From positions 1-61,847 of the IMG/VR virus record IMGVR_UViG_3300048587_000332: 61,847 nt of DNA; one strand, 5' to 3'. A program made the translations under genes and the position numbers. Every line of letters begins with the position of its first letter. Position 1 is the first letter of the stretch. This DNA is from a virus (Duplodnaviria; Caudoviricetes). This document shows, piece after piece, positions 1-61,847 of the stretch. The notes under the pieces are model-generated. The model saw only the letters and a program-made list of their open reading frames with translations. It searched no databases and was not told where the DNA came from.

Positions 1-216
1 CTGAGTGAGGCCGATCTGAGATGGGCCAACCTGAGTTGGGCCAACCTAAGCGGGGCCGACCTGTGGGGGGCCACCCTAAGCGGGGCCAACCTGCGTGAGG
101 CCAACCTGCGTGGGGCCAACCTGAGCGAGGCCGACCTGAGTGAGGCCAACCTGCGTGAGGCCAACCTGCGTGGAGCTGACCTGGGCTGGGTGCACTGGAA
201 CAATGCAGTACTAGCC
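1..216 (+). repeat. Terminal overlap with 61632-61847 (circular assembly)
   Basis: 1-216 equals 61632-61847 except A89 vs C61720; 90-216 (127 bp) is exact. Confidence 0.95.
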
Positions 217-447
217 AACGCCATGGAAGCCCCCTGGCATTTCGGGGTGGGGCGGCACGTCGCCATCGTCCACGAGGGGAAGATCAGCATCGGCTGCTTG
301 ACGGAGACGATAGGCTGGTGGTTGGACCACTACGAGGCAGCGGGTAAGGAGCAGGGTTACTCCGAAGCGGAGATCGCTGAGTACGGTGCCTGGATTCAGT
401 TCGTCGCTGGGAGGCTTGCCCCGAACGGAGGAACATCGGAATCATGA
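1..447 (+). CDS. Pentapeptide-repeat protein, 3' part (continues from 61434 across the junction)
   Basis: Frame 1 is open from base 1 with A(D/N)Lxx repeats ([21 protein letters not shown]...), then a C-terminal IGC...W...GY..EI.EY domain typical of phage pentapeptide proteins. Confidence 0.9.
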
Positions 448-629
448 CCACACTCGACATCCGCGCCATCGCCCGCTCTATTGAGCGTCTTACGGCTCTC
501 TGCGATGCTTTGGAGGTCCTGACGGACCTCCAATCTCATCCCGACATGTCATCCTACGGATGGCGCGTCCTGCAACGTGTAGCCGAACGGCTACGCAGAG
601 AAATTAGATTCGAAAGTGAGATTGATTAA
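444..629 (+). CDS. Hypothetical protein
   Basis: ATGA overlap with upstream stop; SD-like GGAGG/GGAA upstream. Confidence 0.6.
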
Positions 630-630
630 C

Positions 631-906
631 ATGACAAAACAACGAATGACACTCGAACGAGTCCGCGAGTACACTCTACTTGCATACCTAGCTGAGTCAC
701 GGCGATTAGATCGCTGTGACGATCTGCTAGCTGATACGGCCACGCTAGACCATTACCGGCGAGCGCTCGCGCTCCTAGACCGTCTGGAACGGGTGCCGGC
801 ATCTCCAATGCCCGGAACACGCCGAAACACGATACAGCGGCTCTGCGACGCGATAGCGTCCTACCGCACGCGACGCGCCTTACGCGCCTATGTCGAATCG
901 CTTTAG
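631..906 (+). CDS. Hypothetical protein
   Basis: Tightly packed ORF in the same operon. Confidence 0.55.
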   Translation: MTKQRMTLERVREYTLLAYLAESRRLDRCDDLLADTATLDHYRRALALLDRLERVPASPMPGTRRNTIQRLCDAIASYRTRRALRAYVESL

Positions 907-916
907 GAGTCTCGCC

Positions 917-1132
917 ATGCTAGGAGTCACAATCAAATTTCGCCCCGTCTATACTTGCTCCCAGTGCGGATCTATCGCAGAAGGCGATCTTCGCACTATC
1001 CAAAGTATCGTTTATTCATTGGACGCCATTAAACCTAGATTGAAGGAAACTCCATCTGGTTGGCTACCAATCGGTTGGGCATCCTATTATTCGCCCAAGG
1101 GACATGATTTTCGATGCCCCGGTTGTCAATAG
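917..1132 (+). CDS. Small zinc-ribbon protein
   Basis: CSQC...CPGC; AGGAG SD before ATG 917. Confidence 0.6.
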   Translation: MLGVTIKFRPVYTCSQCGSIAEGDLRTIQSIVYSLDAIKPRLKETPSGWLPIGWASYYSPKGHDFRCPGCQ

Positions 1133-1149
1133 CGATAAAGCGCAAAAGT

Positions 1150-1182
1150 AAAAGCCCAGCTAATTAGCTGGGCTTTTTTTTT
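1150..1182. terminator. Bidirectional intrinsic terminator
   Basis: AAAAGCCCAGCT-AATT-AGCTGGGCTTTTTTTTTT between convergent genes. Confidence 0.85.
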
Positions 1183-1302
1183 GTTAGTTGGTGGGCTTAT
1201 TTGCTAGTCGGAGTAGACGTAGGCTATCCGACGGCTAGCCGATAGATTACATACGCTGGCAGCGCAAGTGCTGCCAGCAACTCGAGAGCGAGCCAAAGGC
1301 CG

Positions 1303-2316
1303 TCATTCCGCACCGGGAGTAACTCCTAGTGTGGACGCAATGTATTCCACTTCCGACCGCGGGATCCGGTGACATCCAGCATGGACAGTCCCATCGGCGT
1401 CAATCCGATCTAGGTGATAGTGCCCTAAGCGGATTGTGTGACCGTTCCATTGCCACTGCTGGCCGGTAGCGATCAAGCGAAGGACGAACGGAAGCGCGCG
1501 TCGAACGTGTTCGACCGGAACCCGCGCTCCCATCGTAGTTTCAACAGAGTCGCCACTCACTCGCAAATACGCGTACGATAGTGCGGACCATTGCATAGCT
1601 ATATTGTCGGGATACGGCAGCCGATTGCGCCAGCAGTCTTTTAGCGTCGACTCCCACCAGGCGCAAAACTGCTCTCGCTCCAAGCGATGTCTCGCCCACT
1701 CTTGCGTCCTGCGTTCCCGTTCGGCTTCCCATCGCGCGTTCCGGGCAATCCTTCGCGTTTCGCGTGTTTCGTCCAATTTCGCGGTGTATTCGGCTTGCAC
1801 AGCTAACGCGGTATCGATATCCGCTTGCGCCAAAGGTTCGAACGGGGCGAAGCCGAAAAATTCCGCCGCATGGTTCGCCTCTGCGATCAAAGATCGCAGA
1901 TCAAGCAACCTTTGCGCCTTAGTTGTCTTGCGCGTCTTAGGTGCATCTAGCGATGCGCGTTTTTCTTCGATGCGGATCCCGTAATCACGGCGGATCACTT
2001 CCGGCCGTGTATCCGTAGGGTCCTGGACGCGGAAACACTTCGTCTCGGGGAACGGAAGCGCACGTCGGACCATGGAAATATGGCCAGCAGTGGTAACCGA
2101 ATAGCGTCTCTCTGTGAGCAAGTACGCCGATTCGCCACGCGCGTTTTCCATGCGCGTCGCAATCGGGAAGTGATGGCCGTACGAATAGATCGTAGGCCCC
2201 CAGAAGTAAAAGTTCCGCTGCGAATTGTACGCAGCGGGGACTGCCTGATGCGCCCACAAGTGAGCAATTTCGTCTGTCGGATAGATCGTTTTCTGTCTTG
2301 CCATGTTGTTATCCAA
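1303..2316 (-). CDS. Hypothetical phage protein (337 aa)
   Basis: Long ORF with IYSYGHHFPIA and YSVTT.H motifs and a coiled-coil middle; function not recognised. Confidence 0.8.
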   Translation of the reverse strand: MDNNMARQKTIYPTDEIAHLWAHQAVPAAYNSQRNFYFWGPTIYSYGHHFPIATRMENARGESAYLLTERRYSVTTAGHISMVRRALPFPETKCFRVQDPTDTRPEVIRRDYGIRIEEKRASLDAPKTRKTTKAQRLLDLRSLIAEANHAAEFFGFAPFEPLAQADIDTALAVQAEYTAKLDETRETRRIARNARWEAERERRTQEWARHRLEREQFCAWWESTLKDCWRNRLPYPDNIAMQWSALSYAYLRVSGDSVETTMGARVPVEHVRRALPFVLRLIATGQQWQWNGHTIRLGHYHLDRIDADGTVHAGCHRIPRSEVEYIASTLGVTPGAE

Positions 2317-2671
2317 TCTCCTGTTCCAGTGAATCGTCCTCTTCGTCGCCGTAGTACTCCTCTAGATACTCTTCGGCTTCGGCTTCGGTACCAAACACAG
2401 ACCATTCCGTGCAGTCCATGTAACCTGGAGCGCTCATCCGTGCGCCGAATCCTGTCGTGATCGTGACAGAGTGAATGGTTGAGGATTCGTAGTAGTCTCG
2501 AACCTCTTCGAGGATGTCGTCCGTAACCTCTTCAGATTGCCGAACAGTCTCAAGAAAATCCGACATGAAGATATCGCCCGGTACGTATGTAATCCCGGAG
2601 TCTCCATCGATCTCGACCCAGTCACCGTACTCAATGAATGGCCGCATGAAAGAATCTTGCGAAAAAGGCAT
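2309..2671 (-). CDS. Acidic hypothetical protein
   Basis: AGGAGG SD; very D/E-rich; ARMSAPGYMDCTEW motif. Confidence 0.75.
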   Translation of the reverse strand: MPFSQDSFMRPFIEYGDWVEIDGDSGITYVPGDIFMSDFLETVRQSEEVTDDILEEVRDYYESSTIHSVTITTGFGARMSAPGYMDCTEWSVFGTEAEAEEYLEEYYGDEEDDSLEQEIG

Positions 2672-2889
2672 TTTGGGGTCCCTCCTGTGGGAAGTCCCAG
2701 ACTATCACGCTATCACGCTGGCACGCAAGCTATTTTCGCGGAATAATGCTTGATCCGTCAACCACGGCAGCTACGCTGCCACTGAAGGTGGCCCATAAGG
2801 GCCATAAAAAGAGGCGGCTTTTGCCGCCTCTATATAGAGCGTTTTCGGGCTTCAGCCCGAAGGGCCAAATTTCGCAGAATTTGTATCCG

Positions 2890-3135
2890 CTACGCGGATA
2901 CCCCCTTTGCGTGCGCTGCCTGTAGCGTAGCTACCGAAGGTGAGAACTCAGGGCGCGAGGCGCAGATGTGTTTCAACACCACCTTCGGTGTAGCCGAAGC
3001 CCGAAGGGCTTCCTCCAGCTTAATGGTCATATAGAAATGCGGGTCGTCTACGGCGACGCCGTAGGCATCGAGCATTTCCAAATCGCGCAGAGTGCGCAGG
3101 ATCGCATCAATCTTCGCTCGTTCGATGTAGTTCAT
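2890..3135 (-). CDS. Hypothetical protein
   Basis: GGGAG SD; overlaps the upstream stop. Confidence 0.6.
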   Translation of the reverse strand: MNYIERAKIDAILRTLRDLEMLDAYGVAVDDPHFYMTIKLEEALRASATPKVVLKHICASRPEFSPSVATLQAAHAKGVSA

Positions 3136-3638
3136 TTGCAGTCTCCCGACTGCGAAGCATCCTCTATTTCGCGTATAATCTCGTTTATTACTCGACAGTC
3201 CTTGTAGGGTATCGGCTTATCTCCCACGTAGCTTTTTGGGTCCCAAAGCCATTTCAAACATTCCCACAACTTTGGCACGCGCAGCGCCAGCTTGAACACC
3301 TTGAGGGCGTCGTCGATGTGAACCCCGTGGGCGTTGAGGCTGGTGTCAACGCGGAAGACGTTGCCAAAAGCAAATCGCTGCGCGTCTCCAAGGCAAGTAT
3401 CCCAAAAATGCAGATCGCAAACCTCCCCCGTAGCCGTGATGACGCGGCAAGGTTCTCCGTTCCGAATAAACCGCTCCTCCACCGGCTCAAAGAGCCGCCT
3501 GTCGGACGCTTGCCCGTAGTTGACACTAGCGAAGCCTTCAGCAATGAAAAGGCCAATGGAATCTTCTTCCCAGATAGTGCCGGGGTCTACGACAACCCCG
3601 TCTGCGGGAATCGGCACGATGTTTCGAATCTTCTTCAT
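3132..3638 (-). CDS. Hypothetical protein
   Basis: 168 aa ORF downstream of element E1. Confidence 0.7.
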   Translation of the reverse strand: MKKIRNIVPIPADGVVVDPGTIWEEDSIGLFIAEGFASVNYGQASDRRLFEPVEERFIRNGEPCRVITATGEVCDLHFWDTCLGDAQRFAFGNVFRVDTSLNAHGVHIDDALKVFKLALRVPKLWECLKWLWDPKSYVGDKPIPYKDCRVINEIIREIEDASQSGDCK

Positions 3639-3713
3639 AGTGTTAAATGCGGCTAGACCGCTCCTCCTTCTTCGGCCCCGAAGGGGCCTTCTACGAAGCC
3701 CGCGAAGCGGGCC

Positions 3714-3798
3714 TAAACCGCAGGACAGGGGACCTGGCGGTCCCGCTGTCGCTGTGGTGGTCTACAACAAGTTTGCCGCACTTCGCGCACAAATGCAA
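3714..3798 (-). ncRNA. Promoter + hairpin small-RNA unit E1
   Basis: TTGCAT-17-CAAACT, then TGTTGTAGACCACC and a hairpin ACAG-C-GACAG-C-GGGACC(GCCA)GGTCCC-CTGTC-CTG. Confidence 0.55.
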
Positions 3799-3948
3799 GG
3801 GCTTTTGAATCAAAAGTTCGTTAAAACTTTTTAATGCAAGCCGAAGGCACTTTACCCTTGAACAGGGCGCAAAGCGCCTATAATATACCTATAGAAGCTG
3901 CCGGCGCAGCGGCCTTACGGTCAATCCCTGAAGAGAAGGAGGTTCTGG

Positions 3949-4137
3949 ATGAAGCATGTAGATTGGTTACAAATTCCCCATCCAACAACCGGGCAATTGT
4001 GTGCCGTTGAAATTCTAGGTGATTCTGACGGCTACTATTCCCGGACGGAATACCCGTTCGAAGAGGAAATAATGGGGCCATTTACGTCCCCACGGGAGGT
4101 ACAGGAGTATCTGTGGGCGCTGTACGGCAGATCGTAG
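3949..4137 (+). CDS. Hypothetical protein
   Basis: AAGGAGGT SD; ends ...GPFTSPREVQEY. Confidence 0.65.
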   Translation: MKHVDWLQIPHPTTGQLCAVEILGDSDGYYSRTEYPFEEEIMGPFTSPREVQEYLWALYGRS

Positions 4138-4164
4138 CCGCAAAGTGCGCTTGAGGGGGAGCAC

Positions 4165-4420
4165 TAACGCTCCGAAGTAACGTTAACTTAACGTTAACGC
4201 CGGAGTTAACATGCCATTTAACGCGAAGAAAAGGAGAACACCTTCGGTGTTTCGTGGCGCAGCCACGAAATTGTAGCCGTATGACTACTACCTCCGGGGC
4301 CGAGCGTAAGCGGAAGGCCCCGGTCAGTATACAGTATAGGTATACTTTCATATTTGTACTGTCCTATACTCCCTTACGGGAGTATAGGTATAACTATAGT
4401 AGTATATAGTATATAGCAAG
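4165..4420. other. Candidate replication origin or control region
   Basis: Clustered GTTAAC/AACGTTAAC palindromes, TATA-rich tract and 11-bp inverted repeat at 4363-4388 at the start of the replication arm. Confidence 0.4.
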
Positions 4421-4466
4421 TTGAGTGCCAAGCTGCTCCGAAGGAGCAGAGAAAGAGAAGGAAAAA

Positions 4467-4769
4467 ATGCTTTCAGTTGGAAACGTGAGACACACCCGTC
4501 TCAAAAACGGAGAAGAGTGCCTCTACTTCGATGTGACTTTTAAGTTTGCTTCAGGCAAAACTTTGCTTGTGAAGGGCTTTCAGTTGTTTCGCGCAGCGGT
4601 GCACCCGCCTAAGTCGCGGGACAAGATAGGTGCCTATTGGCCTGTTTTTTCTCTGCCTGACTGGGCAGAAGCGGAAATCTGTGCTAACCTACGTTCAATG
4701 GGCTTGGAGGCGAAGCATCCGAACGTAGCATTTCCGCCTTCGGCGGAAGAGGAGGTCCAATGGACCTAA
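4467..4769 (+). CDS. SpoVG-like nucleic-acid-binding protein (putative)
   Basis: FDVTF...LLVKGFQL....V.PPKS.....YWPV pattern resembles the SpoVG fold. Confidence 0.45.
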   Translation: MLSVGNVRHTRLKNGEECLYFDVTFKFASGKTLLVKGFQLFRAAVHPPKSRDKIGAYWPVFSLPDWAEAEICANLRSMGLEAKHPNVAFPPSAEEEVQWT

Positions 4770-5476
4770 CAACGATTGACCTCTCGAAAGGCGCTTACAC
4801 AGTGCGCGTTCCGCGCAAAGAGCGCAGCTTCTCAGCTTCGCTAGACGACTGGACCTTCGAACTAGGCGCTTTCATGTGGCTTGAGGGGCTTTTCGACGAA
4901 GATGCGGCCCTACAAGGCCGCTCCACGATGAAGCACAACCTCATTCTGACGGCTCCTAGCGGAGCGCAGGCGCTCTTTGAACACATCTGCCTGTCGGCAG
5001 AAGGGCTGTACTTTGACTACATCCCCCATTCGTGGCAATCGGCCCTGGCCGATTGGGAAAAGCGCATAGGGGAGGTTTACCTCCATTTGGTCGAAGACCA
5101 AGGCATGTTCGAGGAAAGCTACACCGCTGCGCGGTGGGCTTCTTCCGTACAACAGATCGCTAGTAGAGGGTTGCCTCGCAAGAAAACGAACTTCGTTGAA
5201 GGTGCCCCCGTCCAACGACTTCATCGGTTCTTTCAACGCTGCTTCCTAGCGGACGACAAAGGGAAGCCGCTTTCAGGGCATCTTCGCTGGTTTACTAAAG
5301 TACTGGCGGAGGACAACTCGGCGGACTACGGAGACCTCATCTGTCTACACGACGAAGGGGCTAAAGAGTTTCGGCTCTTGTCCCATTCTCAAACGCTTCT
5401 ATCAAAGGAAGCGGTCGAGCAGTTCAAACTTTCGGTGGATGAGGTGCGGTTTTTCTTAGAAGAGTTGGAGGATTGA
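4760..5476 (+). CDS. Hypothetical protein (238 aa)
   Basis: GAGGAGG SD; long ORF. Confidence 0.75.
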   Translation: MDLTTIDLSKGAYTVRVPRKERSFSASLDDWTFELGAFMWLEGLFDEDAALQGRSTMKHNLILTAPSGAQALFEHICLSAEGLYFDYIPHSWQSALADWEKRIGEVYLHLVEDQGMFEESYTAARWASSVQQIASRGLPRKKTNFVEGAPVQRLHRFFQRCFLADDKGKPLSGHLRWFTKVLAEDNSADYGDLICLHDEGAKEFRLLSHSQTLLSKEAVEQFKLSVDEVRFFLEELED

Positions 5477-5532
5477 CTCGTAGCTAAACTAGTTATTAAC
5501 GAATGGTACAATGGAAGTAGGAGATATCTTTC

Positions 5533-6201
5533 ATGTCCATTCACAAAGCTAGGTATGGCTCGGTCGAGATGCTTCGGGAGCACTGTCCCGACTGCGGGAG
5601 GATTTCCTTGATCCAAGATGGCAAGTTTCTCTGTTGTGACTTGCCGGTAGGGACTTCTGCTGCCGAGGTCAAAGCTGTGAAACAGATGATTGCTTTGCCT
5701 CGCAGACGTAAATTACCGCCTGCTTCGGCTCTCCAGCGTAGACTGGAAGCACAGAAGCATCAATGCTTCTACTGTGGGCAGCCTTTCGGCACGCCCTACT
5801 GGAGTCGAGATCGGCTGTGCTTTACCCGAGTAGAATGGGATCACATGGTTCCGTTCATCTACTCACACAACAATCAACTTGAGAATTTCGTCGCTTGTTG
5901 CCAAGTATGTAACCATAGTAAGGGCAGCAAGATGTTCGACACACTCACGGAGGTACGTCGTTATGTCGCAAGAAAATGGGCCAAACTCGAATACGAGTGT
6001 CCTTCCCCCGAAGAAATGCAAACACTGTCAGACCTCTTTTCAGCCGAACAGATACTGGCAGGACTTTTGCTCGACCAACTGCCGGGTGAAACACTGGCAC
6101 CTGCTGAAACGGCCTTTACTCCTTACGCCGACGGAACTATCGAAATTGCTCCAGAATCCAGCGAATCGTTCTATTCTGACGAGACTACACCAGCAGGCTA
6201 A
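5533..6201 (+). CDS. HNH endonuclease
   Basis: CFYCG...EWDHMVP...N...N.VACCQVCNHSKG; own promoter TGGTACAAT at 5504-5512. Confidence 0.85.
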   Translation: MSIHKARYGSVEMLREHCPDCGRISLIQDGKFLCCDLPVGTSAAEVKAVKQMIALPRRRKLPPASALQRRLEAQKHQCFYCGQPFGTPYWSRDRLCFTRVEWDHMVPFIYSHNNQLENFVACCQVCNHSKGSKMFDTLTEVRRYVARKWAKLEYECPSPEEMQTLSDLFSAEQILAGLLLDQLPGETLAPAETAFTPYADGTIEIAPESSESFYSDETTPAG

Positions 6202-6319
6202 AAATGCGTTAGGAGAGCATTTGCTCAATGAGGCCCAAACCGCTGACCCCCTGGCGGAAACACCCCTAACGCCGCAGGCGGCAGACCACCGAGACTTTAT
6301 CGAATCACTGGAGGATTGA
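5963..6319 (+). CDS. Zinc-finger protein overlapping the HNH 3' end
   Basis: CKHCQTSFQP......FCSTNCR treble-clef-like motif; stop abuts the next gene. Confidence 0.55.
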   Translation: MSQENGPNSNTSVLPPKKCKHCQTSFQPNRYWQDFCSTNCRVKHWHLLKRPLLLTPTELSKLLQNPANRSILTRLHQQAKNALGEHLLNEAQTADPLAETPLTPQAADHRDFIESLED

Positions 6320-6320
6320 C

Positions 6321-6569
6321 ATGGAATACCTGAGACCCATCAAAACCGCCCCTAAAGACGGAACCTATATCCTCATCTTTGGGAGTAGCGGCTACCTTAA
6401 CACGCCCCTTCGTTGCGAGGTGGCTCGTTGGGAGTATTTGAACGAAGACAGCTTACTTCCAGAAGGCTTCTGGGCCAATCATGCCGGGGACTGGTTTACC
6501 GATGGTGGCCCCGAACCCCTGTACTGGTGCCCTATCCCATCATCCACTTTCAAAATCGAAGAGGCTTAG
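6321..6569 (+). CDS. DUF551-like phage protein
   Basis: RPIKTAPKDGT.IL ... PLYWCPIP. Confidence 0.75.
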   Translation: MEYLRPIKTAPKDGTYILIFGSSGYLNTPLRCEVARWEYLNEDSLLPEGFWANHAGDWFTDGGPEPLYWCPIPSSTFKIEEA

Positions 6570-6953
6570 ATGGCCACCGAACCGCACCTACGCGACGTTG
6601 ACTACGTAGATTTGAAGACCGGCAAAGGTCTTCGCTTCACATTAGTCATCCCTCTCCCTTCGGGAGAAGTCTTCTTAGTCCCTGGCTATCTAGCGCGGAG
6701 GTCCGCTAAGGGGAAACTGGAAGTACTCCCTCCGTCGCGCAAAGCGGGGCACCGTTACTTCCCGGTGGTAGACACCCCTACAGGGCTTCTGCTGGAGATG
6801 ACGGACCTACTCGAAATGCAGTACGGCAAGAAGCTCTACTACAAGCCGCCTAAAGGGCGCAAAGCACCCGGCAGAAAGCGTGTACCGCGCTACGCACCGT
6901 CGGCTACGCCGGAAGAAATTGCAATGGTGGAAACCCCACCGTGGGAGGAATAA
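6570..6953 (+). CDS. Second SpoVG-like protein with basic tail (putative)
   Basis: FTLVI...FLVPGY......L.VLPPSRK....YFPVV parallels 4467-4769. Confidence 0.45.
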   Translation: MATEPHLRDVDYVDLKTGKGLRFTLVIPLPSGEVFLVPGYLARRSAKGKLEVLPPSRKAGHRYFPVVDTPTGLLLEMTDLLEMQYGKKLYYKPPKGRKAPGRKRVPRYAPSATPEEIAMVETPPWEE

Positions 6954-7162
6954 TGGAACCGAAAAAGGGCCAAGTTTGGGCGGATTCATCCGAACTGAGA
7001 GAGATACTCAAAACTGACGCTTCCAGCGTTACCTATGTCTCCAGTATTAGCGCCTGGAACAATAAAATGCGCACTGGCGAACACAAAGACCTATTGCGAG
7101 ACTGGCGCAGCTTTGCTGCAAAAGCCCACTGCCTGTTCGACCCGGAGGTACTTGGCAAATGA
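6953..7162 (+). CDS. Hypothetical protein
   Basis: GGAGG SD; PKKGQVW motif. Confidence 0.6.
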   Translation: MEPKKGQVWADSSELREILKTDASSVTYVSSISAWNNKMRTGEHKDLLRDWRSFAAKAHCLFDPEVLGK

Positions 7163-7407
7163 TGGAAGAAGCCTATAAAGACTACACCTTCAACATCAAC
7201 GTCTACCGGGGTGAGTATGTCACCCTCAAAATGAGACCGCGAGGTCTCGCCCTCACAGTGGCTACGCAACCGGAGCTTCGCTCTATCCGGGAGATTCTAA
7301 AGGCCGTAGGCGAACTGGTCGAGTGCATTAGTATAATCGAAAGAGGGGGCCTATTCTATGCGGATCAAGAAGGACAAGAGCCTGAGCCAAATACGGACGG
7401 AGAGTAA
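7159..7407 (+). CDS. Hypothetical protein
   Basis: ATGA coupling; GGAGG SD. Confidence 0.55.
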   Translation: MMEEAYKDYTFNINVYRGEYVTLKMRPRGLALTVATQPELRSIREILKAVGELVECISIIERGGLFYADQEGQEPEPNTDGE

Positions 7408-7840
7408 AGCAATCGCAAAGCAATTCGTTGACTTGACTGTAGGCCAGGGCCTCTCACAAAGCGAAGCCGCTGTTGCCCTAGGCAATCCAGCTTCGCTGGA
7501 AAGCACGCCTGTACAGGCTGAAATTCAGCGCCTGCTAAGGCAGCAAGACCTCTCCAACGAACAGATCAATCGCCTTCTGACCGCTAAAGCGGTCGAGACA
7601 ATGCTAACTGCTGACCGCGCTAGCGACCAGTTGAAAGCTGCCGAACTACTAGCGAAGAAAAAGGAAGTCGGCTGGGCACCTGCGGAGAAGATCAACATTA
7701 ACATTGCGCTTCTCAAGGAACGCGAAGCACTCCTGGCGGATGTACTCGACTTCACGGGTTACGAGCAAAAAGGAGAAATCATTACAGCCGATTTCGAAGT
7801 TCCTTCGGAGGCTCTCGATTCAAAAAAGGAGGATCAGTGA
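7358..7840 (+). CDS. Putative terminase small subunit
   Basis: N-terminal HTH-like SQSEAAVALG, VQAEIQRL and DQLKAAELLAK, as in TerS proteins. Confidence 0.45.
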   Translation: MRIKKDKSLSQIRTESKAIAKQFVDLTVGQGLSQSEAAVALGNPASLESTPVQAEIQRLLRQQDLSNEQINRLLTAKAVETMLTADRASDQLKAAELLAKKKEVGWAPAEKININIALLKEREALLADVLDFTGYEQKGEIITADFEVPSEALDSKKEDQ

Positions 7841-8394
7841 AGGTTTTAATAGCTTGTGAATTTTCAGGCATCGTTCGAGATGCCTTCCTCCGCAAAGGAC
7901 ATATTGCTTTATCTTGTGATCTACTCCCAACTGAACAAGAAGGTCCCCACTTTCAAGGAAACGTTCTAAATATTCTACATGATGGATGGGATCTTATGAT
8001 AGCTCACCCTCCCTGCACGCATTTAGCGGTAAGTGGCGCTCGCTGGTGGAAGAGCAAACAGGCGGAGCAAGCAGAGGCTCTCGATTTTATCCGAGAGCTA
8101 CTCAACGCGCCAATTTCCAGAATTGCATTAGAAAATCCTATTTCACGCATCTCTACAGCAATCCGTAAACCGGATCAAATCGTTCAACCTTGGATGTTTG
8201 GTCATGGGGAGACTAAAGCCACTTGTTTATGGCTGAAAAATCTGCCGCCGCTGAAGCCGACCAACATTGTCACAGGACGAGAGGCTCGCATTCATCGTAT
8301 GGCTCCCTCAGTAACTCGATGGAAGGATCGTAGTCGTACCTATTATGGCATCGCGGAAGCAATGGCAGAACAGTGGGGAGAACGAAGTTCATGA
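7837..8394 (+). CDS. C5-cytosine DNA methyltransferase (short phage type)
   Basis: VLIACEFSG, CDLLP, IAHPPCT, ALENP motifs. Confidence 0.85.
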   Translation: MKVLIACEFSGIVRDAFLRKGHIALSCDLLPTEQEGPHFQGNVLNILHDGWDLMIAHPPCTHLAVSGARWWKSKQAEQAEALDFIRELLNAPISRIALENPISRISTAIRKPDQIVQPWMFGHGETKATCLWLKNLPPLKPTNIVTGREARIHRMAPSVTRWKDRSRTYYGIAEAMAEQWGERSS

Positions 8395-8553
8395 GTGATT
8401 CCCCTTCATTCCAGGAAGTCTCTCACGATCCGGCCCTTGCAGGCCGCAAGCGGCCTAATGTCGGAGGGGCTATTGCCCCTCATTTCGGAGACAAGTCTGT
8501 CACTTGGGCTTTCACTCAGATCCTCGAAAAGACCTTCGTTCCTACCCTTCGGG

Positions 8554-8645
8554 TTGCCTTCGGCAGCGAAGCTGTGGTAGACTAGTAGTGCAACCACCCG
8601 GAGAGCGGCGGATTCCGTGCGGGCGGTTCCGTCGTTTTCCTTTTA
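8554..8645 (+). ncRNA. Promoter + hairpin small-RNA unit E2 (variant)
   Basis: TTGCCT-18-TAGACT (TG-extended), AGTAGTGCAACCACCC, hairpin GGAGAGCGGCGGA...TCCGTCGTTTTCC, then TTTT. Confidence 0.45.
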
Positions 8646-8671
8646 CGTTTGGTTTCTGTTATACTGCGTTT

Positions 8672-9169
8672 ATGGATTTCATTACTTCCGACACCCATTT
8701 TGGCCACGCCAATATCATTCAGTATTGTCAACGCCCCTTTTCTTCCGTTGAAGAAATGGACGAAACCCTCATCGCCAACTGGAACTCTGTGGTAAAGCCG
8801 GAAGATTGGGTCTACCATCTTGGCGATTTTGCGCTCGGCAAAGCCGAAAATGTGGCGAAGTACCGTAATCGCCTTAATGGGCGTATCTTCCTGGTGCGCG
8901 GCAATCATGACCGACCCGAGGACTTCATGCTCAAGGCAGGTTTTACATCTGTAGTAGATCGTTACGTGTTTTCTACCCGTAAGCGCCCGGTAGTGGCCCA
9001 ACATCGGCCCAACATTCCTCGCATCAACCCCAACTTTGGGCTGTTTTATGGGCATGTTCACAATACTCCCCACGAACCCTTCACCGAGCATTCTCTTTGC
9101 GTTTGCGTGGAACTTCATGACTACAAACCACTTCCGTTAGATGAGGCATTCGCTCGACTGAATTTGTAG
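8672..9169 (+). CDS. Calcineurin-like metallophosphoesterase
   Basis: SDTHFGH, HLGD, GNHD, GHVH; TGTTATACT lies 6 nt before ATG (leaderless). Confidence 0.9.
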   Translation: MDFITSDTHFGHANIIQYCQRPFSSVEEMDETLIANWNSVVKPEDWVYHLGDFALGKAENVAKYRNRLNGRIFLVRGNHDRPEDFMLKAGFTSVVDRYVFSTRKRPVVAQHRPNIPRINPNFGLFYGHVHNTPHEPFTEHSLCVCVELHDYKPLPLDEAFARLNL

Positions 9170-9233
9170 TATTTTTTCAGGGTACCCTTAGATTTTTCTT
9201 GCATTTTGGCCACAGAACCGCTATAGTTGGGGT

Positions 9234-9689
9234 ATGACACACACACCAACAATCCCAAACCCTCAAATTTTCAAAGCACCAAAGATCCAACATCAATCCG
9301 AACTCTCGGAATGCCGCTGCGGCCTAGACTATGACGTAGTGACTGGGAGACATTTCCCCCGAGTGTTAGGAAGTTCTTACGCAGCGGCCCAGACCCCCGA
9401 CGATTATTATGGGTCTCCGGAGTGTTTCGAAGTCACTATCCAGATTCGAGGCTACTGTCCTTTGAATTTTCCCTATGAAGATAGAGCAGATTTCGTTAAA
9501 TTCTGGGCGCTGCCTGAAAAAGATCGGGCAATTCTCTCAGCGAAATGCGTTTTCCTGGAAATTGCCCCTATCGAAGAACTCTGCGACTTGGAACACTTCG
9601 ACGTTTCCGGGCCACACCACTTTGCCTACCACTGCAAGGGGGACAAGCTGTTCTTCTCTTGCACTTACGAGGGTTATGAGATTTGCTAG
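9234..9689 (+). CDS. Hypothetical protein (leaderless)
   Basis: TTGCAT-17-TATAGT-6nt-ATG. Confidence 0.7.
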   Translation: MTHTPTIPNPQIFKAPKIQHQSELSECRCGLDYDVVTGRHFPRVLGSSYAAAQTPDDYYGSPECFEVTIQIRGYCPLNFPYEDRADFVKFWALPEKDRAILSAKCVFLEIAPIEELCDLEHFDVSGPHHFAYHCKGDKLFFSCTYEGYEIC

Positions 9690-9719
9690 GGGCCGGAGGC
9701 CTTTCCAAAGGAAAACACA

Positions 9720-10346
9720 ATGAAACTCACATTCACACTTTTGACACTCTGCTTTGCGCTTAGCGCCCAGGTGCTGCCCGTCATCGACGCCACACCTGGT
9801 ACGCAACTCTGTATCCTCAACGACTCCGACGAAACGGTCGGCTACAACATTCAGTTCAGGGAGCCACTTGGCTCCCCCGCACAACCTTCTTTCGAAGCCT
9901 TTGGACCGCAAGCGGCCCTTCTAGGAGGGCTTGCTCCGCAAGCACTAGCTTGCTACACGTTCGCTGAACCCGGCACCTACTGGGCTGCCAACGTATCGCC
10001 CTTCGGCGCTCCGCGCATCTTTGTCCTGACGGACACTGGCGTGCTACGCACGCAAAAACCCGGCGTGAAACGCACGCTTCCATGGTTTGAACTGAACGCG
10101 GATACGGAACTCGTGCTCGTGAACACGGGAGAAACGCCGGTCAGCGTGGCGGCTATCTACCGCGAACGCAACGGCGTTGAAGTGTTTCGCTCAGAAACCG
10201 TCGTTGGCCCCTACCAACAGGCGAGGCTCCGCCTTGATTTCGAGCGCCTTCGCGACCTAAACGGCTCCGTGACCTTGATTGACACACTCAATCTCGGTAC
10301 ACTGGTAACGGCGGCGCACTTCGCGCCCAAGGGCATTGTTTACTAG
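9720..10346 (+). CDS. Secreted beta-rich protein
   Basis: Signal peptide MKLTFTLLTLCFALSA-Q. Confidence 0.7.
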   Translation: MKLTFTLLTLCFALSAQVLPVIDATPGTQLCILNDSDETVGYNIQFREPLGSPAQPSFEAFGPQAALLGGLAPQALACYTFAEPGTYWAANVSPFGAPRIFVLTDTGVLRTQKPGVKRTLPWFELNADTELVLVNTGETPVSVAAIYRERNGVEVFRSETVVGPYQQARLRLDFERLRDLNGSVTLIDTLNLGTLVTAAHFAPKGIVY

Positions 10347-10443
10347 GAGGGTACTGTGCCCAAGACGTTTCGGCTACCGAGGGTAAGCGGATCAACTGGC
10401 TGGTGTCCTGCTCGCGGCGGCAAGGGAATGGAGGAGGGAAGCG

Positions 10444-11013
10444 ATGATTGACCTGAACGAACTGGAGCGGCTGCTGGCGGAAGCATACCCGATGGCTCCG
10501 ATTCCTGGAATAACGGGTTACATGGCCGGGAGCGATGGACACATTTGGTCCTTCACTAATTGGCGAGGGAGGGGGATTAGTAAGTTGGCCGAGTCAATTA
10601 ACCGAGATGGGTATCCGGTCGTGTGTACAAGGGTCAGCGGACGGGGGTTAAGGCGTCAGGTACACAGGCTGATATGCACTGCATTTCACGGCGCAAAGAA
10701 GAACCGCCAACATCAGGTACGACACCTAAACGGGATCAAGACCGACAATCGCCCCTGCAATCTAGCGTGGGGAACTGCAAAAGAAAACGCAGAAGATCGG
10801 GATAGACACGAGACGACCGCCCGTGGTGAATCTAACGGCTTCTCGAAACTCACCAGCGCCGACGTCTTAGCTGCTCGTCGCTTTCATGAGAGGGGAATGC
10901 CGATGAGCATTATGGCGAGTTTCCTTGGTGTATCTACTGACGGGCTATCTTTGGCTGTCCACAAGAAATCTTGGAAACACGTGCCGAGTCAAGGAGGTTA
11001 TTGTGGGGATTGA
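10444..11013 (+). CDS. HNH homing endonuclease (NUMOD4/HNH_3-like)
   Basis: PIPG..GY..SDG.I.S; VHRLI..AF; VRHLNG.KTDN...NL.WGT..EN; C-terminal HTH. Confidence 0.9.
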   Translation: MIDLNELERLLAEAYPMAPIPGITGYMAGSDGHIWSFTNWRGRGISKLAESINRDGYPVVCTRVSGRGLRRQVHRLICTAFHGAKKNRQHQVRHLNGIKTDNRPCNLAWGTAKENAEDRDRHETTARGESNGFSKLTSADVLAARRFHERGMPMSIMASFLGVSTDGLSLAVHKKSWKHVPSQGGYCGD

Positions 11014-11329
11014 TCTAGATGCGCTGGAAGCGGCTATGCGAGAAGCTACGCCGGGACCGTGGGCTTTTGATTCGTACAGCACCGTGCAATCAGCGCCCCG
11101 CATTCAAGAATATGAGTTTGACGAGAGCGTCGAGCCGGATGTGTGCAAGGTGCCGCGAACAGGGCACGGTGATTTGGGCACAGTCCAGGGAGTGAAAGAC
11201 GCGGAGTTGATCGTCGCTGCCGTGAACGCCCTTCCCGGCCTCATCCGCGAACTGCGCGAACTCCGCGCGGATCGCGAGCGGCCGGACTGGTTGAATGCCG
11301 CCTTTGGCGGCGGAAAGGAAAACCAATGA
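11003..11329 (+). CDS. Ead/Ea22-like protein
   Basis: AAGGAGGT SD with GTG start; ATPGPW...DAELIVAAVNALPGLIRELR. Confidence 0.7.
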   Translation: MGIDLDALEAAMREATPGPWAFDSYSTVQSAPRIQEYEFDESVEPDVCKVPRTGHGDLGTVQGVKDAELIVAAVNALPGLIRELRELRADRERPDWLNAAFGGGKENQ

Positions 11330-11700
11330 ATCTAAACGAAGCTCGCGAACTCGCGCGTTCGCGCCCTGTTTTCGGATCAGTCGCTTGGCTCGAAGCGCGA
11401 GAGCTTTTGGCTCTAGCGCTGTTAGCCGAACAGAATTTCCGTTTAGCAACTTCGTTGCTAAAACAGGTTGACGATGCCGCTGCCTTGGATGAAGAGAGTG
11501 AAGCACTTGCCCTAGCGTTAAAAGACAACAGCAAACTAACGGATTTTGCGGATCAAGAAGTTGCTGGAATTGAGGAAGATTACGGAGTCTCTGAGAAAGA
11601 GCTTCGCGCTTTTGTCTCTAAGCCGCCAGGTCTGCTGAACTTAAAGGGGCTTCGCGAACTGGCGGAAGCTTTTGAAGAGGAGGAAGACGAAGATGTCTAG
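11326..11700 (+). CDS. Hypothetical helical acidic protein
   Basis: Translational coupling to the upstream gene. Confidence 0.65.
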   Translation: MNLNEARELARSRPVFGSVAWLEARELLALALLAEQNFRLATSLLKQVDDAAALDEESEALALALKDNSKLTDFADQEVAGIEEDYGVSEKELRAFVSKPPGLLNLKGLRELAEAFEEEEDEDV

Positions 11701-12598
11701 CGATTCTGCACAGATGGACAAGATTTCAGGCGAAATGAGCAAGCGGCCCTTAGCTATCGATCTGTTTTGCGGCTTAGGCGGATGGACGGAAGGGCTGCTT
11801 GCTACTGGTTGGCGGGTGATCGGCTTCGATATTGAGCAGCACGTCTACGGCGATAAGCGGTACCCGGCGGAAATGGTCGTGCAGGATGTTCTCACGTTGC
11901 ACGGATCGCAATTTAAAAATGCCGACCTGATCGTCGCCTCGCCCCCGTGCCAGAAGTATTCCTACATGGCGATGCCGTGGTCCAAGGCGAAGGCTCTCGC
12001 AGAGTATTACCGGGGGAGTGCTGAGCGACTAGCGGACCTGAACGCGCTCTTCGATGCCTGTTTCCGTATCCAGCGGGAGGCGTCGGAAGCTGCGGGCCGT
12101 CACATTCCGATGGTCGTCGAGAACGTGAGGGGTGCACAGCGTTGGGTTGGCCGAGCGAAGGGGCACTACGGCAGCTACTATCTCTGGGGCGACGTGCCCT
12201 CACTGATGCCGATGCCAACATCACTCAAGAACACCGGAGGGTCATGGTTTGGTGAGCGAGACGGGAAGCCCATCGATCGTAATGACCCGCGCGAGGGGTA
12301 TAAGAGTGCTGGCTTAAATTGGTCCGACCGCTCGAAGCGAGGTCAGGACTTTACACGGATTGCGGGGCGGCAGGCTGGCATCAAGCAGGGAGGGTTACCC
12401 GGCACTGCTCGGTGTGATCGAGGCGCGGCGTCTGTATCTTCCCGCTCGAACGCGCGCAAGCAGGCATCGGCGGAAATCGCGAAGATTCCGTTCGCCTTGG
12501 CTCGGCATATAGGAGAAGTCTATGGCGATCAATGGCGACGCCAATGGCCGGGGTCTCTAGTGGGTGGCAATGGCACCGTTGAAGAGAAGGAGACCTAA
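11693..12598 (+). CDS. C5-cytosine DNA methyltransferase
   Basis: IDLFCGLGG, ASPPCQ, VVENV motifs. Confidence 0.9.
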   Translation: MSSDSAQMDKISGEMSKRPLAIDLFCGLGGWTEGLLATGWRVIGFDIEQHVYGDKRYPAEMVVQDVLTLHGSQFKNADLIVASPPCQKYSYMAMPWSKAKALAEYYRGSAERLADLNALFDACFRIQREASEAAGRHIPMVVENVRGAQRWVGRAKGHYGSYYLWGDVPSLMPMPTSLKNTGGSWFGERDGKPIDRNDPREGYKSAGLNWSDRSKRGQDFTRIAGRQAGIKQGGLPGTARCDRGAASVSSRSNARKQASAEIAKIPFALARHIGEVYGDQWRRQWPGSLVGGNGTVEEKET

Positions 12599-12602
12599 GG
12601 AA

Positions 12603-13001
12603 ATGACATACACAACAGATGAATTGCGGAAGCTCCAGAATTACTACGGCGAGCGGGCGGTGGACCTGCTACTTAAGTGGGGCGGTGCGGTAGCGAGTAT
12701 TGGGCGCCCGGTCGGGAATGGACCGTGGGTTAATCGTGAGGGCACAGTCTGCTCAGCAGCGCACACGTTCACGATATGGGATTCAAACGAGGCTGCGCTG
12801 ATCCTGCGCCCGGAGCGCCGGAAGGTCAAGGCGACGCAATTTGTTTTCACGCCTCTAGCGTCAACGCCGCGATTCCTTACAGCGGGGGAATGGTATCTTA
12901 TGGGAATGTTTGTCTGCGACGTGTATGGGGGTGTTGAGGCCATACCCTACAAACGTACTGAGGTCGAGATTGAAATTGAGGAGGACGAAGATGAAGCTTG
13001 A
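12603..13001 (+). CDS. Hypothetical protein (possible distant paralog of 23050 and 30783)
   Basis: YYGE...RP...W...ALILRP...AGEWYL. Confidence 0.65.
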   Translation: MTYTTDELRKLQNYYGERAVDLLLKWGGAVASIGRPVGNGPWVNREGTVCSAAHTFTIWDSNEAALILRPERRKVKATQFVFTPLASTPRFLTAGEWYLMGMFVCDVYGGVEAIPYKRTEVEIEIEEDEDEA

Positions 13002-13284
13002 TAAAGAACGGAAGCGGTATTACGCTAACGAACGTAAATTCATACCCAAGGGTCAGAAATCGTTAGCTGAGAAATTGGATGAGCATTTCGCAATGCGTGG
13101 ATGGGAGGATCGCTATTCCGGGACTATCCAGGCGGAGGAGCGCTCAGTCATTCAGAGCGTTTTAGCAGAAGTGGAACGTTTCGAGCGCGGAGGCTTCGGG
13201 CTATCGCCCGGAGGCCGCTCGCTCGGTCAAGCGAGATCCTTTGGATCTCCCCACAATGACCACTTCGAAGAAGGGGAGGCTTAA
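12991..13284 (+). CDS. Hypothetical protein
   Basis: GAGGAG SD; packed in the operon. Confidence 0.55.
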   Translation: MKLDKERKRYYANERKFIPKGQKSLAEKLDEHFAMRGWEDRYSGTIQAEERSVIQSVLAEVERFERGGFGLSPGGRSLGQARSFGSPHNDHFEEGEA

Positions 13285-14123
13285 TGGCTAAGTTTCGTCT
13301 TAACGACCTTAATTCAGATCCCATCAACCAAGCGATCCTCGACTGCGACCTTCCCGACTACTACACTGACAGCGCGGCGGCTTCCGCCATGTGCGCCTTA
13401 GAGGCTTACGCCTCGGCGGATGCAGACGGGTTTCGCATTGTAGGCGTCGAGCAGGAGTTCGAAGAGACGCTCGACTACTGGCCTTTCAAGTTCAAATGGG
13501 TCGCCGATCTGATCGCGTACAACCCCTCCCAGATCGTCATCGTTGATTGGAAAATCACAACCAATCCCGATAAACGCTGGGAATCAAAGATTGTCGATAG
13601 CTGGCAGTGGCGGCTCTACAGTTACTTCATCCAGCAGCGTTTTCCCAAACTGAATGTCAAGTTCCTCTATCGCGGTATTCCCCGCGCTGGAAGTGGCAAA
13701 CCTCGCCAAGTCGCTCTTACGTCAACATCCTCTTACTGGAACTACCAACTAGGTAAGGTACCTCTTTACCTGCGGCAGAGTGCCTCCCAGTTAGAGTCCC
13801 TCCGCGAAGCAGAACGCTGGCCGGAATACCGCCCTTCCGGCTGTGGCGCTTTCGGGCGTGACTGCCCCTTTATGACAGGGTGCCTCTCAACCGGCACCCC
13901 CGCAGGTGTGCTAAAATTAGAGCACCTGTCGCATTCGACCCTCGATAAATTCGCTCTCTGCCCCGAGAGGCTGCGCCTATCGAAACTGACGGGAACTGAA
14001 GAAGATGGGATGGCGCTTCAGGTCGGCAAAGCGGCTCATGCCGCCATCGCCGCCGCCTATATGCAAATTCGCGACTGGCAAATCGCCACTGGGTTCAACA
14101 CCGGAAAGGAACTTACTCTATGA
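13284..14123 (+). CDS. PD-(D/E)XK Cas4/AddB-like exonuclease, apparently circularly permuted
   Basis: VEQEF...ADLI...IVDWK...QWRLY...C.....CPF...C, followed by HLSHSTLDKFALCP...G.AAH. Confidence 0.8.
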   Translation: MAKFRLNDLNSDPINQAILDCDLPDYYTDSAAASAMCALEAYASADADGFRIVGVEQEFEETLDYWPFKFKWVADLIAYNPSQIVIVDWKITTNPDKRWESKIVDSWQWRLYSYFIQQRFPKLNVKFLYRGIPRAGSGKPRQVALTSTSSYWNYQLGKVPLYLRQSASQLESLREAERWPEYRPSGCGAFGRDCPFMTGCLSTGTPAGVLKLEHLSHSTLDKFALCPERLRLSKLTGTEEDGMALQVGKAAHAAIAAAYMQIRDWQIATGFNTGKELTL

Positions 14124-14986
14124 ACCTTCTTAGTTTTAAGCCGAAAGACGCGCCCGTCTTGCGGCCTCGTAAGCTGACGGACGAAGAACCTCAGCAACAG
14201 AAAATCTTCATGTACGGTGCCTCGGGCACCGGAAAGACGAAAGCCCTTACGGGTTTCCTCAAAGCAGGCCTAAAGGTGGCGGTCCTCTCGACCGAAGCCG
14301 GAGGCCACGGGCTTCGTACCGTTCGCGCTGACCTGCTGGCCGAAGGTAAGCCCGAACTTCTCGACAATCTTGTCTTTTTCGACCTTGCCACCTACCAGGA
14401 AGTAAAAGCCTTCATCGAAAACTTTGCGGAGCTCCCCCTTGGCGACGGCAAAACGATGGTCGATTTCAACCCCGACCTCCTCGCCTGGGACGGACTCTCC
14501 AACTTCCAGACCAACTACATTGACGAGTACGTTCTCTCCAAAGACTACGCAGGCAAGGTAGACAAGGCGGGAGGCCAGATGCGCGAAGAGGGTCTCGTTG
14601 CCGGGGAGAAAGACTGGGACGCCATCGGGCGTGTTTCCAAGCGCGTCCTGGACGACTTCCTGCACTTACAGGCGGTTTCTTCGAAACCCCTACATTACTA
14701 CATCAACGCTTGGGAGTACGAGCCTGCCGCGCCGCAGCCGGGGCGCGAAGTCAAACAGGCGGATACGATCTACCGCCCCGCACTGGTGGGCGCTACCCGT
14801 ACCCAGGTGGCGGGATACTTCGACTTCGTTTTCCGCTCGGTGCGAAAGTACCCCATCGGGAAGAAAGAACTCACCTACGAATACGTTATCGCTTCGCCTG
14901 AATGTGTCAGCAAGCAGCGCGGCAATGACTTACAGCCAACCGAACCCGCCGACATGGAGGCCCTGTGGAAGAAAATCAACAAGTAA
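14120..14986 (+). CDS. AAA_24 / Sak4-like ssDNA-annealing ATPase
   Basis: YGASGTGKT, LSTEAG, AWDGLS; adjacent to the exonuclease. Confidence 0.8.
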   Translation: MNLLSFKPKDAPVLRPRKLTDEEPQQQKIFMYGASGTGKTKALTGFLKAGLKVAVLSTEAGGHGLRTVRADLLAEGKPELLDNLVFFDLATYQEVKAFIENFAELPLGDGKTMVDFNPDLLAWDGLSNFQTNYIDEYVLSKDYAGKVDKAGGQMREEGLVAGEKDWDAIGRVSKRVLDDFLHLQAVSSKPLHYYINAWEYEPAAPQPGREVKQADTIYRPALVGATRTQVAGYFDFVFRSVRKYPIGKKELTYEYVIASPECVSKQRGNDLQPTEPADMEALWKKINK

Positions 14987-15351
14987 ACTTCGCCGATTTG
15001 AGTGAAGCTCAAAAGGTCGAACTCATCCTTCTGAAGCTGCACGAAGCGGTCAACATCATGCTGTGCCCCTACCCGCCAGCCGCGGTGTCCGCTATCGTCT
15101 CTTCACTCCGTGCATCTCTCCTCGTCCAATTTGGCGAGGAAGTTGTTGACAAAAACTATCAACTTGCGGTAGACTCATATAGGGCAGCTTTGCCCGAGAT
15201 GCGAAAGCAAGCTGGCTACGAAGAGGCGCTCGTGGACAACCACACACCGTTAGCTCTACCGGGCACTTCATTTGCGGCTGCGCCGCAGTTCGTGTACCCC
15301 ATTCGGGGTACGTCCGAAGAGGCTCCGCCTCCAACAAAATTGATCCACTAA
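14965..15351 (+). CDS. Hypothetical protein
   Basis: Packed ORF. Confidence 0.55.
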   Translation: MEENQQVNFADLSEAQKVELILLKLHEAVNIMLCPYPPAAVSAIVSSLRASLLVQFGEEVVDKNYQLAVDSYRAALPEMRKQAGYEEALVDNHTPLALPGTSFAAAPQFVYPIRGTSEEAPPPTKLIH

Positions 15352-15362
15352 GGAGAAACAGA

Positions 15363-16052
15363 ATGGCAAAACCATTGGCAGCGCGGCCTATGCCGCAACA
15401 GTATAACTTGGGCATTCTCGCCGGATTTGAAGTGGGGAAGGTGCGCAGCACCGACGGCGCTCTCGGCGTCAAGGTCAAGATCAAGGGCCTCGCCGGTTCG
15501 CCCGACTTCAATACCTACGTCACCATTCAGCCTGAATGGTGCCCCAACACCTTCAACTGCAATACGCTCGAAAAGCGGGACAAGTACGAGTATCAGCGCA
15601 ACCTCGGTTCGATTGACCGCCCCGGCCTTCTGATGGGTGTTGCTGGCTCGTTCGAACGCGCCGATGACTACCTTGCGGCCCTCGGCGAAATGGCGGAGTA
15701 CACTCCCGAAGAACTGGTCGCTGTTCTCCGCTCGGTCTTCAACCAAGGCGAAGACGACGAATCGAAGAAGCCGATCCCCTTTCTCTACATCACTGCACAG
15801 CAGCGCAAGAACGAGCGCGATGGGGACGGCGAATGGTTCAAGGTTCGCGGTCAGTACCGCGAAATCTCAAACTTCGTGTTCATCCCCTTCGGCGACGAAA
15901 CGAAGATGACGAAGACCTTCGAATCCTTCCTGAAACGCGCCGAGAAGCAGGCCACACGCTTTGCGGCGGGTGAAATCAACAGCTATGACAAGCTGGATGA
16001 AGACGACGCCGAAGTGACCTTCTCCCTCGACCGCGTGGGGGAAGTGTTGTAA
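15363..16052 (+). CDS. Putative single-stranded DNA-binding protein
   Basis: Strong SD, follows the Sak4-like gene, acidic C-terminal region; synteny inference only. Confidence 0.45.
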   Translation: MAKPLAARPMPQQYNLGILAGFEVGKVRSTDGALGVKVKIKGLAGSPDFNTYVTIQPEWCPNTFNCNTLEKRDKYEYQRNLGSIDRPGLLMGVAGSFERADDYLAALGEMAEYTPEELVAVLRSVFNQGEDDESKKPIPFLYITAQQRKNERDGDGEWFKVRGQYREISNFVFIPFGDETKMTKTFESFLKRAEKQATRFAAGEINSYDKLDEDDAEVTFSLDRVGEVL

Positions 16053-16083
16053 ACCTAGCCATGCAATAGGTAACCTCCCAACT

Positions 16084-16116
16084 AAGGGGTGGGCTTCGGT
16101 CCACCCCTCTTTTTTG
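16084..16116 (+). terminator. Intrinsic terminator
   Basis: AGGGGTGGGC-TTCG-GTCCACCCCT followed by a T-run. Confidence 0.85.
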
Positions 16117-16163
16117 TTGACTCGCTGCGCGAGTCGCGCTATACTGAGTTGGAGGAGATTCAC

Positions 16164-16370
16164 ATGACAATACTCGAACTCATTGAAAGACTGAACGCCC
16201 TCTATGCTCGCGAAGGCAACCTTGACGTGGTAGTAACCGACGAAGCCCTTTCCCCTTTGGCGGGTTTCTGTGCACCGATGCCCTCTTGCCTCTACGTAGA
16301 TATGCAAGGAAGGCTTATCGACGAGACCAATCCTGCAACAGAAGAATGCCAAAAGGTGGTCTGGCTCTAA
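16164..16370 (+). CDS. Hypothetical protein
   Basis: TTGACT-17-TATACT promoter; GGAGG SD; MTILELIERL...GNLDVVV. Confidence 0.7.
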   Translation: MTILELIERLNALYAREGNLDVVVTDEALSPLAGFCAPMPSCLYVDMQGRLIDETNPATEECQKVVWL

Positions 16371-16936
16371 TGAACCGCAAGCCGGACACTTGCTCTAGCT
16401 GCCGTCTCTACCACCTGCCCACGGTGGGCTTCTGCGCCGATTCGGCCCCCAAAGGGGCCAAGGTGGGAGTATTGTTGTATCGCCCTGGACGCGAAAGCGC
16501 CGTCACGGGCGACCCTTGGGACGCTGATTCTATGTACTCGGTCCTACGGACCTATAACAAACTTGGCTTTACCAAAGACGACATTCTAGTGGCATACCTC
16601 ATTCGTTGCTACTTTGCTCATAGTTCCAAAGGCACGCTTCCAAAGACGAACGCACAGCACGCGCTCGCCCTATGCCGCCAGTATGATCAGGCGCTACGCG
16701 CCTGGAGGCCGAATGCAGTCGTCTACACCTACGACCTGGAGGGAGCTTTCGGCTCCCCTCCAATGCAGTGCATCAACGAATTGGCGGCGAGCAAAGCCCG
16801 CCAACTGGCTGACCGGGGCTATCGCCCCCTAGTCGCTTACGGCAAAGAAGTTCTGGAGTTCTTGGATCCGCAACTCAAAGGTGGGTTGGGATCTTGGAAA
16901 CTGCACATTGACACCAAATTCCACTGGAGGCCCTAG
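16370..16936 (+). CDS. Degenerate family-4 uracil-DNA-glycosylase-like protein
   Basis: CSSCRL...RPG..S..TG.PW...IRC...ALALC; directly upstream of the polymerase; the GE(A/G)PG catalytic motif is not intact. Confidence 0.55.
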   Translation: MNRKPDTCSSCRLYHLPTVGFCADSAPKGAKVGVLLYRPGRESAVTGDPWDADSMYSVLRTYNKLGFTKDDILVAYLIRCYFAHSSKGTLPKTNAQHALALCRQYDQALRAWRPNAVVYTYDLEGAFGSPPMQCINELAASKARQLADRGYRPLVAYGKEVLEFLDPQLKGGLGSWKLHIDTKFHWRP

Positions 16937-17067
16937 TGATCCCCAAACCACCGGAAGATCGTGATTGGCACTTTTGGCAAGACCTGCTGTCAATAGCGGT
17001 CATCGTCGCCGCTGTTGTCATTATCAGCACCATTGCAATTTACCTCACGGAGCACTATGGCAAGTAG
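16936..17067 (+). CDS. Small single-TM protein (43 aa, not in the ORF track)
   Basis: GGAGG SD with GTG start; LLSIAVIVAAVVIISTIAIYL. Confidence 0.5.
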   Translation: MIPKPPEDRDWHFWQDLLSIAVIVAAVVIISTIAIYLTEHYGK

Positions 17068-19051
17068 AAAAGCAAAAGGCGAACTCTTCGCGGACCTATT
17101 GGGCTCACGGCCCACACAGCTTACACTTCTCGGCGACGACGGTCCCCCTTTAGGGGAGGGCTTCTTTCCGCCCATCTATCGCGATTATGCGGGCTTTAGT
17201 CGCACCTTGCGGGAAGCGCAAGAGGAAGGCGCTCTCGGCTACGACTTGGAATTCACCGGGCTTCGCCCGACGATTGTAGGCATCGCCTCCAAGAGAAGCG
17301 CCGCTTCGCTCCCGCACGCCCCAAAACTCGTGGAGGAGATCTGGGACAGCGGACTACCGCTCGTAGGGCACGCCATAGTGTCCGCTGACAAGCCCGTAAC
17401 TGAAGCCGTTCTCGGCTCCAGTACAGACCTCCACCGCTGGGAGGATACTCTTCTCTACTTTTATATCCTACATCAACACTACGCCAAAACTGAAGATCGC
17501 TCGGAAAGTGGCGAGTCCACTGGTGAGAGCGGTTCCATCGGACTCTTCGATCTGTTTTCATGTTCTGCGCACTATCTACTAGTGCCCTCATGGAAGCAGT
17601 GTCGCGGCAAGTTCTGTACTGGTCCCTGCCCAAATTGTTCTCCGTTTGAGTACAACGCCATCGATAGTTGGGCACCCTTGATAGCTTGGTACGAAATGAA
17701 GCGCCAGTACGAGAAGCAGTTCCCGTCTAAACTGGCGTACTGGCATAAAGCGGAGATGGCCGAGATTGCCGAGAAGATGCAAGACCGGGGCATCCAACTC
17801 AACATGGACACTGCGGCGGAGATTGCCGCCGAGATCAAAGAGAAGCGCGACCGTACCGCAGCCGACCTCCCTTTCAACCCGGCATCACCAAAGCAAGTGA
17901 CTGTCTTCTTCTCCGCTTCCGGCATCGAAATGGAGAGTACCTCCAAGGACAACGTACTTTCTATACTCCGAAGCGTATCTGAGGAGTACGGCTACGAGAT
18001 TGAAAACGTAGACGAGGCGGCTCCCGAACTTCTGCGGCACCTCAAAAATTTGTACGACTGGAAGCAGGCAGGTAAGGGTATCAAGTCCTGGGTCGATGAA
18101 AAATATCTCGACCGCTCCAATAAGGTCCACCCGCGCTTCATCGTCGCAAGTACCTCTACGGGCCGTCTCAGTTCGTCTTCGCCCAACTATCAGAACGTCC
18201 CAAAGCGCGGAGGCATGTCGGCTGTGCGCCGCGTAGTCGTCCCTTCCAGGGATGATTATGTACTACTTGGTGCAGACTTTTCGCAGATGGAGCTTCGCGT
18301 TGTTCTGAAAGAGGCGGGCTACCTAGAGGCCCTCTCAGGAGACGCTTACAACCTCGTCACGGACGCCGCTGGCGAACTCTTCGCAGGCCCAGCACGAGAC
18401 ACTAACCGCAAGCCCCGCGACATCGCTAAGATTGTCGTTCTGGGCACTAACTACCTTCTCGGCTACCACGCTTACCGCCCAGGAGATCTGCGCACCGGCT
18501 TCAACCGTCAACTCCTCGACCAAGGCGCTATCCACATTTTCCCCGACTGGATGTACTGCGGGATGCACATGTGCATGAATGGAAAAAAGCTCGCCTTCCT
18601 CCTCTTTGGAGATGACACTATCGAACATCGTCGCAAGGCCATCGAAATTCAACTCGGGTATCTCGAACGCTTTCCGCGTGTTCTATCCTGGCAAGAGCGC
18701 ATCGCCAAAGAGATCGAAACCACTAACCGCATTACTCGCGCCAATGGCTATTTCCTCGACCTTTACAAAGACCCCAACGATAATCTGAAGAAAGCCGCCG
18801 CCTTCATCGGCCAAGGCTACGGTGGCGACCACTGCCAAGGTATCATGCGCAAATACTACGGCACCTACGGTGCTGTGCCTCTAATGCAGATTCACGACGA
18901 ACTTATCTTCGAAGTACCGCACGAGTGGTCTTCTGAGGAGTGTTCTAACTTCATGCAATTGATGACCACCGAAACAGACATCTACCCCGGCTTCTCCTGT
19001 CCCATCGAAGTTAAGCGTGGCGATAGTTGGGGTACTATGCAACAGATTTAA
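17057..19051 (+). CDS. polA: DNA polymerase family A with 3'-5' exonuclease
   Basis: YDLEF exonuclease motif; TGRLSSSSPNYQN; ADFSQMELRV; RDIAKIVVLGTNY; QIHDEL. Confidence 0.95.
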   Translation: MASRKAKGELFADLLGSRPTQLTLLGDDGPPLGEGFFPPIYRDYAGFSRTLREAQEEGALGYDLEFTGLRPTIVGIASKRSAASLPHAPKLVEEIWDSGLPLVGHAIVSADKPVTEAVLGSSTDLHRWEDTLLYFYILHQHYAKTEDRSESGESTGESGSIGLFDLFSCSAHYLLVPSWKQCRGKFCTGPCPNCSPFEYNAIDSWAPLIAWYEMKRQYEKQFPSKLAYWHKAEMAEIAEKMQDRGIQLNMDTAAEIAAEIKEKRDRTAADLPFNPASPKQVTVFFSASGIEMESTSKDNVLSILRSVSEEYGYEIENVDEAAPELLRHLKNLYDWKQAGKGIKSWVDEKYLDRSNKVHPRFIVASTSTGRLSSSSPNYQNVPKRGGMSAVRRVVVPSRDDYVLLGADFSQMELRVVLKEAGYLEALSGDAYNLVTDAAGELFAGPARDTNRKPRDIAKIVVLGTNYLLGYHAYRPGDLRTGFNRQLLDQGAIHIFPDWMYCGMHMCMNGKKLAFLLFGDDTIEHRRKAIEIQLGYLERFPRVLSWQERIAKEIETTNRITRANGYFLDLYKDPNDNLKKAAAFIGQGYGGDHCQGIMRKYYGTYGAVPLMQIHDELIFEVPHEWSSEECSNFMQLMTTETDIYPGFSCPIEVKRGDSWGTMQQI

Positions 19052-19061
19052 GGAGGTTCCC

Positions 19062-19700
19062 ATGATTCAAGAAACCCGACTCGGTAATTGTTTTGACCTG
19101 CTTTCGCAGTATCCAGACAAACACTTTTCTTTGTGTTTGACCGATATTCCCTATGGAGTGGTGTCTCGGGATAGTGGAGGTTTGAGAAATCTCGACAAAG
19201 GCCACGCCGACATCGTAGACTTTTCTTTGGAAACTTTAGTTAGTACTTTAGTTCGTGTGGTATCTGGGTCTCTTTATATATTTTGCGCCAAAGAACAAGT
19301 TAGCGATCTATACACATTAGTACAAGTTCAAGGCATGACCCCTCGTTTGGGTATCTGGCAAAAAACAAATCCTTCGCCCATGAATGGGCAGCACTTCTGG
19401 CTCTCCGGGGTTGAGTGTTGTGTTTTTGGACGCTTCAAGGGTGCGCCTTTTAACGAGTTTTGTAAAAACTCGGTGTGGCAGTTCCCTAGCGGACGTTCCA
19501 AAAGACACCCGACAGAAAAGCCTCTTAAGCTTTGGGAATATTTGATTTCTGCTAGTTCTCGACCCGGAGACTTAGTTCTTGACCCTTTCTGTGGTTCGGG
19601 CACTACAGGAGAAGCGTGCCAAAATTTAGGCCGTCAATTTGTTCAAATTGACCGAGAAGCCGACTACATCGAAATAGCAAAAAGGCGCTTGAAACCTTGA
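19062..19700 (+). CDS. N6-adenine/N4-cytosine DNA methyltransferase (beta class)
   Basis: TDIPY ... HPTEKP ... LDPFCGSGTT. Confidence 0.9.
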   Translation: MIQETRLGNCFDLLSQYPDKHFSLCLTDIPYGVVSRDSGGLRNLDKGHADIVDFSLETLVSTLVRVVSGSLYIFCAKEQVSDLYTLVQVQGMTPRLGIWQKTNPSPMNGQHFWLSGVECCVFGRFKGAPFNEFCKNSVWQFPSGRSKRHPTEKPLKLWEYLISASSRPGDLVLDPFCGSGTTGEACQNLGRQFVQIDREADYIEIAKRRLKP

Positions 19701-19746
19701 CGCCATCCTCTTGAAACTGTTACAATAATTATAGGAGGATAGATGT

Positions 19747-20016
19747 TTGGCGAGAAAACCAAAGGTTGAAGAGCGCACCACAGCCAAAGACGTAGCCAAT
19801 GCGCTTCGCACGGCTTCTGTCGTAATGCTTCGGGAGGATTCACAAGACATAGATCCTTCTAAACTCGAAACAAAATACTTACCCGCCGTCGAAGCCCTGC
19901 TCGACAGCTTCCACCAATTCACCAAACAAGAACACCTAACTCTCGCCGAAGCCGCCTGGATTTGTTTAGCAACCGCCAACCGCCTCTATCAAGCGAGGGT
20001 CGAGTTCAATGCCTAA
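19747..20016 (+). CDS. Hypothetical protein
   Basis: TTGACG-18-TACAAT promoter; AGGAGG SD. Confidence 0.6.
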   Translation: MARKPKVEERTTAKDVANALRTASVVMLREDSQDIDPSKLETKYLPAVEALLDSFHQFTKQEHLTLAEAAWICLATANRLYQARVEFNA

Positions 20017-20809
20017 ACACGTCGAAATCGCCAAACGCTTCCTCTTCTGGACAGACACTCACATCGGCACCTGGGTCGAACACAAAGCGGGCAAATACAT
20101 CAGCAAAAAGACCCACAACGAACGGGCTATCCGCTGCGTCCGCAACTTCGCCGAAGACTTCAAACCTGACGTATGGGTCCACGGTGGCGACCTCCTCGAC
20201 TGGGCACCTATTAGCCACTGGAATAAAGACCGCGCCGCAGAAGTGTCCCGCACGTCCCTGCGAGACGATCTGAACAAAGCCCAAGAGCAGGTCATCGCGC
20301 CTATGGCGGCTATCGCCACCGAGCGCGTATTCATCATCGGCAACCACGAAAACTGGCTCCAGCAGTTTCTCGACAAATACCCTTGCTTGGATGACATCCT
20401 ATCCTTAGATGGTTTGCTCCGCTTGTCGGAACAATCCTTCAAAATAGTTGAACAAGGGTACTTCCACCAACTCGGCAAGCTCTTCTTCGGACATGGCGAT
20501 ACTATCGCCAACGGCCAATACCACGCGGCTGCCGCAACCCGCGACTATATGCGCAACATCGTATATGGTCATCGCCACACCTTCCAAGCGCATTCGCGCA
20601 AAAAGCCCCTCGACAAGAACGAAACACTCATCGGCTGGTCTATCCCTGGTTTGTGTGATCTGAACCCCCACTACTCAAAACGTCAAAACAACGAGTGGTC
20701 CCACGGCTTTGCCTACGGCTACCTATTGACCGACGGCACCTTCTCAATCTACCCTGTAATCATGCACGCCGAACGCTTCGCGCTCAACGGCAAGTTGTAT
20801 ACGCCATGA
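20009..20809 (+). CDS. Calcineurin-like metallophosphoesterase
   Basis: TDTH, GGD, GNHE, HGD, GHRH. Confidence 0.9.
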   Translation: MPKHVEIAKRFLFWTDTHIGTWVEHKAGKYISKKTHNERAIRCVRNFAEDFKPDVWVHGGDLLDWAPISHWNKDRAAEVSRTSLRDDLNKAQEQVIAPMAAIATERVFIIGNHENWLQQFLDKYPCLDDILSLDGLLRLSEQSFKIVEQGYFHQLGKLFFGHGDTIANGQYHAAAATRDYMRNIVYGHRHTFQAHSRKKPLDKNETLIGWSIPGLCDLNPHYSKRQNNEWSHGFAYGYLLTDGTFSIYPVIMHAERFALNGKLYTP

Positions 20810-21159
20810 AAACCATCATCGCCGGAAGCCGTAGCCTCGAACCTAAACGTCGGGAGATTTGGAGCATTCTCGAAACTACCGAAGGTATCACTGAAGTTGT
20901 TTCGGGGCTTGCCAAAGGCCCCGACCTTATAGGAAAATGGTGGGGGCTTTCCCGCAGACTCCCTGTGGCGGAGTTTCCCGCAGATTGGGCAACTCTGGGG
21001 AAGCGGGCCGGGTTTACGCGCAACTTGCAAATGGCTGACTATGCCGAACAGTTATTGGCTTTTTGGGACGGCAAATCAAGAGGCACGGAACACATGATTA
21101 ACTCATTCCGCTCCAAATATCCCGAGAAGCCTATCCACATCTTCACAATCACACCGTAG
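20806..21159 (+). CDS. SLOG-family (YspA/DUF2493-like) protein
   Basis: IIAGSR, VVSGLAKGPD, FPADW...GKRAG..RN.QM, AFWDGKSRGT. Confidence 0.85.
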   Translation: MKTIIAGSRSLEPKRREIWSILETTEGITEVVSGLAKGPDLIGKWWGLSRRLPVAEFPADWATLGKRAGFTRNLQMADYAEQLLAFWDGKSRGTEHMINSFRSKYPEKPIHIFTITP

Positions 21160-21187
21160 CCCGAAGGGCTACAGAAGGAGACAACCA

Positions 21188-21685
21188 ATGTCAGGCAACC
21201 GCGATAAGACCCCCTATCGCTTCGATCTTCTCATCCCAGATTTCCTAGAGCACATGGGAGACGCCATGGGAGAGGGCCACGAGAAATACGATGACGCCCG
21301 TTCCTATCCCAACTGGCAATACGGTTTGGCGGAAGACAAGTCGCCAATTAACCACGCCTATGCCCACCTGCTGGCATATCATCGACTGAAGAACAGTCTT
21401 CCCGACGAGTCAAGACTGCTCCAGGAACTTAGGGTAGAGCATCTTGCCCATCTCGCCTGCAATGCCATGATGGAATACTGGCTGCTCGTAAACGGCCCCC
21501 GTGCGGCAGACGGCCCCGAGCCGGAAGACTTCCTGGGCTTTGCCAAGCACGACCTGCCGTCGGCTGCGGAGCTCGAAGAGGAACCGTCGGTTCCAACTGC
21601 GTCCACCTTCGCGCCTCCGCCGCCTTCTCTGCTCGCCCGCCTCTTGGAGAAGTTTCCTTCCACAGAAGGGAAGGTGTCCAGCTAA
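21188..21685 (+). CDS. dATP/dGTP diphosphohydrolase (DUF5664-like)
   Basis: RFDLL...G.EKY...NW..G...HA..HL...HLAHLACNAMM. Confidence 0.75.
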   Translation: MSGNRDKTPYRFDLLIPDFLEHMGDAMGEGHEKYDDARSYPNWQYGLAEDKSPINHAYAHLLAYHRLKNSLPDESRLLQELRVEHLAHLACNAMMEYWLLVNGPRAADGPEPEDFLGFAKHDLPSAAELEEEPSVPTASTFAPPPPSLLARLLEKFPSTEGKVSS

Positions 21686-22528
21686 ATGTCTCCGCAAGTC
21701 AAGTCGCTTGCACAACTCGTAGCGGCGGACCTACCCACAAACGCAACGTGGGCGGGTCCGTCGTACCTCCCCAAAGGCGGAACCCTGTTACTAGGAGCCG
21801 GGGCCAAGGTAGGTAAGTCCTTTTGCATTCTCGAAAACATTAGAGACTTCGCCCTTGGGAATCCTATCTACGGCCACCCCGACTTTTTGCCCGAGGCAAA
21901 ACCGCGCATTCTCTACTTCGAACAGGAACTTGGCGAATGGGGGCTTCAAAAACGCTTGAAGCGCCTCTTGCGTGGGCTAACGCCCGAACAACTGGAGGGC
22001 TTCACCTACGTCTCAAAGATACCGGAATTCAAGTTGGACACCTACGAAGGGTACAAGTTACTCCTCCAACTGATGGGCGAAGCGCAGCCGGATATCGTAA
22101 TCCTCGACCCCGTGGGTCGCATGTTAGAGGGCGACGATTCTTCAAACCAAGTAGTACGCCAGTTCTACGCCCACTTGGACGAAGCCCTTCTGAAGCACCC
22201 CGGCGCTTCCGCCATCATCGCCCACCACTTCCGCAAACCGGGCACTGACGAAACTTCCCGCAACGCAGACACCCTGGACATCCACAACTTCCGAGGGGCC
22301 TCTCAATGGGTGGGCAACCCGGACACGCTTGTTAGCGCCTCCAAACGGCACCACTCCTCCCGCTGTAGCTGGTATCTTGAAATGCGCGTCCAGACCCGCC
22401 AGGGCGAATCCCCGGAAGACTTCTATCTCGAAGTGAATGCCTACAACCTCTCCCGCGTCCTCTACGTGCAGAACTCCTATAAAGCCCCCCTTTACGACCT
22501 CTGCGAATCTTTTCCGTTTGACATTTAG
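21686..22528 (+). CDS. AAA_25 / RepA-like replicative helicase
   Basis: AGAKVGKS, ILYFEQE, VILDP, AHHFRK, RGAS. Confidence 0.85.
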   Translation: MSPQVKSLAQLVAADLPTNATWAGPSYLPKGGTLLLGAGAKVGKSFCILENIRDFALGNPIYGHPDFLPEAKPRILYFEQELGEWGLQKRLKRLLRGLTPEQLEGFTYVSKIPEFKLDTYEGYKLLLQLMGEAQPDIVILDPVGRMLEGDDSSNQVVRQFYAHLDEALLKHPGASAIIAHHFRKPGTDETSRNADTLDIHNFRGASQWVGNPDTLVSASKRHHSSRCSWYLEMRVQTRQGESPEDFYLEVNAYNLSRVLYVQNSYKAPLYDLCESFPFDI

Positions 22529-22694
22529 CGCCGTAGGCGCTAAGCTGAAGGTGTGCTAAGGCACTAATTCAAATGAGCCGCAGGCTCGGAAAGGAAGTCC
22601 TTATAGCCTGTTACTTTGTCACATATCGAGCGAATTGAGAATTTTGCCTGCGTTTGGCCCTCCGCTTGATACCCGGAGGGCCTTTCGCTTTTTA

Positions 22695-22760
22695 TGCTAT
22701 ACTAGTTGTAGACCAACCCCGGAAGAGGCAGTGCCGCGAAAGTGGCCTGCCTTTTTCGTT
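22695..22760 (+). ncRNA. Promoter + hairpin small-RNA unit E3
   Basis: TGCTATACT-AGTTGTAGACCAACCC, hairpin CGGAAGAGGCAG-T-GCCGC(GAAA)GTGGC-CTGCCTTTTTCG. Confidence 0.6.
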
Positions 22761-22797
22761 TGCATTTTTCGCTTTTCTGTGCGAAACTGGTTTTGTG

Positions 22798-23040
22798 ATG
22801 ACGAAAGCGGAACTCATAAAGTCTTTGGAGGGAGTGCCCGATTTGGCAAGGGTCTATTATGTGGACCGCCGCGAGCTAGGCGCTCAAACGAGAATTCGTT
22901 ATCATGACGGAGAACTTTGTGAACTACGGCGCGTGAAAGTGCAGAGCACTTCGTTCGGAGCCGTCAATGTTGTCGTTTTCGGCGAAACGGTACGCGAAGT
23001 ACTCGTAGACGTCAAAGAACTAAAAGTCATTCTCACATAG
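22798..23040 (+). CDS. Hypothetical protein
   Basis: MTKAELIKSLEG.PD.A.V start typical of small phage proteins. Confidence 0.6.
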   Translation: MTKAELIKSLEGVPDLARVYYVDRRELGAQTRIRYHDGELCELRRVKVQSTSFGAVNVVVFGETVREVLVDVKELKVILT

Positions 23041-23049
23041 GAGGATTTT

Positions 23050-23739
23050 GTGGTGGGATATTCACTTTGCATGATCTCTTTCGGCGAGGTATACGAGGAC
23101 CTCTGTCAAGCGGTCAAATTGGAGGCCGCCGACGTTGCGAGGACTCTGGGCTATAAGCCCCTCGACAATCTCGACGACTTCCGTCTTCCGAAGGAAGGCG
23201 AGACTTACCTGACTCCCGACGGCAAGATTGCCACGAAGGAGAAGGGCGACAAAGGACCTTACGGCCCTCGGCTCATTGTGGTCGAAGACCTGTCGGAGAG
23301 CGAACGCACTTACGGCAAGGGCATCAAGACCGGCGCAGATGCGTTGGCGAAGGTGTTGCGAGTAAGTGGCGCGGCTAACGACTGCGCGGACGGAACCGAT
23401 ATCAACCAAGAGACTTTCTCTACGGAGGGTTGGGAAGTTGTAGAACTGCGGAAGCTGCGAGAAGGCGAGAGGACTACCTATATTGAACCAAAGCTCTTTA
23501 GGGGTGGTTTTGAAATTTGGGCACATCTCGGTTCATCATGCTTCGAAGAACCCGTCTACATCGTGCGCAAAAAGCAGCCGCGCAAAAAGCGCGTCCTGGT
23601 TTTCGACTATGATGAGGTCGCGGGACTCTCGGTAAGGGTAAGCCTCCCCGACCTATCCCTAGGACTGCTCGTTAAGTGTCTCCGAGGGGGGGGGGGATCG
23701 GTCGTAATCTGGGGCACCATCGAAGAGCGCGAGGAGTAG
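23050..23739 (+). CDS. Hypothetical protein, paralog of 30783-31559
   Basis: FRLPKEGETYL...PRLIV...LSESERTYG.G; G11 run near the 3' end. Confidence 0.7.
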   Translation: MVGYSLCMISFGEVYEDLCQAVKLEAADVARTLGYKPLDNLDDFRLPKEGETYLTPDGKIATKEKGDKGPYGPRLIVVEDLSESERTYGKGIKTGADALAKVLRVSGAANDCADGTDINQETFSTEGWEVVELRKLREGERTTYIEPKLFRGGFEIWAHLGSSCFEEPVYIVRKKQPRKKRVLVFDYDEVAGLSVRVSLPDLSLGLLVKCLRGGGGSVVIWGTIEEREE

Positions 23740-23741
23740 CC

Positions 23742-23885
23742 TCAGCGTCTCCAGCGTTCGGCTTCTTTGGAGGCTTCTTTGGCGCGGATCTCGGCAAGGG
23801 CCGCTTTGCGGTTGAACTTGTGGGGACCCGCGCCGCTTCTATTTTTGGCGGCTTTCACATAGGGGTTTCTGGGCACTCGTCTCAT
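23742..23885 (-). CDS. Small basic protein (47 aa, not in the ORF track)
   Basis: MRRVPRNPYVKAAKNRSGAGPHKFNRKAALAEIRAKEASKEAERWRR; fills the gap downstream of E4. Confidence 0.55.
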   Translation of the reverse strand: MRRVPRNPYVKAAKNRSGAGPHKFNRKAALAEIRAKEASKEAERWRR

Positions 23886-23909
23886 TCGCTATGCCCAAAT
23901 CGCGAACAA

Positions 23910-23990
23910 CAGAAAACACAAAAGGACAGAGCCGATGGGTGTCGGCGTCTGTCCTCTCGTGGGTTTGGGGTCTACAACAAGCATAGCACA
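23910..23990 (-). ncRNA. Promoter + hairpin small-RNA unit E4
   Basis: TGCTATGCT-TGTTGTAGACCCCAAAC, hairpin CACGAGAGGACAGA-C-GCCGA(CACCCA)TCGGC-TCTGTCCTTTTGTG. Confidence 0.6.
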
Positions 23991-23991
23991 A

Positions 23992-26409
23992 TTAAGGCAA
24001 CCGATCAACAATCTTCTGCCGATTTTTCACACCCTTGAACTTCTCGGCCATTGCGTCCAATAAGGTTTCTCGTTGGCCTTCTCCTTCCAGGCTTCGAGCA
24101 GTTTCTCCGGCACCAACCCGCGCCCCCGAACGGAGCATAGGGATTATAGTATTCATACGAGTGCCTATTGCCCGAGTTTCTTCGGGAGAAGCCTGCATGT
24201 ATCGCTTCACTGCGCCGGAGGGGTCGGCTTTCAACAGTTCCCGGAAACGCGCTCCGATGCCGGCCAAACGTCCGGAGAGCCAGATAGTGGTCTTATTCTT
24301 CTCTGCAATGGTGTTCAGCAACTCCTCATTGCGCAAGAGCACAGAAAGTCCCAAAGCCGCATCTGCTTGGTCGTCCGGTACTTGGGTTTCTCCCGTTAGA
24401 GTCTTCAGGTATTCCCAAGCGCGGCCTGCTGTCTTGGCGTCCTTGCCTTTGGGAGCCGCCAATCGTTCCACGATTTCCGGCGTCAACTTCTTGTCGCGAA
24501 CCTTGGACAGCAACTCTTGAATCATCAACTGACGGGTGCGGGGCAGATCTTTAGGAGCCACTTCTTCAATCGTCTTGAACAGTTCGTCCAAAGACGTAGT
24601 AATCTCCTGGACTTTCGTTCCGCCCAGTAACGGCTGTGTCAGTTCGTCAGCATCCGGCAGTGTGCCGGGAAGTCCTCGGAGTTCGCGGGTTTTACGCAAC
24701 GCATCAAACTTGCCAAGTTTCTGCTTGAACAGTGCAACATTTCGTGCGTTTGCTACCTGTGCTTGTTCTTGCCTGAAAGCATTCTCTGCTGCGATTTTGG
24801 CATTAGCTTCTTCCGTGCGCCGAACAGCCTGCTGCCGCATAGGGGCTACGCGCTGTTCATACGCGGTATTGTCCGCAAGGTCGAACTTAGGAGCTTGTCC
24901 CGGAATAACAGTTTCGACTGTCTCCCCCGGCACTTTAGTCTCGTCAATAAGAGCGCGGATACCTGGGTCGGCTTCCTTGCCGACTTTATCCACTAGCTTT
25001 TGGAGGGTACCCTCCCCTCGTCCGTACTTAACAGCGTGTTCAAGTACGGCAACGGCTGAAGTCTTGTCAAAGTTAGAGGCTTCGGCCAACTCTTCCGCAG
25101 CGGCATCAATAGATGCTCGGGAAGGGAAGTTCTTAGTATTGCTGAAGAGCTTATGCTTATCGGCGACTTTCAGGACAGCATCGACACCTTTGGCGGTGCC
25201 GAACTTGGCATCGTTCATGAAGTCGAATGCCTGGAAAGCGGTCAGTGCTTCGGCGCTGTACTTCTTGTTTTCCACCACCTGCTTGCGCAGGTTGGTATAC
25301 ATCTTATCGGCGTCAAAGCCAACCCCCAAGGCGGCGCGAGATGTAGAGGCAGTGCCCGGTGCGATGGTGGTACGACCCCCACCGATAAACCCTTCCACCA
25401 CTTCGTCGGGAGTTCCTGGCTTGATAGGGCTAAAGCCTCGCTCGAAGGTAGGTGTTTCCTTGAGGGGTTTGATAGTGGGCCGCTTCGGCAAAGGCGCAAC
25501 TTGTACGCTGCCCTTAGCGGTTTCGTCCAAACCTCGGATATACTGAAGCACGTCATCTGTAACGATACTTCGCGGCGCTGCGGTAGCTGCGGCAAGTCCC
25601 GGTTGTCCCAAGGTCTGGTCAATCTTGGCGAGCAACTCGGGGCGGTCCTGTAACATCTGAACAACTTCTTCGTTGGGGATAGGGTCTCGGCCCTCAGGAC
25701 GAAACTTCTTCCGGGCCTGGAAAAGCATATCCTCGGAGATTTCTTTTCCGGGTCCTGGCAACATCCGAGTCAACCAGGGCAAAGCACTATGCAACAGTCC
25801 CGCAGTACCACCAAGCACTCCTTGTAGGGCGGGGTTGGCGTCCTCATCGCCAGCCGCTTTACGCGCAACTCCCTCCGCTCCGCCCAGAAGCATATTTTTG
25901 AGAGTTTGCTTAATAAGGCCGCCGCGCCCCACTGGGACAGCATTGACAGCAGCACTTGCTAAATCGGCAGGAAACGATTCCGTGGAAGTGAAGGGAGCAG
26001 ATGCGAGCATAGACAGACCAGATCCTTTGAAGGGTCCGGGCAGCAAGGCGGTCGCCGCCGCGCCTCCTATGCCCATCGCTGTCTGAACCGCTGCGTCTTT
26101 TGGAGGAGCCGAACCAGTTAGGCCGAAGATTGAGAACGGTTTGGCAATGTGATTCTGTGTCAACTCCGCCATAAATCCTACGTTCTTGTCGTAGTATTCT
26201 TTGAAGATCTTCTCTACCGTAGCTTCGTCGGCCTCTGCGATATCAGAACGCCCCACATCTCGTACTAAGAATTGTTTCTTGGCCTGAGTAGGCATGAGGC
26301 TGTACTTCTTCAACTCTTGCCGGAACTCCTGCAAAGGCCGATTTGCTTCCTCGGCTTCCTTTTGGGAAACGAGCAAAGATCCGCCGAAAGCGCCGAGAGG
26401 TAGAGGCAT
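23992..26409 (-). CDS. Putative internal virion / DNA-ejection protein (805 aa)
   Basis: Large, helical, A/G-rich; third of three large genes after the tail module. Confidence 0.6.
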   Translation of the reverse strand: MPLPLGAFGGSLLVSQKEAEEANRPLQEFRQELKKYSLMPTQAKKQFLVRDVGRSDIAEADEATVEKIFKEYYDKNVGFMAELTQNHIAKPFSIFGLTGSAPPKDAAVQTAMGIGGAAATALLPGPFKGSGLSMLASAPFTSTESFPADLASAAVNAVPVGRGGLIKQTLKNMLLGGAEGVARKAAGDEDANPALQGVLGGTAGLLHSALPWLTRMLPGPGKEISEDMLFQARKKFRPEGRDPIPNEEVVQMLQDRPELLAKIDQTLGQPGLAAATAAPRSIVTDDVLQYIRGLDETAKGSVQVAPLPKRPTIKPLKETPTFERGFSPIKPGTPDEVVEGFIGGGRTTIAPGTASTSRAALGVGFDADKMYTNLRKQVVENKKYSAEALTAFQAFDFMNDAKFGTAKGVDAVLKVADKHKLFSNTKNFPSRASIDAAAEELAEASNFDKTSAVAVLEHAVKYGRGEGTLQKLVDKVGKEADPGIRALIDETKVPGETVETVIPGQAPKFDLADNTAYEQRVAPMRQQAVRRTEEANAKIAAENAFRQEQAQVANARNVALFKQKLGKFDALRKTRELRGLPGTLPDADELTQPLLGGTKVQEITTSLDELFKTIEEVAPKDLPRTRQLMIQELLSKVRDKKLTPEIVERLAAPKGKDAKTAGRAWEYLKTLTGETQVPDDQADAALGLSVLLRNEELLNTIAEKNKTTIWLSGRLAGIGARFRELLKADPSGAVKRYMQASPEETRAIGTRMNTIIPMLRSGARVGAGETARSLEGEGQRETLLDAMAEKFKGVKNRQKIVDRLP

Positions 26410-26418
26410 TACAATCTC

Positions 26419-28281
26419 CTATCTGAACTGACCGAACTTAGGCGCGGCTGGAGGATTCTTTTCCTTCACTGCGTCTAGGATCGACTTCTTGCTCTTGACA
26501 GCTTCAATGCCGCGCTCCATATTCGCCAACACTTGATCGGCGTATTGAGGTCCGCGTTCTTTAGCTTGACTGTAGATGAGCGCACCTTCAATCAAGGTTT
26601 CGGGCTTAACAGCCTCTTCCAATTCGGCCCCCGAGAGATTCCCGGACAGCAGAGAGGCTGCTAGTTTTTCGGAAATGGCTTCGTGATAAGCACGAAACGA
26701 TTCGAGTTGTCTGTCAGAGAGTTTGCCTTTGCCGGTTGTGTACACGTCCATGAAAGCCAGATTTAGCGAAGAGGCAACCTGATTTTTCATGAATTTGCGC
26801 GATAGTTCGTAGAGACTATCGCCGTCGGCAGGCTGCGTCAAACTGATACGTTTGTATTCCTGGAACGAACCAGCAGCACCCGTTTGTTGTTTGATGGCAT
26901 TGTTGAGATTAGCTCTCAAGTCAATAATCAGATCTCGCACTTGAGGAGGCAGAGAGTTTTTACCTCCCGGTTCGGGAGACATGCTAGACTGCCAAACGCT
27001 ACGAACTTGGTCGTACCAAGATGCCGGTACTCCCGGTTCGGAGACAGGAGCCGCCAATAGGTCAATGATGTTGCGTGGATTGGCGGGCGAGAAATACTCC
27101 GCCCCGCCCTTCTCGATGATCCGGCTAACCGCCGACAACATGGAATGGTTAATCGCCACCTGAGACTGGTACAGTTCTTTCTCTTTGAACTGGGAACCAG
27201 ATTCGCTGGCGTACTGTTTGCCCGAGTTGTAGCGCACTTGCGGAGCGCCGTCCACAATGTTTTTGCGCACCCACCAACTCTTGGTATTGGTATTGGGAAC
27301 CTCGGCCGTACTCTGAAGGGTCCGTTGGGCCACCAGAGGTTTGGGCGAGGCATTTGCCGGAGGTGCCGGTGCTGGAATAGAAGGTCGAGATTGGCCTCCC
27401 AGTTGTTTCGTAGGAGCCGCCATATCCTTCGATTGCTGCGTAGGTGTAATCGAAATGGACGCCGTGGGCTTTTGCAACATCTGGGTAGCCGGGTTACCTC
27501 CAGCATCCACCACATTCCGAGTAAGCCATTGGGGACCTCGGCGTGTATGCGCAATAGCTTTGTACTCTTCAGCGTGGCGAGCAATATATTCAGCAGACCC
27601 CTTCTTCAAATGAGGGTACTTTTGCTGAACGAGAATATCGGCTTGATTGCCGATATCATCTTCAGCGCGACCTTCCATGATGCCGGTACGCTTCTGAGTA
27701 TCTTCCAATCTCGCTTGCGAGATGTCCAAACCTCTATCGCGCTGCTGTGCGGCTCTCGCAGCCCTCTCCATGTCTTGGCGAGCTTTCCACAGCTTTGCAG
27801 CGGCATCCATCTCGGCCTTCGTGCGGTCGTCAAACGACTGGGCAATGCGGTCCTCTGCCTTTGACTTGCCTTCCATCATCAAGCGCATTTGCGCCAGCGC
27901 ATTCATTTCCTGCTGTTGGCGGGTTCCGGCTTCTGCCTGCCGGCGTTCGTAAGGGGTCTTCAGCCGTTCTTTGAACTTAGCAGTATAGAAGGCATTCGCA
28001 ATGATTTCGCCAAGATCGCCAAGACGACTTCCCTGCGGAACCGGCTGCGTAGCCGTTTCGACATTACCGCGCATCCGTTCGATAATAGGATCAAACTGCT
28101 GGCTGGTTTCAGCCAACTGTGCCTGGCGCTGAGCTTCCTGGTGTTCGCGAATCTTCGCCAACATCTGCTGGAATTCCAGTTCTGCCGCCGCCTGTTGTGC
28201 CGCCGCCTGCTGAGCCATCGGCGCAGGCTGAGGAGCTTGTGGGTTCATCATTTCTGCGAGTTGTGTAAAGTTGAACGCCAT
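26419..28281 (-). CDS. Putative internal virion / ejection protein (620 aa)
   Basis: Q/A-rich coiled coil; podovirus synteny. Confidence 0.6.
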   Translation of the reverse strand: MAFNFTQLAEMMNPQAPQPAPMAQQAAAQQAAAELEFQQMLAKIREHQEAQRQAQLAETSQQFDPIIERMRGNVETATQPVPQGSRLGDLGEIIANAFYTAKFKERLKTPYERRQAEAGTRQQQEMNALAQMRLMMEGKSKAEDRIAQSFDDRTKAEMDAAAKLWKARQDMERAARAAQQRDRGLDISQARLEDTQKRTGIMEGRAEDDIGNQADILVQQKYPHLKKGSAEYIARHAEEYKAIAHTRRGPQWLTRNVVDAGGNPATQMLQKPTASISITPTQQSKDMAAPTKQLGGQSRPSIPAPAPPANASPKPLVAQRTLQSTAEVPNTNTKSWWVRKNIVDGAPQVRYNSGKQYASESGSQFKEKELYQSQVAINHSMLSAVSRIIEKGGAEYFSPANPRNIIDLLAAPVSEPGVPASWYDQVRSVWQSSMSPEPGGKNSLPPQVRDLIIDLRANLNNAIKQQTGAAGSFQEYKRISLTQPADGDSLYELSRKFMKNQVASSLNLAFMDVYTTGKGKLSDRQLESFRAYHEAISEKLAASLLSGNLSGAELEEAVKPETLIEGALIYSQAKERGPQYADQVLANMERGIEAVKSKKSILDAVKEKNPPAAPKFGQFR

Positions 28282-28289
28282 AGTAGCTC

Positions 28290-30692
28290 CTACGAAATGG
28301 GACTAAACCCCGGAAGTTTAGGCAACGATGTCACATAGGGCGCTACCGTTGCATTGGGAGTGGGCACAATTCCTGGCGTGCTTACATTAGGAATAGACAT
28401 CCGATTCCCAAACCACTGAGCCAGTCCAGGGCCGAGAGCCGTCAGCGCATCACTAATGGGCGACTTGCGCTGCCCGGCCGATAACGGGCTTTGCAGTCCA
28501 GTAGACCCTGAATACAGTCCACTTGCCGTGCTCAAATTCTGCCCACTCATTTGCGTCAGCAACGACAACAGTGAATTGATATTGGACATGCGGCCAATCT
28601 CGTTTCGAGACAGAAGCTCCTGGTTTGTGTTGAGCAAATTGCCCAAAGCTGTCCCCTGCTGGATGCCCAACTGAGACCCTTGGAGCAGATTTTTCACAAT
28701 CGAATCGAGGCCACTCTGCTGCAACTGGCCCATACCTTGGACGATATTACCGCCTGCGTTAATGCGCCCAGTCTGCTGGCCTACGCCAGAGGCTCCCAAC
28801 TGCCCGCCGCCAAGGGCGATTTGCATGATGGTGTTGAGGAAGTCTCCACCCATGCCCGTCCGCTGATTGGCCTGTTGCTGGCCTGCGGCTCCCAACTGGC
28901 CGAGAGTGCTTTCGCGTCCAGCAGCGGTGCTTAGCAGGTTGGAAACGCCACTCTGGCCGAGGCCCAGAAGCTGCGCCATCAGCGAAGCCCCCTGGCCTGC
29001 GGCTCCCGCGCCAGTGGCTTGCTGCTGCAACTGCAACCCCTGCTGGCCCATCATCGCATCCTGCTGTGCTTTCGCAATAGCTGCCGCGGCTCGGTCACCG
29101 AACTCCGCTCGCGCATCGTTGGCACTTCCCGAGCCGACCACGGCTCCGGGACCACCGCCACGCTGCTGTGCTTCGCGCCGCGCCTGCTCATACTGGTCTA
29201 GGACCGCTCGCCCTGCTTGGTCACCAGCGATGCCAATAACCTTCGACATGGGAAGCAGGGCTTCCCGATTGAAAAGGTCCATGCCACGATTGAACAGCGC
29301 GGTATTTTCCGCATTCTTACCGCCGCTCTGCAAAAGCGACATAAACGGCCCAAGCGCCTGCTGGATTTCCGGCGTCATCCCTCTAGTGCCAAGGGCATTA
29401 GCCCCTGCGCCCATAAGTGTTTGAAGGAAGGGCGTAGTACCGCCATTTTGGGTTAGTTCGTTCGCCAACGACTGAAGCTGCATCTGTTGGCCGGAACTGC
29501 CGGTCTGGAACGCTTGCGCCGTCTGGAACAACTGCGCCAGTTCGGGGGTCATTCCGCCAGAGGCGACCATGTTAGCCCCCTGCGTCATGGCGCTTTGTGC
29601 CCGAGGGTCGGCGATGCTCTGAAGCAGCATATTGATGGCTTGCGGGTCGGCGAGGTTCTGGCCGAACAGCGCGGGCATCGAACTGCCGGTTCGGGCAACG
29701 TCGCCCTGCAACGCGGAGAATTGAGGCGTAGCGCCTCCCGCTCCGAGCATCTGCTGAATGGCTTGTACTACCTGGGCCTGTTGTTCGGCGGACAAGTTGG
29801 CGAACTCATCACCGCGACCGAGGAGGTCTGCAATTGCGCCCTGAAGGGTTTCATTGGCTGCGTCGTTCGAAGACCGCTGCCCCAGGCCGCCAAGGATGCC
29901 GGTAATTGCGGGCGCTAGAGCACCCATTGCTTGCTGGAAACCCTGGTTTCCGAAGAGATTTCCGAGCCACGAACCAATACCGCTGAACATCGTCGCACCT
30001 CCCGCCGCTGCTGGTAAAGCCCAATTAGCGGCAGAGCCGCCTCCCAGATTCAAAGGGCCGGAGGCCCCCGTTCCCGAAGCCCCTCCGGGGCTTCCCATTA
30101 CACGCTGAGCGAGGTTGAGACCTCCTCCGCCTACGGCGGACCCTGCGCCGCTAATTTGCGGCATCTGCAACCCATTCGCCTGCGCGAAATCTGTGGCCCG
30201 CCCGCCGCCCGTAATAGGAGTCACATAGTATTTGTAGAAGTCATGCTTACCGCCCGCCTGCCGTTCGGCAACACTACGCGCCCCGATATCCCCCAACTGA
30301 TCCTTGTATTTCTCGAATTTCGAGAACATATCCTGAATAATAGCTTCTTGTTCCGCCGCGAATCGTAACTTCTGTTCCGGCGTAGCATTCGCGCCATTCT
30401 TCAGGAAGTCATCCCTGCGCTGCGTAAGCAACCTATCGTAAGGTTCGACCAAATTGGTCGCCCCTACCATCTTCGGCCCGTCGGACCCAGGCCCGAACAT
30501 CTTTGCTGCTAACGGCAGTAAGGCTGCACCCACAGCCGTAAACGGGTTGCTCAGCAACCCCGCCATCGTTGCACCCATCAGCCCTGAGGCCGCAGCACTC
30601 CCCATAGCGGTTGTGGCCATCGTTCCAAGCCCGACGCCAGTGCCCACACCACCTAGAATTTTATCTAAAGTCGGAGCTTGGTATTCAGCCAT
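28290..30692 (-). CDS. Putative ejection / pilot protein (800 aa)
   Basis: G/Q/A-rich with hydrophobic glycine-zipper segments; own promoter at 30702-30710. Confidence 0.6.
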   Translation of the reverse strand: MAEYQAPTLDKILGGVGTGVGLGTMATTAMGSAAASGLMGATMAGLLSNPFTAVGAALLPLAAKMFGPGSDGPKMVGATNLVEPYDRLLTQRRDDFLKNGANATPEQKLRFAAEQEAIIQDMFSKFEKYKDQLGDIGARSVAERQAGGKHDFYKYYVTPITGGGRATDFAQANGLQMPQISGAGSAVGGGGLNLAQRVMGSPGGASGTGASGPLNLGGGSAANWALPAAAGGATMFSGIGSWLGNLFGNQGFQQAMGALAPAITGILGGLGQRSSNDAANETLQGAIADLLGRGDEFANLSAEQQAQVVQAIQQMLGAGGATPQFSALQGDVARTGSSMPALFGQNLADPQAINMLLQSIADPRAQSAMTQGANMVASGGMTPELAQLFQTAQAFQTGSSGQQMQLQSLANELTQNGGTTPFLQTLMGAGANALGTRGMTPEIQQALGPFMSLLQSGGKNAENTALFNRGMDLFNREALLPMSKVIGIAGDQAGRAVLDQYEQARREAQQRGGGPGAVVGSGSANDARAEFGDRAAAAIAKAQQDAMMGQQGLQLQQQATGAGAAGQGASLMAQLLGLGQSGVSNLLSTAAGRESTLGQLGAAGQQQANQRTGMGGDFLNTIMQIALGGGQLGASGVGQQTGRINAGGNIVQGMGQLQQSGLDSIVKNLLQGSQLGIQQGTALGNLLNTNQELLSRNEIGRMSNINSLLSLLTQMSGQNLSTASGLYSGSTGLQSPLSAGQRKSPISDALTALGPGLAQWFGNRMSIPNVSTPGIVPTPNATVAPYVTSLPKLPGFSPIS

Positions 30693-30782
30693 CCTACTAC
30701 TATTTTACCATTGCGGTCCGGGCGGGCCCGTGCTATCCTGTCTATGTAAGTCAATCGGCGCAGTGCGCCAGAGGAGGATTTT

Positions 30783-31559
30783 ATGTTTGAACCTTGGAGA
30801 TTGCAAGTTGAGAAAACGATTACGGTGGAAGAACTCTATGGAACTGTGAATCCGCCGATTTCGACGGGGTTTCGAGGAATTGCGTTTCGGCCCGCAAAGA
30901 GAGGGGAAAAGTGGTTAGGGAAGTTCAGCGGTCAGGTAGTTACCGCATACAGCGACTACTCCGAAGATTGCCCTGTCATCATCCTCGCCCCGGCGTTGAC
31001 CGAGATCGAGGAAAAGTACGGCGAGGGTGAGACGGTGGAGTCCGTCTGGGCGAAGCACTGCCCTTGCCCGGAGAAGTATGGGGAGCCGAGAGCGGATGGG
31101 CCGCCTTACGGGAATAAAAGTGTGTTTGCGTGGATTTCTATCAATGGGCGATTTATCGAAGAAATCTACGGGAGTTGGAATATGCCAGGACTGGTTTACG
31201 CCTATCGCCTCAACGACTGGCAGATCCTGTACGGCGAGGCCATCCCCGACGCGGCGGCGCTGGAAGCAAAGCTGCGAGCGGAGGGGGAGCTTGGGGAGAA
31301 CCAGTTCATTGAGGCAGAGTTGATGCCCGTTGACCGGGATCTCTGGTTTGTCAGCAAAGCCCCTGACTGCGGTATCTTGCGATCTCACGTCCCCTTTATC
31401 GAACGTCCGTTCCGCGCCATCGTCGGAACACGCAAGCGGCGGTATCTGCGGGTGCCTGTCTGCCGCGGCGATGTAGTGCAGATATCCATACCGGAAAAGC
31501 GTTCGGTTTCCTACGTGGGAATCTCCGAGTTTCCCGGAGCACAAATCGTCGAAGAATAG
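30783..31559 (+). CDS. Hypothetical moron-like protein, paralog of 23050-23739
   Basis: Opposite strand within the virion arm; GAGGAGG SD; FRPAKRGEKWL...PVIIL..LTEIEEKYGEG. Confidence 0.75.
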   Translation: MFEPWRLQVEKTITVEELYGTVNPPISTGFRGIAFRPAKRGEKWLGKFSGQVVTAYSDYSEDCPVIILAPALTEIEEKYGEGETVESVWAKHCPCPEKYGEPRADGPPYGNKSVFAWISINGRFIEEIYGSWNMPGLVYAYRLNDWQILYGEAIPDAAALEAKLRAEGELGENQFIEAELMPVDRDLWFVSKAPDCGILRSHVPFIERPFRAIVGTRKRRYLRVPVCRGDVVQISIPEKRSVSYVGISEFPGAQIVEE

Positions 31560-31569
31560 CTCGCGTCTA

Positions 31570-31649
31570 TGCTACACTAGTTGTAGACCCCCAAAAACAC
31601 AGAGAGGCGGCTACCGTGCCGCCCTTTGTGCATTTTGTAGGTGCTTTTT
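31570..31649 (+). ncRNA. Promoter + hairpin small-RNA unit E5
   Basis: TGCTACACT-AGTTGTAGACCCCCAAAAA, hairpin CACAGAG-A-GGCGGC(TACCGT)GCCGCC-CTTTGTG; no co-directional gene follows. Confidence 0.65.
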
Positions 31650-31917
31650 ACTTGCGCGTGAATGTGAAGGTCTGCGCGTCGTAGTCCCAGTTGCCTTTGA
31701 GGTCGAGTTCGGCCATTAGCCCTGCCAAATAGCCGCGCATTCGTTCCTGGAATGGGTGAGCCGCCTGCTGGATAGCCTCGCTCGTCTGGGCGTCAATTGC
31801 CTTTAGATTTTCCCGATGCCTCGGGCTTAACGTCACTGTTTGTGGCTGCTCCGAGGCTGGCTCGGAGTTCGAAGTGGGGGCAGTTTTTGCCGGGGTCGTT
31901 ATTGATGTCTCTGACAT
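31648..31917 (-). CDS. Hypothetical protein
   Basis: AAGGA SD; ends ...WDYDAQTFTF. Confidence 0.55.
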   Translation of the reverse strand: MSETSITTPAKTAPTSNSEPASEQPQTVTLSPRHRENLKAIDAQTSEAIQQAAHPFQERMRGYLAGLMAELDLKGNWDYDAQTFTFTRK

Positions 31918-32116
31918 TGGCGTATCCTTTCCATACCTCCATCGTACCATTTACCGGGTCCCAGATTTGGTACAGCGTACTTACCGCGCGGCACTTGAGA
32001 GGCGCGAACCACTCGGCTTCCTCGCGAGTTTCGATCTTAGGCACCGTGTCGTTCTCGAAGGTGCCGTTTCCCGAAAAGTTGGCGCAATCCCTGCAAGCTG
32101 TCATTAGGTTGTCCAC
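31793..32116 (-). CDS. Cys-containing hypothetical protein
   Basis: CRDCANF...C...DP.NG...N....CPHFE. Confidence 0.6.
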   Translation of the reverse strand: MDNLMTACRDCANFSGNGTFENDTVPKIETREEAEWFAPLKCRAVSTLYQIWDPVNGTMEVWKGYANVRDINNDPGKNCPHFELRASLGAATNSDVKPEASGKSKGN

Positions 32117-33522
32117 CCTGTAATGATGCCGCCGCTAATAGTCACCGTGCGGCTGACGCCTCCACTATCAAGTGCCGTTCTCGTCCCTGTAATACCTGCG
32201 TTTCCATTGTGGCGGTAAACTGTCCCTGAGTTGACCACTTCGAAATCTACGAAACAATCGAAGCCAGAACTGGAGGATTGCCACACGCGGGAGAAGGCTC
32301 CGTCCCCGTGCTCGATAGTATCCGTAGGGCCGAACTGTACGTCGTCCGAGAATTGCATATCGCCGCCGGAGTTGACGCGGAATTTGGTAACCCCGGCCAA
32401 TTGGATAATGATGGGGTCGGTTCCGGCAGTCCCATTTAGTACAATTTGGCCGCCGTTGAGAATTTGCTGCGTGGAGGTAATCCGATTGTAATTGGTTCCG
32501 TCCGAAATTTGGACATAAGATGCCGTCAAGTCTAGGACAAAAGTGCCTCTTGAGAATCTAGCAAAACTTCCTGTCATTACTAAGGAGCCGGTGCCGTCTG
32601 AGATAGCTACTTGAGTTCCGTCAATTTGGAGGAAGCGGCCTCCTGAATAACTTAATGCGACGGCAGTTGAAGAGATGCTCAGACTTTGAGCGCCGTTGCT
32701 CATGATAATGGCAGTCCCGGAGATGGTAGTGAGATAAGCGCCTCGGCTTAACACAATGTTGTTGGAGGCGTTAATTGTGATTGAAGCTGTGCCGTCGGAT
32801 AAACTTATCGAAGTTGTGGAAAGGTCTAGAGAGCGCGTCCCTTTTGTTAATACGATATTTCCGCTAGAGTTAATCACTACGGAGGCGGTTCCATCCCCAA
32901 TAGCAATGGCGCTACCGCTAATACTCACATTGCGGATTCCGTCTGACATTCGGATACCCGTGGAAGCGATTTCAAGCAAATAGCTTCCGTTTTGGAAGGT
33001 AGCAGTGCCCGTAAACAGCGCGGTCCCTGCAAGTAGCTTGCCGATCGACACAGAAGCGATGTCGTCGTCCTCGATCTGAGATTGAGTGGAGATGCCGGTC
33101 ACTGTCGAGCTAAGCTCACGCGGAGAAGCGAAACCGTTCTTCAGTTGGGTTTGCACCCAGAATGTAACGGGTGAAGTGGAGTCACCTCCAACACGGATGC
33201 GGCACGGGGCTTTGCCCACGGAAGCGACGATCTTAGGCTCCTCCAAGTCGTTCGCTCGCTTGGCATACACATTGTACCTATCTACGTTCAGGAAGCGCGG
33301 GAGATCTTCCCAAGTAAGTAGGAACTCGCTTCCTAGAAAGGAGTCAGACAGGGGCGTTACACGAAGAGCTTCGACTGTCGGAACCTGAGTACTGCCGGTC
33401 AGACGTGGAGCAAATGCGCTGCCTTGGCCTGCGGACGCAGTTCCGATGAGGGAGCGCATAGCGTCGGCTACGCGCTTCAACTCATTCTGCGTGACCATCG
33501 TGGAGTTAGTATCCAATGCCAC
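32104..33522 (-). CDS. Tail fibre / spike-like protein
   Basis: Fn3-like N-terminus, repeated I.ISDGT beta units, C-terminal TVTISGGIITG. Confidence 0.65.
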   Translation of the reverse strand: MALDTNSTMVTQNELKRVADAMRSLIGTASAGQGSAFAPRLTGSTQVPTVEALRVTPLSDSFLGSEFLLTWEDLPRFLNVDRYNVYAKRANDLEEPKIVASVGKAPCRIRVGGDSTSPVTFWVQTQLKNGFASPRELSSTVTGISTQSQIEDDDIASVSIGKLLAGTALFTGTATFQNGSYLLEIASTGIRMSDGIRNVSISGSAIAIGDGTASVVINSSGNIVLTKGTRSLDLSTTSISLSDGTASITINASNNIVLSRGAYLTTISGTAIIMSNGAQSLSISSTAVALSYSGGRFLQIDGTQVAISDGTGSLVMTGSFARFSRGTFVLDLTASYVQISDGTNYNRITSTQQILNGGQIVLNGTAGTDPIIIQLAGVTKFRVNSGGDMQFSDDVQFGPTDTIEHGDGAFSRVWQSSSSGFDCFVDFEVVNSGTVYRHNGNAGITGTRTALDSGGVSRTVTISGGIITGWTT

Positions 33523-35845
33523 CAGTGTACTCCCAAATAATTCTCATGCCGTGACATTCGAACTTCTCGTTGACTGCCGATTTTGCTACGTTGATCCCGA
33601 TTCGCTCGCCCACCTTGTAAATGTTGTCGCAATACTTGTAGGCGAGATAATCGGTACTCTGCGATCTACGCGGCGGCGGATACGCAGTGCCGGAAGCAAC
33701 CGATGTGCTCATGCTGTCAATAAAGAATGTGAGCGTCGGTTCCGTATCCCCCGTAAACTTCTTTCGTTCGAACACAACTGCATAGATGCATGGCACAAAT
33801 GTCGGTTTCTTGTATGTGTTCACGTTATTTCCCGAGGGAATGCCGAACAGGTTCGTCTTATAAGAGTAGGTATAATTCTGCGCAGCGGCGGGTACGTAGT
33901 CCTGTGTTCCGTCATCCTGGTAGTAGTTTAGCGAAACAGTATTAGTGCTCCTATTCCAACCGCTGCCGATTAGATAGTCTTTTGTGTCTGTCTCATAAAT
34001 CTGACCGCTTGCGATGCAAGACACAGGCAAATCCCAAGGAGTATACCAGAAGATACCCTCTTGTTGCAAGTCAAATACAAAGGTTCGCGTAAGCGAAGCA
34101 TCGGAAATGTTCGTTGCCTGCAACACAACCCAGTCAAGCTGGTCTACTTGGTAGGAAGTAAGATAGAGGCGCAGGTTTGAAACGCCATTCGACGGCGCTA
34201 GGCGCGTAGCCAGTTCTGCCCCCAGCGGGTCGCCAATAGGTTCCTTCTGGTTGTCGCGGGCGCGGAAAATGCGGTTGTTGTTGGACACCCAGTAGACCAC
34301 ATCGCCCTTGGCGCACATGCCCCACCCGTCCTTCGCCCCTACGTCAGTGAATAGCGGTTGGATGGAGAACGAGGGCTTGTCGAAGCCCTTCAGCCAGTAA
34401 GTGCGTCTCGTTGTGAAGATATAGAGCGATTCCGCCGTGGACACCATACCAACAAGCGGTTCCTGGAGGCGGAAGAAGTTCCCTAGTGTACCCGACGGCC
34501 AAGCCTCTTCGGGCTTCCCTTGGTCCAATTCTTCAAGGGCGCTGTAAAACAGCACGTTGCCAATTCCGTACCACAGACGGCCCGCGAACTTAACGATAGG
34601 CGTCGAGGGATGGGGCGTAGTGGTTCCGACGATCCCGCCGTCTTCCGCCAACACCGTAGGGGGCGGAGAATTGGAAGTGAGGGTAGGAGCTACGCTCGCC
34701 TTATCCAACTGCGAGTCTGGCACTGGGTCCAAACCATAATAAGTAATAGTCGCCCCGTTCGAATGGGAAGCTGCGGTCGTTCCGGCGAAGCCGCGCTCGA
34801 CGGTGAACGTAGTGCCGCTTACAGCAGTCACTTTAATGTATTCACTGCCAATGAGAATGGCGAAGTCGCCATACCCAGGGAAGTTGGTGGCGGAAGCCAC
34901 CACTAGCGAAAGTACACTCGAACTAATTCCGCCATTTAGTGTGGTTGTGACCGTCCCACCAGTCAAACCGCTCACAAAGCTATTGTCGGTGTAGGTCTGA
35001 GACGAACTGGGCGTCATTGCCGACACGTCAATGGTGTCTAGTTCGTACCAAGTACCGCCACCGTCAGTTGTGCGAAATACTACAACTGTAGGAAAATTGG
35101 TAGGGTCGGCGGGAACAACGTATGTCAATTTCGGCAAAAGGTTACTGAAAGCGCCCGTGTTGCTGGCCGGGAAGTCGTAGTTCGTTTCGAGCGGCGAACG
35201 GTTGGTAATGTGCCCCGTAAGACTCTTGTAGGCGTAGGTGTACTGCCACCCTTGCGAAACCGTGAAGGGGTGGGCGGAGGAAGTCCAAGCACTGTAGAGC
35301 GCATCGCCGGTCTTGTATTGGTTGGTCATCCGCGCGGCAGTAGACGGCCCCAAAGCGCCCCACGGTTTCACCGTCAAATCGTCTCCGTTGAAGACGACGG
35401 TACCGAGCTTTTCGCTGCTTGCGTTTGCGGGATATCCCTTGACATAGAGGAGGCCCCGAGACTCACACATCTCATGAGGGCGCGTGGAAGCGTTAATATC
35501 TCGGTACGAAGTGATTTGCGTCCACACGGTAGGCGCAGAAGGACGTGTATAATAGACGCTCCAAGTGGTGGATGCCGTGTCGTAGACAGACGCCATCACA
35601 AAGGACTTGGGCGAAGCGCCCATGGTCGTATAGCAATAGAGACGGTCGATTCGCTTATTCGCCCCGATGGTACTGGCGGCAGCTACCTGAGACATTGATC
35701 CGCGCTTCTTGAGGAACCCTCCTGTAGCGGTCTGGTTATTCAAGCCAGAGACAATACGCGGAGCTGGATCAAGGTCCGACAGGATAGCGTCGAACGGAAG
35801 CCGAAGGGGAATAGATATGCCGTCAAGCTGATTCTCTTGTGCCAT
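33506..35845 (-). CDS. Tail nozzle / packaged-DNA stabilisation protein (P22 gp10 / T7 gp12-like)
   Basis: 779 aa beta-rich; GRLW...LFYS propeller-type motifs; synteny after the adaptors. Confidence 0.65.
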   Translation of the reverse strand: MAQENQLDGISIPLRLPFDAILSDLDPAPRIVSGLNNQTATGGFLKKRGSMSQVAAASTIGANKRIDRLYCYTTMGASPKSFVMASVYDTASTTWSVYYTRPSAPTVWTQITSYRDINASTRPHEMCESRGLLYVKGYPANASSEKLGTVVFNGDDLTVKPWGALGPSTAARMTNQYKTGDALYSAWTSSAHPFTVSQGWQYTYAYKSLTGHITNRSPLETNYDFPASNTGAFSNLLPKLTYVVPADPTNFPTVVVFRTTDGGGTWYELDTIDVSAMTPSSSQTYTDNSFVSGLTGGTVTTTLNGGISSSVLSLVVASATNFPGYGDFAILIGSEYIKVTAVSGTTFTVERGFAGTTAASHSNGATITYYGLDPVPDSQLDKASVAPTLTSNSPPPTVLAEDGGIVGTTTPHPSTPIVKFAGRLWYGIGNVLFYSALEELDQGKPEEAWPSGTLGNFFRLQEPLVGMVSTAESLYIFTTRRTYWLKGFDKPSFSIQPLFTDVGAKDGWGMCAKGDVVYWVSNNNRIFRARDNQKEPIGDPLGAELATRLAPSNGVSNLRLYLTSYQVDQLDWVVLQATNISDASLTRTFVFDLQQEGIFWYTPWDLPVSCIASGQIYETDTKDYLIGSGWNRSTNTVSLNYYQDDGTQDYVPAAAQNYTYSYKTNLFGIPSGNNVNTYKKPTFVPCIYAVVFERKKFTGDTEPTLTFFIDSMSTSVASGTAYPPPRRSQSTDYLAYKYCDNIYKVGERIGINVAKSAVNEKFECHGMRIIWEYTGGIGY

Positions 35846-35853
35846 TGATCCCC

Positions 35854-37158
35854 TTACATATAGAATTCAGGATAAAGTGCTCGTTGCAGATACGCCGCTG
35901 GGCCGAAGTTGGCGTACATCCCCGTAGGAGATACGTCGAACAAATCCTTTGGTGTGAGCAAGCTAGTGATCTGATCGCCGAGGTTGGCGAAGTTGCTGAT
36001 TACCTTCAGCCCATCCAGATAGTCTTGCCCGAAGGGTGCTCCCGGTGTGCCGAGATTGCCCGTTGCGTTGAAGTTCTGGATTGTGAACGGGTTGCTCCCT
36101 TGGTAGATGCCTTGCAGCAGTTGGATGAAAGAATCAATCGCCGAACGATTACCCGCAGGGCTATTGCCCGTTCCGCTACCGCTGCCAGTACCGCCCGAGC
36201 CGCCCGTACCGGGCGTCGTTGGTGCGGTGGGCGTCGATTGCGAAAAGATGCCCTGCGCCGCAGGCGAGGACGCCGCGCTCTGGAGAGCCGCTTGCAGGTC
36301 CGACACGTTGGTGAACTGCTGCGGGATGATGTACTGGAGCCCCGCATTTACCGTCGGATTGTTTCGGTTTTCAAAGAGAAACTTACCAATGTCATCCTGC
36401 CCGGAAATGAAGTAAGGCGCATACGCGCTCAAGTCTACCAACTGGCCCGTCAGCGGGTCCGCATAGCGATACATGCCCACCCCACCAGGGCCGCTTACGG
36501 TACCCGAGCCGGGACCGAAGACGTTGCCCATCTTCTGGGACCAGTCGCGAATATCGCCACTCTCGTTCAGAATCGGCGCATTTAGGCCAAGAAGCTCCAT
36601 CAGCTTCCGCGCCCCTTGATCGTTCAAGAAGCGATCCCCCACCGTCCACGCTTGGCCTGTATCAGAATTGATACCTTTCCAGTCTGCGAACGGATTGAAT
36701 CCGAAAGCGCCCCAGCTATCGGGCGTACCCGTGGACACGCTGCCGTCCGGGTTCAGCACAGGCCCGCCGAAGTTCGGCGTCTGCACATTCTGGCCCATAC
36801 TCTCCACAAAATACGGAGACATGAAATTCGTCGCAGGTGCATACGGATTTGGTGCGGCGCTTGCGTCCCCGGAAGGGGCCTGCGTAGGCGCTGCCGGGGG
36901 CACCGAAAACATCGGATTTGCCGGGGCCGTAGGCGCAGCCTGCGGAGTCGGAGACGGCGTATTCCTCACGCTATAGCCAGAAGTGCGCGAGGTGGCTCCG
37001 TAACTGGAGGTGGGAGCGTAGGGCTGCGAGGTGCGGCCACCGAAGGTCTCTTCGAAAGTAGCTGTTCGCCCAGTGGTAGGGACGGGTTCGTTGGGGCCGT
37101 AGTTGACGCGAGGCGTTGGAGTCGCCGTTCTTGAAAGTCGAATCGCATTAGTAGCCAT
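35854..37158 (-). CDS. P/T/G-rich virion-associated protein
   Basis: Long ORF in the tail module. Confidence 0.6.
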   Translation of the reverse strand: MATNAIRLSRTATPTPRVNYGPNEPVPTTGRTATFEETFGGRTSQPYAPTSSYGATSRTSGYSVRNTPSPTPQAAPTAPANPMFSVPPAAPTQAPSGDASAAPNPYAPATNFMSPYFVESMGQNVQTPNFGGPVLNPDGSVSTGTPDSWGAFGFNPFADWKGINSDTGQAWTVGDRFLNDQGARKLMELLGLNAPILNESGDIRDWSQKMGNVFGPGSGTVSGPGGVGMYRYADPLTGQLVDLSAYAPYFISGQDDIGKFLFENRNNPTVNAGLQYIIPQQFTNVSDLQAALQSAASSPAAQGIFSQSTPTAPTTPGTGGSGGTGSGSGTGNSPAGNRSAIDSFIQLLQGIYQGSNPFTIQNFNATGNLGTPGAPFGQDYLDGLKVISNFANLGDQITSLLTPKDLFDVSPTGMYANFGPAAYLQRALYPEFYM

Positions 37159-37850
37159 TATCGGTACCACCCTCCCTTAAATGAGTCGAGCGGGAAGTTC
37201 GGCGCAATCGGCTGGTCCCCCAGATTGATGCCCTCTTCCGCCGCCTTCCGCTCTAGCGAATACTCCGCCTGCGCTCGCAATGCTTCGTATTCACGAATAC
37301 GACGCGGGTCTGTCTTCGCCAAACAATAGTGGCCTACATCCACCAGCGTTTGAAAATAGTGGTCATCAAATGGAATGACCGAATTGATGGTTGCGCCCGT
37401 CACCTTCGTTGGGTTCTTTTTGTAGGTACACTGAATGACCCAATCGGTGGGGTCGAGACCCTCGGGAAACCTCGGGAACAGCCGAAAGCACTGCCGCGCC
37501 GTATCATACGAGATATCGTCAGGAAGCGCCATGTACCATGTTTCCTTCAGATCCTTCGTAACTAACAGCGTCTTCTCAAACGGCGGATCGCTCGCAATCC
37601 CGAGTATCTGCGCTTTGCGCAAGCCCCGGAAGTCCGAGGGGGCACAAACCAGCGGCGAATAGTGGTCCTGTTCGCCCGTAATCGGATGCCACGGCGGCAT
37701 ATCCGCCATTGTTTCGCGCCAGTCGCACTTGTCCCACATCATGTTAAGAATCTGGTTGCACACCAGCGGCCCCACCTGCGACTCGCTTACGCGAGGCACA
37801 TTCTGGCACAGGTAGGCCAAAACATCTTCCCATGTGTAGGTTCTGGACAT
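37158..37850 (-). CDS. Putative head-tail adaptor
   Basis: Similar layout to 37850-38521 (W.W, RLFP, IP.D.Y). Confidence 0.55.
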   Translation of the reverse strand: MSRTYTWEDVLAYLCQNVPRVSESQVGPLVCNQILNMMWDKCDWRETMADMPPWHPITGEQDHYSPLVCAPSDFRGLRKAQILGIASDPPFEKTLLVTKDLKETWYMALPDDISYDTARQCFRLFPRFPEGLDPTDWVIQCTYKKNPTKVTGATINSVIPFDDHYFQTLVDVGHYCLAKTDPRRIREYEALRAQAEYSLERKAAEEGINLGDQPIAPNFPLDSFKGGWYR

Positions 37851-38521
37851 TACCGCTGCTCCTTACTCTGCATCGATCCCGGCCACGTAAATAGCAAGTC
37901 TTCGCGTCCCTTCATTGCTTCAAGCATCGAAATCACTTTGCCCCACTGGCCCGAATGCTGCGTTTGGCCGTTGGCCATAATAGTCGAAGTACCCGCCCGC
38001 TGGTCGTCCGCAAACTTGTAGGCGTAGTAGAGTACAATTTCTTGATAGACCGGAAACCACTCCTCGGGGAAGACTGGAGCATCTGACGTAGCCGTGATTT
38101 CCGTGTGCTTTATTTTGTAGATCGCCAACAGCCACTTATCGCCGCCAGCCGGAGGTTGGGGAAACAGCCGGTACTTGTCAGTGGCCCCCTGCACGAACAT
38201 TACCTTAGAGGGCTTGCCCGTCTGTTTGGGGTCCGCTGGCAACATCGGCACAATATCCAAGGGAGTGAACTTGTCCCCCTCGGGGAGCCACGCTTGCTGC
38301 AAATACAAGAAATCAGCAGGCTCGGTAACCGTGTAATCTACGGCATTGCCCGTAATCTGCACCGCAGGCATATTCCCGATTGTCCAGCGCCAAGGCGCAT
38401 ACATCCAGAAGAACTTAGACGCCAAATCGAGGGTCTGGACACCTACGTCCGTTCCATCGATAGGCTGATCCTTGATGAACTTCTTTGCGTATGTAAGCGC
38501 CTTGCCGACTGTATAAGCCAT
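37850..38521 (-). CDS. Putative head-tail adaptor
   Basis: PWRW...DY...PADF...G.P....RLFPQP...FPEEW pattern of podovirus adaptors. Confidence 0.6.
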   Translation of the reverse strand: MAYTVGKALTYAKKFIKDQPIDGTDVGVQTLDLASKFFWMYAPWRWTIGNMPAVQITGNAVDYTVTEPADFLYLQQAWLPEGDKFTPLDIVPMLPADPKQTGKPSKVMFVQGATDKYRLFPQPPAGGDKWLLAIYKIKHTEITATSDAPVFPEEWFPVYQEIVLYYAYKFADDQRAGTSTIMANGQTQHSGQWGKVISMLEAMKGREDLLFTWPGSMQSKEQR

Positions 38522-38532
38522 TCAGATCTCCT

Positions 38533-38955
38533 TTAGATGGTCATGTTAAAGGTCATCGAACCCCCGAAACGGCTCATGTTCGCCATTACAAGCGGCTTTT
38601 CGTGAGGAGCCAACTCCTCCGCCGTACAGTTCTTGCCGCAAATGCCGCACACCACATGCAGCTTTCCGTCGGAGCACCACTGGCCGCCAAAAGCGGAAGT
38701 TCCGTCGGGCATCTTGTGCGTACACATGCTCTCAACGATGCGGCGGTTTTCTTCGGTGCGCGCCGCGTCCTGGGCCTGTCTGCGAGCCTGAGCAACACGC
38801 CGCTCCTGCTGAGCACGAAGCTCCGCTTCCTCGCGTTCAAGCCGCGCGAGTTGCAATTCTTTGAGACGTTCATCAACACTGGTTTGCGCCTGAGCAGGCG
38901 CATCGGTTCCCTTCAGCGGGGGACTAATAGAAGGCATGGTCTTTCCTCTCGGCAT
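38533..38955 (-). CDS. Coiled-coil / zinc-finger protein
   Basis: CTH...CGICG; late-type promoter at 38983-38991. Confidence 0.65.
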   Translation of the reverse strand: MPRGKTMPSISPPLKGTDAPAQAQTSVDERLKELQLARLEREEAELRAQQERRVAQARRQAQDAARTEENRRIVESMCTHKMPDGTSAFGGQWCSDGKLHVVCGICGKNCTAEELAPHEKPLVMANMSRFGGSMTFNMTI

Positions 38956-39021
38956 AGAATAAGCAGCATAGCTGCTACTTCTATTTTACCATTGGCCTTC
39001 GGCATCTAAATGGAAGGATAT

Positions 39022-39609
39022 CTAAGCTCTACCCATATCCTGGGCAAAGCGTTGATCGTCACGAGACGATCCAAACTTACCGCCGACCCGCTCGCACTGC
39101 TCCTGGGTAATCCACCCGAGCTTGAAAAGCTCAGTAAACACCCGCTTCCATCCCTTACGCACGATTGGCCCCGGCACCCGGCGCTCCACGAAAAGCTGCT
39201 TGTCCGGGTCGTCCTTACAATCAATATGGTTGTTGTATGGGTGCGGCACCTTCACCGTTTGGAACGAGTGGAGTGTGTTTTCCGGCATAATCCCACGATG
39301 ATACAGCACCGTGCTGTACTCGCTCTTCTCGTGCCAATTGCTTCTCGAAATGAACTTCAGCGTCGGATTGCGCGGATGGTCATAAAAGTGCAAATGTGGC
39401 GCATAAACACGTACCAGCCTCTCCAACTGCGTATGGGCCATCGGCCTCCCGGCATTATACTCAGGATCAATGATTGACCCGTCTTCGTTCTCGATTACGG
39501 CGGAGGTTTGCTCCTTCTCCGCCCTGTCAATGAACTCGCCGGTACGGTCGATCTTGTCTCCGAGGCGCTGTCTCTCCAACGAAGCTGAATCAAATACGGC
39601 GTGTGCCAT
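39022..39609 (-). CDS. Hypothetical protein
   Basis: 195 aa; KGWKRVF..L motif; coupled to the upstream gene. Confidence 0.7.
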   Translation of the reverse strand: MAHAVFDSASLERQRLGDKIDRTGEFIDRAEKEQTSAVIENEDGSIIDPEYNAGRPMAHTQLERLVRVYAPHLHFYDHPRNPTLKFISRSNWHEKSEYSTVLYHRGIMPENTLHSFQTVKVPHPYNNHIDCKDDPDKQLFVERRVPGPIVRKGWKRVFTELFKLGWITQEQCERVGGKFGSSRDDQRFAQDMGRA

Positions 39610-39869
39610 TAATGGGATCTCCGATCCAGAGCAAGCTCTGTCTTTACTTCGATCAGGGCCTCGCGCATCTTGGCAAGTTCCTTGTTTGTCTCTTTGAGTT
39701 CCATAGTCAGTGCTTGATTCTGCGTAAGTGCATTGTTCACGTCTCTCGAAAGTGCATCCAATTTCGATTGCATGGTAAAAAACATAGCCATGCCTAAGAC
39801 CACGACACTCAACAGCTTAAACACAGAGACCCCAAAGGTTTTTTCCAGAAACTCATTAACTGTGTCCAT
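39609..39869 (-). CDS. Membrane-anchored coiled-coil protein
   Basis: One TM segment (LLSVVVLGMAMFF) plus heptads. Confidence 0.6.
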   Translation of the reverse strand: MDTVNEFLEKTFGVSVFKLLSVVVLGMAMFFTMQSKLDALSRDVNNALTQNQALTMELKETNKELAKMREALIEVKTELALDRRSH

Positions 39870-39882
39870 GGCGGTCTCCCCT

Positions 39883-40509
39883 CTAAAAAATGATCGCTTC
39901 GAGGGTACTGCCGCTGCTCGGGATATAAGCAGCCTCAAAGACAATCGTATTCCCGGAAATCGTGTAGGAAACTCCCTCGTCCTGAATGGTACCGTTCAAG
40001 ATGACAATGACAAAGGAAGGAGGGATAACGGAGAGGGTGAACGTGTCATTTACCCCGTCAATGGTGCCGGAAGGCGTCTCGCGGATAGGTGTGGAAAGTG
40101 CGCTCACGGAAACCCCCTGGCATGGTGTCGGGGCAGTGGTGCCCGCAGTCGGAAGCGAAAACGAGGGTTCTACAATCGCGTGCGGCGTAGCCGTCACCGT
40201 GAACAGGCTCCCGGTCGCCAGCGTATTCCCCTCATAGTCAACGAAAAACGAAACGTACTTTGTGTTCGGCGGCGAAATCGAAGTGTTGAAACGGAGCTTC
40301 GCGGGCGACTGAAACTCGCCATCTTTGATCTGGAAACTAACCCACTGAGGCAGCTTCGTGCGCTGCTGTGCATACACTTTGTAGAAACTTGTATAAGCGG
40401 TCGAGCCACGCAGCGGAGGGACCAAACCGACTAGCATCCATCCATTGAACTTCGTCCCGTCCGAGTAGCTGATAGTACCAGTCAGTTCCGCTTTTTGTTC
40501 ACTCGCCAT
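39883..40509 (-). CDS. Virion-associated beta protein (leaderless)
   Basis: ETPSGTIDGVNDTFTL...LNG.IQ.EG..YTISG module; TGGTAAAAT lies 6 nt before ATG. Confidence 0.7.
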   Translation of the reverse strand: MASEQKAELTGTISYSDGTKFNGWMLVGLVPPLRGSTAYTSFYKVYAQQRTKLPQWVSFQIKDGEFQSPAKLRFNTSISPPNTKYVSFFVDYEGNTLATGSLFTVTATPHAIVEPSFSLPTAGTTAPTPCQGVSVSALSTPIRETPSGTIDGVNDTFTLSVIPPSFVIVILNGTIQDEGVSYTISGNTIVFEAAYIPSSGSTLEAIIF

Positions 40510-40558
40510 ACTTTTATTTTACCATGCCTTCGGCAAGTGATTATCCGCACTAATAAAC

Positions 40559-40588
40559 AAAAAGGGAGGCGTTTTTACACGCCTCCCT
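40559..40588 (-). terminator. Intrinsic terminator after the capsid gene
   Basis: AGGGAGGCGT / ACGCCTCCCT stem with a T-run on the minus strand. Confidence 0.8.
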
Positions 40589-40625
40589 ATCGAGGAGAAA
40601 CCAGCCTACGCCCGTCGCCAAAAGA

Positions 40626-41666
40626 CTAGGAAACCTGGGTCGGAGTATCGTAGTAGATAAACCGATTAAAGGTCGATCCGCCCGTCAAAGTGTCGGTCAA
40701 CACCTTCGCCACATAGAAGAAGTTGTACGACACAAAGCCGCCAATAGAACCAGTGGGGTTCGCAATCGAGGGTTCCAGATTGCCCACGACGTTCAGCCGG
40801 AAACGCTGAGTCTTGGGATCGGTAACCTTCGTCGGACCCTTGGCCGCAAGCTGCGAACCGCCGATACCGCCATCGCCGAAGATGTAGGTACGGTAGTTGC
40901 TCGAATTGATGTATACGTTGGTAGACACCTTAAACATCACACCATTAAAGGTGAAGGCCTGACCACGGTCTTCGACCTTCTCAAATGGGTTGCCTTCAGT
41001 GTACTTGCGAACGTCCACAACGCCATTAGCCGCAGGATCGTTCACCACGTCAAACACAATGTAGGGGTGGATGATGCCGCAGAAGTAGCCCTTCGCGGAG
41101 CCGCTCTGCATGGGGCGTACATCATTGCCCTGCAAATACGCATGAGATAGGCGAATGTCGCCAGAACTCAGGTAGGTGCCCAGCAGCGCCGAACTGCGAT
41201 CCGCAGCGGAAATGCTGTCGATCTCGTTCCGGGTGATGGTATCCACCGTGTACGCAGCCCGGTAGGACATACGCTCGGTTGCGTTCTGGACAATCCCGCC
41301 GTCGTCAATCGAGGTCAGAATGACCCGATCAGACAGGGTAACGAAGTCCATGTACTGAGACAGCGTGGCCGTAATCACGTCGCTGTTCAGCGCCAACCCG
41401 GTGCCGACCGCACCTTCAGCAGCAGCGCCGACTGCCGTGGTGTTGGTGCCCAGTTCGCGGAAACGGTACCACTGAACGGTATTACCCGACTGCTTCGGCA
41501 TGTCGTCCATCTTCAGAACGTCCATAAAGACGAACTTCTTCTGGAGAGTATCCAACGCCTTAGTCTGGTAGTGGTAAATATACAGGCCGGTCGAAGACCC
41601 ACCCGTATAATTGTGCTGCAACGAAGTGTTGCCTTGAAGAATTACAGAAGCCGGGGTATAAGCCAT
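40626..41666 (-). CDS. Major capsid protein (N4-gp56-like family)
   Basis: MPKQSGNTVQWYR, EG..., ITATLSQYMDFVTLSD, GIIHP; strong SD and own promoter. Confidence 0.85.
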   Translation of the reverse strand: MAYTPASVILQGNTSLQHNYTGGSSTGLYIYHYQTKALDTLQKKFVFMDVLKMDDMPKQSGNTVQWYRFRELGTNTTAVGAAAEGAVGTGLALNSDVITATLSQYMDFVTLSDRVILTSIDDGGIVQNATERMSYRAAYTVDTITRNEIDSISAADRSSALLGTYLSSGDIRLSHAYLQGNDVRPMQSGSAKGYFCGIIHPYIVFDVVNDPAANGVVDVRKYTEGNPFEKVEDRGQAFTFNGVMFKVSTNVYINSSNYRTYIFGDGGIGGSQLAAKGPTKVTDPKTQRFRLNVVGNLEPSIANPTGSIGGFVSYNFFYVAKVLTDTLTGGSTFNRFIYYDTPTQVS

Positions 41667-41749
41667 AGAAAGGGTTCCTCCTACTTATTATTGTAACATA
41701 CGCAATTTAGCATTAAGGATAAATAGAGAGGGGCTTGTACCCCTCTCTA

Positions 41750-42535
41750 TTAACCAAGCTGCGCACGTTCAATCTGCCGCAAAATCTGAGCCTGTTTCTC
41801 AGGATCAGTCGTTGAATAGAACGCATCCATCAGATCCGACGCCGGATTTGCTCCACCTGTCGGAACCATCGGCAGCGGTGCCGTCGGTCTCGCAATCGGC
41901 TCTGCCTGTTTCACCTTTGCAACCTGCTGGCGCTTCGCTTCCGCCCAAGCCCATTCCAGCCCCTGCAACGACGGCTGCAATCCGTTCTGCTGCATGATGC
42001 CCTGAAGGGCCTGCAAATTAACCGGATCTTCCACAAAGTCCGGGTTACGCTCGAAGAACGCATTCTTGGTCTTCTGCAAATTGTCCTGCACAATCTGCTG
42101 GACCGCCGCCCGCTGAACCTCGGCCCAGTTCGGCATTCCGAACTTCTCGGCCATGTAGGTCTCTACCTTAGAGCGGATCTCCTGCTCCATCACATCAACC
42201 GGGTCCTCAGTGAACTTGTTCACCCACTCCTCGGTCGTCTTCTTGGTCTTAGCCTTCGGCTCGGGCGGCGTTGCCGCCTGCTGCCGAGTCGCTTCCTGGA
42301 TCTGCCGCGCATGCTGCTCGTTCGCCAGTGCTCGTGTATATACATCGATCTGGCGCTGCACTTCTTCGGCACTATTGCCGACGAAATCAACCCCATTAAA
42401 GGTGATCTTAATGGGCTGGGGTTGCGCCGGAGACTGCTGTGCGTTGTTGTTATCCTCTCGCTGAAGCTGTTCGAGAATCTCGGCCAACTTCTCCGAAGGA
42501 ATGGAATTGATGTCAAAAGCGGGCGTGGTAGCCAT
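41750..42535 (-). CDS. Capsid scaffolding protein
   Basis: Q/E-rich helical protein directly upstream of the capsid gene. Confidence 0.65.
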   Translation of the reverse strand: MATTPAFDINSIPSEKLAEILEQLQREDNNNAQQSPAQPQPIKITFNGVDFVGNSAEEVQRQIDVYTRALANEQHARQIQEATRQQAATPPEPKAKTKKTTEEWVNKFTEDPVDVMEQEIRSKVETYMAEKFGMPNWAEVQRAAVQQIVQDNLQKTKNAFFERNPDFVEDPVNLQALQGIMQQNGLQPSLQGLEWAWAEAKRQQVAKVKQAEPIARPTAPLPMVPTGGANPASDLMDAFYSTTDPEKQAQILRQIERAQLG

Positions 42536-42578
42536 TGTCTCTCCTATATGGGAATCGTCCCTAAGACCATGATAACAT

Positions 42579-42923
42579 TTACACTAAAGGTAACTGATCC
42601 GATCCATACGGGACTTTGTTGAAAAAGGCGCTCACCTTCAAATCCGCATCATCGATGCCTTCGGCATCCTGAATGTCCTGAACATTGATACGCGCATTCT
42701 CGGGAGCACTAGTAATGAACTGCACAACATGGCGAAAGATACTCCAGTGGTCTTTCGCTCTCACGATTTCCCTCGGATCGTCCAACACAGCCAAGTGTTC
42801 AAGCATCTGCTTTTCTTTGTCGGCTAACGCGGACAAAAGAACACTCCAACCGGGGTGGGAAGAGAGATCCGACAAATCGCGAGCCTTACTCGCCTGCTCA
42901 AAATCGCCAGGGCTAAGAGCCAT
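42579..42923 (-). CDS. Small protein between portal and scaffold
   Basis: L.SHPGW.VL motif; synteny. Confidence 0.6.
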   Translation of the reverse strand: MALSPGDFEQASKARDLSDLSSHPGWSVLLSALADKEKQMLEHLAVLDDPREIVRAKDHWSIFRHVVQFITSAPENARINVQDIQDAEGIDDADLKVSAFFNKVPYGSDQLPLV

Positions 42924-44847
42924 TTTCACCGCCTGCGGCGGCACCGCCACCCATCACACGCTGCATAACAGCCATCAGCATTTCCTTCTTCATGTCGGCG
43001 TCAGTCTTCTTGTCAACCTCTTGCAACTTACCTTGCACCTTCAACTGCTCAGCCTGCGCCTTCTTATCGGCCATCGCGAGACGAACCTCATTCGATGCCT
43101 TCGTTTTCTGCTGGTCCTGCACCATTTCAGGAGTCGGCTGCATAAGCGCCTGCTGTTCCTGCTGGTTGAGAGGCCGCACCAACTGATACACCTGCTTCGT
43201 GCCGCTGGCATCCTGCAACATGCGAACCCATTCCGCCATATCGACGGCCATTCCGATCCGCTGCAAATGCCCCATCAAATCAGGATTGAGCAAATACTGC
43301 GTCAGGAACGGGAACACCTGCAACAACTTCTCTCGCGACATCATCCGTGTCGCGGACAGCATCATAAACTTGACTTCACGTTGAAGACTTTCGTTCGCAA
43401 CCGGGACCTGTCCTTCCGCAGTTATACCGCGCAACTGAAGATCCCCTTGATTGTGAAGCTGGTGCATCTTCAGCATCTTATACAACATGGGCGTCAGCAG
43501 GTAGTTTTCCAACGAAAGAACCACCATCAGAAGTCGCATGGAGGGCGCTTCTCGCTGTGCTCCCACCGAAGTCGCACTAGCCGAGGCATTGCCCCGCATC
43601 GGCATACCCTGGAGGACCATGGAGTTCACTCCGGTCATCTCCTGAGCCTGCTGCTGCATCCAGCTTTCTTCCTGATAGGAGTTTTGCGTAATGTTGGACG
43701 GCACCTGGATGGCAATATCATCCTTGCCATTCTCGGTCGCCAACTGAGCGCCCGGTCGCCAAATACGCTGCGAAAACGTCATGCGCTGGTCGTGCGAAGC
43801 GCGGGTAACACGTGGCGGATTCAACGCAAGCGAAAGCTCATCCAGTCGCGAATTACGAATCGACTGCATGTACTTCTGCAAATCAGCCAGCACATCGGAA
43901 TAGCCATTCCCATAGAACCGATCCGGGTCAAAGAAGCAAGTCGCCGCCGTAAACGGATAAAACCCATACGGATTCTCGCCATTGTAAATCACATACTCTC
44001 TATTAAGCACCCAGACAACTCGTGTCTTGGTGTAATAGATAAGCACCTCTAGATTGCTCTCCGCGCCGAATACACCCTGTCCGTCCGAAATCGGACTATA
44101 GGCCACCCCTCGGGACGCCTCTTCCATCTGCCGCGAATGGTCGGCTACCGCCGAAGGCGTACTCTGCGCACACGCCAGCAGCGTCATCCGATCTGGAATG
44201 TCGAAGCCTTCGGCCCCTCGGAGGGCCTCCACCTGATCCAGCGTAAGGGTGCGCCGCCAAATGACCGACTTCGCCTGTTCAATATCTGGTCCACAAGCGG
44301 GATCAACATAGAAGTCTAGCGGCGAAATACGATTGGCTACAGGTTCGAGCGTAAGCGGGTCCACTTGCAAAGCGAGGATGGCGATTCCCTTAACAAGCAA
44401 ATCGTTGAGTGTAAGCGTAACTTGGTTACGCACATTATTGCCGAATCGATCCGTCGGATGCTCGCACAGATACAGAAGCCGCGCCTGCACTTCTGCCGCT
44501 TCCTGGGGCGTTGTATCACCAATCGCCGCTACCTTGAACCACTCAACGTCCGTACCGAAAAGCGCCTGATGCAGCAACGGAAGAACACTCTGCACCTGTG
44601 AGTGGATAAGCCGAACAGAAAGCGAAGCTCGCTCGGTCGTGGTACCTTCCCAGAACCGTCTGGGCACAACGCCGTTGTAAAGCTCCTGGAGATGCCGCCA
44701 CTTGTTATCGTAGTTGCGCTGCCGCCAACTCTCGTACTTAAAGAAAGTCTGGACGACGCGGGACATCGCCATCTGCTTTGAGATGTCTGCGTACCCCGGA
44801 GTTGGGTCGTTGGAAAGCGGCAGATTACCAGTAAGTTCTTCAGCCAT
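42913..44847 (-). CDS. Portal protein (P22-like)
   Basis: ISPLDFYVDP, NPYGFYPF, FYGNG...L.DLQ, TGVN, ASATSV; Q-rich C-terminus. Confidence 0.85.
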   Translation of the reverse strand: MAEELTGNLPLSNDPTPGYADISKQMAMSRVVQTFFKYESWRQRNYDNKWRHLQELYNGVVPRRFWEGTTTERASLSVRLIHSQVQSVLPLLHQALFGTDVEWFKVAAIGDTTPQEAAEVQARLLYLCEHPTDRFGNNVRNQVTLTLNDLLVKGIAILALQVDPLTLEPVANRISPLDFYVDPACGPDIEQAKSVIWRRTLTLDQVEALRGAEGFDIPDRMTLLACAQSTPSAVADHSRQMEEASRGVAYSPISDGQGVFGAESNLEVLIYYTKTRVVWVLNREYVIYNGENPYGFYPFTAATCFFDPDRFYGNGYSDVLADLQKYMQSIRNSRLDELSLALNPPRVTRASHDQRMTFSQRIWRPGAQLATENGKDDIAIQVPSNITQNSYQEESWMQQQAQEMTGVNSMVLQGMPMRGNASASATSVGAQREAPSMRLLMVVLSLENYLLTPMLYKMLKMHQLHNQGDLQLRGITAEGQVPVANESLQREVKFMMLSATRMMSREKLLQVFPFLTQYLLNPDLMGHLQRIGMAVDMAEWVRMLQDASGTKQVYQLVRPLNQQEQQALMQPTPEMVQDQQKTKASNEVRLAMADKKAQAEQLKVQGKLQEVDKKTDADMKKEMLMAVMQRVMGGGAAAGGENGS

Positions 44848-44886
44848 CGCTACTTCTATTTTACCATTGGCGCTACGCGCCATTAG

Positions 44887-44975
44887 TGGTACACTAGTTG
44901 TAGACCCCCGTGGCGCTTCGCGCCACACAAACGGACGAGAGGGCGGACGCCAATCTGCCCTCTTTTCTGTAGGTG
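44887..44975 (+). ncRNA. Promoter + hairpin small-RNA unit E6
   Basis: TGGTACACT-AGTTGTAGACCCCC, extra hairpin GTGGCGC(TTC)GCGCCAC, then GAGAGGGCGGA(CGCCAA)TCTGCCCTCTTTT. Confidence 0.6.
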
Positions 44976-45038
44976 GCCGAAAAAAGGAGTTGATTTGGAA
45001 TGCCTTTGCGAGTAAGCTCCAAGAGAGGAGAACCTAAA

Positions 45039-46070
45039 ATGCCTGTAAACGGAACTCGGAGGTGCATCTCAATGGCCGCCTCCCGGCGAGCGCGAGAAGC
45101 CGAACTCCCGTACCTAGTACGACTTCGCGAGCGCATCATCGGTCAGGAGTGCATTTCCAAAATCACTCCCTACCTGGATATGATCGACGCCAACCTCAAC
45201 CCGCCAGGAAGACCCGCTGGCGTTTTCATGCTTCTCGGCCCCACGGGTACAGGTAAGACTAGAACCGTCGAAGCCGTAACTGAGATACTGCACCACTCCG
45301 ACCGTCATTTGCTCCGCATCGATTGCGGAGAATTTCAAATGGAACACGAAGTAGCAAAATTGATCGGAGCGCCTCCAGGCTACCTGGGGCACAAAGAGAC
45401 TTCGCCCCTACTTAACAAGCAAAGGCTAGAAGCCGTTACCTCCAAATACAGCCGCATTTCCGTTGTTCTCTTCGATGAGGTGGAAAAGGCCGCGCCTTCT
45501 ATGCAGCGCCTCCTCCTGGGCATTCTCGACAAAGGCATTTTGCGAATTGGCGACAACAACTCCGTTGACTTCGAAAACTCGCTCATCTTCTTTACATCCA
45601 ATGTTGGCTATGCCGAAATCGGCCAGATGGGGAAAGCTCCCGGCTTCGCCAATACCACTTCGCCCGCGTCCCTCTCTCGCATGGTTGAACAGCGCCTCAA
45701 GCGCAAGTTCTCCCCGGAATTCGTCAACCGCATTGATGAGTTTCTCTATTTCGAGGAATTGACCAAAGAGAATCTCCGCCAGATCGTAGACCTTGAACTG
45801 ACCAAAGCCGAGGACTGGCTCACCACTCGCTGGGGTTTCGATTCATGCGCTTTGCGCTTCGACGACTCCGCGAAGGATCTCTTTGTCAAGGTCGGCTTCG
45901 AAGCCAAATACGGGGCGCGTCCGCTCAAGCGAGCCATCACCCATCTGTTGTGGCAACCACTGGCGGTCCTCAAGACCAGCGGAAAGATTACGGCGGGCCT
46001 TACCATCCACATCACCGCCGACGGCGATAAGCTCGCCTTCTCCCAGGAAAAGCGGCAGGCGGCTACCTAA
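45039..46070 (+). CDS. ClpA/B-type AAA+ ATPase, D2 module only
   Basis: RIIGQ, GPTGTGKT, LIGAPPGYLG, VVLFDEVEKA, FSPEFVNRID, YGARPLKR. Confidence 0.9.
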   Translation: MPVNGTRRCISMAASRRAREAELPYLVRLRERIIGQECISKITPYLDMIDANLNPPGRPAGVFMLLGPTGTGKTRTVEAVTEILHHSDRHLLRIDCGEFQMEHEVAKLIGAPPGYLGHKETSPLLNKQRLEAVTSKYSRISVVLFDEVEKAAPSMQRLLLGILDKGILRIGDNNSVDFENSLIFFTSNVGYAEIGQMGKAPGFANTTSPASLSRMVEQRLKRKFSPEFVNRIDEFLYFEELTKENLRQIVDLELTKAEDWLTTRWGFDSCALRFDDSAKDLFVKVGFEAKYGARPLKRAITHLLWQPLAVLKTSGKITAGLTIHITADGDKLAFSQEKRQAAT

Positions 46071-47863
46071 AGCCCGCCTGTCCGCGAATAGTAGCTCTCT
46101 TCAGGCAAAGCCGGGTTCGCATAGGGATTCTCCAGCCCCTGTACGAGAGCATTAAATGCTTTCTGTGCCATGGTTTCGAAAGTCTCTCTCTCACGAATCC
46201 TCCCATAGAACGACTTATTCTGAAACTGGTCCGCGAGTGTATCCAAGATGTCGTCCGACACACCCTTCGGGAATTGCGTGAACTCCTGGTAAATGGCTTC
46301 CTTCACATCAGAGGGCAAGCCCTCCGAAAACCGTAGATCGCCTCGCCGCAACACTGGCTGCAACGTCAGCCGAATACGCTCCAGCTTACTCTTCTGGTTA
46401 TCCGGCTTGACGAAATCAAGCGGAATGGAGAAACGCTTCAGGTGCATCTCTCGCTCAAGGCCGAAGCGAAATCCGCGTGAGTAACTTGTCTCCTCAATGC
46501 GCACCACAATAGGTCGCCACTTAGCATATACCTCGAAGATCGCCGAAGCCAGTTCGTCCGGCTTCATCTTGTCTCGGCGCACATCCACCACATAACAGCG
46601 ATTGTTGGAGTCCCACCCGCACGTCGTCACTACCGAATAGTTACTATTCTCGTTCGTGGTTTCGGCTGTGTCCACCGTCGTCGCATAATATTCCATCGGA
46701 ATTTTGCGCACAATATCAGCGGGCACATACTGGACAACAGAAGCCGGAAAGTCGCTTGCCTCCGTATCTCCAACGGGATGATTGCGGTACTGTGAGTTGA
46801 ACTCGAACTTCGATTGCGCCGGGTCGTTCTCCATCTCCAGCAACGTATCTACCGGAACTCGCGCAGGCCACCAACTAATCGGCTTTCCGTCCGCATCCTT
46901 CAGGTCCGGCAGTTCCAACTCTTCGGGCAGAAAAGCATAGTCCTTAACGCCAGGGGGCAGCTTTTTCTTATAACACCCTCTAACATAGATACTCCAACTG
47001 CGCCGCTCGACCGGAAGCTGTTTCTGTCCGTCAATGATACGCCCGTATAAATCGTCGAAGTGGTACCGGGTTCCCTCCACGTCAATCCAGTATTGCGGCG
47101 ATACGAGAATAGGTCGAAACATACCGAACTTGTAGGCAATAGTATCACGGCGATCCTTGTTGGCGCTATTCTCCGACTCCACACAGTCCGTAAACTTGAG
47201 AATATCGAAGTGCATACCAGCAATCGTACTCTCAATAGACGACGTTCCCACCGAAGGTTCGCGCCGCGTCTTATTCGGACGGCTGGGCAAATAAAACTCC
47301 GAAGCATTCCCGAAGTGCTTCAACTCCTCTTCCGTAGGACATACGTCGGGAAACAACATCCGCAATTGTTCGTTCGTGGCGAAATGACTCTTAATGGTCA
47401 TCAGCACTTTCTGCGCGTGCCCCTCTTTCGCGTGAATGACCAGTATTCGCGCATCTGGATAATTAAGCAACCATTGGATGGTATGCGCTTCGACATTAGT
47501 GGACGTTTTAAGGCTGCCGCGAAAATCGAGTATTAGGCGTCTTCGAGGTCCTGGCAGATCAAGCATATTAGGAATCACCGGCTTATATGCCCACGACACA
47601 GAACCATCGGGCTTAACTACGGGCTTGTCATAATTGAACCACTCATTTTCTGCGGGCAGCGGAAACGTCTGCAAAGTGCGCACCAATCCGTAATGCACAT
47701 CAGGACGCACGTCTTTGTACCCAAGCACCTTATTACACAGGTAATACATATTGGTCCGCGCCAACCACCGTGCTTTGGCGATCTTCATAATCGCCTCGCG
47801 CTCCTCGGTGACCTGTTTGGTGCGTGCCTCACGCGGGTCTTTAACGTACAAATTCAGTGACAT
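46067..47863 (-). CDS. terL: Terminase large subunit
   Basis: FRGSLKTS Walker-A variant, GMHFD, GTRYHFDDLYG, RNase-H-like VDTA...YS, FPKGVSDDILD. Confidence 0.9.
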   Translation of the reverse strand: MSLNLYVKDPREARTKQVTEEREAIMKIAKARWLARTNMYYLCNKVLGYKDVRPDVHYGLVRTLQTFPLPAENEWFNYDKPVVKPDGSVSWAYKPVIPNMLDLPGPRRRLILDFRGSLKTSTNVEAHTIQWLLNYPDARILVIHAKEGHAQKVLMTIKSHFATNEQLRMLFPDVCPTEEELKHFGNASEFYLPSRPNKTRREPSVGTSSIESTIAGMHFDILKFTDCVESENSANKDRRDTIAYKFGMFRPILVSPQYWIDVEGTRYHFDDLYGRIIDGQKQLPVERRSWSIYVRGCYKKKLPPGVKDYAFLPEELELPDLKDADGKPISWWPARVPVDTLLEMENDPAQSKFEFNSQYRNHPVGDTEASDFPASVVQYVPADIVRKIPMEYYATTVDTAETTNENSNYSVVTTCGWDSNNRCYVVDVRRDKMKPDELASAIFEVYAKWRPIVVRIEETSYSRGFRFGLEREMHLKRFSIPLDFVKPDNQKSKLERIRLTLQPVLRRGDLRFSEGLPSDVKEAIYQEFTQFPKGVSDDILDTLADQFQNKSFYGRIRERETFETMAQKAFNALVQGLENPYANPALPEESYYSRTGGL

Positions 47864-48281
47864 ACAGCCCTTTCGGATCGTAAAATCTCAGATCATATTG
47901 CCACCGCTTGCCCTTCCGGCAAACGTGCAATATGCCCATTAGATGCTCCTCCCATCCGTACTCGTAATCAAATAAAGAAGGAACGGCTTCGCAACTATAT
48001 AATTCCGGCTCCGCTTCGGGATGAGTATGAACAGATCCTAAAAGCTTTAACCCCAAAACATTGGAAATATATTCTGCGGCGCATTGAGATTCAGCGCTTA
48101 CCGCTATAGTTTCTGGAGTTGCTTTTACTACATCAGAGCCTTCGGCTATATACATAGTTTGTACGTGGATAACTTCATTTTCTACAGTACCAAATAAATA
48201 GCCTAACATCTCATTCGGAAACGCTTCTCTCGCCTTCTTGCGCAAGTGCTTCCAAACAATCTCCGCCACTTTGACCGTCAC
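47841..48281 (-). CDS. JAB/MPN (JAMM) metalloprotease
   Basis: FPNEMLGYL ... GSVHTHP ... PSLFD; GGAG SD with GTG start. Confidence 0.8.
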   Translation of the reverse strand: MTVKVAEIVWKHLRKKAREAFPNEMLGYLFGTVENEVIHVQTMYIAEGSDVVKATPETIAVSAESQCAAEYISNVLGLKLLGSVHTHPEAEPELYSCEAVPSLFDYEYGWEEHLMGILHVCRKGKRWQYDLRFYDPKGLYVTEFVR

Positions 48282-48289
48282 AAAGTCTC

Positions 48290-51200
48290 CTAATTGACAA
48301 TTACATTCTGCGTCGCTCTCGCCAGCACAGCCGACGAAGCATTCAAATACTCGATCAGCACCGTTTGCCCGCCTGCGCGAAAGTCGCTGGTCACGCTGCA
48401 CGCCACCGCCTGGCAGGTATTCGTCACCGCCACGCCGCTCGCGTTGGTCGCCGTGATGCGGATGCGGTCGCCATACGCCAGCGGAGATCCCACCTGCACG
48501 GTCAGCGTGCGATTCTCCGCGGGTGCAGGGCCTCCTAGTCGCGCCGCTGGCCAGGTTGAGCCGCCACCCATGCCGTAGGCTTGCCCGAGCGCCTTTTGCC
48601 GGGCATCGTCGCCGGTTGCGCCGCCATCCTCCGGCTGGGCCATATAGGCGACATATTTGCCATCACCGGCCAGAGGCGCGGCATATCCGGGCCGGGAATA
48701 AATCAACCGATAGTATTCGTCGCCGCGGGTTTTATCGGCTGGATTGAGCGTGTGCAGATAGTAGGCCGTGAAGGCGTCAACGCCCTCCATGGAGTAATCG
48801 CGCTCCACGTTGTATGGTCCTGCAAGATCGAAGTCGCAGATCGTCTTTACCGTTGGGTCTCGGGGGCCGCAAGTAGGCATCGAGTCGAAATACGGCTGTC
48901 CCAAACTTAGAGGATCCAAATTGTCGAAGTTCAACGTGAGCAGACTCCCCACCAGTGTCCAATAGTTCGCCGCCATGGTTGGTTCGTCGGCTTCGAGGGC
49001 TTTCGCCGCCGCCACGTAAGCATTGGCGCGAAGTTCGTCCATGAACGGCTGCCGCGCCCACGGCGAATATATGCTGTATTTGTTAGCAGCAAGCAATCGC
49101 CGATAGACGTTCCCGCCGCTGGTATCGCCCGCGAACGGCTTGTGTAGGCGAATCTGGGTACCGCTCTCCACCGTGCAGGCGTAGGCGTCGTTCAGTTCGA
49201 ATGCGCGTGGCGATTTCACCGCGCCCGCGCTGGTCACTCCCTCGAAGTGCTGGATCGGATACCCCACGTCGCCCTCGACGTAGAATCGCGTAATCGCCCC
49301 GGCATCGCCTCGCCACGGGAATTCGAGCGTGGCGCTTGTGGCGGTTGGGGTTGGCGTTCCCGCGATCCGGTCAATCTCCATGTGCGGTTGCCCACCGCGC
49401 AAGCCAACCAGCATGATGTTTTTCCCGCCCGTCCCCACCCAGTTCGTGCCCGTGCCTGTGAGCACGGTCCCACCCACGTTCACCGTAGCCGAGCCGCCCG
49501 GCTGGAACGGAGTGCCGCAATAATCGCTCCCGATGTTTGGGCCGGAATAGAGCGTCATCAGATCCGAGCCGTTGGTAGCTTGCCAAACTCGGGCGGTGTC
49601 TTGAAAATTCGGATAGAACGAATAATATCCGCCATTCGGGTAGCGGTTCGGAATGGCCTGGAGATTATAGTGCGTAATCAGCTTCGCACGGAAGTCCGAC
49701 CGAGTAGTTGGATTCGGGTGATATTTAGCGATGATAGCCGCCGCCCAAACACAATAGGCATCTTCGCGTTGGTCGTTTGGCTGGTCTCTCGTGACATCCG
49801 TGAGACACCCAAGGATGCGATTCGTAATCATGGGCCAGGGGTCCTTCCCCTCCCAGATTTCCGGCATCAGTGTGGCCGCGAGTGTGACGCTTACGGTTGG
49901 CTCGGAGCGTCCCACCCACTGAGCGAAATAGGGATTACGAAATTGAACCTTGGCCATATACTGAGCCGCCCGCAGCATGGCGATGTCTCCGCTTCGATAC
50001 CAAGCTCGAAAATAAGCAAGACCAGTATCGTAGTAACCAATCGACATAGCATTGGATGCCGTCCAGTTCCCCATGTTACCTTGCTGTCCGAAAAACAGAC
50101 CCCATCGAATCCCTGGAGCGGCTACGGTGATATCTCTCTCGGATTCCAAGTATGGTTCGGCGGTGATTTCCGTATCGCTGACGCAGCTTCGCACTCGCTG
50201 AGCTAAAGGTCTCGGAATTCCGCCAACTCCCCCATAGGCCGGAGAAACGACATCGGGCACGAGCCAAAACACGGCATCCACCGGAGACAACGCTCCGGGG
50301 GTTCCGCCGCAAAACAGGCTCAGCCATTGAGTGCCAACGCCATGCAGCGTGCGCGTATATGGCCACGTGGGATTCACTTCGTCCCACCAGATTGTCCCGG
50401 CAATCGGAACGCCCAGTATGTCGTCGCGCAGGTTCGGCAACTGCACGTATCCGCCATTGACCTTATAGTCCATCGCCAAGTCATGCGTGAGCGTGTACTG
50501 CGTTTGATCCGCGTAGGCCCAGGGATTTTGCCCACGCACATGCTGAGGCCCTAGGAGATCGTCCAGCCGGGCGTCCGGGTAAATCACGATGCCGTTGTCG
50601 TCGTAGGCGACCGCCCCAATGTCGGTGTCAAGCGAAGCCTTTTGTCCGGTTGAGTCCGTCACGGCCAGACGGAACTTATATGAACCGAAAACCAGGCCCG
50701 TGAGCGTGGGCGTGCAACTGTTGCGGTTGTCGAATACGGCTTGCGACGGGCCATCCAGTTGCTGCCAGAGACACGCAACATCGGCGGAAGCATCCACCAT
50801 CGAGTAGCTATTGGACACAAGTTGCCCAGGATGACCGGCGCGCAGCGGGATGAAGTTCGCCCAATAGGGCGTGTTCGCGGAAGTGGGCTTCGAGTAGGCA
50901 AGTTGCGCCGGGCTCGACTCGAACGTCAATCCGGTGATGCTATTGAGGTTGCGCCCGTTGCCGCTACTATCGTTGCCGTTGCCGTCAAACTTCAACTCCA
51001 GGCCATCGCCCGAATCCGCCGTGACGGGAGGGCGGGAGCGCAGCGGAACCAGAGTCGAAAAGACGCGCAGGAAGCCCAGCTTCGCGCCCCCGTCGGGGAT
51101 CGGCCAGAGTTCTCCGCCCGCGTTGCCCCAGGCGTTCGCGCTGGTAATCGCGAGCCGGTCGATGAAGTAGTTGCTGCCATCGACTTCCCATATCTCGCAA

Positions 51201-51553
51201 CTGTAGGTCATCGCGGCGTAGTCGCGCTGAATCCGCACCAGGGAATTCGTTCGCCCTTCCATCGCGATGATGCAGGGCTCGGCGGGGGAAACGGAATCTC
51301 GCGAAGTCTGAATCCAAAGCCCCTGCCCACCGTAGGGCGTAGCGGTGATTTTCAGGCCGACGCCAAGTAGCTTGACCAGATCGCTCGTGGCGGTTGGAGC
51401 GGAGAAGCCGTGAAGTTGAAACTCCACGCGCCAGCTTGCGGTCGTGGCGAGGTTAGGATCGGCGAACGTGCGCGTCGAGGGAATCGGCCAAGAGAGCGAT
51501 TGCCCACCGAAGAGCGAAGCAGCGAGCAAGCAAGTCAAGAATAGTACACGCAT
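48290..51553 (-). CDS. Large tail-associated / carbohydrate-active-like protein (1087 aa) with signal-peptide-like N-terminus
   Basis: LamG-like FDGNGNDSSGNGRN, PKD-like WQQLDGP...YKFRLAVTD, helical C-terminal region. Confidence 0.6.
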   Translation of the reverse strand: MRVLFLTCLLAASLFGGQSLSWPIPSTRTFADPNLATTASWRVEFQLHGFSAPTATSDLVKLLGVGLKITATPYGGQGLWIQTSRDSVSPAEPCIIAMEGRTNSLVRIQRDYAAMTYSCEIWEVDGSNYFIDRLAITSANAWGNAGGELWPIPDGGAKLGFLRVFSTLVPLRSRPPVTADSGDGLELKFDGNGNDSSGNGRNLNSITGLTFESSPAQLAYSKPTSANTPYWANFIPLRAGHPGQLVSNSYSMVDASADVACLWQQLDGPSQAVFDNRNSCTPTLTGLVFGSYKFRLAVTDSTGQKASLDTDIGAVAYDDNGIVIYPDARLDDLLGPQHVRGQNPWAYADQTQYTLTHDLAMDYKVNGGYVQLPNLRDDILGVPIAGTIWWDEVNPTWPYTRTLHGVGTQWLSLFCGGTPGALSPVDAVFWLVPDVVSPAYGGVGGIPRPLAQRVRSCVSDTEITAEPYLESERDITVAAPGIRWGLFFGQQGNMGNWTASNAMSIGYYDTGLAYFRAWYRSGDIAMLRAAQYMAKVQFRNPYFAQWVGRSEPTVSVTLAATLMPEIWEGKDPWPMITNRILGCLTDVTRDQPNDQREDAYCVWAAAIIAKYHPNPTTRSDFRAKLITHYNLQAIPNRYPNGGYYSFYPNFQDTARVWQATNGSDLMTLYSGPNIGSDYCGTPFQPGGSATVNVGGTVLTGTGTNWVGTGGKNIMLVGLRGGQPHMEIDRIAGTPTPTATSATLEFPWRGDAGAITRFYVEGDVGYPIQHFEGVTSAGAVKSPRAFELNDAYACTVESGTQIRLHKPFAGDTSGGNVYRRLLAANKYSIYSPWARQPFMDELRANAYVAAAKALEADEPTMAANYWTLVGSLLTLNFDNLDPLSLGQPYFDSMPTCGPRDPTVKTICDFDLAGPYNVERDYSMEGVDAFTAYYLHTLNPADKTRGDEYYRLIYSRPGYAAPLAGDGKYVAYMAQPEDGGATGDDARQKALGQAYGMGGGSTWPAARLGGPAPAENRTLTVQVGSPLAYGDRIRITATNASGVAVTNTCQAVACSVTSDFRAGGQTVLIEYLNASSAVLARATQNVIVN

Positions 51554-51567
51554 CGCGTTAATCCCCT

Positions 51568-53757
51568 TTATCGTGTGAGCGTGCTCATGCCTGCATAGAA
51601 GTCGATATCAATCGACCGCGCCGCCGCTGAGTTGGTCTTCACGTAGATGCCCGGCGAAATAGCGGTATCGGGCAGCGTCGAGTTGATGTTCGAGGATGTG
51701 GTGGAATTGACGCGGATCTTCACATAGCCGGACGTGTCGCTGATGATCCGCACCTTCACCCACGCATTTGCCACAAACGCCACGCCAGAGTCCGTACGCG
51801 TAGGAGTCGATCCATACGATGTGCAGAACATCCAGTTCGTATCGATGGCGGAATCGTAGGCGAGGTAGATGCCTTCGTCAGAATCGAAGTCGCCTTTGAG
51901 AAAGCCAATCGCGTACTTGCCGCCCGCGTCCACGGGGCGTACAACGAACAAGTGATCTTGAGCACCATTGGCCGCGTCCGTATAAGTGAACCCGCCGGAG
52001 GTCCCTCCGTTACCTTCCAGCCCCAGGAATTGCCAGTTGCCGCTGGTAGCCGTCGTGGTGATACGAAAAATCCCCGGATGATTAGACTCAGAGGCCACCA
52101 CTCCATAAGTGCCTGTGGCTGACCCAGTGGATCGCCACTGCAACTCGCTCCAAAATCCTGGGTTCGCGCCGGTGCCGCCGCCGAAGAAGTCGTCGCGCAG
52201 GAACACCTTCGTTTGATCCATCCAGTCGGTAGACATGCCACCACCGCTATCACCTTGAGCCGTCCAGGTGTTCGTGGCTGTGCAAACAAGCCACTGCGAA
52301 CTAGCTGTTGCGTCGGTGTCAATGAACGTCTCTCCCACGGCGCACGTGGCGGGAGGCGTGGTCCCGGTTTTCGAGGGCTTGGTCGATGTCTTCCCGGAAA
52401 GATCGAGTGTAGAGCTTAATGCAAACGTCGGATTGCCGCTCACCCCGTCCCCATTCGTCACGCCGATTTCATTGGATGTGCCCGTGAGGGTTCGGGCTGT
52501 GGATGTGTTGAGCGCCGTGCGTGCCATCATCCCATTCGCACCAGGATCGCCCATGCCGCCGCCTCCAGAACCAACCACTCCCATACGCCACACGGAGCCG
52601 TCGTAACGCAACGGTACCTGTCTGCCAGCCACAAGCGCAGACGCGCCAGGGTCCGTTGTGCCATCCGATTGCTTCACGTTTCTGCTACCGAGGGCATCCA
52701 CGTTGAGCGTGATCGCGCCCGCGCTCGAAGACACGTCCGGCTCAAACTCAATCACCGCGCCATCGGTATACGCCGTGAGCGTGGGCGACATCGCGCACGT
52801 GTAATTCGCGCCGCTTGCGCTGGCTGGCACACAACGCAAATCGCTTCCGGCTTGCGCTTGCGCCCGGCCAAGCATCACGGCTGTGTCCGCAGCAAAAGTC
52901 GGATTGCCACCGACACCGCTGCCATTCGTGACTACGACGCCTGTCCCCGCTGTAAGCGTCCGTGCCGTGGTGGTATTGAGCGCCGTGCGCACAACCACGC
53001 CGTTCGCGCCGGGATCGCCCAGGCCGCCGCCACCACCCGAACCCCCGAGCGCCACATAAGCGCTCCCGTTGTAGCGGCAGAGAGCCGCCGCCGATCCGCC
53101 GCCCGTGGTGCAATCCGAGGCGTTCGCCGCGTCGGTAAACACTACAACCAGCCCCGTATAGGGCGATGCCGGAGGACTCGCGATGGTATGGGACGGAATC
53201 GGCAGCACCCATGCGGAGTTGGTTCCGTCCGTGCCGAGCACGTACCGAGTCTTGCCGCTCTGACTAGGGACGAGGGCATCAATCGCCCCTTGCGCCGTCG
53301 TCTGGCCCGTGCCGCCCTGGGCAATTGCCAGTTGCCCGCTGGTGATATCTCCCGCCGCGTGCGTATGCGACGCCGCGGCCTTGCCGTCGATCTGGCCCTG
53401 AATGCCGGACGTAACTCCCGACAAATACCCCAACTCCGTGGAGGTCACACTTGACACCGCTACATTCCCGCTACCGTCGCTCTGCAAAGCGCGGCTAGCG
53501 GTAAGCCCACTAATAGCGCCGCTTGAAAGAGTCCACGTATTCGTCGCCGTACACACATAAACATTCTGCCCAGCAGTCGCGTCCGAATCGAAAAACGCAT
53601 CCCCCACGCTACAGGTAGCAGGCAAAGACGTGCCAATCACCCAAGGTTTGATAAATGCGTGAGTCGAAAAATCCGCGTTCCGGGACTGTGATTTGAGATC
53701 CAATTGCTGACCGAGCGCCAGCGAAACGGCAAAAAGGAGGGCAAAAATGTAGCGCAT
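51568..53757 (-). CDS. Tail fibre-like protein (729 aa) with duplicated modules
   Basis: VTSTELGYLSGVTSGIQGQID, HTHAAGDI and QGGTG fibre motifs; two PATC.VG and two GDPGANG modules. Confidence 0.7.
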   Translation of the reverse strand: MRYIFALLFAVSLALGQQLDLKSQSRNADFSTHAFIKPWVIGTSLPATCSVGDAFFDSDATAGQNVYVCTATNTWTLSSGAISGLTASRALQSDGSGNVAVSSVTSTELGYLSGVTSGIQGQIDGKAAASHTHAAGDITSGQLAIAQGGTGQTTAQGAIDALVPSQSGKTRYVLGTDGTNSAWVLPIPSHTIASPPASPYTGLVVVFTDAANASDCTTGGGSAAALCRYNGSAYVALGGSGGGGGLGDPGANGVVVRTALNTTTARTLTAGTGVVVTNGSGVGGNPTFAADTAVMLGRAQAQAGSDLRCVPASASGANYTCAMSPTLTAYTDGAVIEFEPDVSSSAGAITLNVDALGSRNVKQSDGTTDPGASALVAGRQVPLRYDGSVWRMGVVGSGGGGMGDPGANGMMARTALNTSTARTLTGTSNEIGVTNGDGVSGNPTFALSSTLDLSGKTSTKPSKTGTTPPATCAVGETFIDTDATASSQWLVCTATNTWTAQGDSGGGMSTDWMDQTKVFLRDDFFGGGTGANPGFWSELQWRSTGSATGTYGVVASESNHPGIFRITTTATSGNWQFLGLEGNGGTSGGFTYTDAANGAQDHLFVVRPVDAGGKYAIGFLKGDFDSDEGIYLAYDSAIDTNWMFCTSYGSTPTRTDSGVAFVANAWVKVRIISDTSGYVKIRVNSTTSSNINSTLPDTAISPGIYVKTNSAAARSIDIDFYAGMSTLTR

Positions 53758-53843
53758 AGTGGGGATGTGCCTCTCCCTCTATTTTACCAAATGCAAAGGG
53801 AGGGCTAACGCCCTCCCTTATTTAGAATTCTAAGCTACTCTTT

Positions 53844-54212
53844 CTAAATCAAGCGACTACCAAACCGGACCTTTATTGTCTTCGCACTCACCTGATTGAC
53901 CGCAACTTCGCTGGCCGTATTAAAGCTGGTCAGCTTAATCGACTTTGAAGTACCTGTAAGTTCCTTCTCCGGCACCGCATACCAACCTGCGGCTGACGTG
54001 CTAATCCCGGCTACGCCCACCAATGCCCCTGCGGAGGTTCGGAGGGGTGCATAAGTACTTCCCGTCACCCATCCATCAAACCCCAACCTAGCGGCTGTCC
54101 ATCCGCTCGGGATATAGACTGCCACAATCGGCCCGGACACATTCTTAGCCGCCGAGATCGCCGCACCTGCCGGAATCGTCAGTTCAACTTCTTGATAATC
54201 TTCTACCGGCAT
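53844..54212 (-). CDS. Small beta-rich virion protein
   Basis: TIPAG..IS...PSGWTAA.L.F; GGAGG SD. Confidence 0.65.
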   Translation of the reverse strand: MPVEDYQEVELTIPAGAAISAAKNVSGPIVAVYIPSGWTAARLGFDGWVTGSTYAPLRTSAGALVGVAGISTSAAGWYAVPEKELTGTSKSIKLTSFNTASEVAVNQVSAKTIKVRFGSRLI

Positions 54213-54221
54213 AGCGCCTCC

Positions 54222-54503
54222 TTACGGAATGTAGACAAAGATGTCCTGAGCGGCATCATTGATCGGCGTGCCGGTCAAATTCCCGAAAACCACCGAAAGC
54301 GTGTTGTTGGCGCTCACCCAAGCGTGAGAAATCACCAAACCAGCCGCCAAACTCGGAGCGGTCACAATCGGGAACATATTCGTCCGCAGCCCGTCAATCG
54401 TAAACGTCTGAGCCGCCGACGTATTCGCCGCCACCTCAGCCGGGTTGACGTTCGCCGTCAGCATCTTCGTAAACGGAACAGATCCAATCTTCGGTTGAGC
54501 CAT
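54222..54503 (-). CDS. Small beta-rich virion / decoration protein
   Basis: PAEVAANTSAAQTFTI.GL...VSANNTL; late-type promoter at 54527-54535. Confidence 0.65.
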   Translation of the reverse strand: MAQPKIGSVPFTKMLTANVNPAEVAANTSAAQTFTIDGLRTNMFPIVTAPSLAAGLVISHAWVSANNTLSVVFGNLTGTPINDAAQDIFVYIP

Positions 54504-54546
54504 AGTGCAGGTTCCTCCCTCTTTCTATTGTAACATTCAAAATCTA

Positions 54547-54612
54547 TGCTAAACTAGTTGTAGACACCCCCGACAGCCGCGAGCGTCCGCGCTCCGGTTG
54601 TCTGGGGTTTTT
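54547..54612 (+). ncRNA. Promoter + hairpin small-RNA unit E7
   Basis: TGCTAAACT-AGTTGTAGAC, hairpin ACCCC-C-GACAGCCG-C-GAGCG(TCCG)CGCTC-CGGTTGTC-T-GGGGT, then TTTT; no co-directional gene follows. Confidence 0.65.
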
Positions 54613-54643
54613 GAGCATTTGGGGCTTTGTCTGCGTGGTTCAC

Positions 54644-54850
54644 TTATTTGGCGGGGGTCGGAGGCCGAAGAATGGCCAGCAGAGCGCCGCCGAAACCCGC
54701 GGCAATCGAGCCGACCTGGCCCTGAAGCTGCTCGCTCTCCGGCACCCAAACCTTGATCGCCACTTCCGCCGCGAAAAACACCAGACAAAGGGCGCTCATC
54801 GTAAAAATCTTAGCGCCTTCGCCTTCCAACCACTCGGTAAATTTACTCAC
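54644..54850 (-). CDS. Two-TM holin-like protein
   Basis: Two hydrophobic segments; in the lysis cluster. Confidence 0.5.
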   Translation of the reverse strand: MSKFTEWLEGEGAKIFTMSALCLVFFAAEVAIKVWVPESEQLQGQVGSIAAGFGGALLAILRPPTPAK

Positions 54851-55082
54851 GAGCTTCGCTCCCTTTCGGCGGCTCCTCGTTGATGGCGATGCTGGCGTTG
54901 GCCCACATCACTGCCTGTTGAATGTGTGTCAGAGCAGTTGACTTCTCCCGCGATTCGGGACACGCATCCTGCACTAAGTGCGCGAACTCTTTGGCGGCTT
55001 GCCTAATCTTGACGTACCTTTCCGGCTGGTCCCCAAAGGGGGCGCGGTAGGTAAAAATTCGATTGATCTGTTCGTTAGTCAC
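54843..55082 (-). CDS. Acb2/Tad1-family signal-sponge-like protein
   Basis: FTYRAP...Q.ERY..IR...CPESREKSTALTHIQQAVMWANASIA. Confidence 0.7.
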   Translation of the reverse strand: MTNEQINRIFTYRAPFGDQPERYVKIRQAAKEFAHLVQDACPESREKSTALTHIQQAVMWANASIAINEEPPKGSEARE

Positions 55083-55620
55083 TGATTAGCTCCTTCAAAG
55101 GTGTTTCCATGATCGTCTTGCGGTCGAGACCGCAGCGCTCGCCCACGAACTGCGCGTAAGTGTACGGCTCGTTGCCGTCCGAAGACGGCGCGTACACCTG
55201 GAACATGCCGAGCATCGAAGGCGACTTCCCATTCGTGTACTTCCCGTCAATGTACTGGCCGATCAGTGCCTCCAACACCCTGCGCCCCTCGGCGCAAGCC
55301 GAACGGACGCGCTCTGCGGGGCGTTTTGCCATTTCGCTTAGAATTTTATCTAAGGTTTGGCGGCGGACCGCTTTGGACGCCGACCGGGTGGGACGGCGCG
55401 GCATGAGAGGCTCTGTAGCTCCCGTGCGGTTCAACTCCCATTGATAGAAGTCGATGTAGCCGTAAGCGGTCGGGTGCTTGGCGCTCCAGCGGCGAACGTT
55501 GCCGGGGTTGCAAAGCTGCTGCGGGACGGTCGGAAAGTCGGGGTGCCCCGGCTTGGCGTGGTACCCCTCCTTAATTTCGATGGCATCCGCCATCAGCGAA
55601 ATAAGATCTTGTCGGGTCAT
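55075..55620 (-). CDS. Putative endolysin (lysozyme-like)
   Basis: AI...EG, CNPGNVR, GYIDF, YAPSSDGNEP..YA.FV. Confidence 0.55.
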   Translation of the reverse strand: MTRQDLISLMADAIEIKEGYHAKPGHPDFPTVPQQLCNPGNVRRWSAKHPTAYGYIDFYQWELNRTGATEPLMPRRPTRSASKAVRRQTLDKILSEMAKRPAERVRSACAEGRRVLEALIGQYIDGKYTNGKSPSMLGMFQVYAPSSDGNEPYTYAQFVGERCGLDRKTIMETPLKELISD

Positions 55621-55639
55621 TGGCGTGCTCGTCGCGCCG

Positions 55640-55915
55640 TTAAGCGGCGCTCTTTTTGCGAAAGGTGCCGATGGCATTGAAAACGCCAACAACAATGTCA
55701 ATGATAGGGGTAGCAAGGTTGACCACGAAATCGGCAGAGAACTTGCCCTTCACGCCAGGGATAGACCCAACTACTTCAACGAGGGATTTGAGCGCGTCGA
55801 GCGCAAGCTGCTTCTTCTCAGACCCAGGAAGCTCCTCGGTTTCGACGGTCTTAACAATGCGCTCCAGGAGTTCCCAGAGAACGGGGATCAAAGCGAAAAT
55901 CTGCAAAAAGGCCAT
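55640..55915 (-). CDS. Holin-like / lysis-associated protein
   Basis: PGSEKKQLAL...IIDIVVGVFNAIGTF with a basic tail. Confidence 0.55.
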   Translation of the reverse strand: MAFLQIFALIPVLWELLERIVKTVETEELPGSEKKQLALDALKSLVEVVGSIPGVKGKFSADFVVNLATPIIDIVVGVFNAIGTFRKKSAA

Positions 55916-55950
55916 AGGTTCAGTCTCCTACAACCATTTTAGCATTTCGG

Positions 55951-56310
55951 CTATCCGCCTTCGGCGGGGTCGTAGTATTCAACTCGAATGGTATCGCCTT
56001 CTGATAGTTCTTTATTGATACGGGCCTCGATCTCTTCGGGCGTCTCTACGAGGGGCTGCCCCATGCGGCGAGCACATTCCACCTTATGCCACTTCTTGAA
56101 CGCCTCGGAGTTGACCAGCCGCAGGAAAGCGTTACGTTCATTGGTCTTCTGGTCGCGTGAGTCGCGGGCTTCGCCGCGGGCACCCGAGGCTTCGTGGATA
56201 AACCGAACCCCGGACTCCACCTTGTTCTGGTTCTGCCCACCTTTGCCGCCCGAACGGAAGGTTTGGCGCACTAAATCCTTTTTGGTCACCGAGAAAAGCA
56301 AACGCTTCAT
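55951..56310 (-). CDS. Stand-alone GGQ peptide-chain-release-factor-like protein (RF-1 domain)
   Basis: FRSGGKGGQNQNKVESGVR...SRDQKTN...AF.RL. Confidence 0.9.
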   Translation of the reverse strand: MKRLLFSVTKKDLVRQTFRSGGKGGQNQNKVESGVRFIHEASGARGEARDSRDQKTNERNAFLRLVNSEAFKKWHKVECARRMGQPLVETPEEIEARINKELSEGDTIRVEYYDPAEGG

Positions 56311-56324
56311 ATTATCCTTTCACC

Positions 56325-56412
56325 TAAACGAAAAACGCCGGATGCGTACATCGCGGCGTCTCTCGTGAGGAGGGTCCACTACTAGTGTGCCACTTCGTGG
56401 TACGAATGTCAA
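56325..56412 (-). ncRNA. Promoter + hairpin small-RNA unit E8 (variant)
   Basis: TTGACA-17-CACACT-AGTAGTGGACCCTCCTC, hairpin ACGAGAGACGCCG-C-GATG(TACG)CATC-CGGCGTTTTTCGT. Confidence 0.55.
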
Positions 56413-56600
56413 GCTATTTCTTCGGCTTCGCCGAAGGAACTAACACGGCCAGGATAGGTAACGCGGCCATGGTACGTCGGGTCATTCGTCTACCTGGATT
56501 TCGCGGGGACGGGCTTGCCGATGTGTTCTGGTCCCCCTCCACCCGTCGTATTCTGCCATCGTGCCGTCCAGGTCCACACCGAGCCACCCGTTGAAGTCGC

Positions 56601-56843
56601 TCATCTCGCCCACTCCTCTCTGCCGCACTTGCGGCACTTGCGAACGTAAATTCGGTAGCTGCGCTCTCGGTTGTTCAACGCTGCCTCTTGGGGTGTAACC
56701 GATCTCGCCTCTGCGTACAGCATCGGCGCTGACCAGTCATGCTCCACGCCCACCTTGCCCTTGCACCAGCGGCGGGTATCTTTCTTGCCGGGGATGGGCT
56801 TCGGCGTTTCCGGTGCCGGGGTGTTTCGAAGATCTGACCTCAT
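56601..56843 (-). CDS. Small Cys/His protein
   Basis: WCKGKVGVEH...CRKCG. Confidence 0.55.
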   Translation of the reverse strand: MRSDLRNTPAPETPKPIPGKKDTRRWCKGKVGVEHDWSAPMLYAEARSVTPQEAALNNRERSYRIYVRKCRKCGREEWAR

Positions 56844-57074
56844 CCCCTGTCCTCATGAATGCACACAGGGTCAATGCGAGCCGTGCCTCGGGTGCGTAGG
56901 TTCGGGTCTTCATTATAAACGTCGTAGGTTAGATAGACCATAGAAGACCTCCTCGAAAAATGCCCCGATTCGTCGCTACCTTCGGGGCAACAGATATCTC
57001 ACATGGGAGCGGTTGTGCACAACCCCGACTATCGCCAACCTTGCAAGCGTTAAGCCGAGGCTATTGGCGAATCT

Positions 57075-57149
57075 TGGAGCCACCCGCAGGATTCGAACCC
57101 GCATCTGGTCGCTTACAAAGCGTCCGCTCTACCGTTGAGCTAGAGTGGC
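57075..57149 (-). tRNA. trnT: tRNA-Thr(TGT)
   Basis: GCCACTC/GGGTGGC acceptor stem, GCTC/GAGC D-arm, TTTGTAA loop, GGTTCGAATCC, encoded CCA; TTGACA-17-TATGCT promoter upstream. Confidence 0.92.
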
Positions 57150-57304
57150 GAAACTCTGTCGGGTACGTCGCCCCGCACTTTCAGCATAACGCGTCGAAGG
57201 CTCGCTGTCAATACCTTTCCACTATGGAACTATTGCGCCGAAGGCGCATGGTAGAATAATAGTAGGATTGCGCATCCTTATACTTCTAGCTAGGAGGCCA
57301 AACT

Positions 57305-57841
57305 ATGGCTAATAATGTGTTGCTTCTCTCTAACGCAGCCGCGCCTGGAACCGCGCTGCTTTTTCCTCTGGTAGTTGCCAAGCAGGGCAATGTTACGGCG
57401 GACTCTGCCGACAATCCAGCGGGAGTATTCCCTTTTGACGTGGAGATTGTCAAATTTGTCGGTGGAGTGCTCACCAATGGCGTTGATGGCACTGACCCAC
57501 TCTCTATGCAGTTCGATGTGAAAAAGAGGGCGGCTGCGGCTACCTCCGGTACCTCGGTCCTGACGACCAAGGCATCCATCGGAGGTCAGACTGGGGGTAC
57601 AGGCATTTCCGCGGCGGCAGGTACGGGTTATCGGCACACCAATGCAGATGCCACTGGCGTTGTAGCTGCTGTCCTAGACAGCACTAAAACGGTTGTGGCG
57701 GCGGGATCTATGATTTCTGTGGATTTCGATATTACTCGGACTACGCCGGAAACGGAAATTGTAGGGCCGTTCGCTATCGTGTGGGTGGCACCTCTGGGCG
57801 GGGCCGACACGCGTGCTAATGGCGATTTCGTGGGCCTTTAG
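57305..57841 (+). CDS. Stand-alone beta-rich (structural-like) protein
   Basis: Own promoter TGGTAGAAT at 57249, AGGAGG SD and own terminator. Confidence 0.75.
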   Translation: MANNVLLLSNAAAPGTALLFPLVVAKQGNVTADSADNPAGVFPFDVEIVKFVGGVLTNGVDGTDPLSMQFDVKKRAAAATSGTSVLTTKASIGGQTGGTGISAAAGTGYRHTNADATGVVAAVLDSTKTVVAAGSMISVDFDITRTTPETEIVGPFAIVWVAPLGGADTRANGDFVGL

Positions 57842-57863
57842 TGCCTTCGGCACTAACTAACTG

Positions 57864-57892
57864 AAAGGGGAGCCGGGAGGCTCCCCTTTTTT
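57864..57892 (+). terminator. Intrinsic terminator
   Basis: AAAGGGGAGCC-GGGA-GGCTCCCCTTTTTT. Confidence 0.85.
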
Positions 57893-57893
57893 A

Positions 57894-57971
57894 TGTTACA
57901 CTGGTTGTAGACCAACCACGCAGAGGGCGGGGCCAAGGCCGAGAGGCTTTGGTTCCGCCTTTTGTGCGTTT
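57894..57971 (+). ncRNA. Promoter + hairpin small-RNA unit E9
   Basis: TGTTACACT-GGTTGTAGACCAACC, hairpin GCAGAGGGCGGGGCCAAGGCC(GAGA)GGCTTTGGTTCCGCCTTTTGT; insulated by an upstream terminator; no co-directional gene follows. Confidence 0.7.
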
Positions 57972-58317
57972 AGAAGTGCGCTTTTAGCGCGTTGTAGATG
58001 TGCTCCGCTTGGCGGCGCGTGTAGTAGCGGCCGTCGAGGCGGAGGAAGGCCGCTTCGTCGGTTGCGAGGCAGTCGATGTCGAGGTCGGTTTTGTGGAGAA
58101 GGTCTTCGTAGAATGTCGGGAACTTTTCACGCTCCGTCATTTCGTTGGTGAAAGGGACCTTCATTTCGAGGAGGATCGCTTCGAGACCGTCATTGCCAAT
58201 GCAGTAGAGGTAGTTGTCAACGTAGATGGCGAAGTCGCGCCCCGGGTCGGCGTGGGCCGAGGAGACGAGCCGCCATCGGCGCGGCTCGTTCGGTAGTTCG
58301 GTTCGGGCGATTAGCAT
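57970..58317 (-). CDS. Hypothetical protein
   Basis: AAGGAGG SD before ATG 58317. Confidence 0.65.
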   Translation of the reverse strand: MLIARTELPNEPRRWRLVSSAHADPGRDFAIYVDNYLYCIGNDGLEAILLEMKVPFTNEMTEREKFPTFYEDLLHKTDLDIDCLATDEAAFLRLDGRYYTRRQAEHIYNALKAHF

Positions 58318-58345
58318 TTGCCTCCTTCGGAGCCGCGAAGCGGCG

Positions 58346-58612
58346 CTATTTGAAGTTAGATGGGTCGGCGAGGAAACCCTCAGCCCATTCTTTGGCTGCG
58401 TGGGCCGTCGAGAAGGGCAGTTCGGGGACTTTCGCGCCGGGAACAAAGACGAAGTAGTTGGGTCCGTCCTGGGCAATCTCGGCCAGGAAGTAGCCTTCGC
58501 AAAGGGTGTGCAACTCCCAGTTGGGGTTGTGTGCGAATTTGCCGGGGGCGTACCAGCGGCACGGTAGGGGCACGAGTGTTGTGCGAGGGCGTTCGATTGG
58601 TTTGCGAGCCAT
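58346..58612 (-). CDS. Hypothetical protein
   Basis: GGAGGT SD before ATG 58612. Confidence 0.6.
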   Translation of the reverse strand: MARKPIERPRTTLVPLPCRWYAPGKFAHNPNWELHTLCEGYFLAEIAQDGPNYFVFVPGAKVPELPFSTAHAAKEWAEGFLADPSNFK

Positions 58613-58728
58613 TGGACCTCCGCACTTAGGATAACACGGGCGCAGAGCGCTTGCAAGAAAAAGTAGTAGTTTTTCTTGCAATAAAGAGTTAAGATGGGAG
58701 TGGAGCCAAAGGCTCGGAAGGGAGGGTT

Positions 58729-59322
58729 ATGAGCTACTGCATTCAAATGGGTAGTGGGAAAGTCGTCGATCCGTTCGCGCTTCGCGAAGAGGATGTTGTG
58801 TTGAGCGATATTGTCAATAACTTGGCGCATGAGGTGCGCTTTGGCGGGAACGCGGGTGGGTGGACGGTCGCGCAGCATACGCTGGTGGTCGCGGAGTTGG
58901 TTCGGAAGTTTGGCACAGGCACGGACGAAGAGTACAAGAGTGCGTTGTTACATGACGCAGGCGAAGCCTATTTGAAGGATATGCCGAAGCCGATTAAGCA
59001 CAGACCGGACATGAGGGCATACCGGCAAGCGGAGGAACGCGCGATGCGTGTTATTTGTGAGAAGTTTGGAGTGCCGTGCGATTTGCCAATTGTTAAGGAG
59101 ATGGACAACGTGGCGACGTACCTGGAGGCGGAAATGTTTCTGGGGAAGTTGGCCGAGTGTTGGACACAATGGGAACCGGAGGTATCGAAGGACGTAGTTT
59201 GGTATGGAGTGGAGCAGATTATGACAGTCTGCCGGTTCCCGGAAAAGGCTACCAAATTTTGGGCACTGACTATGTCTGATTGTTTCCGAGCGCCGAAGGC
59301 GCAGCCGCAAGAGGGCGAATGA
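58729..59322 (+). CDS. HD-domain 5'-deoxynucleotidase (YfbR/YfdR-like)
   Basis: RFGG..WTVAQH...ALLHDAGEAYLKDMPKPIK. Confidence 0.85.
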   Translation: MSYCIQMGSGKVVDPFALREEDVVLSDIVNNLAHEVRFGGNAGGWTVAQHTLVVAELVRKFGTGTDEEYKSALLHDAGEAYLKDMPKPIKHRPDMRAYRQAEERAMRVICEKFGVPCDLPIVKEMDNVATYLEAEMFLGKLAECWTQWEPEVSKDVVWYGVEQIMTVCRFPEKATKFWALTMSDCFRAPKAQPQEGE

Positions 59323-59666
59323 AAGTTTGGGTCATTTTGGATCAGATCCCCTTTGAGGGTGAAACTTTCGGAGGGGTCTTTGCAACAAAGGAACTGGCGG
59401 AGACCGTGGCAAGAGAGTTGAAATATGATGAGAGCGTGGTGGTAGAAGTTCCAATTTTCTCGAAACGGGATGAGGTATATTGCTGGAGAGCCATCAAGAC
59501 CTGGGCAGGGAAAACCTTCGCCAGTGAGGTCAGTTGTGCTTTCGATGCGGAAAGGGCGGCGAAGTTGGAGTCCTCCTGCGCAGCGTATGGACGCACTCAG
59601 GAAGAGGCGCTGGCAAATTTGGAGAAACAACTAAAAAGCCGCGAAGCGGCAGAAGGGAGGCCGTAG
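59319..59666 (+). CDS. Hypothetical protein
   Basis: MKVWVI...GVFATKELAE; ATGA coupling. Confidence 0.65.
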   Translation: MKVWVILDQIPFEGETFGGVFATKELAETVARELKYDESVVVEVPIFSKRDEVYCWRAIKTWAGKTFASEVSCAFDAERAAKLESSCAAYGRTQEEALANLEKQLKSREAAEGRP

Positions 59667-60562
59667 GCCGCCGATCTCGCAGAGATCTGACTTAGGGGAT
59701 TCTTTTGAGGCGCAACTGGCTGAGGAGCTTGGACTTAGTGGAGAGCAGCGAGAGCGCCTGGGGCGGCGGTTAAAGGCAAGAAAAGAAATGAGTTAGGTAA
59801 AGGAGCCGAAGGCTCCGTAGGCCGCGAAGCGGCAGGAGAATAAAGGGCGAAGAGAAGTTTTGGTATTGATAGGAAATTCTCAAATAAAAATGGCCCTTTG
59901 GATGTAACTTTTTCGCGCAGCGAAAAGTCAAATAATTAGGAACCTTCTTGGTTTGGGCGAGAGACAGTGGGGGCGCAGCCCCCACCCCTTACCCCGCCCC
60001 AACCCCTCCCCGCAAAAAAGGGACCCCACCCCATACCCCGCCAAGGAACCTTCTTTCCCTTTATTTTCAATGACATACGGCCCGGCCCCAGGCCGCACCC
60101 CACCCCATACCCCTCCCCACATTAAATATATTTAATTCGGATACGTGTGTCCGAATATAGGGGGGCACGTATAGTGTAAGGCTTTACAGCGAAAGAGGCG
60201 AAAGTTTACATACTGCATGTTATCGGCGCTCCCATGCGCGAGAATTATAAGGTACTAGTACCAGCGAAATGGGCTGAAACCCCATAAATTACGTTAATGG
60301 ACCCATAAATCCGATTTACTACACTTGTAGTTTGGCATGCAACGTGCAGTGTATCAAATCTGCCACAATAGCTGACCCAGTGCAGTCAATATGATACAGT
60401 GTGGCTAATCGCGCAACCCATAAATAAAATCTATCGATATTTCGCCCTTTGTTCGGCTTGTAAGCCCTGCGCAAATGGCGTCTACTGGACTTGTCAGCGT
60501 TTTGCTGGCAACGGGCCGAAACGCCGCGAGGCGCCGGCGGAAGCCAAATAAGGAGAATGGAA

Positions 60563-60811
60563 ATGAGAATCGAATACGCAGAACAGCACGGCACGCGCTA
60601 TGAAGTGCGATTGATCGGCCAGGAGGCCCTAAACGGCAAGATCCAGCTTCACGCGGCACTCGCCAGCTTCGACGATGCTACCGAAGCAAAAGCGTTCGCC
60701 ACGGCGCACAGCGGGGACGGCTATTTCGGAACCGCCATCGTAGACATCGCAGCCCGAACCGTCGATCTTGGTGACCGCACGGAAGAACTGGGTGGCTTCA
60801 TTTTGGACTAG
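60563..60811 (+). CDS. Hypothetical protein
   Basis: AAGGAG SD. Confidence 0.6.
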   Translation: MRIEYAEQHGTRYEVRLIGQEALNGKIQLHAALASFDDATEAKAFATAHSGDGYFGTAIVDIAARTVDLGDRTEELGGFILD

Positions 60812-60905
60812 CTCAGCGCTCAGCTTTGTCCCGCCACTTGCGAGTGGCGGGAGGTGGCTTAGTGCCATGGAGCCCCTCGGTAAGGGGCAGAAAGTGAGAC
60901 TCGAT

Positions 60906-61364
60906 ATGTCTGACCAAATTATTGCTCAACTCAAAACCGCAGTAGACGCCCACAAGGGGGCTCTCGCGGAACTCCGTAATCGCATCGCAGCGCTACTGGA
61001 ACCGCTGCCCGTGGGTGTGAAGCTCAGCGACGATCAGGGGGAAATCCTGTGCGTCGTTCGCGTCTGCACTGGCGCAAGCCAGTGGGCTAACCGCACCTGG
61101 GACGTGACAATCAAGGGAGTCGGCTACATCCATGCCGGCAAGCTCGTGGCTGAAAATCTCGCTGATTGGTGTCACGATGGCAGCAACGGCCATAACCGCA
61201 GCACCGAACCGACATGCCTCTACGACGGGGATATCGGGGAGGCGTTGCGGTTTTTGTCTGGCGCGGATACTCGCGCGATTGCCGCACGGTTGCCTGAGGG
61301 CATCAAGCGCTACATGGCCAAATGTGAGGCAGAGACGACAGCAAACGAAGCTACGTTGAACTAA
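60906..61364 (+). CDS. Hypothetical protein
   Basis: 152 aa ORF. Confidence 0.65.
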   Translation: MSDQIIAQLKTAVDAHKGALAELRNRIAALLEPLPVGVKLSDDQGEILCVVRVCTGASQWANRTWDVTIKGVGYIHAGKLVAENLADWCHDGSNGHNRSTEPTCLYDGDIGEALRFLSGADTRAIAARLPEGIKRYMAKCEAETTANEATLN

Positions 61365-61433
61365 CCAGCCGTTCGGCTTTGTCCTGCCGTCACGGCGGCA
61401 GGAGATGGCCTAGCGCCAGAAAGAAAGGGAACA

Positions 61434-61847
61434 ATGAAAATCCTGCGAAAAGACGAAACAGTAATCGGCGACTATAAAAGTGTGTCCGCCGCGGTGCAAC
61501 AAGGCGTGGCCCTGCGTGAGGCCAACCTGCGTGGAGCTGACCTGCGTGAGGCCGACCTAAGCGGAGCCAACCTGAGCGAGGCCGACCTGAGTGAGGCCGA
61601 TCTGAGATGGGCCAACCTGAGCGAGGCCGACCTGAGTGAGGCCGATCTGAGATGGGCCAACCTGAGTTGGGCCAACCTAAGCGGGGCCGACCTGTGGGGG
61701 GCCACCCTAAGCGGGGCCACCCTGCGTGAGGCCAACCTGCGTGGGGCCAACCTGAGCGAGGCCGACCTGAGTGAGGCCAACCTGCGTGAGGCCAACCTGC
61801 GTGGAGCTGACCTGGGCTGGGTGCACTGGAACAATGCAGTACTAGCC
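61434..61847 (+). CDS. Pentapeptide-repeat protein, 5' part (runs through the junction to 447)
   Basis: AAGGGA SD; MKILRKD...[21 protein letters not shown]; 15-bp tandem DNA repeats. Confidence 0.9.
   Translation, partial: MKILRKDETVIGDYKSVSAAVQQGVALREANLRGADLREADLSGANLSEADLSEADLRWANLSEADLSEADLRWANLSWANLSGADLWGATLSGATLREANLRGANLSEADLSEANLREANLRGADLGWVHWNNAVLA

What the first reader, a model, noticed from the sequence alone, without database searches (positions are those of the whole stretch)
3714..57971. Dispersed nine-member family of promoter-GTTGTAGAC-hairpin units: candidate multi-copy phage small-RNA or attenuator system
Seen: GTTGTAGAC occurs at least 7 times, all intergenic (minus strand 3760 and 23970; plus strand 22705, 31580, 44897, 54557, 57904). 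About 0.5 copies are expected by chance over both strands. Two variants sit at 8585 and ~56380. Each copy starts 1 nt after a -10-like hexamer (mostly TG-extended; three have a spaced -35), which predicts +1 at about AGAC. A short C/A-rich leader follows, then a long hairpin ending in a U-rich 3' arm. Hairpin sequences differ, but pairing is kept with many G-U pairs on the transcribed strand, and six have a single 5'-arm bulge (C in four) 4-6 bp below the loop. E5, E7 and E9 have no co-directional gene downstream, and E9 sits right after a separate terminator, so these look like stand-alone ~50-75 nt RNAs. The other six precede accessory genes such as ClpB-D2 and the RF-like gene. Inference: either decoy RNAs that titrate a host RNA-binding or defence protein, C-rich anti-SD sRNAs, or pR'/tR'-like promoter-terminator cassettes awaiting an antiterminator. 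I recognise no known RNA family.
Basis: partly seen in the sequence, partly recalled or inferred. Interest (0 to 1): 0.88.

Follow-up and report, generated by a model that had tools for sequence, protein, structure and literature searches.

The report
Nine promoter-to-terminator minigenes in a phage
An uncultured 62-kb phage carries nine tiny stand-alone transcription units, each a strong host-type promoter with a shared start-site box that runs straight into a strong terminator hairpin, so each should make a short hairpin RNA whose role is still unknown.

Summary
GTTGTAGAC occurs 7 times (0.24 expected), and two conserved variants bring the family to nine. In 9 of 9 the box starts one base after a -10-like hexamer. 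Seven of 9 have a TG extension and 3 of 9 a -35 hexamer at 17 bp. In 8 of 9 a 10-16 nt C/A-only leader runs into a long hairpin plus U tract. These are the strongest terminator-like hairpins in the genome, and they are more stable on the box strand in 16 of 16 cases.

A 73.6-kb sister phage (82.7% identity) keeps all nine at matching places with 0 of 81 box positions changed. Its stems change only in ways that keep pairing.

New here: the box is composite. -10 + 4 nt + GTAG is also used by a second promoter class before structural genes, which places +1 at the A of GTAG.

Four units face convergent genes, and a fifth is followed by its own promoter.

No Rfam family, phage RNA polymerase, sigma factor or antiterminator was found. 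Five distant relatives lack the box.

Best reading: host-polymerase promoter-to-terminator minigenes making RNAs of about 46-68 nt, placed at module borders. What the RNAs do is open.

The parts
3639..3798 (-). U1. -35 at 3798-3793, 17-bp spacer, -10 at 3775-3770, box at 3768-3760, predicted +1 at 3763. A 125-nt structured leader (three hairpins, no U tract) runs up to the gene 3132-3638(-).
   Evidence: z -4.3; orthologue in G001 at 50207(+)
8575..8650 (+). U9v. TG-extended -10 at 8575-8583, variant box at 8585-8594, +1 about 8590, hairpin plus U tract, RNA about 58 nt. A separate extended -10 at 8657-8665 lies 6 nt before the ATG at 8672.
   Evidence: dG -28.1, z -3.5
22650..22690 (+). Ordinary terminator of the replication operon. 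Its U tract abuts the U2 promoter.
   Evidence: dG -24.0
22695..22765 (+). U2. TG-extended -10 at 22695-22703, box at 22705-22713, +1 at 22710, 10-nt C/A leader, bulged hairpin with GAAA loop, U tract, RNA about 56 nt. The small gene 22813-23040(+) follows.
   Evidence: dG -28.8, z -5.6
23910..24008 (-). U3. -35 at 24008-24003, TG-extended -10 at 23988-23980, box at 23978-23970, +1 at 23973, hairpin plus U tract, RNA about 64 nt. It lies directly after the stop codon of the 805-aa gene and faces the convergent gene 23050-23739(+).
   Evidence: dG -31, z -7.4
31570..31640 (+). U4. TG-extended -10, box at 31580-31588, +1 at 31585, hairpin plus U tract, RNA about 47-56 nt. It lies after the stop of 30783-31559(+). 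The convergent gene on the minus strand ends at 31648. On the minus strand the hairpin is also followed by a U-rich run.
   Evidence: z -6.6
44887..44969 (+). U5. TG-extended -10, box at 44897-44905, +1 at 44902, first hairpin, then terminator hairpin, RNA about 68 nt. The ClpB-D2-like AAA+ gene (to 46070) follows. The unit is back to back with the portal promoter; the -10 elements are about 27 bp apart.
   Evidence: 129 of 129 identical in G001; z -5.8
54547..54616 (+). U6. TG-extended -10, box at 54557-54565, +1 at 54562, bulged hairpin plus U tract, RNA about 55 nt. It faces the convergent genes 54644-56310(-). It is back to back with the class B promoter at 54535-54523(-).
   Evidence: (z -5.7)
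55930..55944 (-). Tenth promoter with the same discriminator and start (extended -10, 1 nt, GTTGTAG) but no terminator. It runs straight into the ribosome-binding site of gene 55640-55915(-).
56322..56412 (-). U8v. -35 at 56412-56407, 17-bp spacer, -10 at 56389-56384, variant box at 56382-56374, +1 about 56377, bulged hairpin with UACG loop, U tract, RNA about 56 nt. The RF-1-domain gene 55951-56310(-) follows.
   Evidence: z -5.0
57860..57887 (+). Ordinary terminator of gene 57305-57841(+). Its U tract abuts the U7 promoter.
   Evidence: dG -24.8
57894..57967 (+). U7. TG-extended -10, box at 57904-57912, +1 at 57909, 22-bp hairpin with GAGA loop, U tract, RNA about 59 nt. The convergent gene on the minus strand ends at 57970.
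   Evidence: (dG -41, z -6.4)

Best explanation
The nine loci are autonomous mini transcription units read by the host RNA polymerase.

Anatomy. Each has a -10 promoter, extended by TG in 7 of 9 and with a -35 in 3 of 9. After the -10 come one free base, a class-specific discriminator (GTT or GTA) and the start-site core GTAG. Transcription therefore begins at the A, or at a G in the two variants.

In eight units the RNA is a 10-16 nt unpaired leader made only of C and A, followed by a 13-22 bp hairpin and a U tract. This is an intrinsic terminator that works only on that strand. The polymerase should therefore release an RNA of about 46-68 nt within seconds of starting.

Placement. The units sit at operon ends and module borders. 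Four face a convergent gene, so their RNA is antisense to that gene's 3' end. One is followed by a separate promoter. Three precede accessory genes that can only be reached by read-through of the terminator.

Shown: the sequence anatomy, the strand specificity, the conservation and the positions.
Inferred: that the promoters fire, where transcription starts and stops, and that the short RNA (or the act of making it) is the selected product rather than a by-product.
For: Enrichment and fixed spacing to the -10.

Position of +1: the same -10 + 4 nt + GTAG layout is found at promoters placed 2-10 nt before start codons. One site, at 40521, puts the A of an ATG exactly there.

Hairpins:
- 9 of 9 fold better than all 200 shuffles.
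- They are the strongest hairpin-plus-U sites in the genome, at -23 to -31 kcal/mol in the 46-nt scan.
- The box-strand RNA is more stable than the opposite strand in 16 of 16 hairpins. The eight window hairpins hold 22 G-U pairs among 147 pairs.

Conservation in G001, where genome-wide identity is 82.7%:
- All nine units are present at matching places.
- 0 of 81 box positions changed.
- 7 of 54 hexamer positions and 3 of 9 spacer bases changed.
- U7: 6 of 22 pairs changed on one side, all kept, 0 broken.
- U6: 1 compensatory and 1 one-sided change among 14 aligned pairs. The upper stem was replaced by another stem with the same bulge.
- U5 is 129 of 129 identical, and its core is also identical in 3 further fragments that are 81-92% identical overall.

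Dedicated transcription: U2 and U7 each follow a separate terminator.

Convergent neighbours were proven by third-codon periodicity and conserved frames.

Rarity: an extended -10 followed within 50 nt by a strong terminator occurs at 8 real units (7 of them caught by this TG-dependent scan) in the window's 61.8 kb. It occurs 0 times in 65.9 kb of G004 and 9 times in 1.08 Mb of 76 relatives' loci.
Against: There are no transcript data that can show starts or ends. The only RNA runs were assembled contigs, which cannot show small RNAs.

The host is unknown, so its promoter rules are assumed to be sigma-70-like.

Promoter cores of the other class are also fully conserved between the two phages, so invariance of the box alone does not prove a special factor.

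Hairpin and leader sequences differ between copies, and in U6 and U7 between orthologues. No shared seed or binding sequence is visible apart from the 5' AGAC.

A promoter in front of a terminator is not needed for plain insulation. No partner protein or target was found.

The U tracts are only 4-5 U long before interruption, so termination may be partial.
Confidence: 0.6

Rival explanations
1. Junction cassettes like PeSLs. The units are regulatory cassettes kept at module borders while neighbouring genes are exchanged. Their shared ~20-25 bp promoter box gives short homology for shuffling, their terminators insulate modules, and the short RNA is a by-product. This overlaps with the best explanation and does not exclude it.
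For: Zero of 9 units lie in DNA that does not align with G001, where 29% is expected for random 90-bp windows. U1, U4 and U8v lie 6-18 bp from a non-homologous segment, where 3.5% is expected per unit. U1 and U8v are islands of homology, and the RF-1 gene after U8v is replaced in G001.

The genes between U2 and U3 are patchy in G001 and partly missing in a metagenome contig.

Weak hints from contigs, laid at 85% likeness: one joint resumes at 22689 and one loose end falls at 22761, which are the two borders of U2 (tables 5 and 7).

The phage encodes a PD-(D/E)XK nuclease and an AAA_24 protein.

PeSLs are described as sigma-70 promoter plus stem-loop cassettes that flank orphan genes (PMC2839356 abstract and passages; PMC4122927 abstract and introduction).
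Against: Only about 20-25 bp is shared between copies, against about 100 bp in PeSLs. The stem-loop lies after the start site, so the cassette's own transcript is terminated. U5, U6 and U7 are 0.9-2.2 kb from any break. Intergenic DNA lies near breaks anyway. No recombinant between two units was seen.
Confidence: 0.25
2. Regulated attenuators. A phage protein reads the box at the promoter, like Q at pR', or acts as a repressor on dispersed operators. It either makes the polymerase ignore the terminator or shuts the promoters off.
For: An invariant asymmetric box spans -5 to +4. A terminator follows within 60 nt. Three units (U2, U5, U8v) precede genes that have no other promoter I could see.
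Against: Four of 9 units lead into convergent genes, and U9v is followed by its own promoter. The structural genes carry their own promoters. Part of the box (GTAG) is a general start-site core. There is no -10-like pause element in leaders that contain no T. No antiterminator, sigma or NusG-like family was found in 50 ORFs scanned with Pfam and 30 with PHROGs.
Confidence: 0.15
3. Trans-acting base-pairing small RNAs whose C-rich 5' tails bind G-rich ribosome-binding sites of host or phage messages.
For: The layout is a single-stranded 5' tail followed by a terminator hairpin, which is the layout of many small regulatory RNAs (recalled). U8v has a CCUCC-type tail.
Against: Tails differ between copies and drift by C<->A changes between orthologues; 4 of 4 clear leader substitutions are of this kind. 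Eight of 9 tails lack CCUCC. The best duplexes with the phage start regions called are within the range of 200 shuffled tails, apart from one self-overlap. Host targets could not be tested.
Confidence: 0.1
4. Promoters of a phage-encoded RNA polymerase, with a T7-like conserved 20-bp promoter that is often followed by a processing hairpin.
For: About 20 bp of conserved sequence at dispersed sites, often followed by a hairpin, recalls T7 promoter and RNase III site pairs (recalled).
Against: The consensus is a textbook TG-extended -10, and three copies use a -35 at 17 bp instead. No RNA polymerase family appears among 50 ORFs in Pfam, including all ORFs of 600 aa or more. No D.DGD motif occurs in any ORF of 100 aa or more. 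The only two DxDxD hits are in a 302-aa ORF and near the end of a virion-protein-like ORF.
Confidence: 0.04

Closest known systems
PeSLs (promoter-early stem-loops) of T4-type phages (PMC2839356, PMC4122927)
   Same: They are dispersed, conserved cassettes that join a strong sigma-70-type promoter to a stable stem-loop terminator. They sit between genes in variable regions and are kept while neighbouring genes are swapped.
   Different: In PeSLs the stem-loop lies between the -35 and -10 or over the -10 and stops upstream transcription. Here it lies 10-16 nt after the start and stops the unit's own transcript. Here only about 20-25 bp is shared between copies, and four of nine units have no gene downstream.
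Lambda pR'-tR' with Q (6S RNA); recalled, no paper read
   Same: A strong promoter gives a short terminated RNA unless the polymerase is modified at the promoter.
   Different: Lambda has one copy per genome, placed before the whole late operon. It has a sigma-dependent pause element and a Q gene next to it. None of these was found here, and there are nine copies.
Lambda oop RNA; recalled, no paper read
   Same: It is a short RNA with its own promoter and intrinsic terminator, lying antisense to the 3' end of a convergent gene. U3, U4, U6 and U7 have this layout.
   Different: It is a single gene with a defined target. Here there are nine paralogues with a shared start box, four of them in sense leaders.
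Intergenic small RNAs of lytic Pseudomonas phage LUZ7 (PMC9163698, passages read)
   Same: They are short non-coding RNAs with their own start site and terminators in an intergenic space of a lytic phage.
   Different: They form one hotspot of overlapping RNAs under 250 nt, not a dispersed family with a common promoter box.
Dispersed asymmetric operator sites (mycobacteriophage L5 stoperators, P1 C1 operators); recalled, no paper read
   Same: A short asymmetric motif is repeated at many intergenic sites across a phage genome.
   Different: Those are repressor sites of temperate phages, found with a known repressor gene. Here no repressor was found, and half of the motif is a general start-site core.

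Membership tests
Sigma-70-type (extended -10) promoter | A -10 hexamer of TAnnnT type, with TG one base upstream or a -35 hexamer at 16-18 bp | tested here: met
   Nine of 9 have a hexamer with A at position 2 and T at position 6; the first base is T in 7 and C in 2. Seven of 9 have TG and 3 of 9 have a -35 at 17 bp. The pattern gives 9 hits against 0.27 expected.
Sigma-70-type (extended -10) promoter | Transcription by host holoenzyme starting about 7 nt after the hexamer | not testable with these tools
   This is inferred only. The same hexamer + 4 nt + GTAG layout occurs before start codons, one of which places an ATG at the predicted +1.
Intrinsic (factor-independent) terminator | A G+C-rich hairpin directly followed by a U tract on the transcribed strand | tested here: met
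   Eight of 9 units meet this; U1 does not. The box strand is more stable than the opposite strand in 16 of 16 hairpins.
PeSL cassette | Stem-loop placed between the -35 and -10 or over the -10, upstream of the start | tested here: not met
   The hairpin begins 10-16 nt after the predicted +1 in 8 of 8 units. U2 and U7 have an extra upstream hairpin that abuts the -10.
PeSL cassette | About 100 bp conserved between copies, giving homology for recombination | tested here: not met
   Only the promoter box of about 20-25 bp aligns between copies, and the hairpins do not align.
PeSL cassette | Flanks variable or orphan genes at indel junctions | tested here: inconclusive
   Three of 9 units lie 6-18 bp from a break and 5 of 9 within 300 bp, against 46% of random windows.
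Q-dependent late promoter (pR'-tR' type) | A Q-family antiterminator gene and a -10-like pause element in the initial transcribed region | tested here: not met
   No such family was found in 50 ORFs with Pfam or 30 with PHROGs. The leaders contain no T before the hairpin. Not every small ORF was scanned.
Any Rfam family | A covariance-model match | tested here: not met
   At gathering scores only tRNA-Thr matched. At E<=1 there were 3 matches, none on a unit.
RNA anti-CRISPR (solitary repeat unit) | Likeness to the CRISPR repeat of the host | not testable with these tools
   The host is unknown. The hairpins of the nine copies differ in sequence, which does not fit mimicry of one repeat.

The most novel reading that the evidence does not exclude
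The nine RNAs are a multi-copy family of protein-binding decoys or guides. A host or phage protein would recognise the common shape: a 5'-triphosphate AGAC end, a G/U-free C/A tail, and a long hairpin with a 5' bulge five pairs below a stable loop. It would be titrated or loaded early in infection. Alternatively, a new promoter-bound factor reads the box and couples initiation to the fate of the terminator.
Probability: 0.15. Interest if true: 0.8.

Novelty: new variant of a known kind. Interest (0 to 1): 0.55.

Why it matters
Lytic phages are usually thought to spend promoters on genes. Here nine strong promoters, conserved more tightly than the surrounding genome, appear to be spent on RNAs of about 50-70 nt or on nothing at all. 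Four of these RNAs lie antisense to the ends of convergent genes.

If the RNAs are made, this is a compact, easily testable family of phage small RNAs or attenuators in an uncultured wastewater phage lineage. It also offers a set of natural, strand-specific promoter and terminator parts.

The analysis gives a promoter grammar for this lineage (extended -10, four bases, GTAG start, with frequent leaderless or near-leaderless messages). That grammar can be used to annotate related phages and to guess at the host.

Tried and rejected
Related phages. The 14-base box search in viral contigs gave 100 stretches and in genome contigs 120. Of the 220 loci then held, only those of one lineage (L001, L007, L071, and L009/L064 = G001) score above 30 bits in the PWM with a hairpin behind; one further site above 30 bits looks like chance. 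Portal and terminase searches found the same lineage only. A terminase profile gave 80 loci of distant relatives. Five complete ones hold 0-1 exact boxes, no more than the reversed control. G004 has no such units. The metagenome scan with the helicase gave two near-identical fragments. The genome-contig scan with the terminase profile gave one short unrelated hit. The nearest cultured phage terminase is at most 28% identical, and the first DNA search found nothing. The host therefore stays unknown.

Expression. Twenty-four runs were listed and four were laid, all as contigs. The capsid gene region is held in two metatranscriptomes, but contigs cannot show starts, ends or small RNAs. There is no verdict on the units.

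Covariance model. One was not built. The nine hairpins are not alignable by sequence (MAFFT of 14 RNAs), so a family model would only describe 'a hairpin'. I used orthologue pairs instead.

Regulator hunt. Pfam on 50 ORFs, PHROGs on 30 and two Atlas look-ups gave no sigma factor, polymerase, antiterminator or RNA-binding family.

Cryptic polymerase motifs were searched for, and nothing convincing was found.

Leader-target pairing inside the phage was no better than shuffles.

Literature. The 9-mer gave 218 papers; the 20 listed are unrelated to phages, mostly eukaryotic or animal-virus studies, so presumably primer matches (listing only). I ran no search that could show that this architecture is unpublished. 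Supplements were not opened.

Ideas from memory that I considered and dropped, none tested against real sequences:
- Likeness of the box to Cas12a or type II-C CRISPR repeat ends: the upstream half varies as a -10 hexamer does, and lies before the start site.
- A sigma-54 promoter: the GG and GC dinucleotides are missing in most copies.
- Tus/Ter sites, Chi-like sites, T7-type primase sites, RfaH ops sites and replication origins: the fixed one-base spacing to a -10 and the U tracts fit a promoter and terminator better.

Full report
**What the window is.** The 61,847-base window is a whole virus record of 55% G+C.
- Plus-strand genes from about 4.4 to 22.5 kb encode replication and DNA-modification functions. 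These include family A DNA polymerase, methyltransferases, a PD-(D/E)XK nuclease, AAA_24 and AAA_25 proteins and two HNH proteins.
- Minus-strand genes from about 24 to 54.5 kb are structural. They include the portal, the large terminase and tail-like proteins.
- No cultured phage is close; terminase identity is at most 28%.
- The lineage occurs in wastewater, activated-sludge and biofilm runs. The host is unknown.

**The observation.**
- GTTGTAGAC occurs 7 times against 0.24 expected.
- The conserved stretch is wider than the 9-mer. It runs TG, one base, a TAYACT-like hexamer, one free base, the 9-mer, then C and a C/A run.
- Two variant units, at 8585(+) and 56382-56374(-), have the same layout with GTAGTG in place of GTTGTA.
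- The pattern TGNTANNNTNGTNGT hits 9 times against 0.27 expected. The hits are the seven TG-bearing units plus two further promoters, at 30710(-) and 55944(-), that lead straight into genes.

**What follows the box.**
- In eight of nine units the predicted RNA has 10-16 unpaired nucleotides made only of C and A after the first AGAC. A 13-22 bp hairpin and a U tract follow.
- All nine RNAs fold better than each of 200 shuffles.
- In a genome-wide scan for a hairpin followed by a U tract, the eight strongest sites (-23 to -31 kcal/mol) are six unit hairpins (those of U5 and U8v score -19.7 and -17.4) plus the two ordinary terminators that sit directly before U2 and U7.
- The hairpins are strand-specific. 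In 16 of 16 cases (eight units in two phages) the box-strand RNA is more stable than its reverse complement. The eight window hairpins hold 22 G-U pairs among 147 pairs.
- Loops include GAAA, GAGA, UACG and UGCG.
- Five of eight hairpins have a single bulged base on the 5' arm, 4-6 pairs below the loop.
- U1 differs. It has a 125-nt leader with three hairpins and no U tract, ending at the gene 3132-3638.

**Comparison with a sister phage.** One IMG/VR record of 73,567 bases (G001) aligns over 46,018 window positions at 82.7% identity.
- All nine units are present at matching places.
- The box is unchanged at 0 of 81 positions. My own arithmetic gives 0.827^81, about 2e-7, if the box drifted like the rest.
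- By contrast, 7 of 54 hexamer positions and 3 of 9 spacer bases differ.
- U5 is identical over 129 of 129 positions. Its core is also identical in three further fragments of the lineage that are otherwise 81-92% identical.
- U2 differs only upstream of the -10 and at the spacer base.
- Changes elsewhere fall in loops or keep pairing. In U7, 6 of 22 pairs changed on one side between G-U and A-U, and none is broken.
- In U6 the lower stem shows one compensatory and one one-sided change in 14 pairs. The upper stem is replaced by a different stem with the same bulged C five pairs below the loop.
- U8v swaps one stable tetraloop for another.
- Clear leader substitutions are all C<->A (4 of 4), so composition is kept rather than sequence.
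- Caveat: the core regions of the other promoter class are also identical between the two phages. Invariance of a promoter core is therefore not unusual in this pair.

**The box is composite.** A second promoter class lies before the structural genes on the minus strand, at 54532, 53786, 44863, 41695, 40521, 38988 and 30707.
- Its layout is TG, one base, a TAAAAT or TACAAT hexamer, four bases, then usually GTAG. A plus-strand site at 5504 has the same layout.
- Several of these sites lie 2-10 nt before a start codon. At 40521 the A of the ATG stands exactly where the A of GTAG stands elsewhere.
- This places +1 of the nine units at the A of GTAGAC. It also shows that GTAG is the general start-site core of this phage's promoters.
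- What is special to the nine is the hexamer type, the GTT (or GTA) discriminator and the following AC.
- The promoter at 55944(-) has the same discriminator and start but no hairpin. The box is therefore linked to a hairpin in 8 of 10 cases.

**Neighbours.**
- Third-codon periodicity of substitutions against G001, together with conserved reading frames, shows that the genes after U3, U4, U6 and U7 lie on the other strand. Those four RNAs end 0-170 nt from the stop codon of a convergent gene and would be antisense to its 3' end.
- U4's hairpin also has a U-rich run on the other strand.
- U9v is followed by a separate extended -10, six bases before the ATG at 8672.
- U2, U5 and U8v precede genes for which I saw no other promoter. 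These are a 75-codon gene and a 229-codon gene, a ClpB-D2-like AAA+ gene, and an RF-1-domain gene.
- U2 and U7 each sit directly after a separate terminator, so only their own promoter feeds them.
- U5 and U6 are back to back with class B promoters, with the -10 elements about 27 and 18 bp apart.

**Position at module borders.**
- None of the nine units lies in DNA that fails to align with G001, where 29% is expected for random windows.
- U1, U4 and U8v lie 6-18 bp from a non-homologous segment, where 3.5% is expected per unit.
- U1 and U8v are islands of homology, and the gene after U8v differs in G001.
- The stretch between U2 and U3 is patchy in G001 and shortened in a metagenome contig.
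- This recalls the PeSL cassettes of T4-type phages. However, two defining features are not met: the position of the stem-loop, and about 100 bp of shared sequence.

**What it is not.**
- No Rfam family matches.
- It is not a set of promoters for a phage polymerase. No polymerase family was found in 50 ORFs, and no D.DGD motif occurs.
- It is not shared by distant relatives.
- The anti-Shine-Dalgarno reading is not supported.
- A Q-like scheme is not needed for the late genes, which have their own promoters, and it makes no sense for the units that lead nowhere.

**Most likely mechanism.** Host polymerase binds these strong promoters without help and starts at the A of GTAG. It clears the promoter on a leader that cannot pair with itself, and is released at the hairpin and U tract after about 46-68 nt.
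- This makes each unit a minigene for a short, very stable hairpin RNA.
- The same hairpin ends the upstream operon (U3, U4, U9v) or backs up its terminator (U2, U7).
- Leak-through would give low expression of the accessory genes after U2, U5 and U8v.
- Four RNAs could pair with the 3' ends of convergent messages.
- Which of these effects is the selected one cannot be told from sequence.

I rate the anatomy at about 0.85 and the full statement at 0.6.

**Limits.**
- There are no transcript ends, no host, and only one full sister genome.
- The gene map comes from my own simple caller.
- Comparisons to lambda, T7, L5 and P1 are recalled, not read.
- Supplements of papers were not opened.

Noticed in passing
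window 54523-54535(-), 53777-53789(-), 44854-44866(-), 41686-41698(-), 40512-40524(-), 38979-38991(-), 30696-30710(-), 5504-5516(+): There is a second promoter class: TG-extended TAAAAT or TACAAT, four bases, then usually GTAG. It lies 2-30 nt before structural genes and is fully conserved in G001. Several sites imply leaderless or near-leaderless messages, which may hint at the kind of host.
   Followed up: partly
window 1-173 and 61511-61803: 15-bp tandem repeats (about 11 and 19 copies, 78-82% matches) lie at both ends of the record, inside open frames that run off the ends. The record is probably a circular or permuted assembly cut inside a pentapeptide-repeat gene. G001 has the same repeat at 44.3-44.5 kb.
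   Followed up: partly
window 4178-4198 and 4320-4420: An intergenic stretch before the first conserved early genes holds a direct repeat of a 10-bp palindrome-like unit, runs rich in TATAC/GTATA, and a perfect 11-bp inverted repeat at 4363-4388. It may be an origin or operator region.
   Followed up: no
window 23050-23720: The stretch between the convergent units U2 and U3 is hypervariable. It is patchy in G001, about 450 bp are absent from metagenome contig L318, and several contig joints fall there.
   Followed up: partly
window 55951-56310(-): A 119-aa protein with an RF-1 (peptidyl-tRNA hydrolase) domain (Pfam 7e-14), resembling ArfB-type ribosome rescue factors, is present in this phage. 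G001 has unrelated DNA at the same place.
   Followed up: partly
window 57075-57149(-): A tRNA-Thr (anticodon TGT) is the only Rfam or ARAGORN hit. It lies on the minus strand between the plus-strand ORFs of the 56.9-57.8 kb block.
   Followed up: no
window 48589-53407: The 1087-aa protein (with a PKD-like domain) and most of the 729-aa protein have no DNA-level match in G001 or L007. They are probably host-range or tail proteins that have been swapped.
   Followed up: no
P0002 and other terminase homologues; L246, L249, L254, L258, L261, L255: Some relatives' large terminases are about 1000 aa long and carry intein or LAGLIDADG families (PF14528, PF14890). Several distant relatives hold 4-6 copies of a 10-12 bp palindrome with a TTTAAA centre, and one holds 14 copies of a palindrome with an ACTAGT centre. 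These may be their own dispersed regulatory sites.
   Followed up: no
window 60320-60331(+): Another TACACT hexamer followed by one base and GTAGT is conserved in G001 and lies in an intergenic stretch before 60563-60811(+). It may be an eleventh promoter of the family, without TG and without a hairpin.
   Followed up: no
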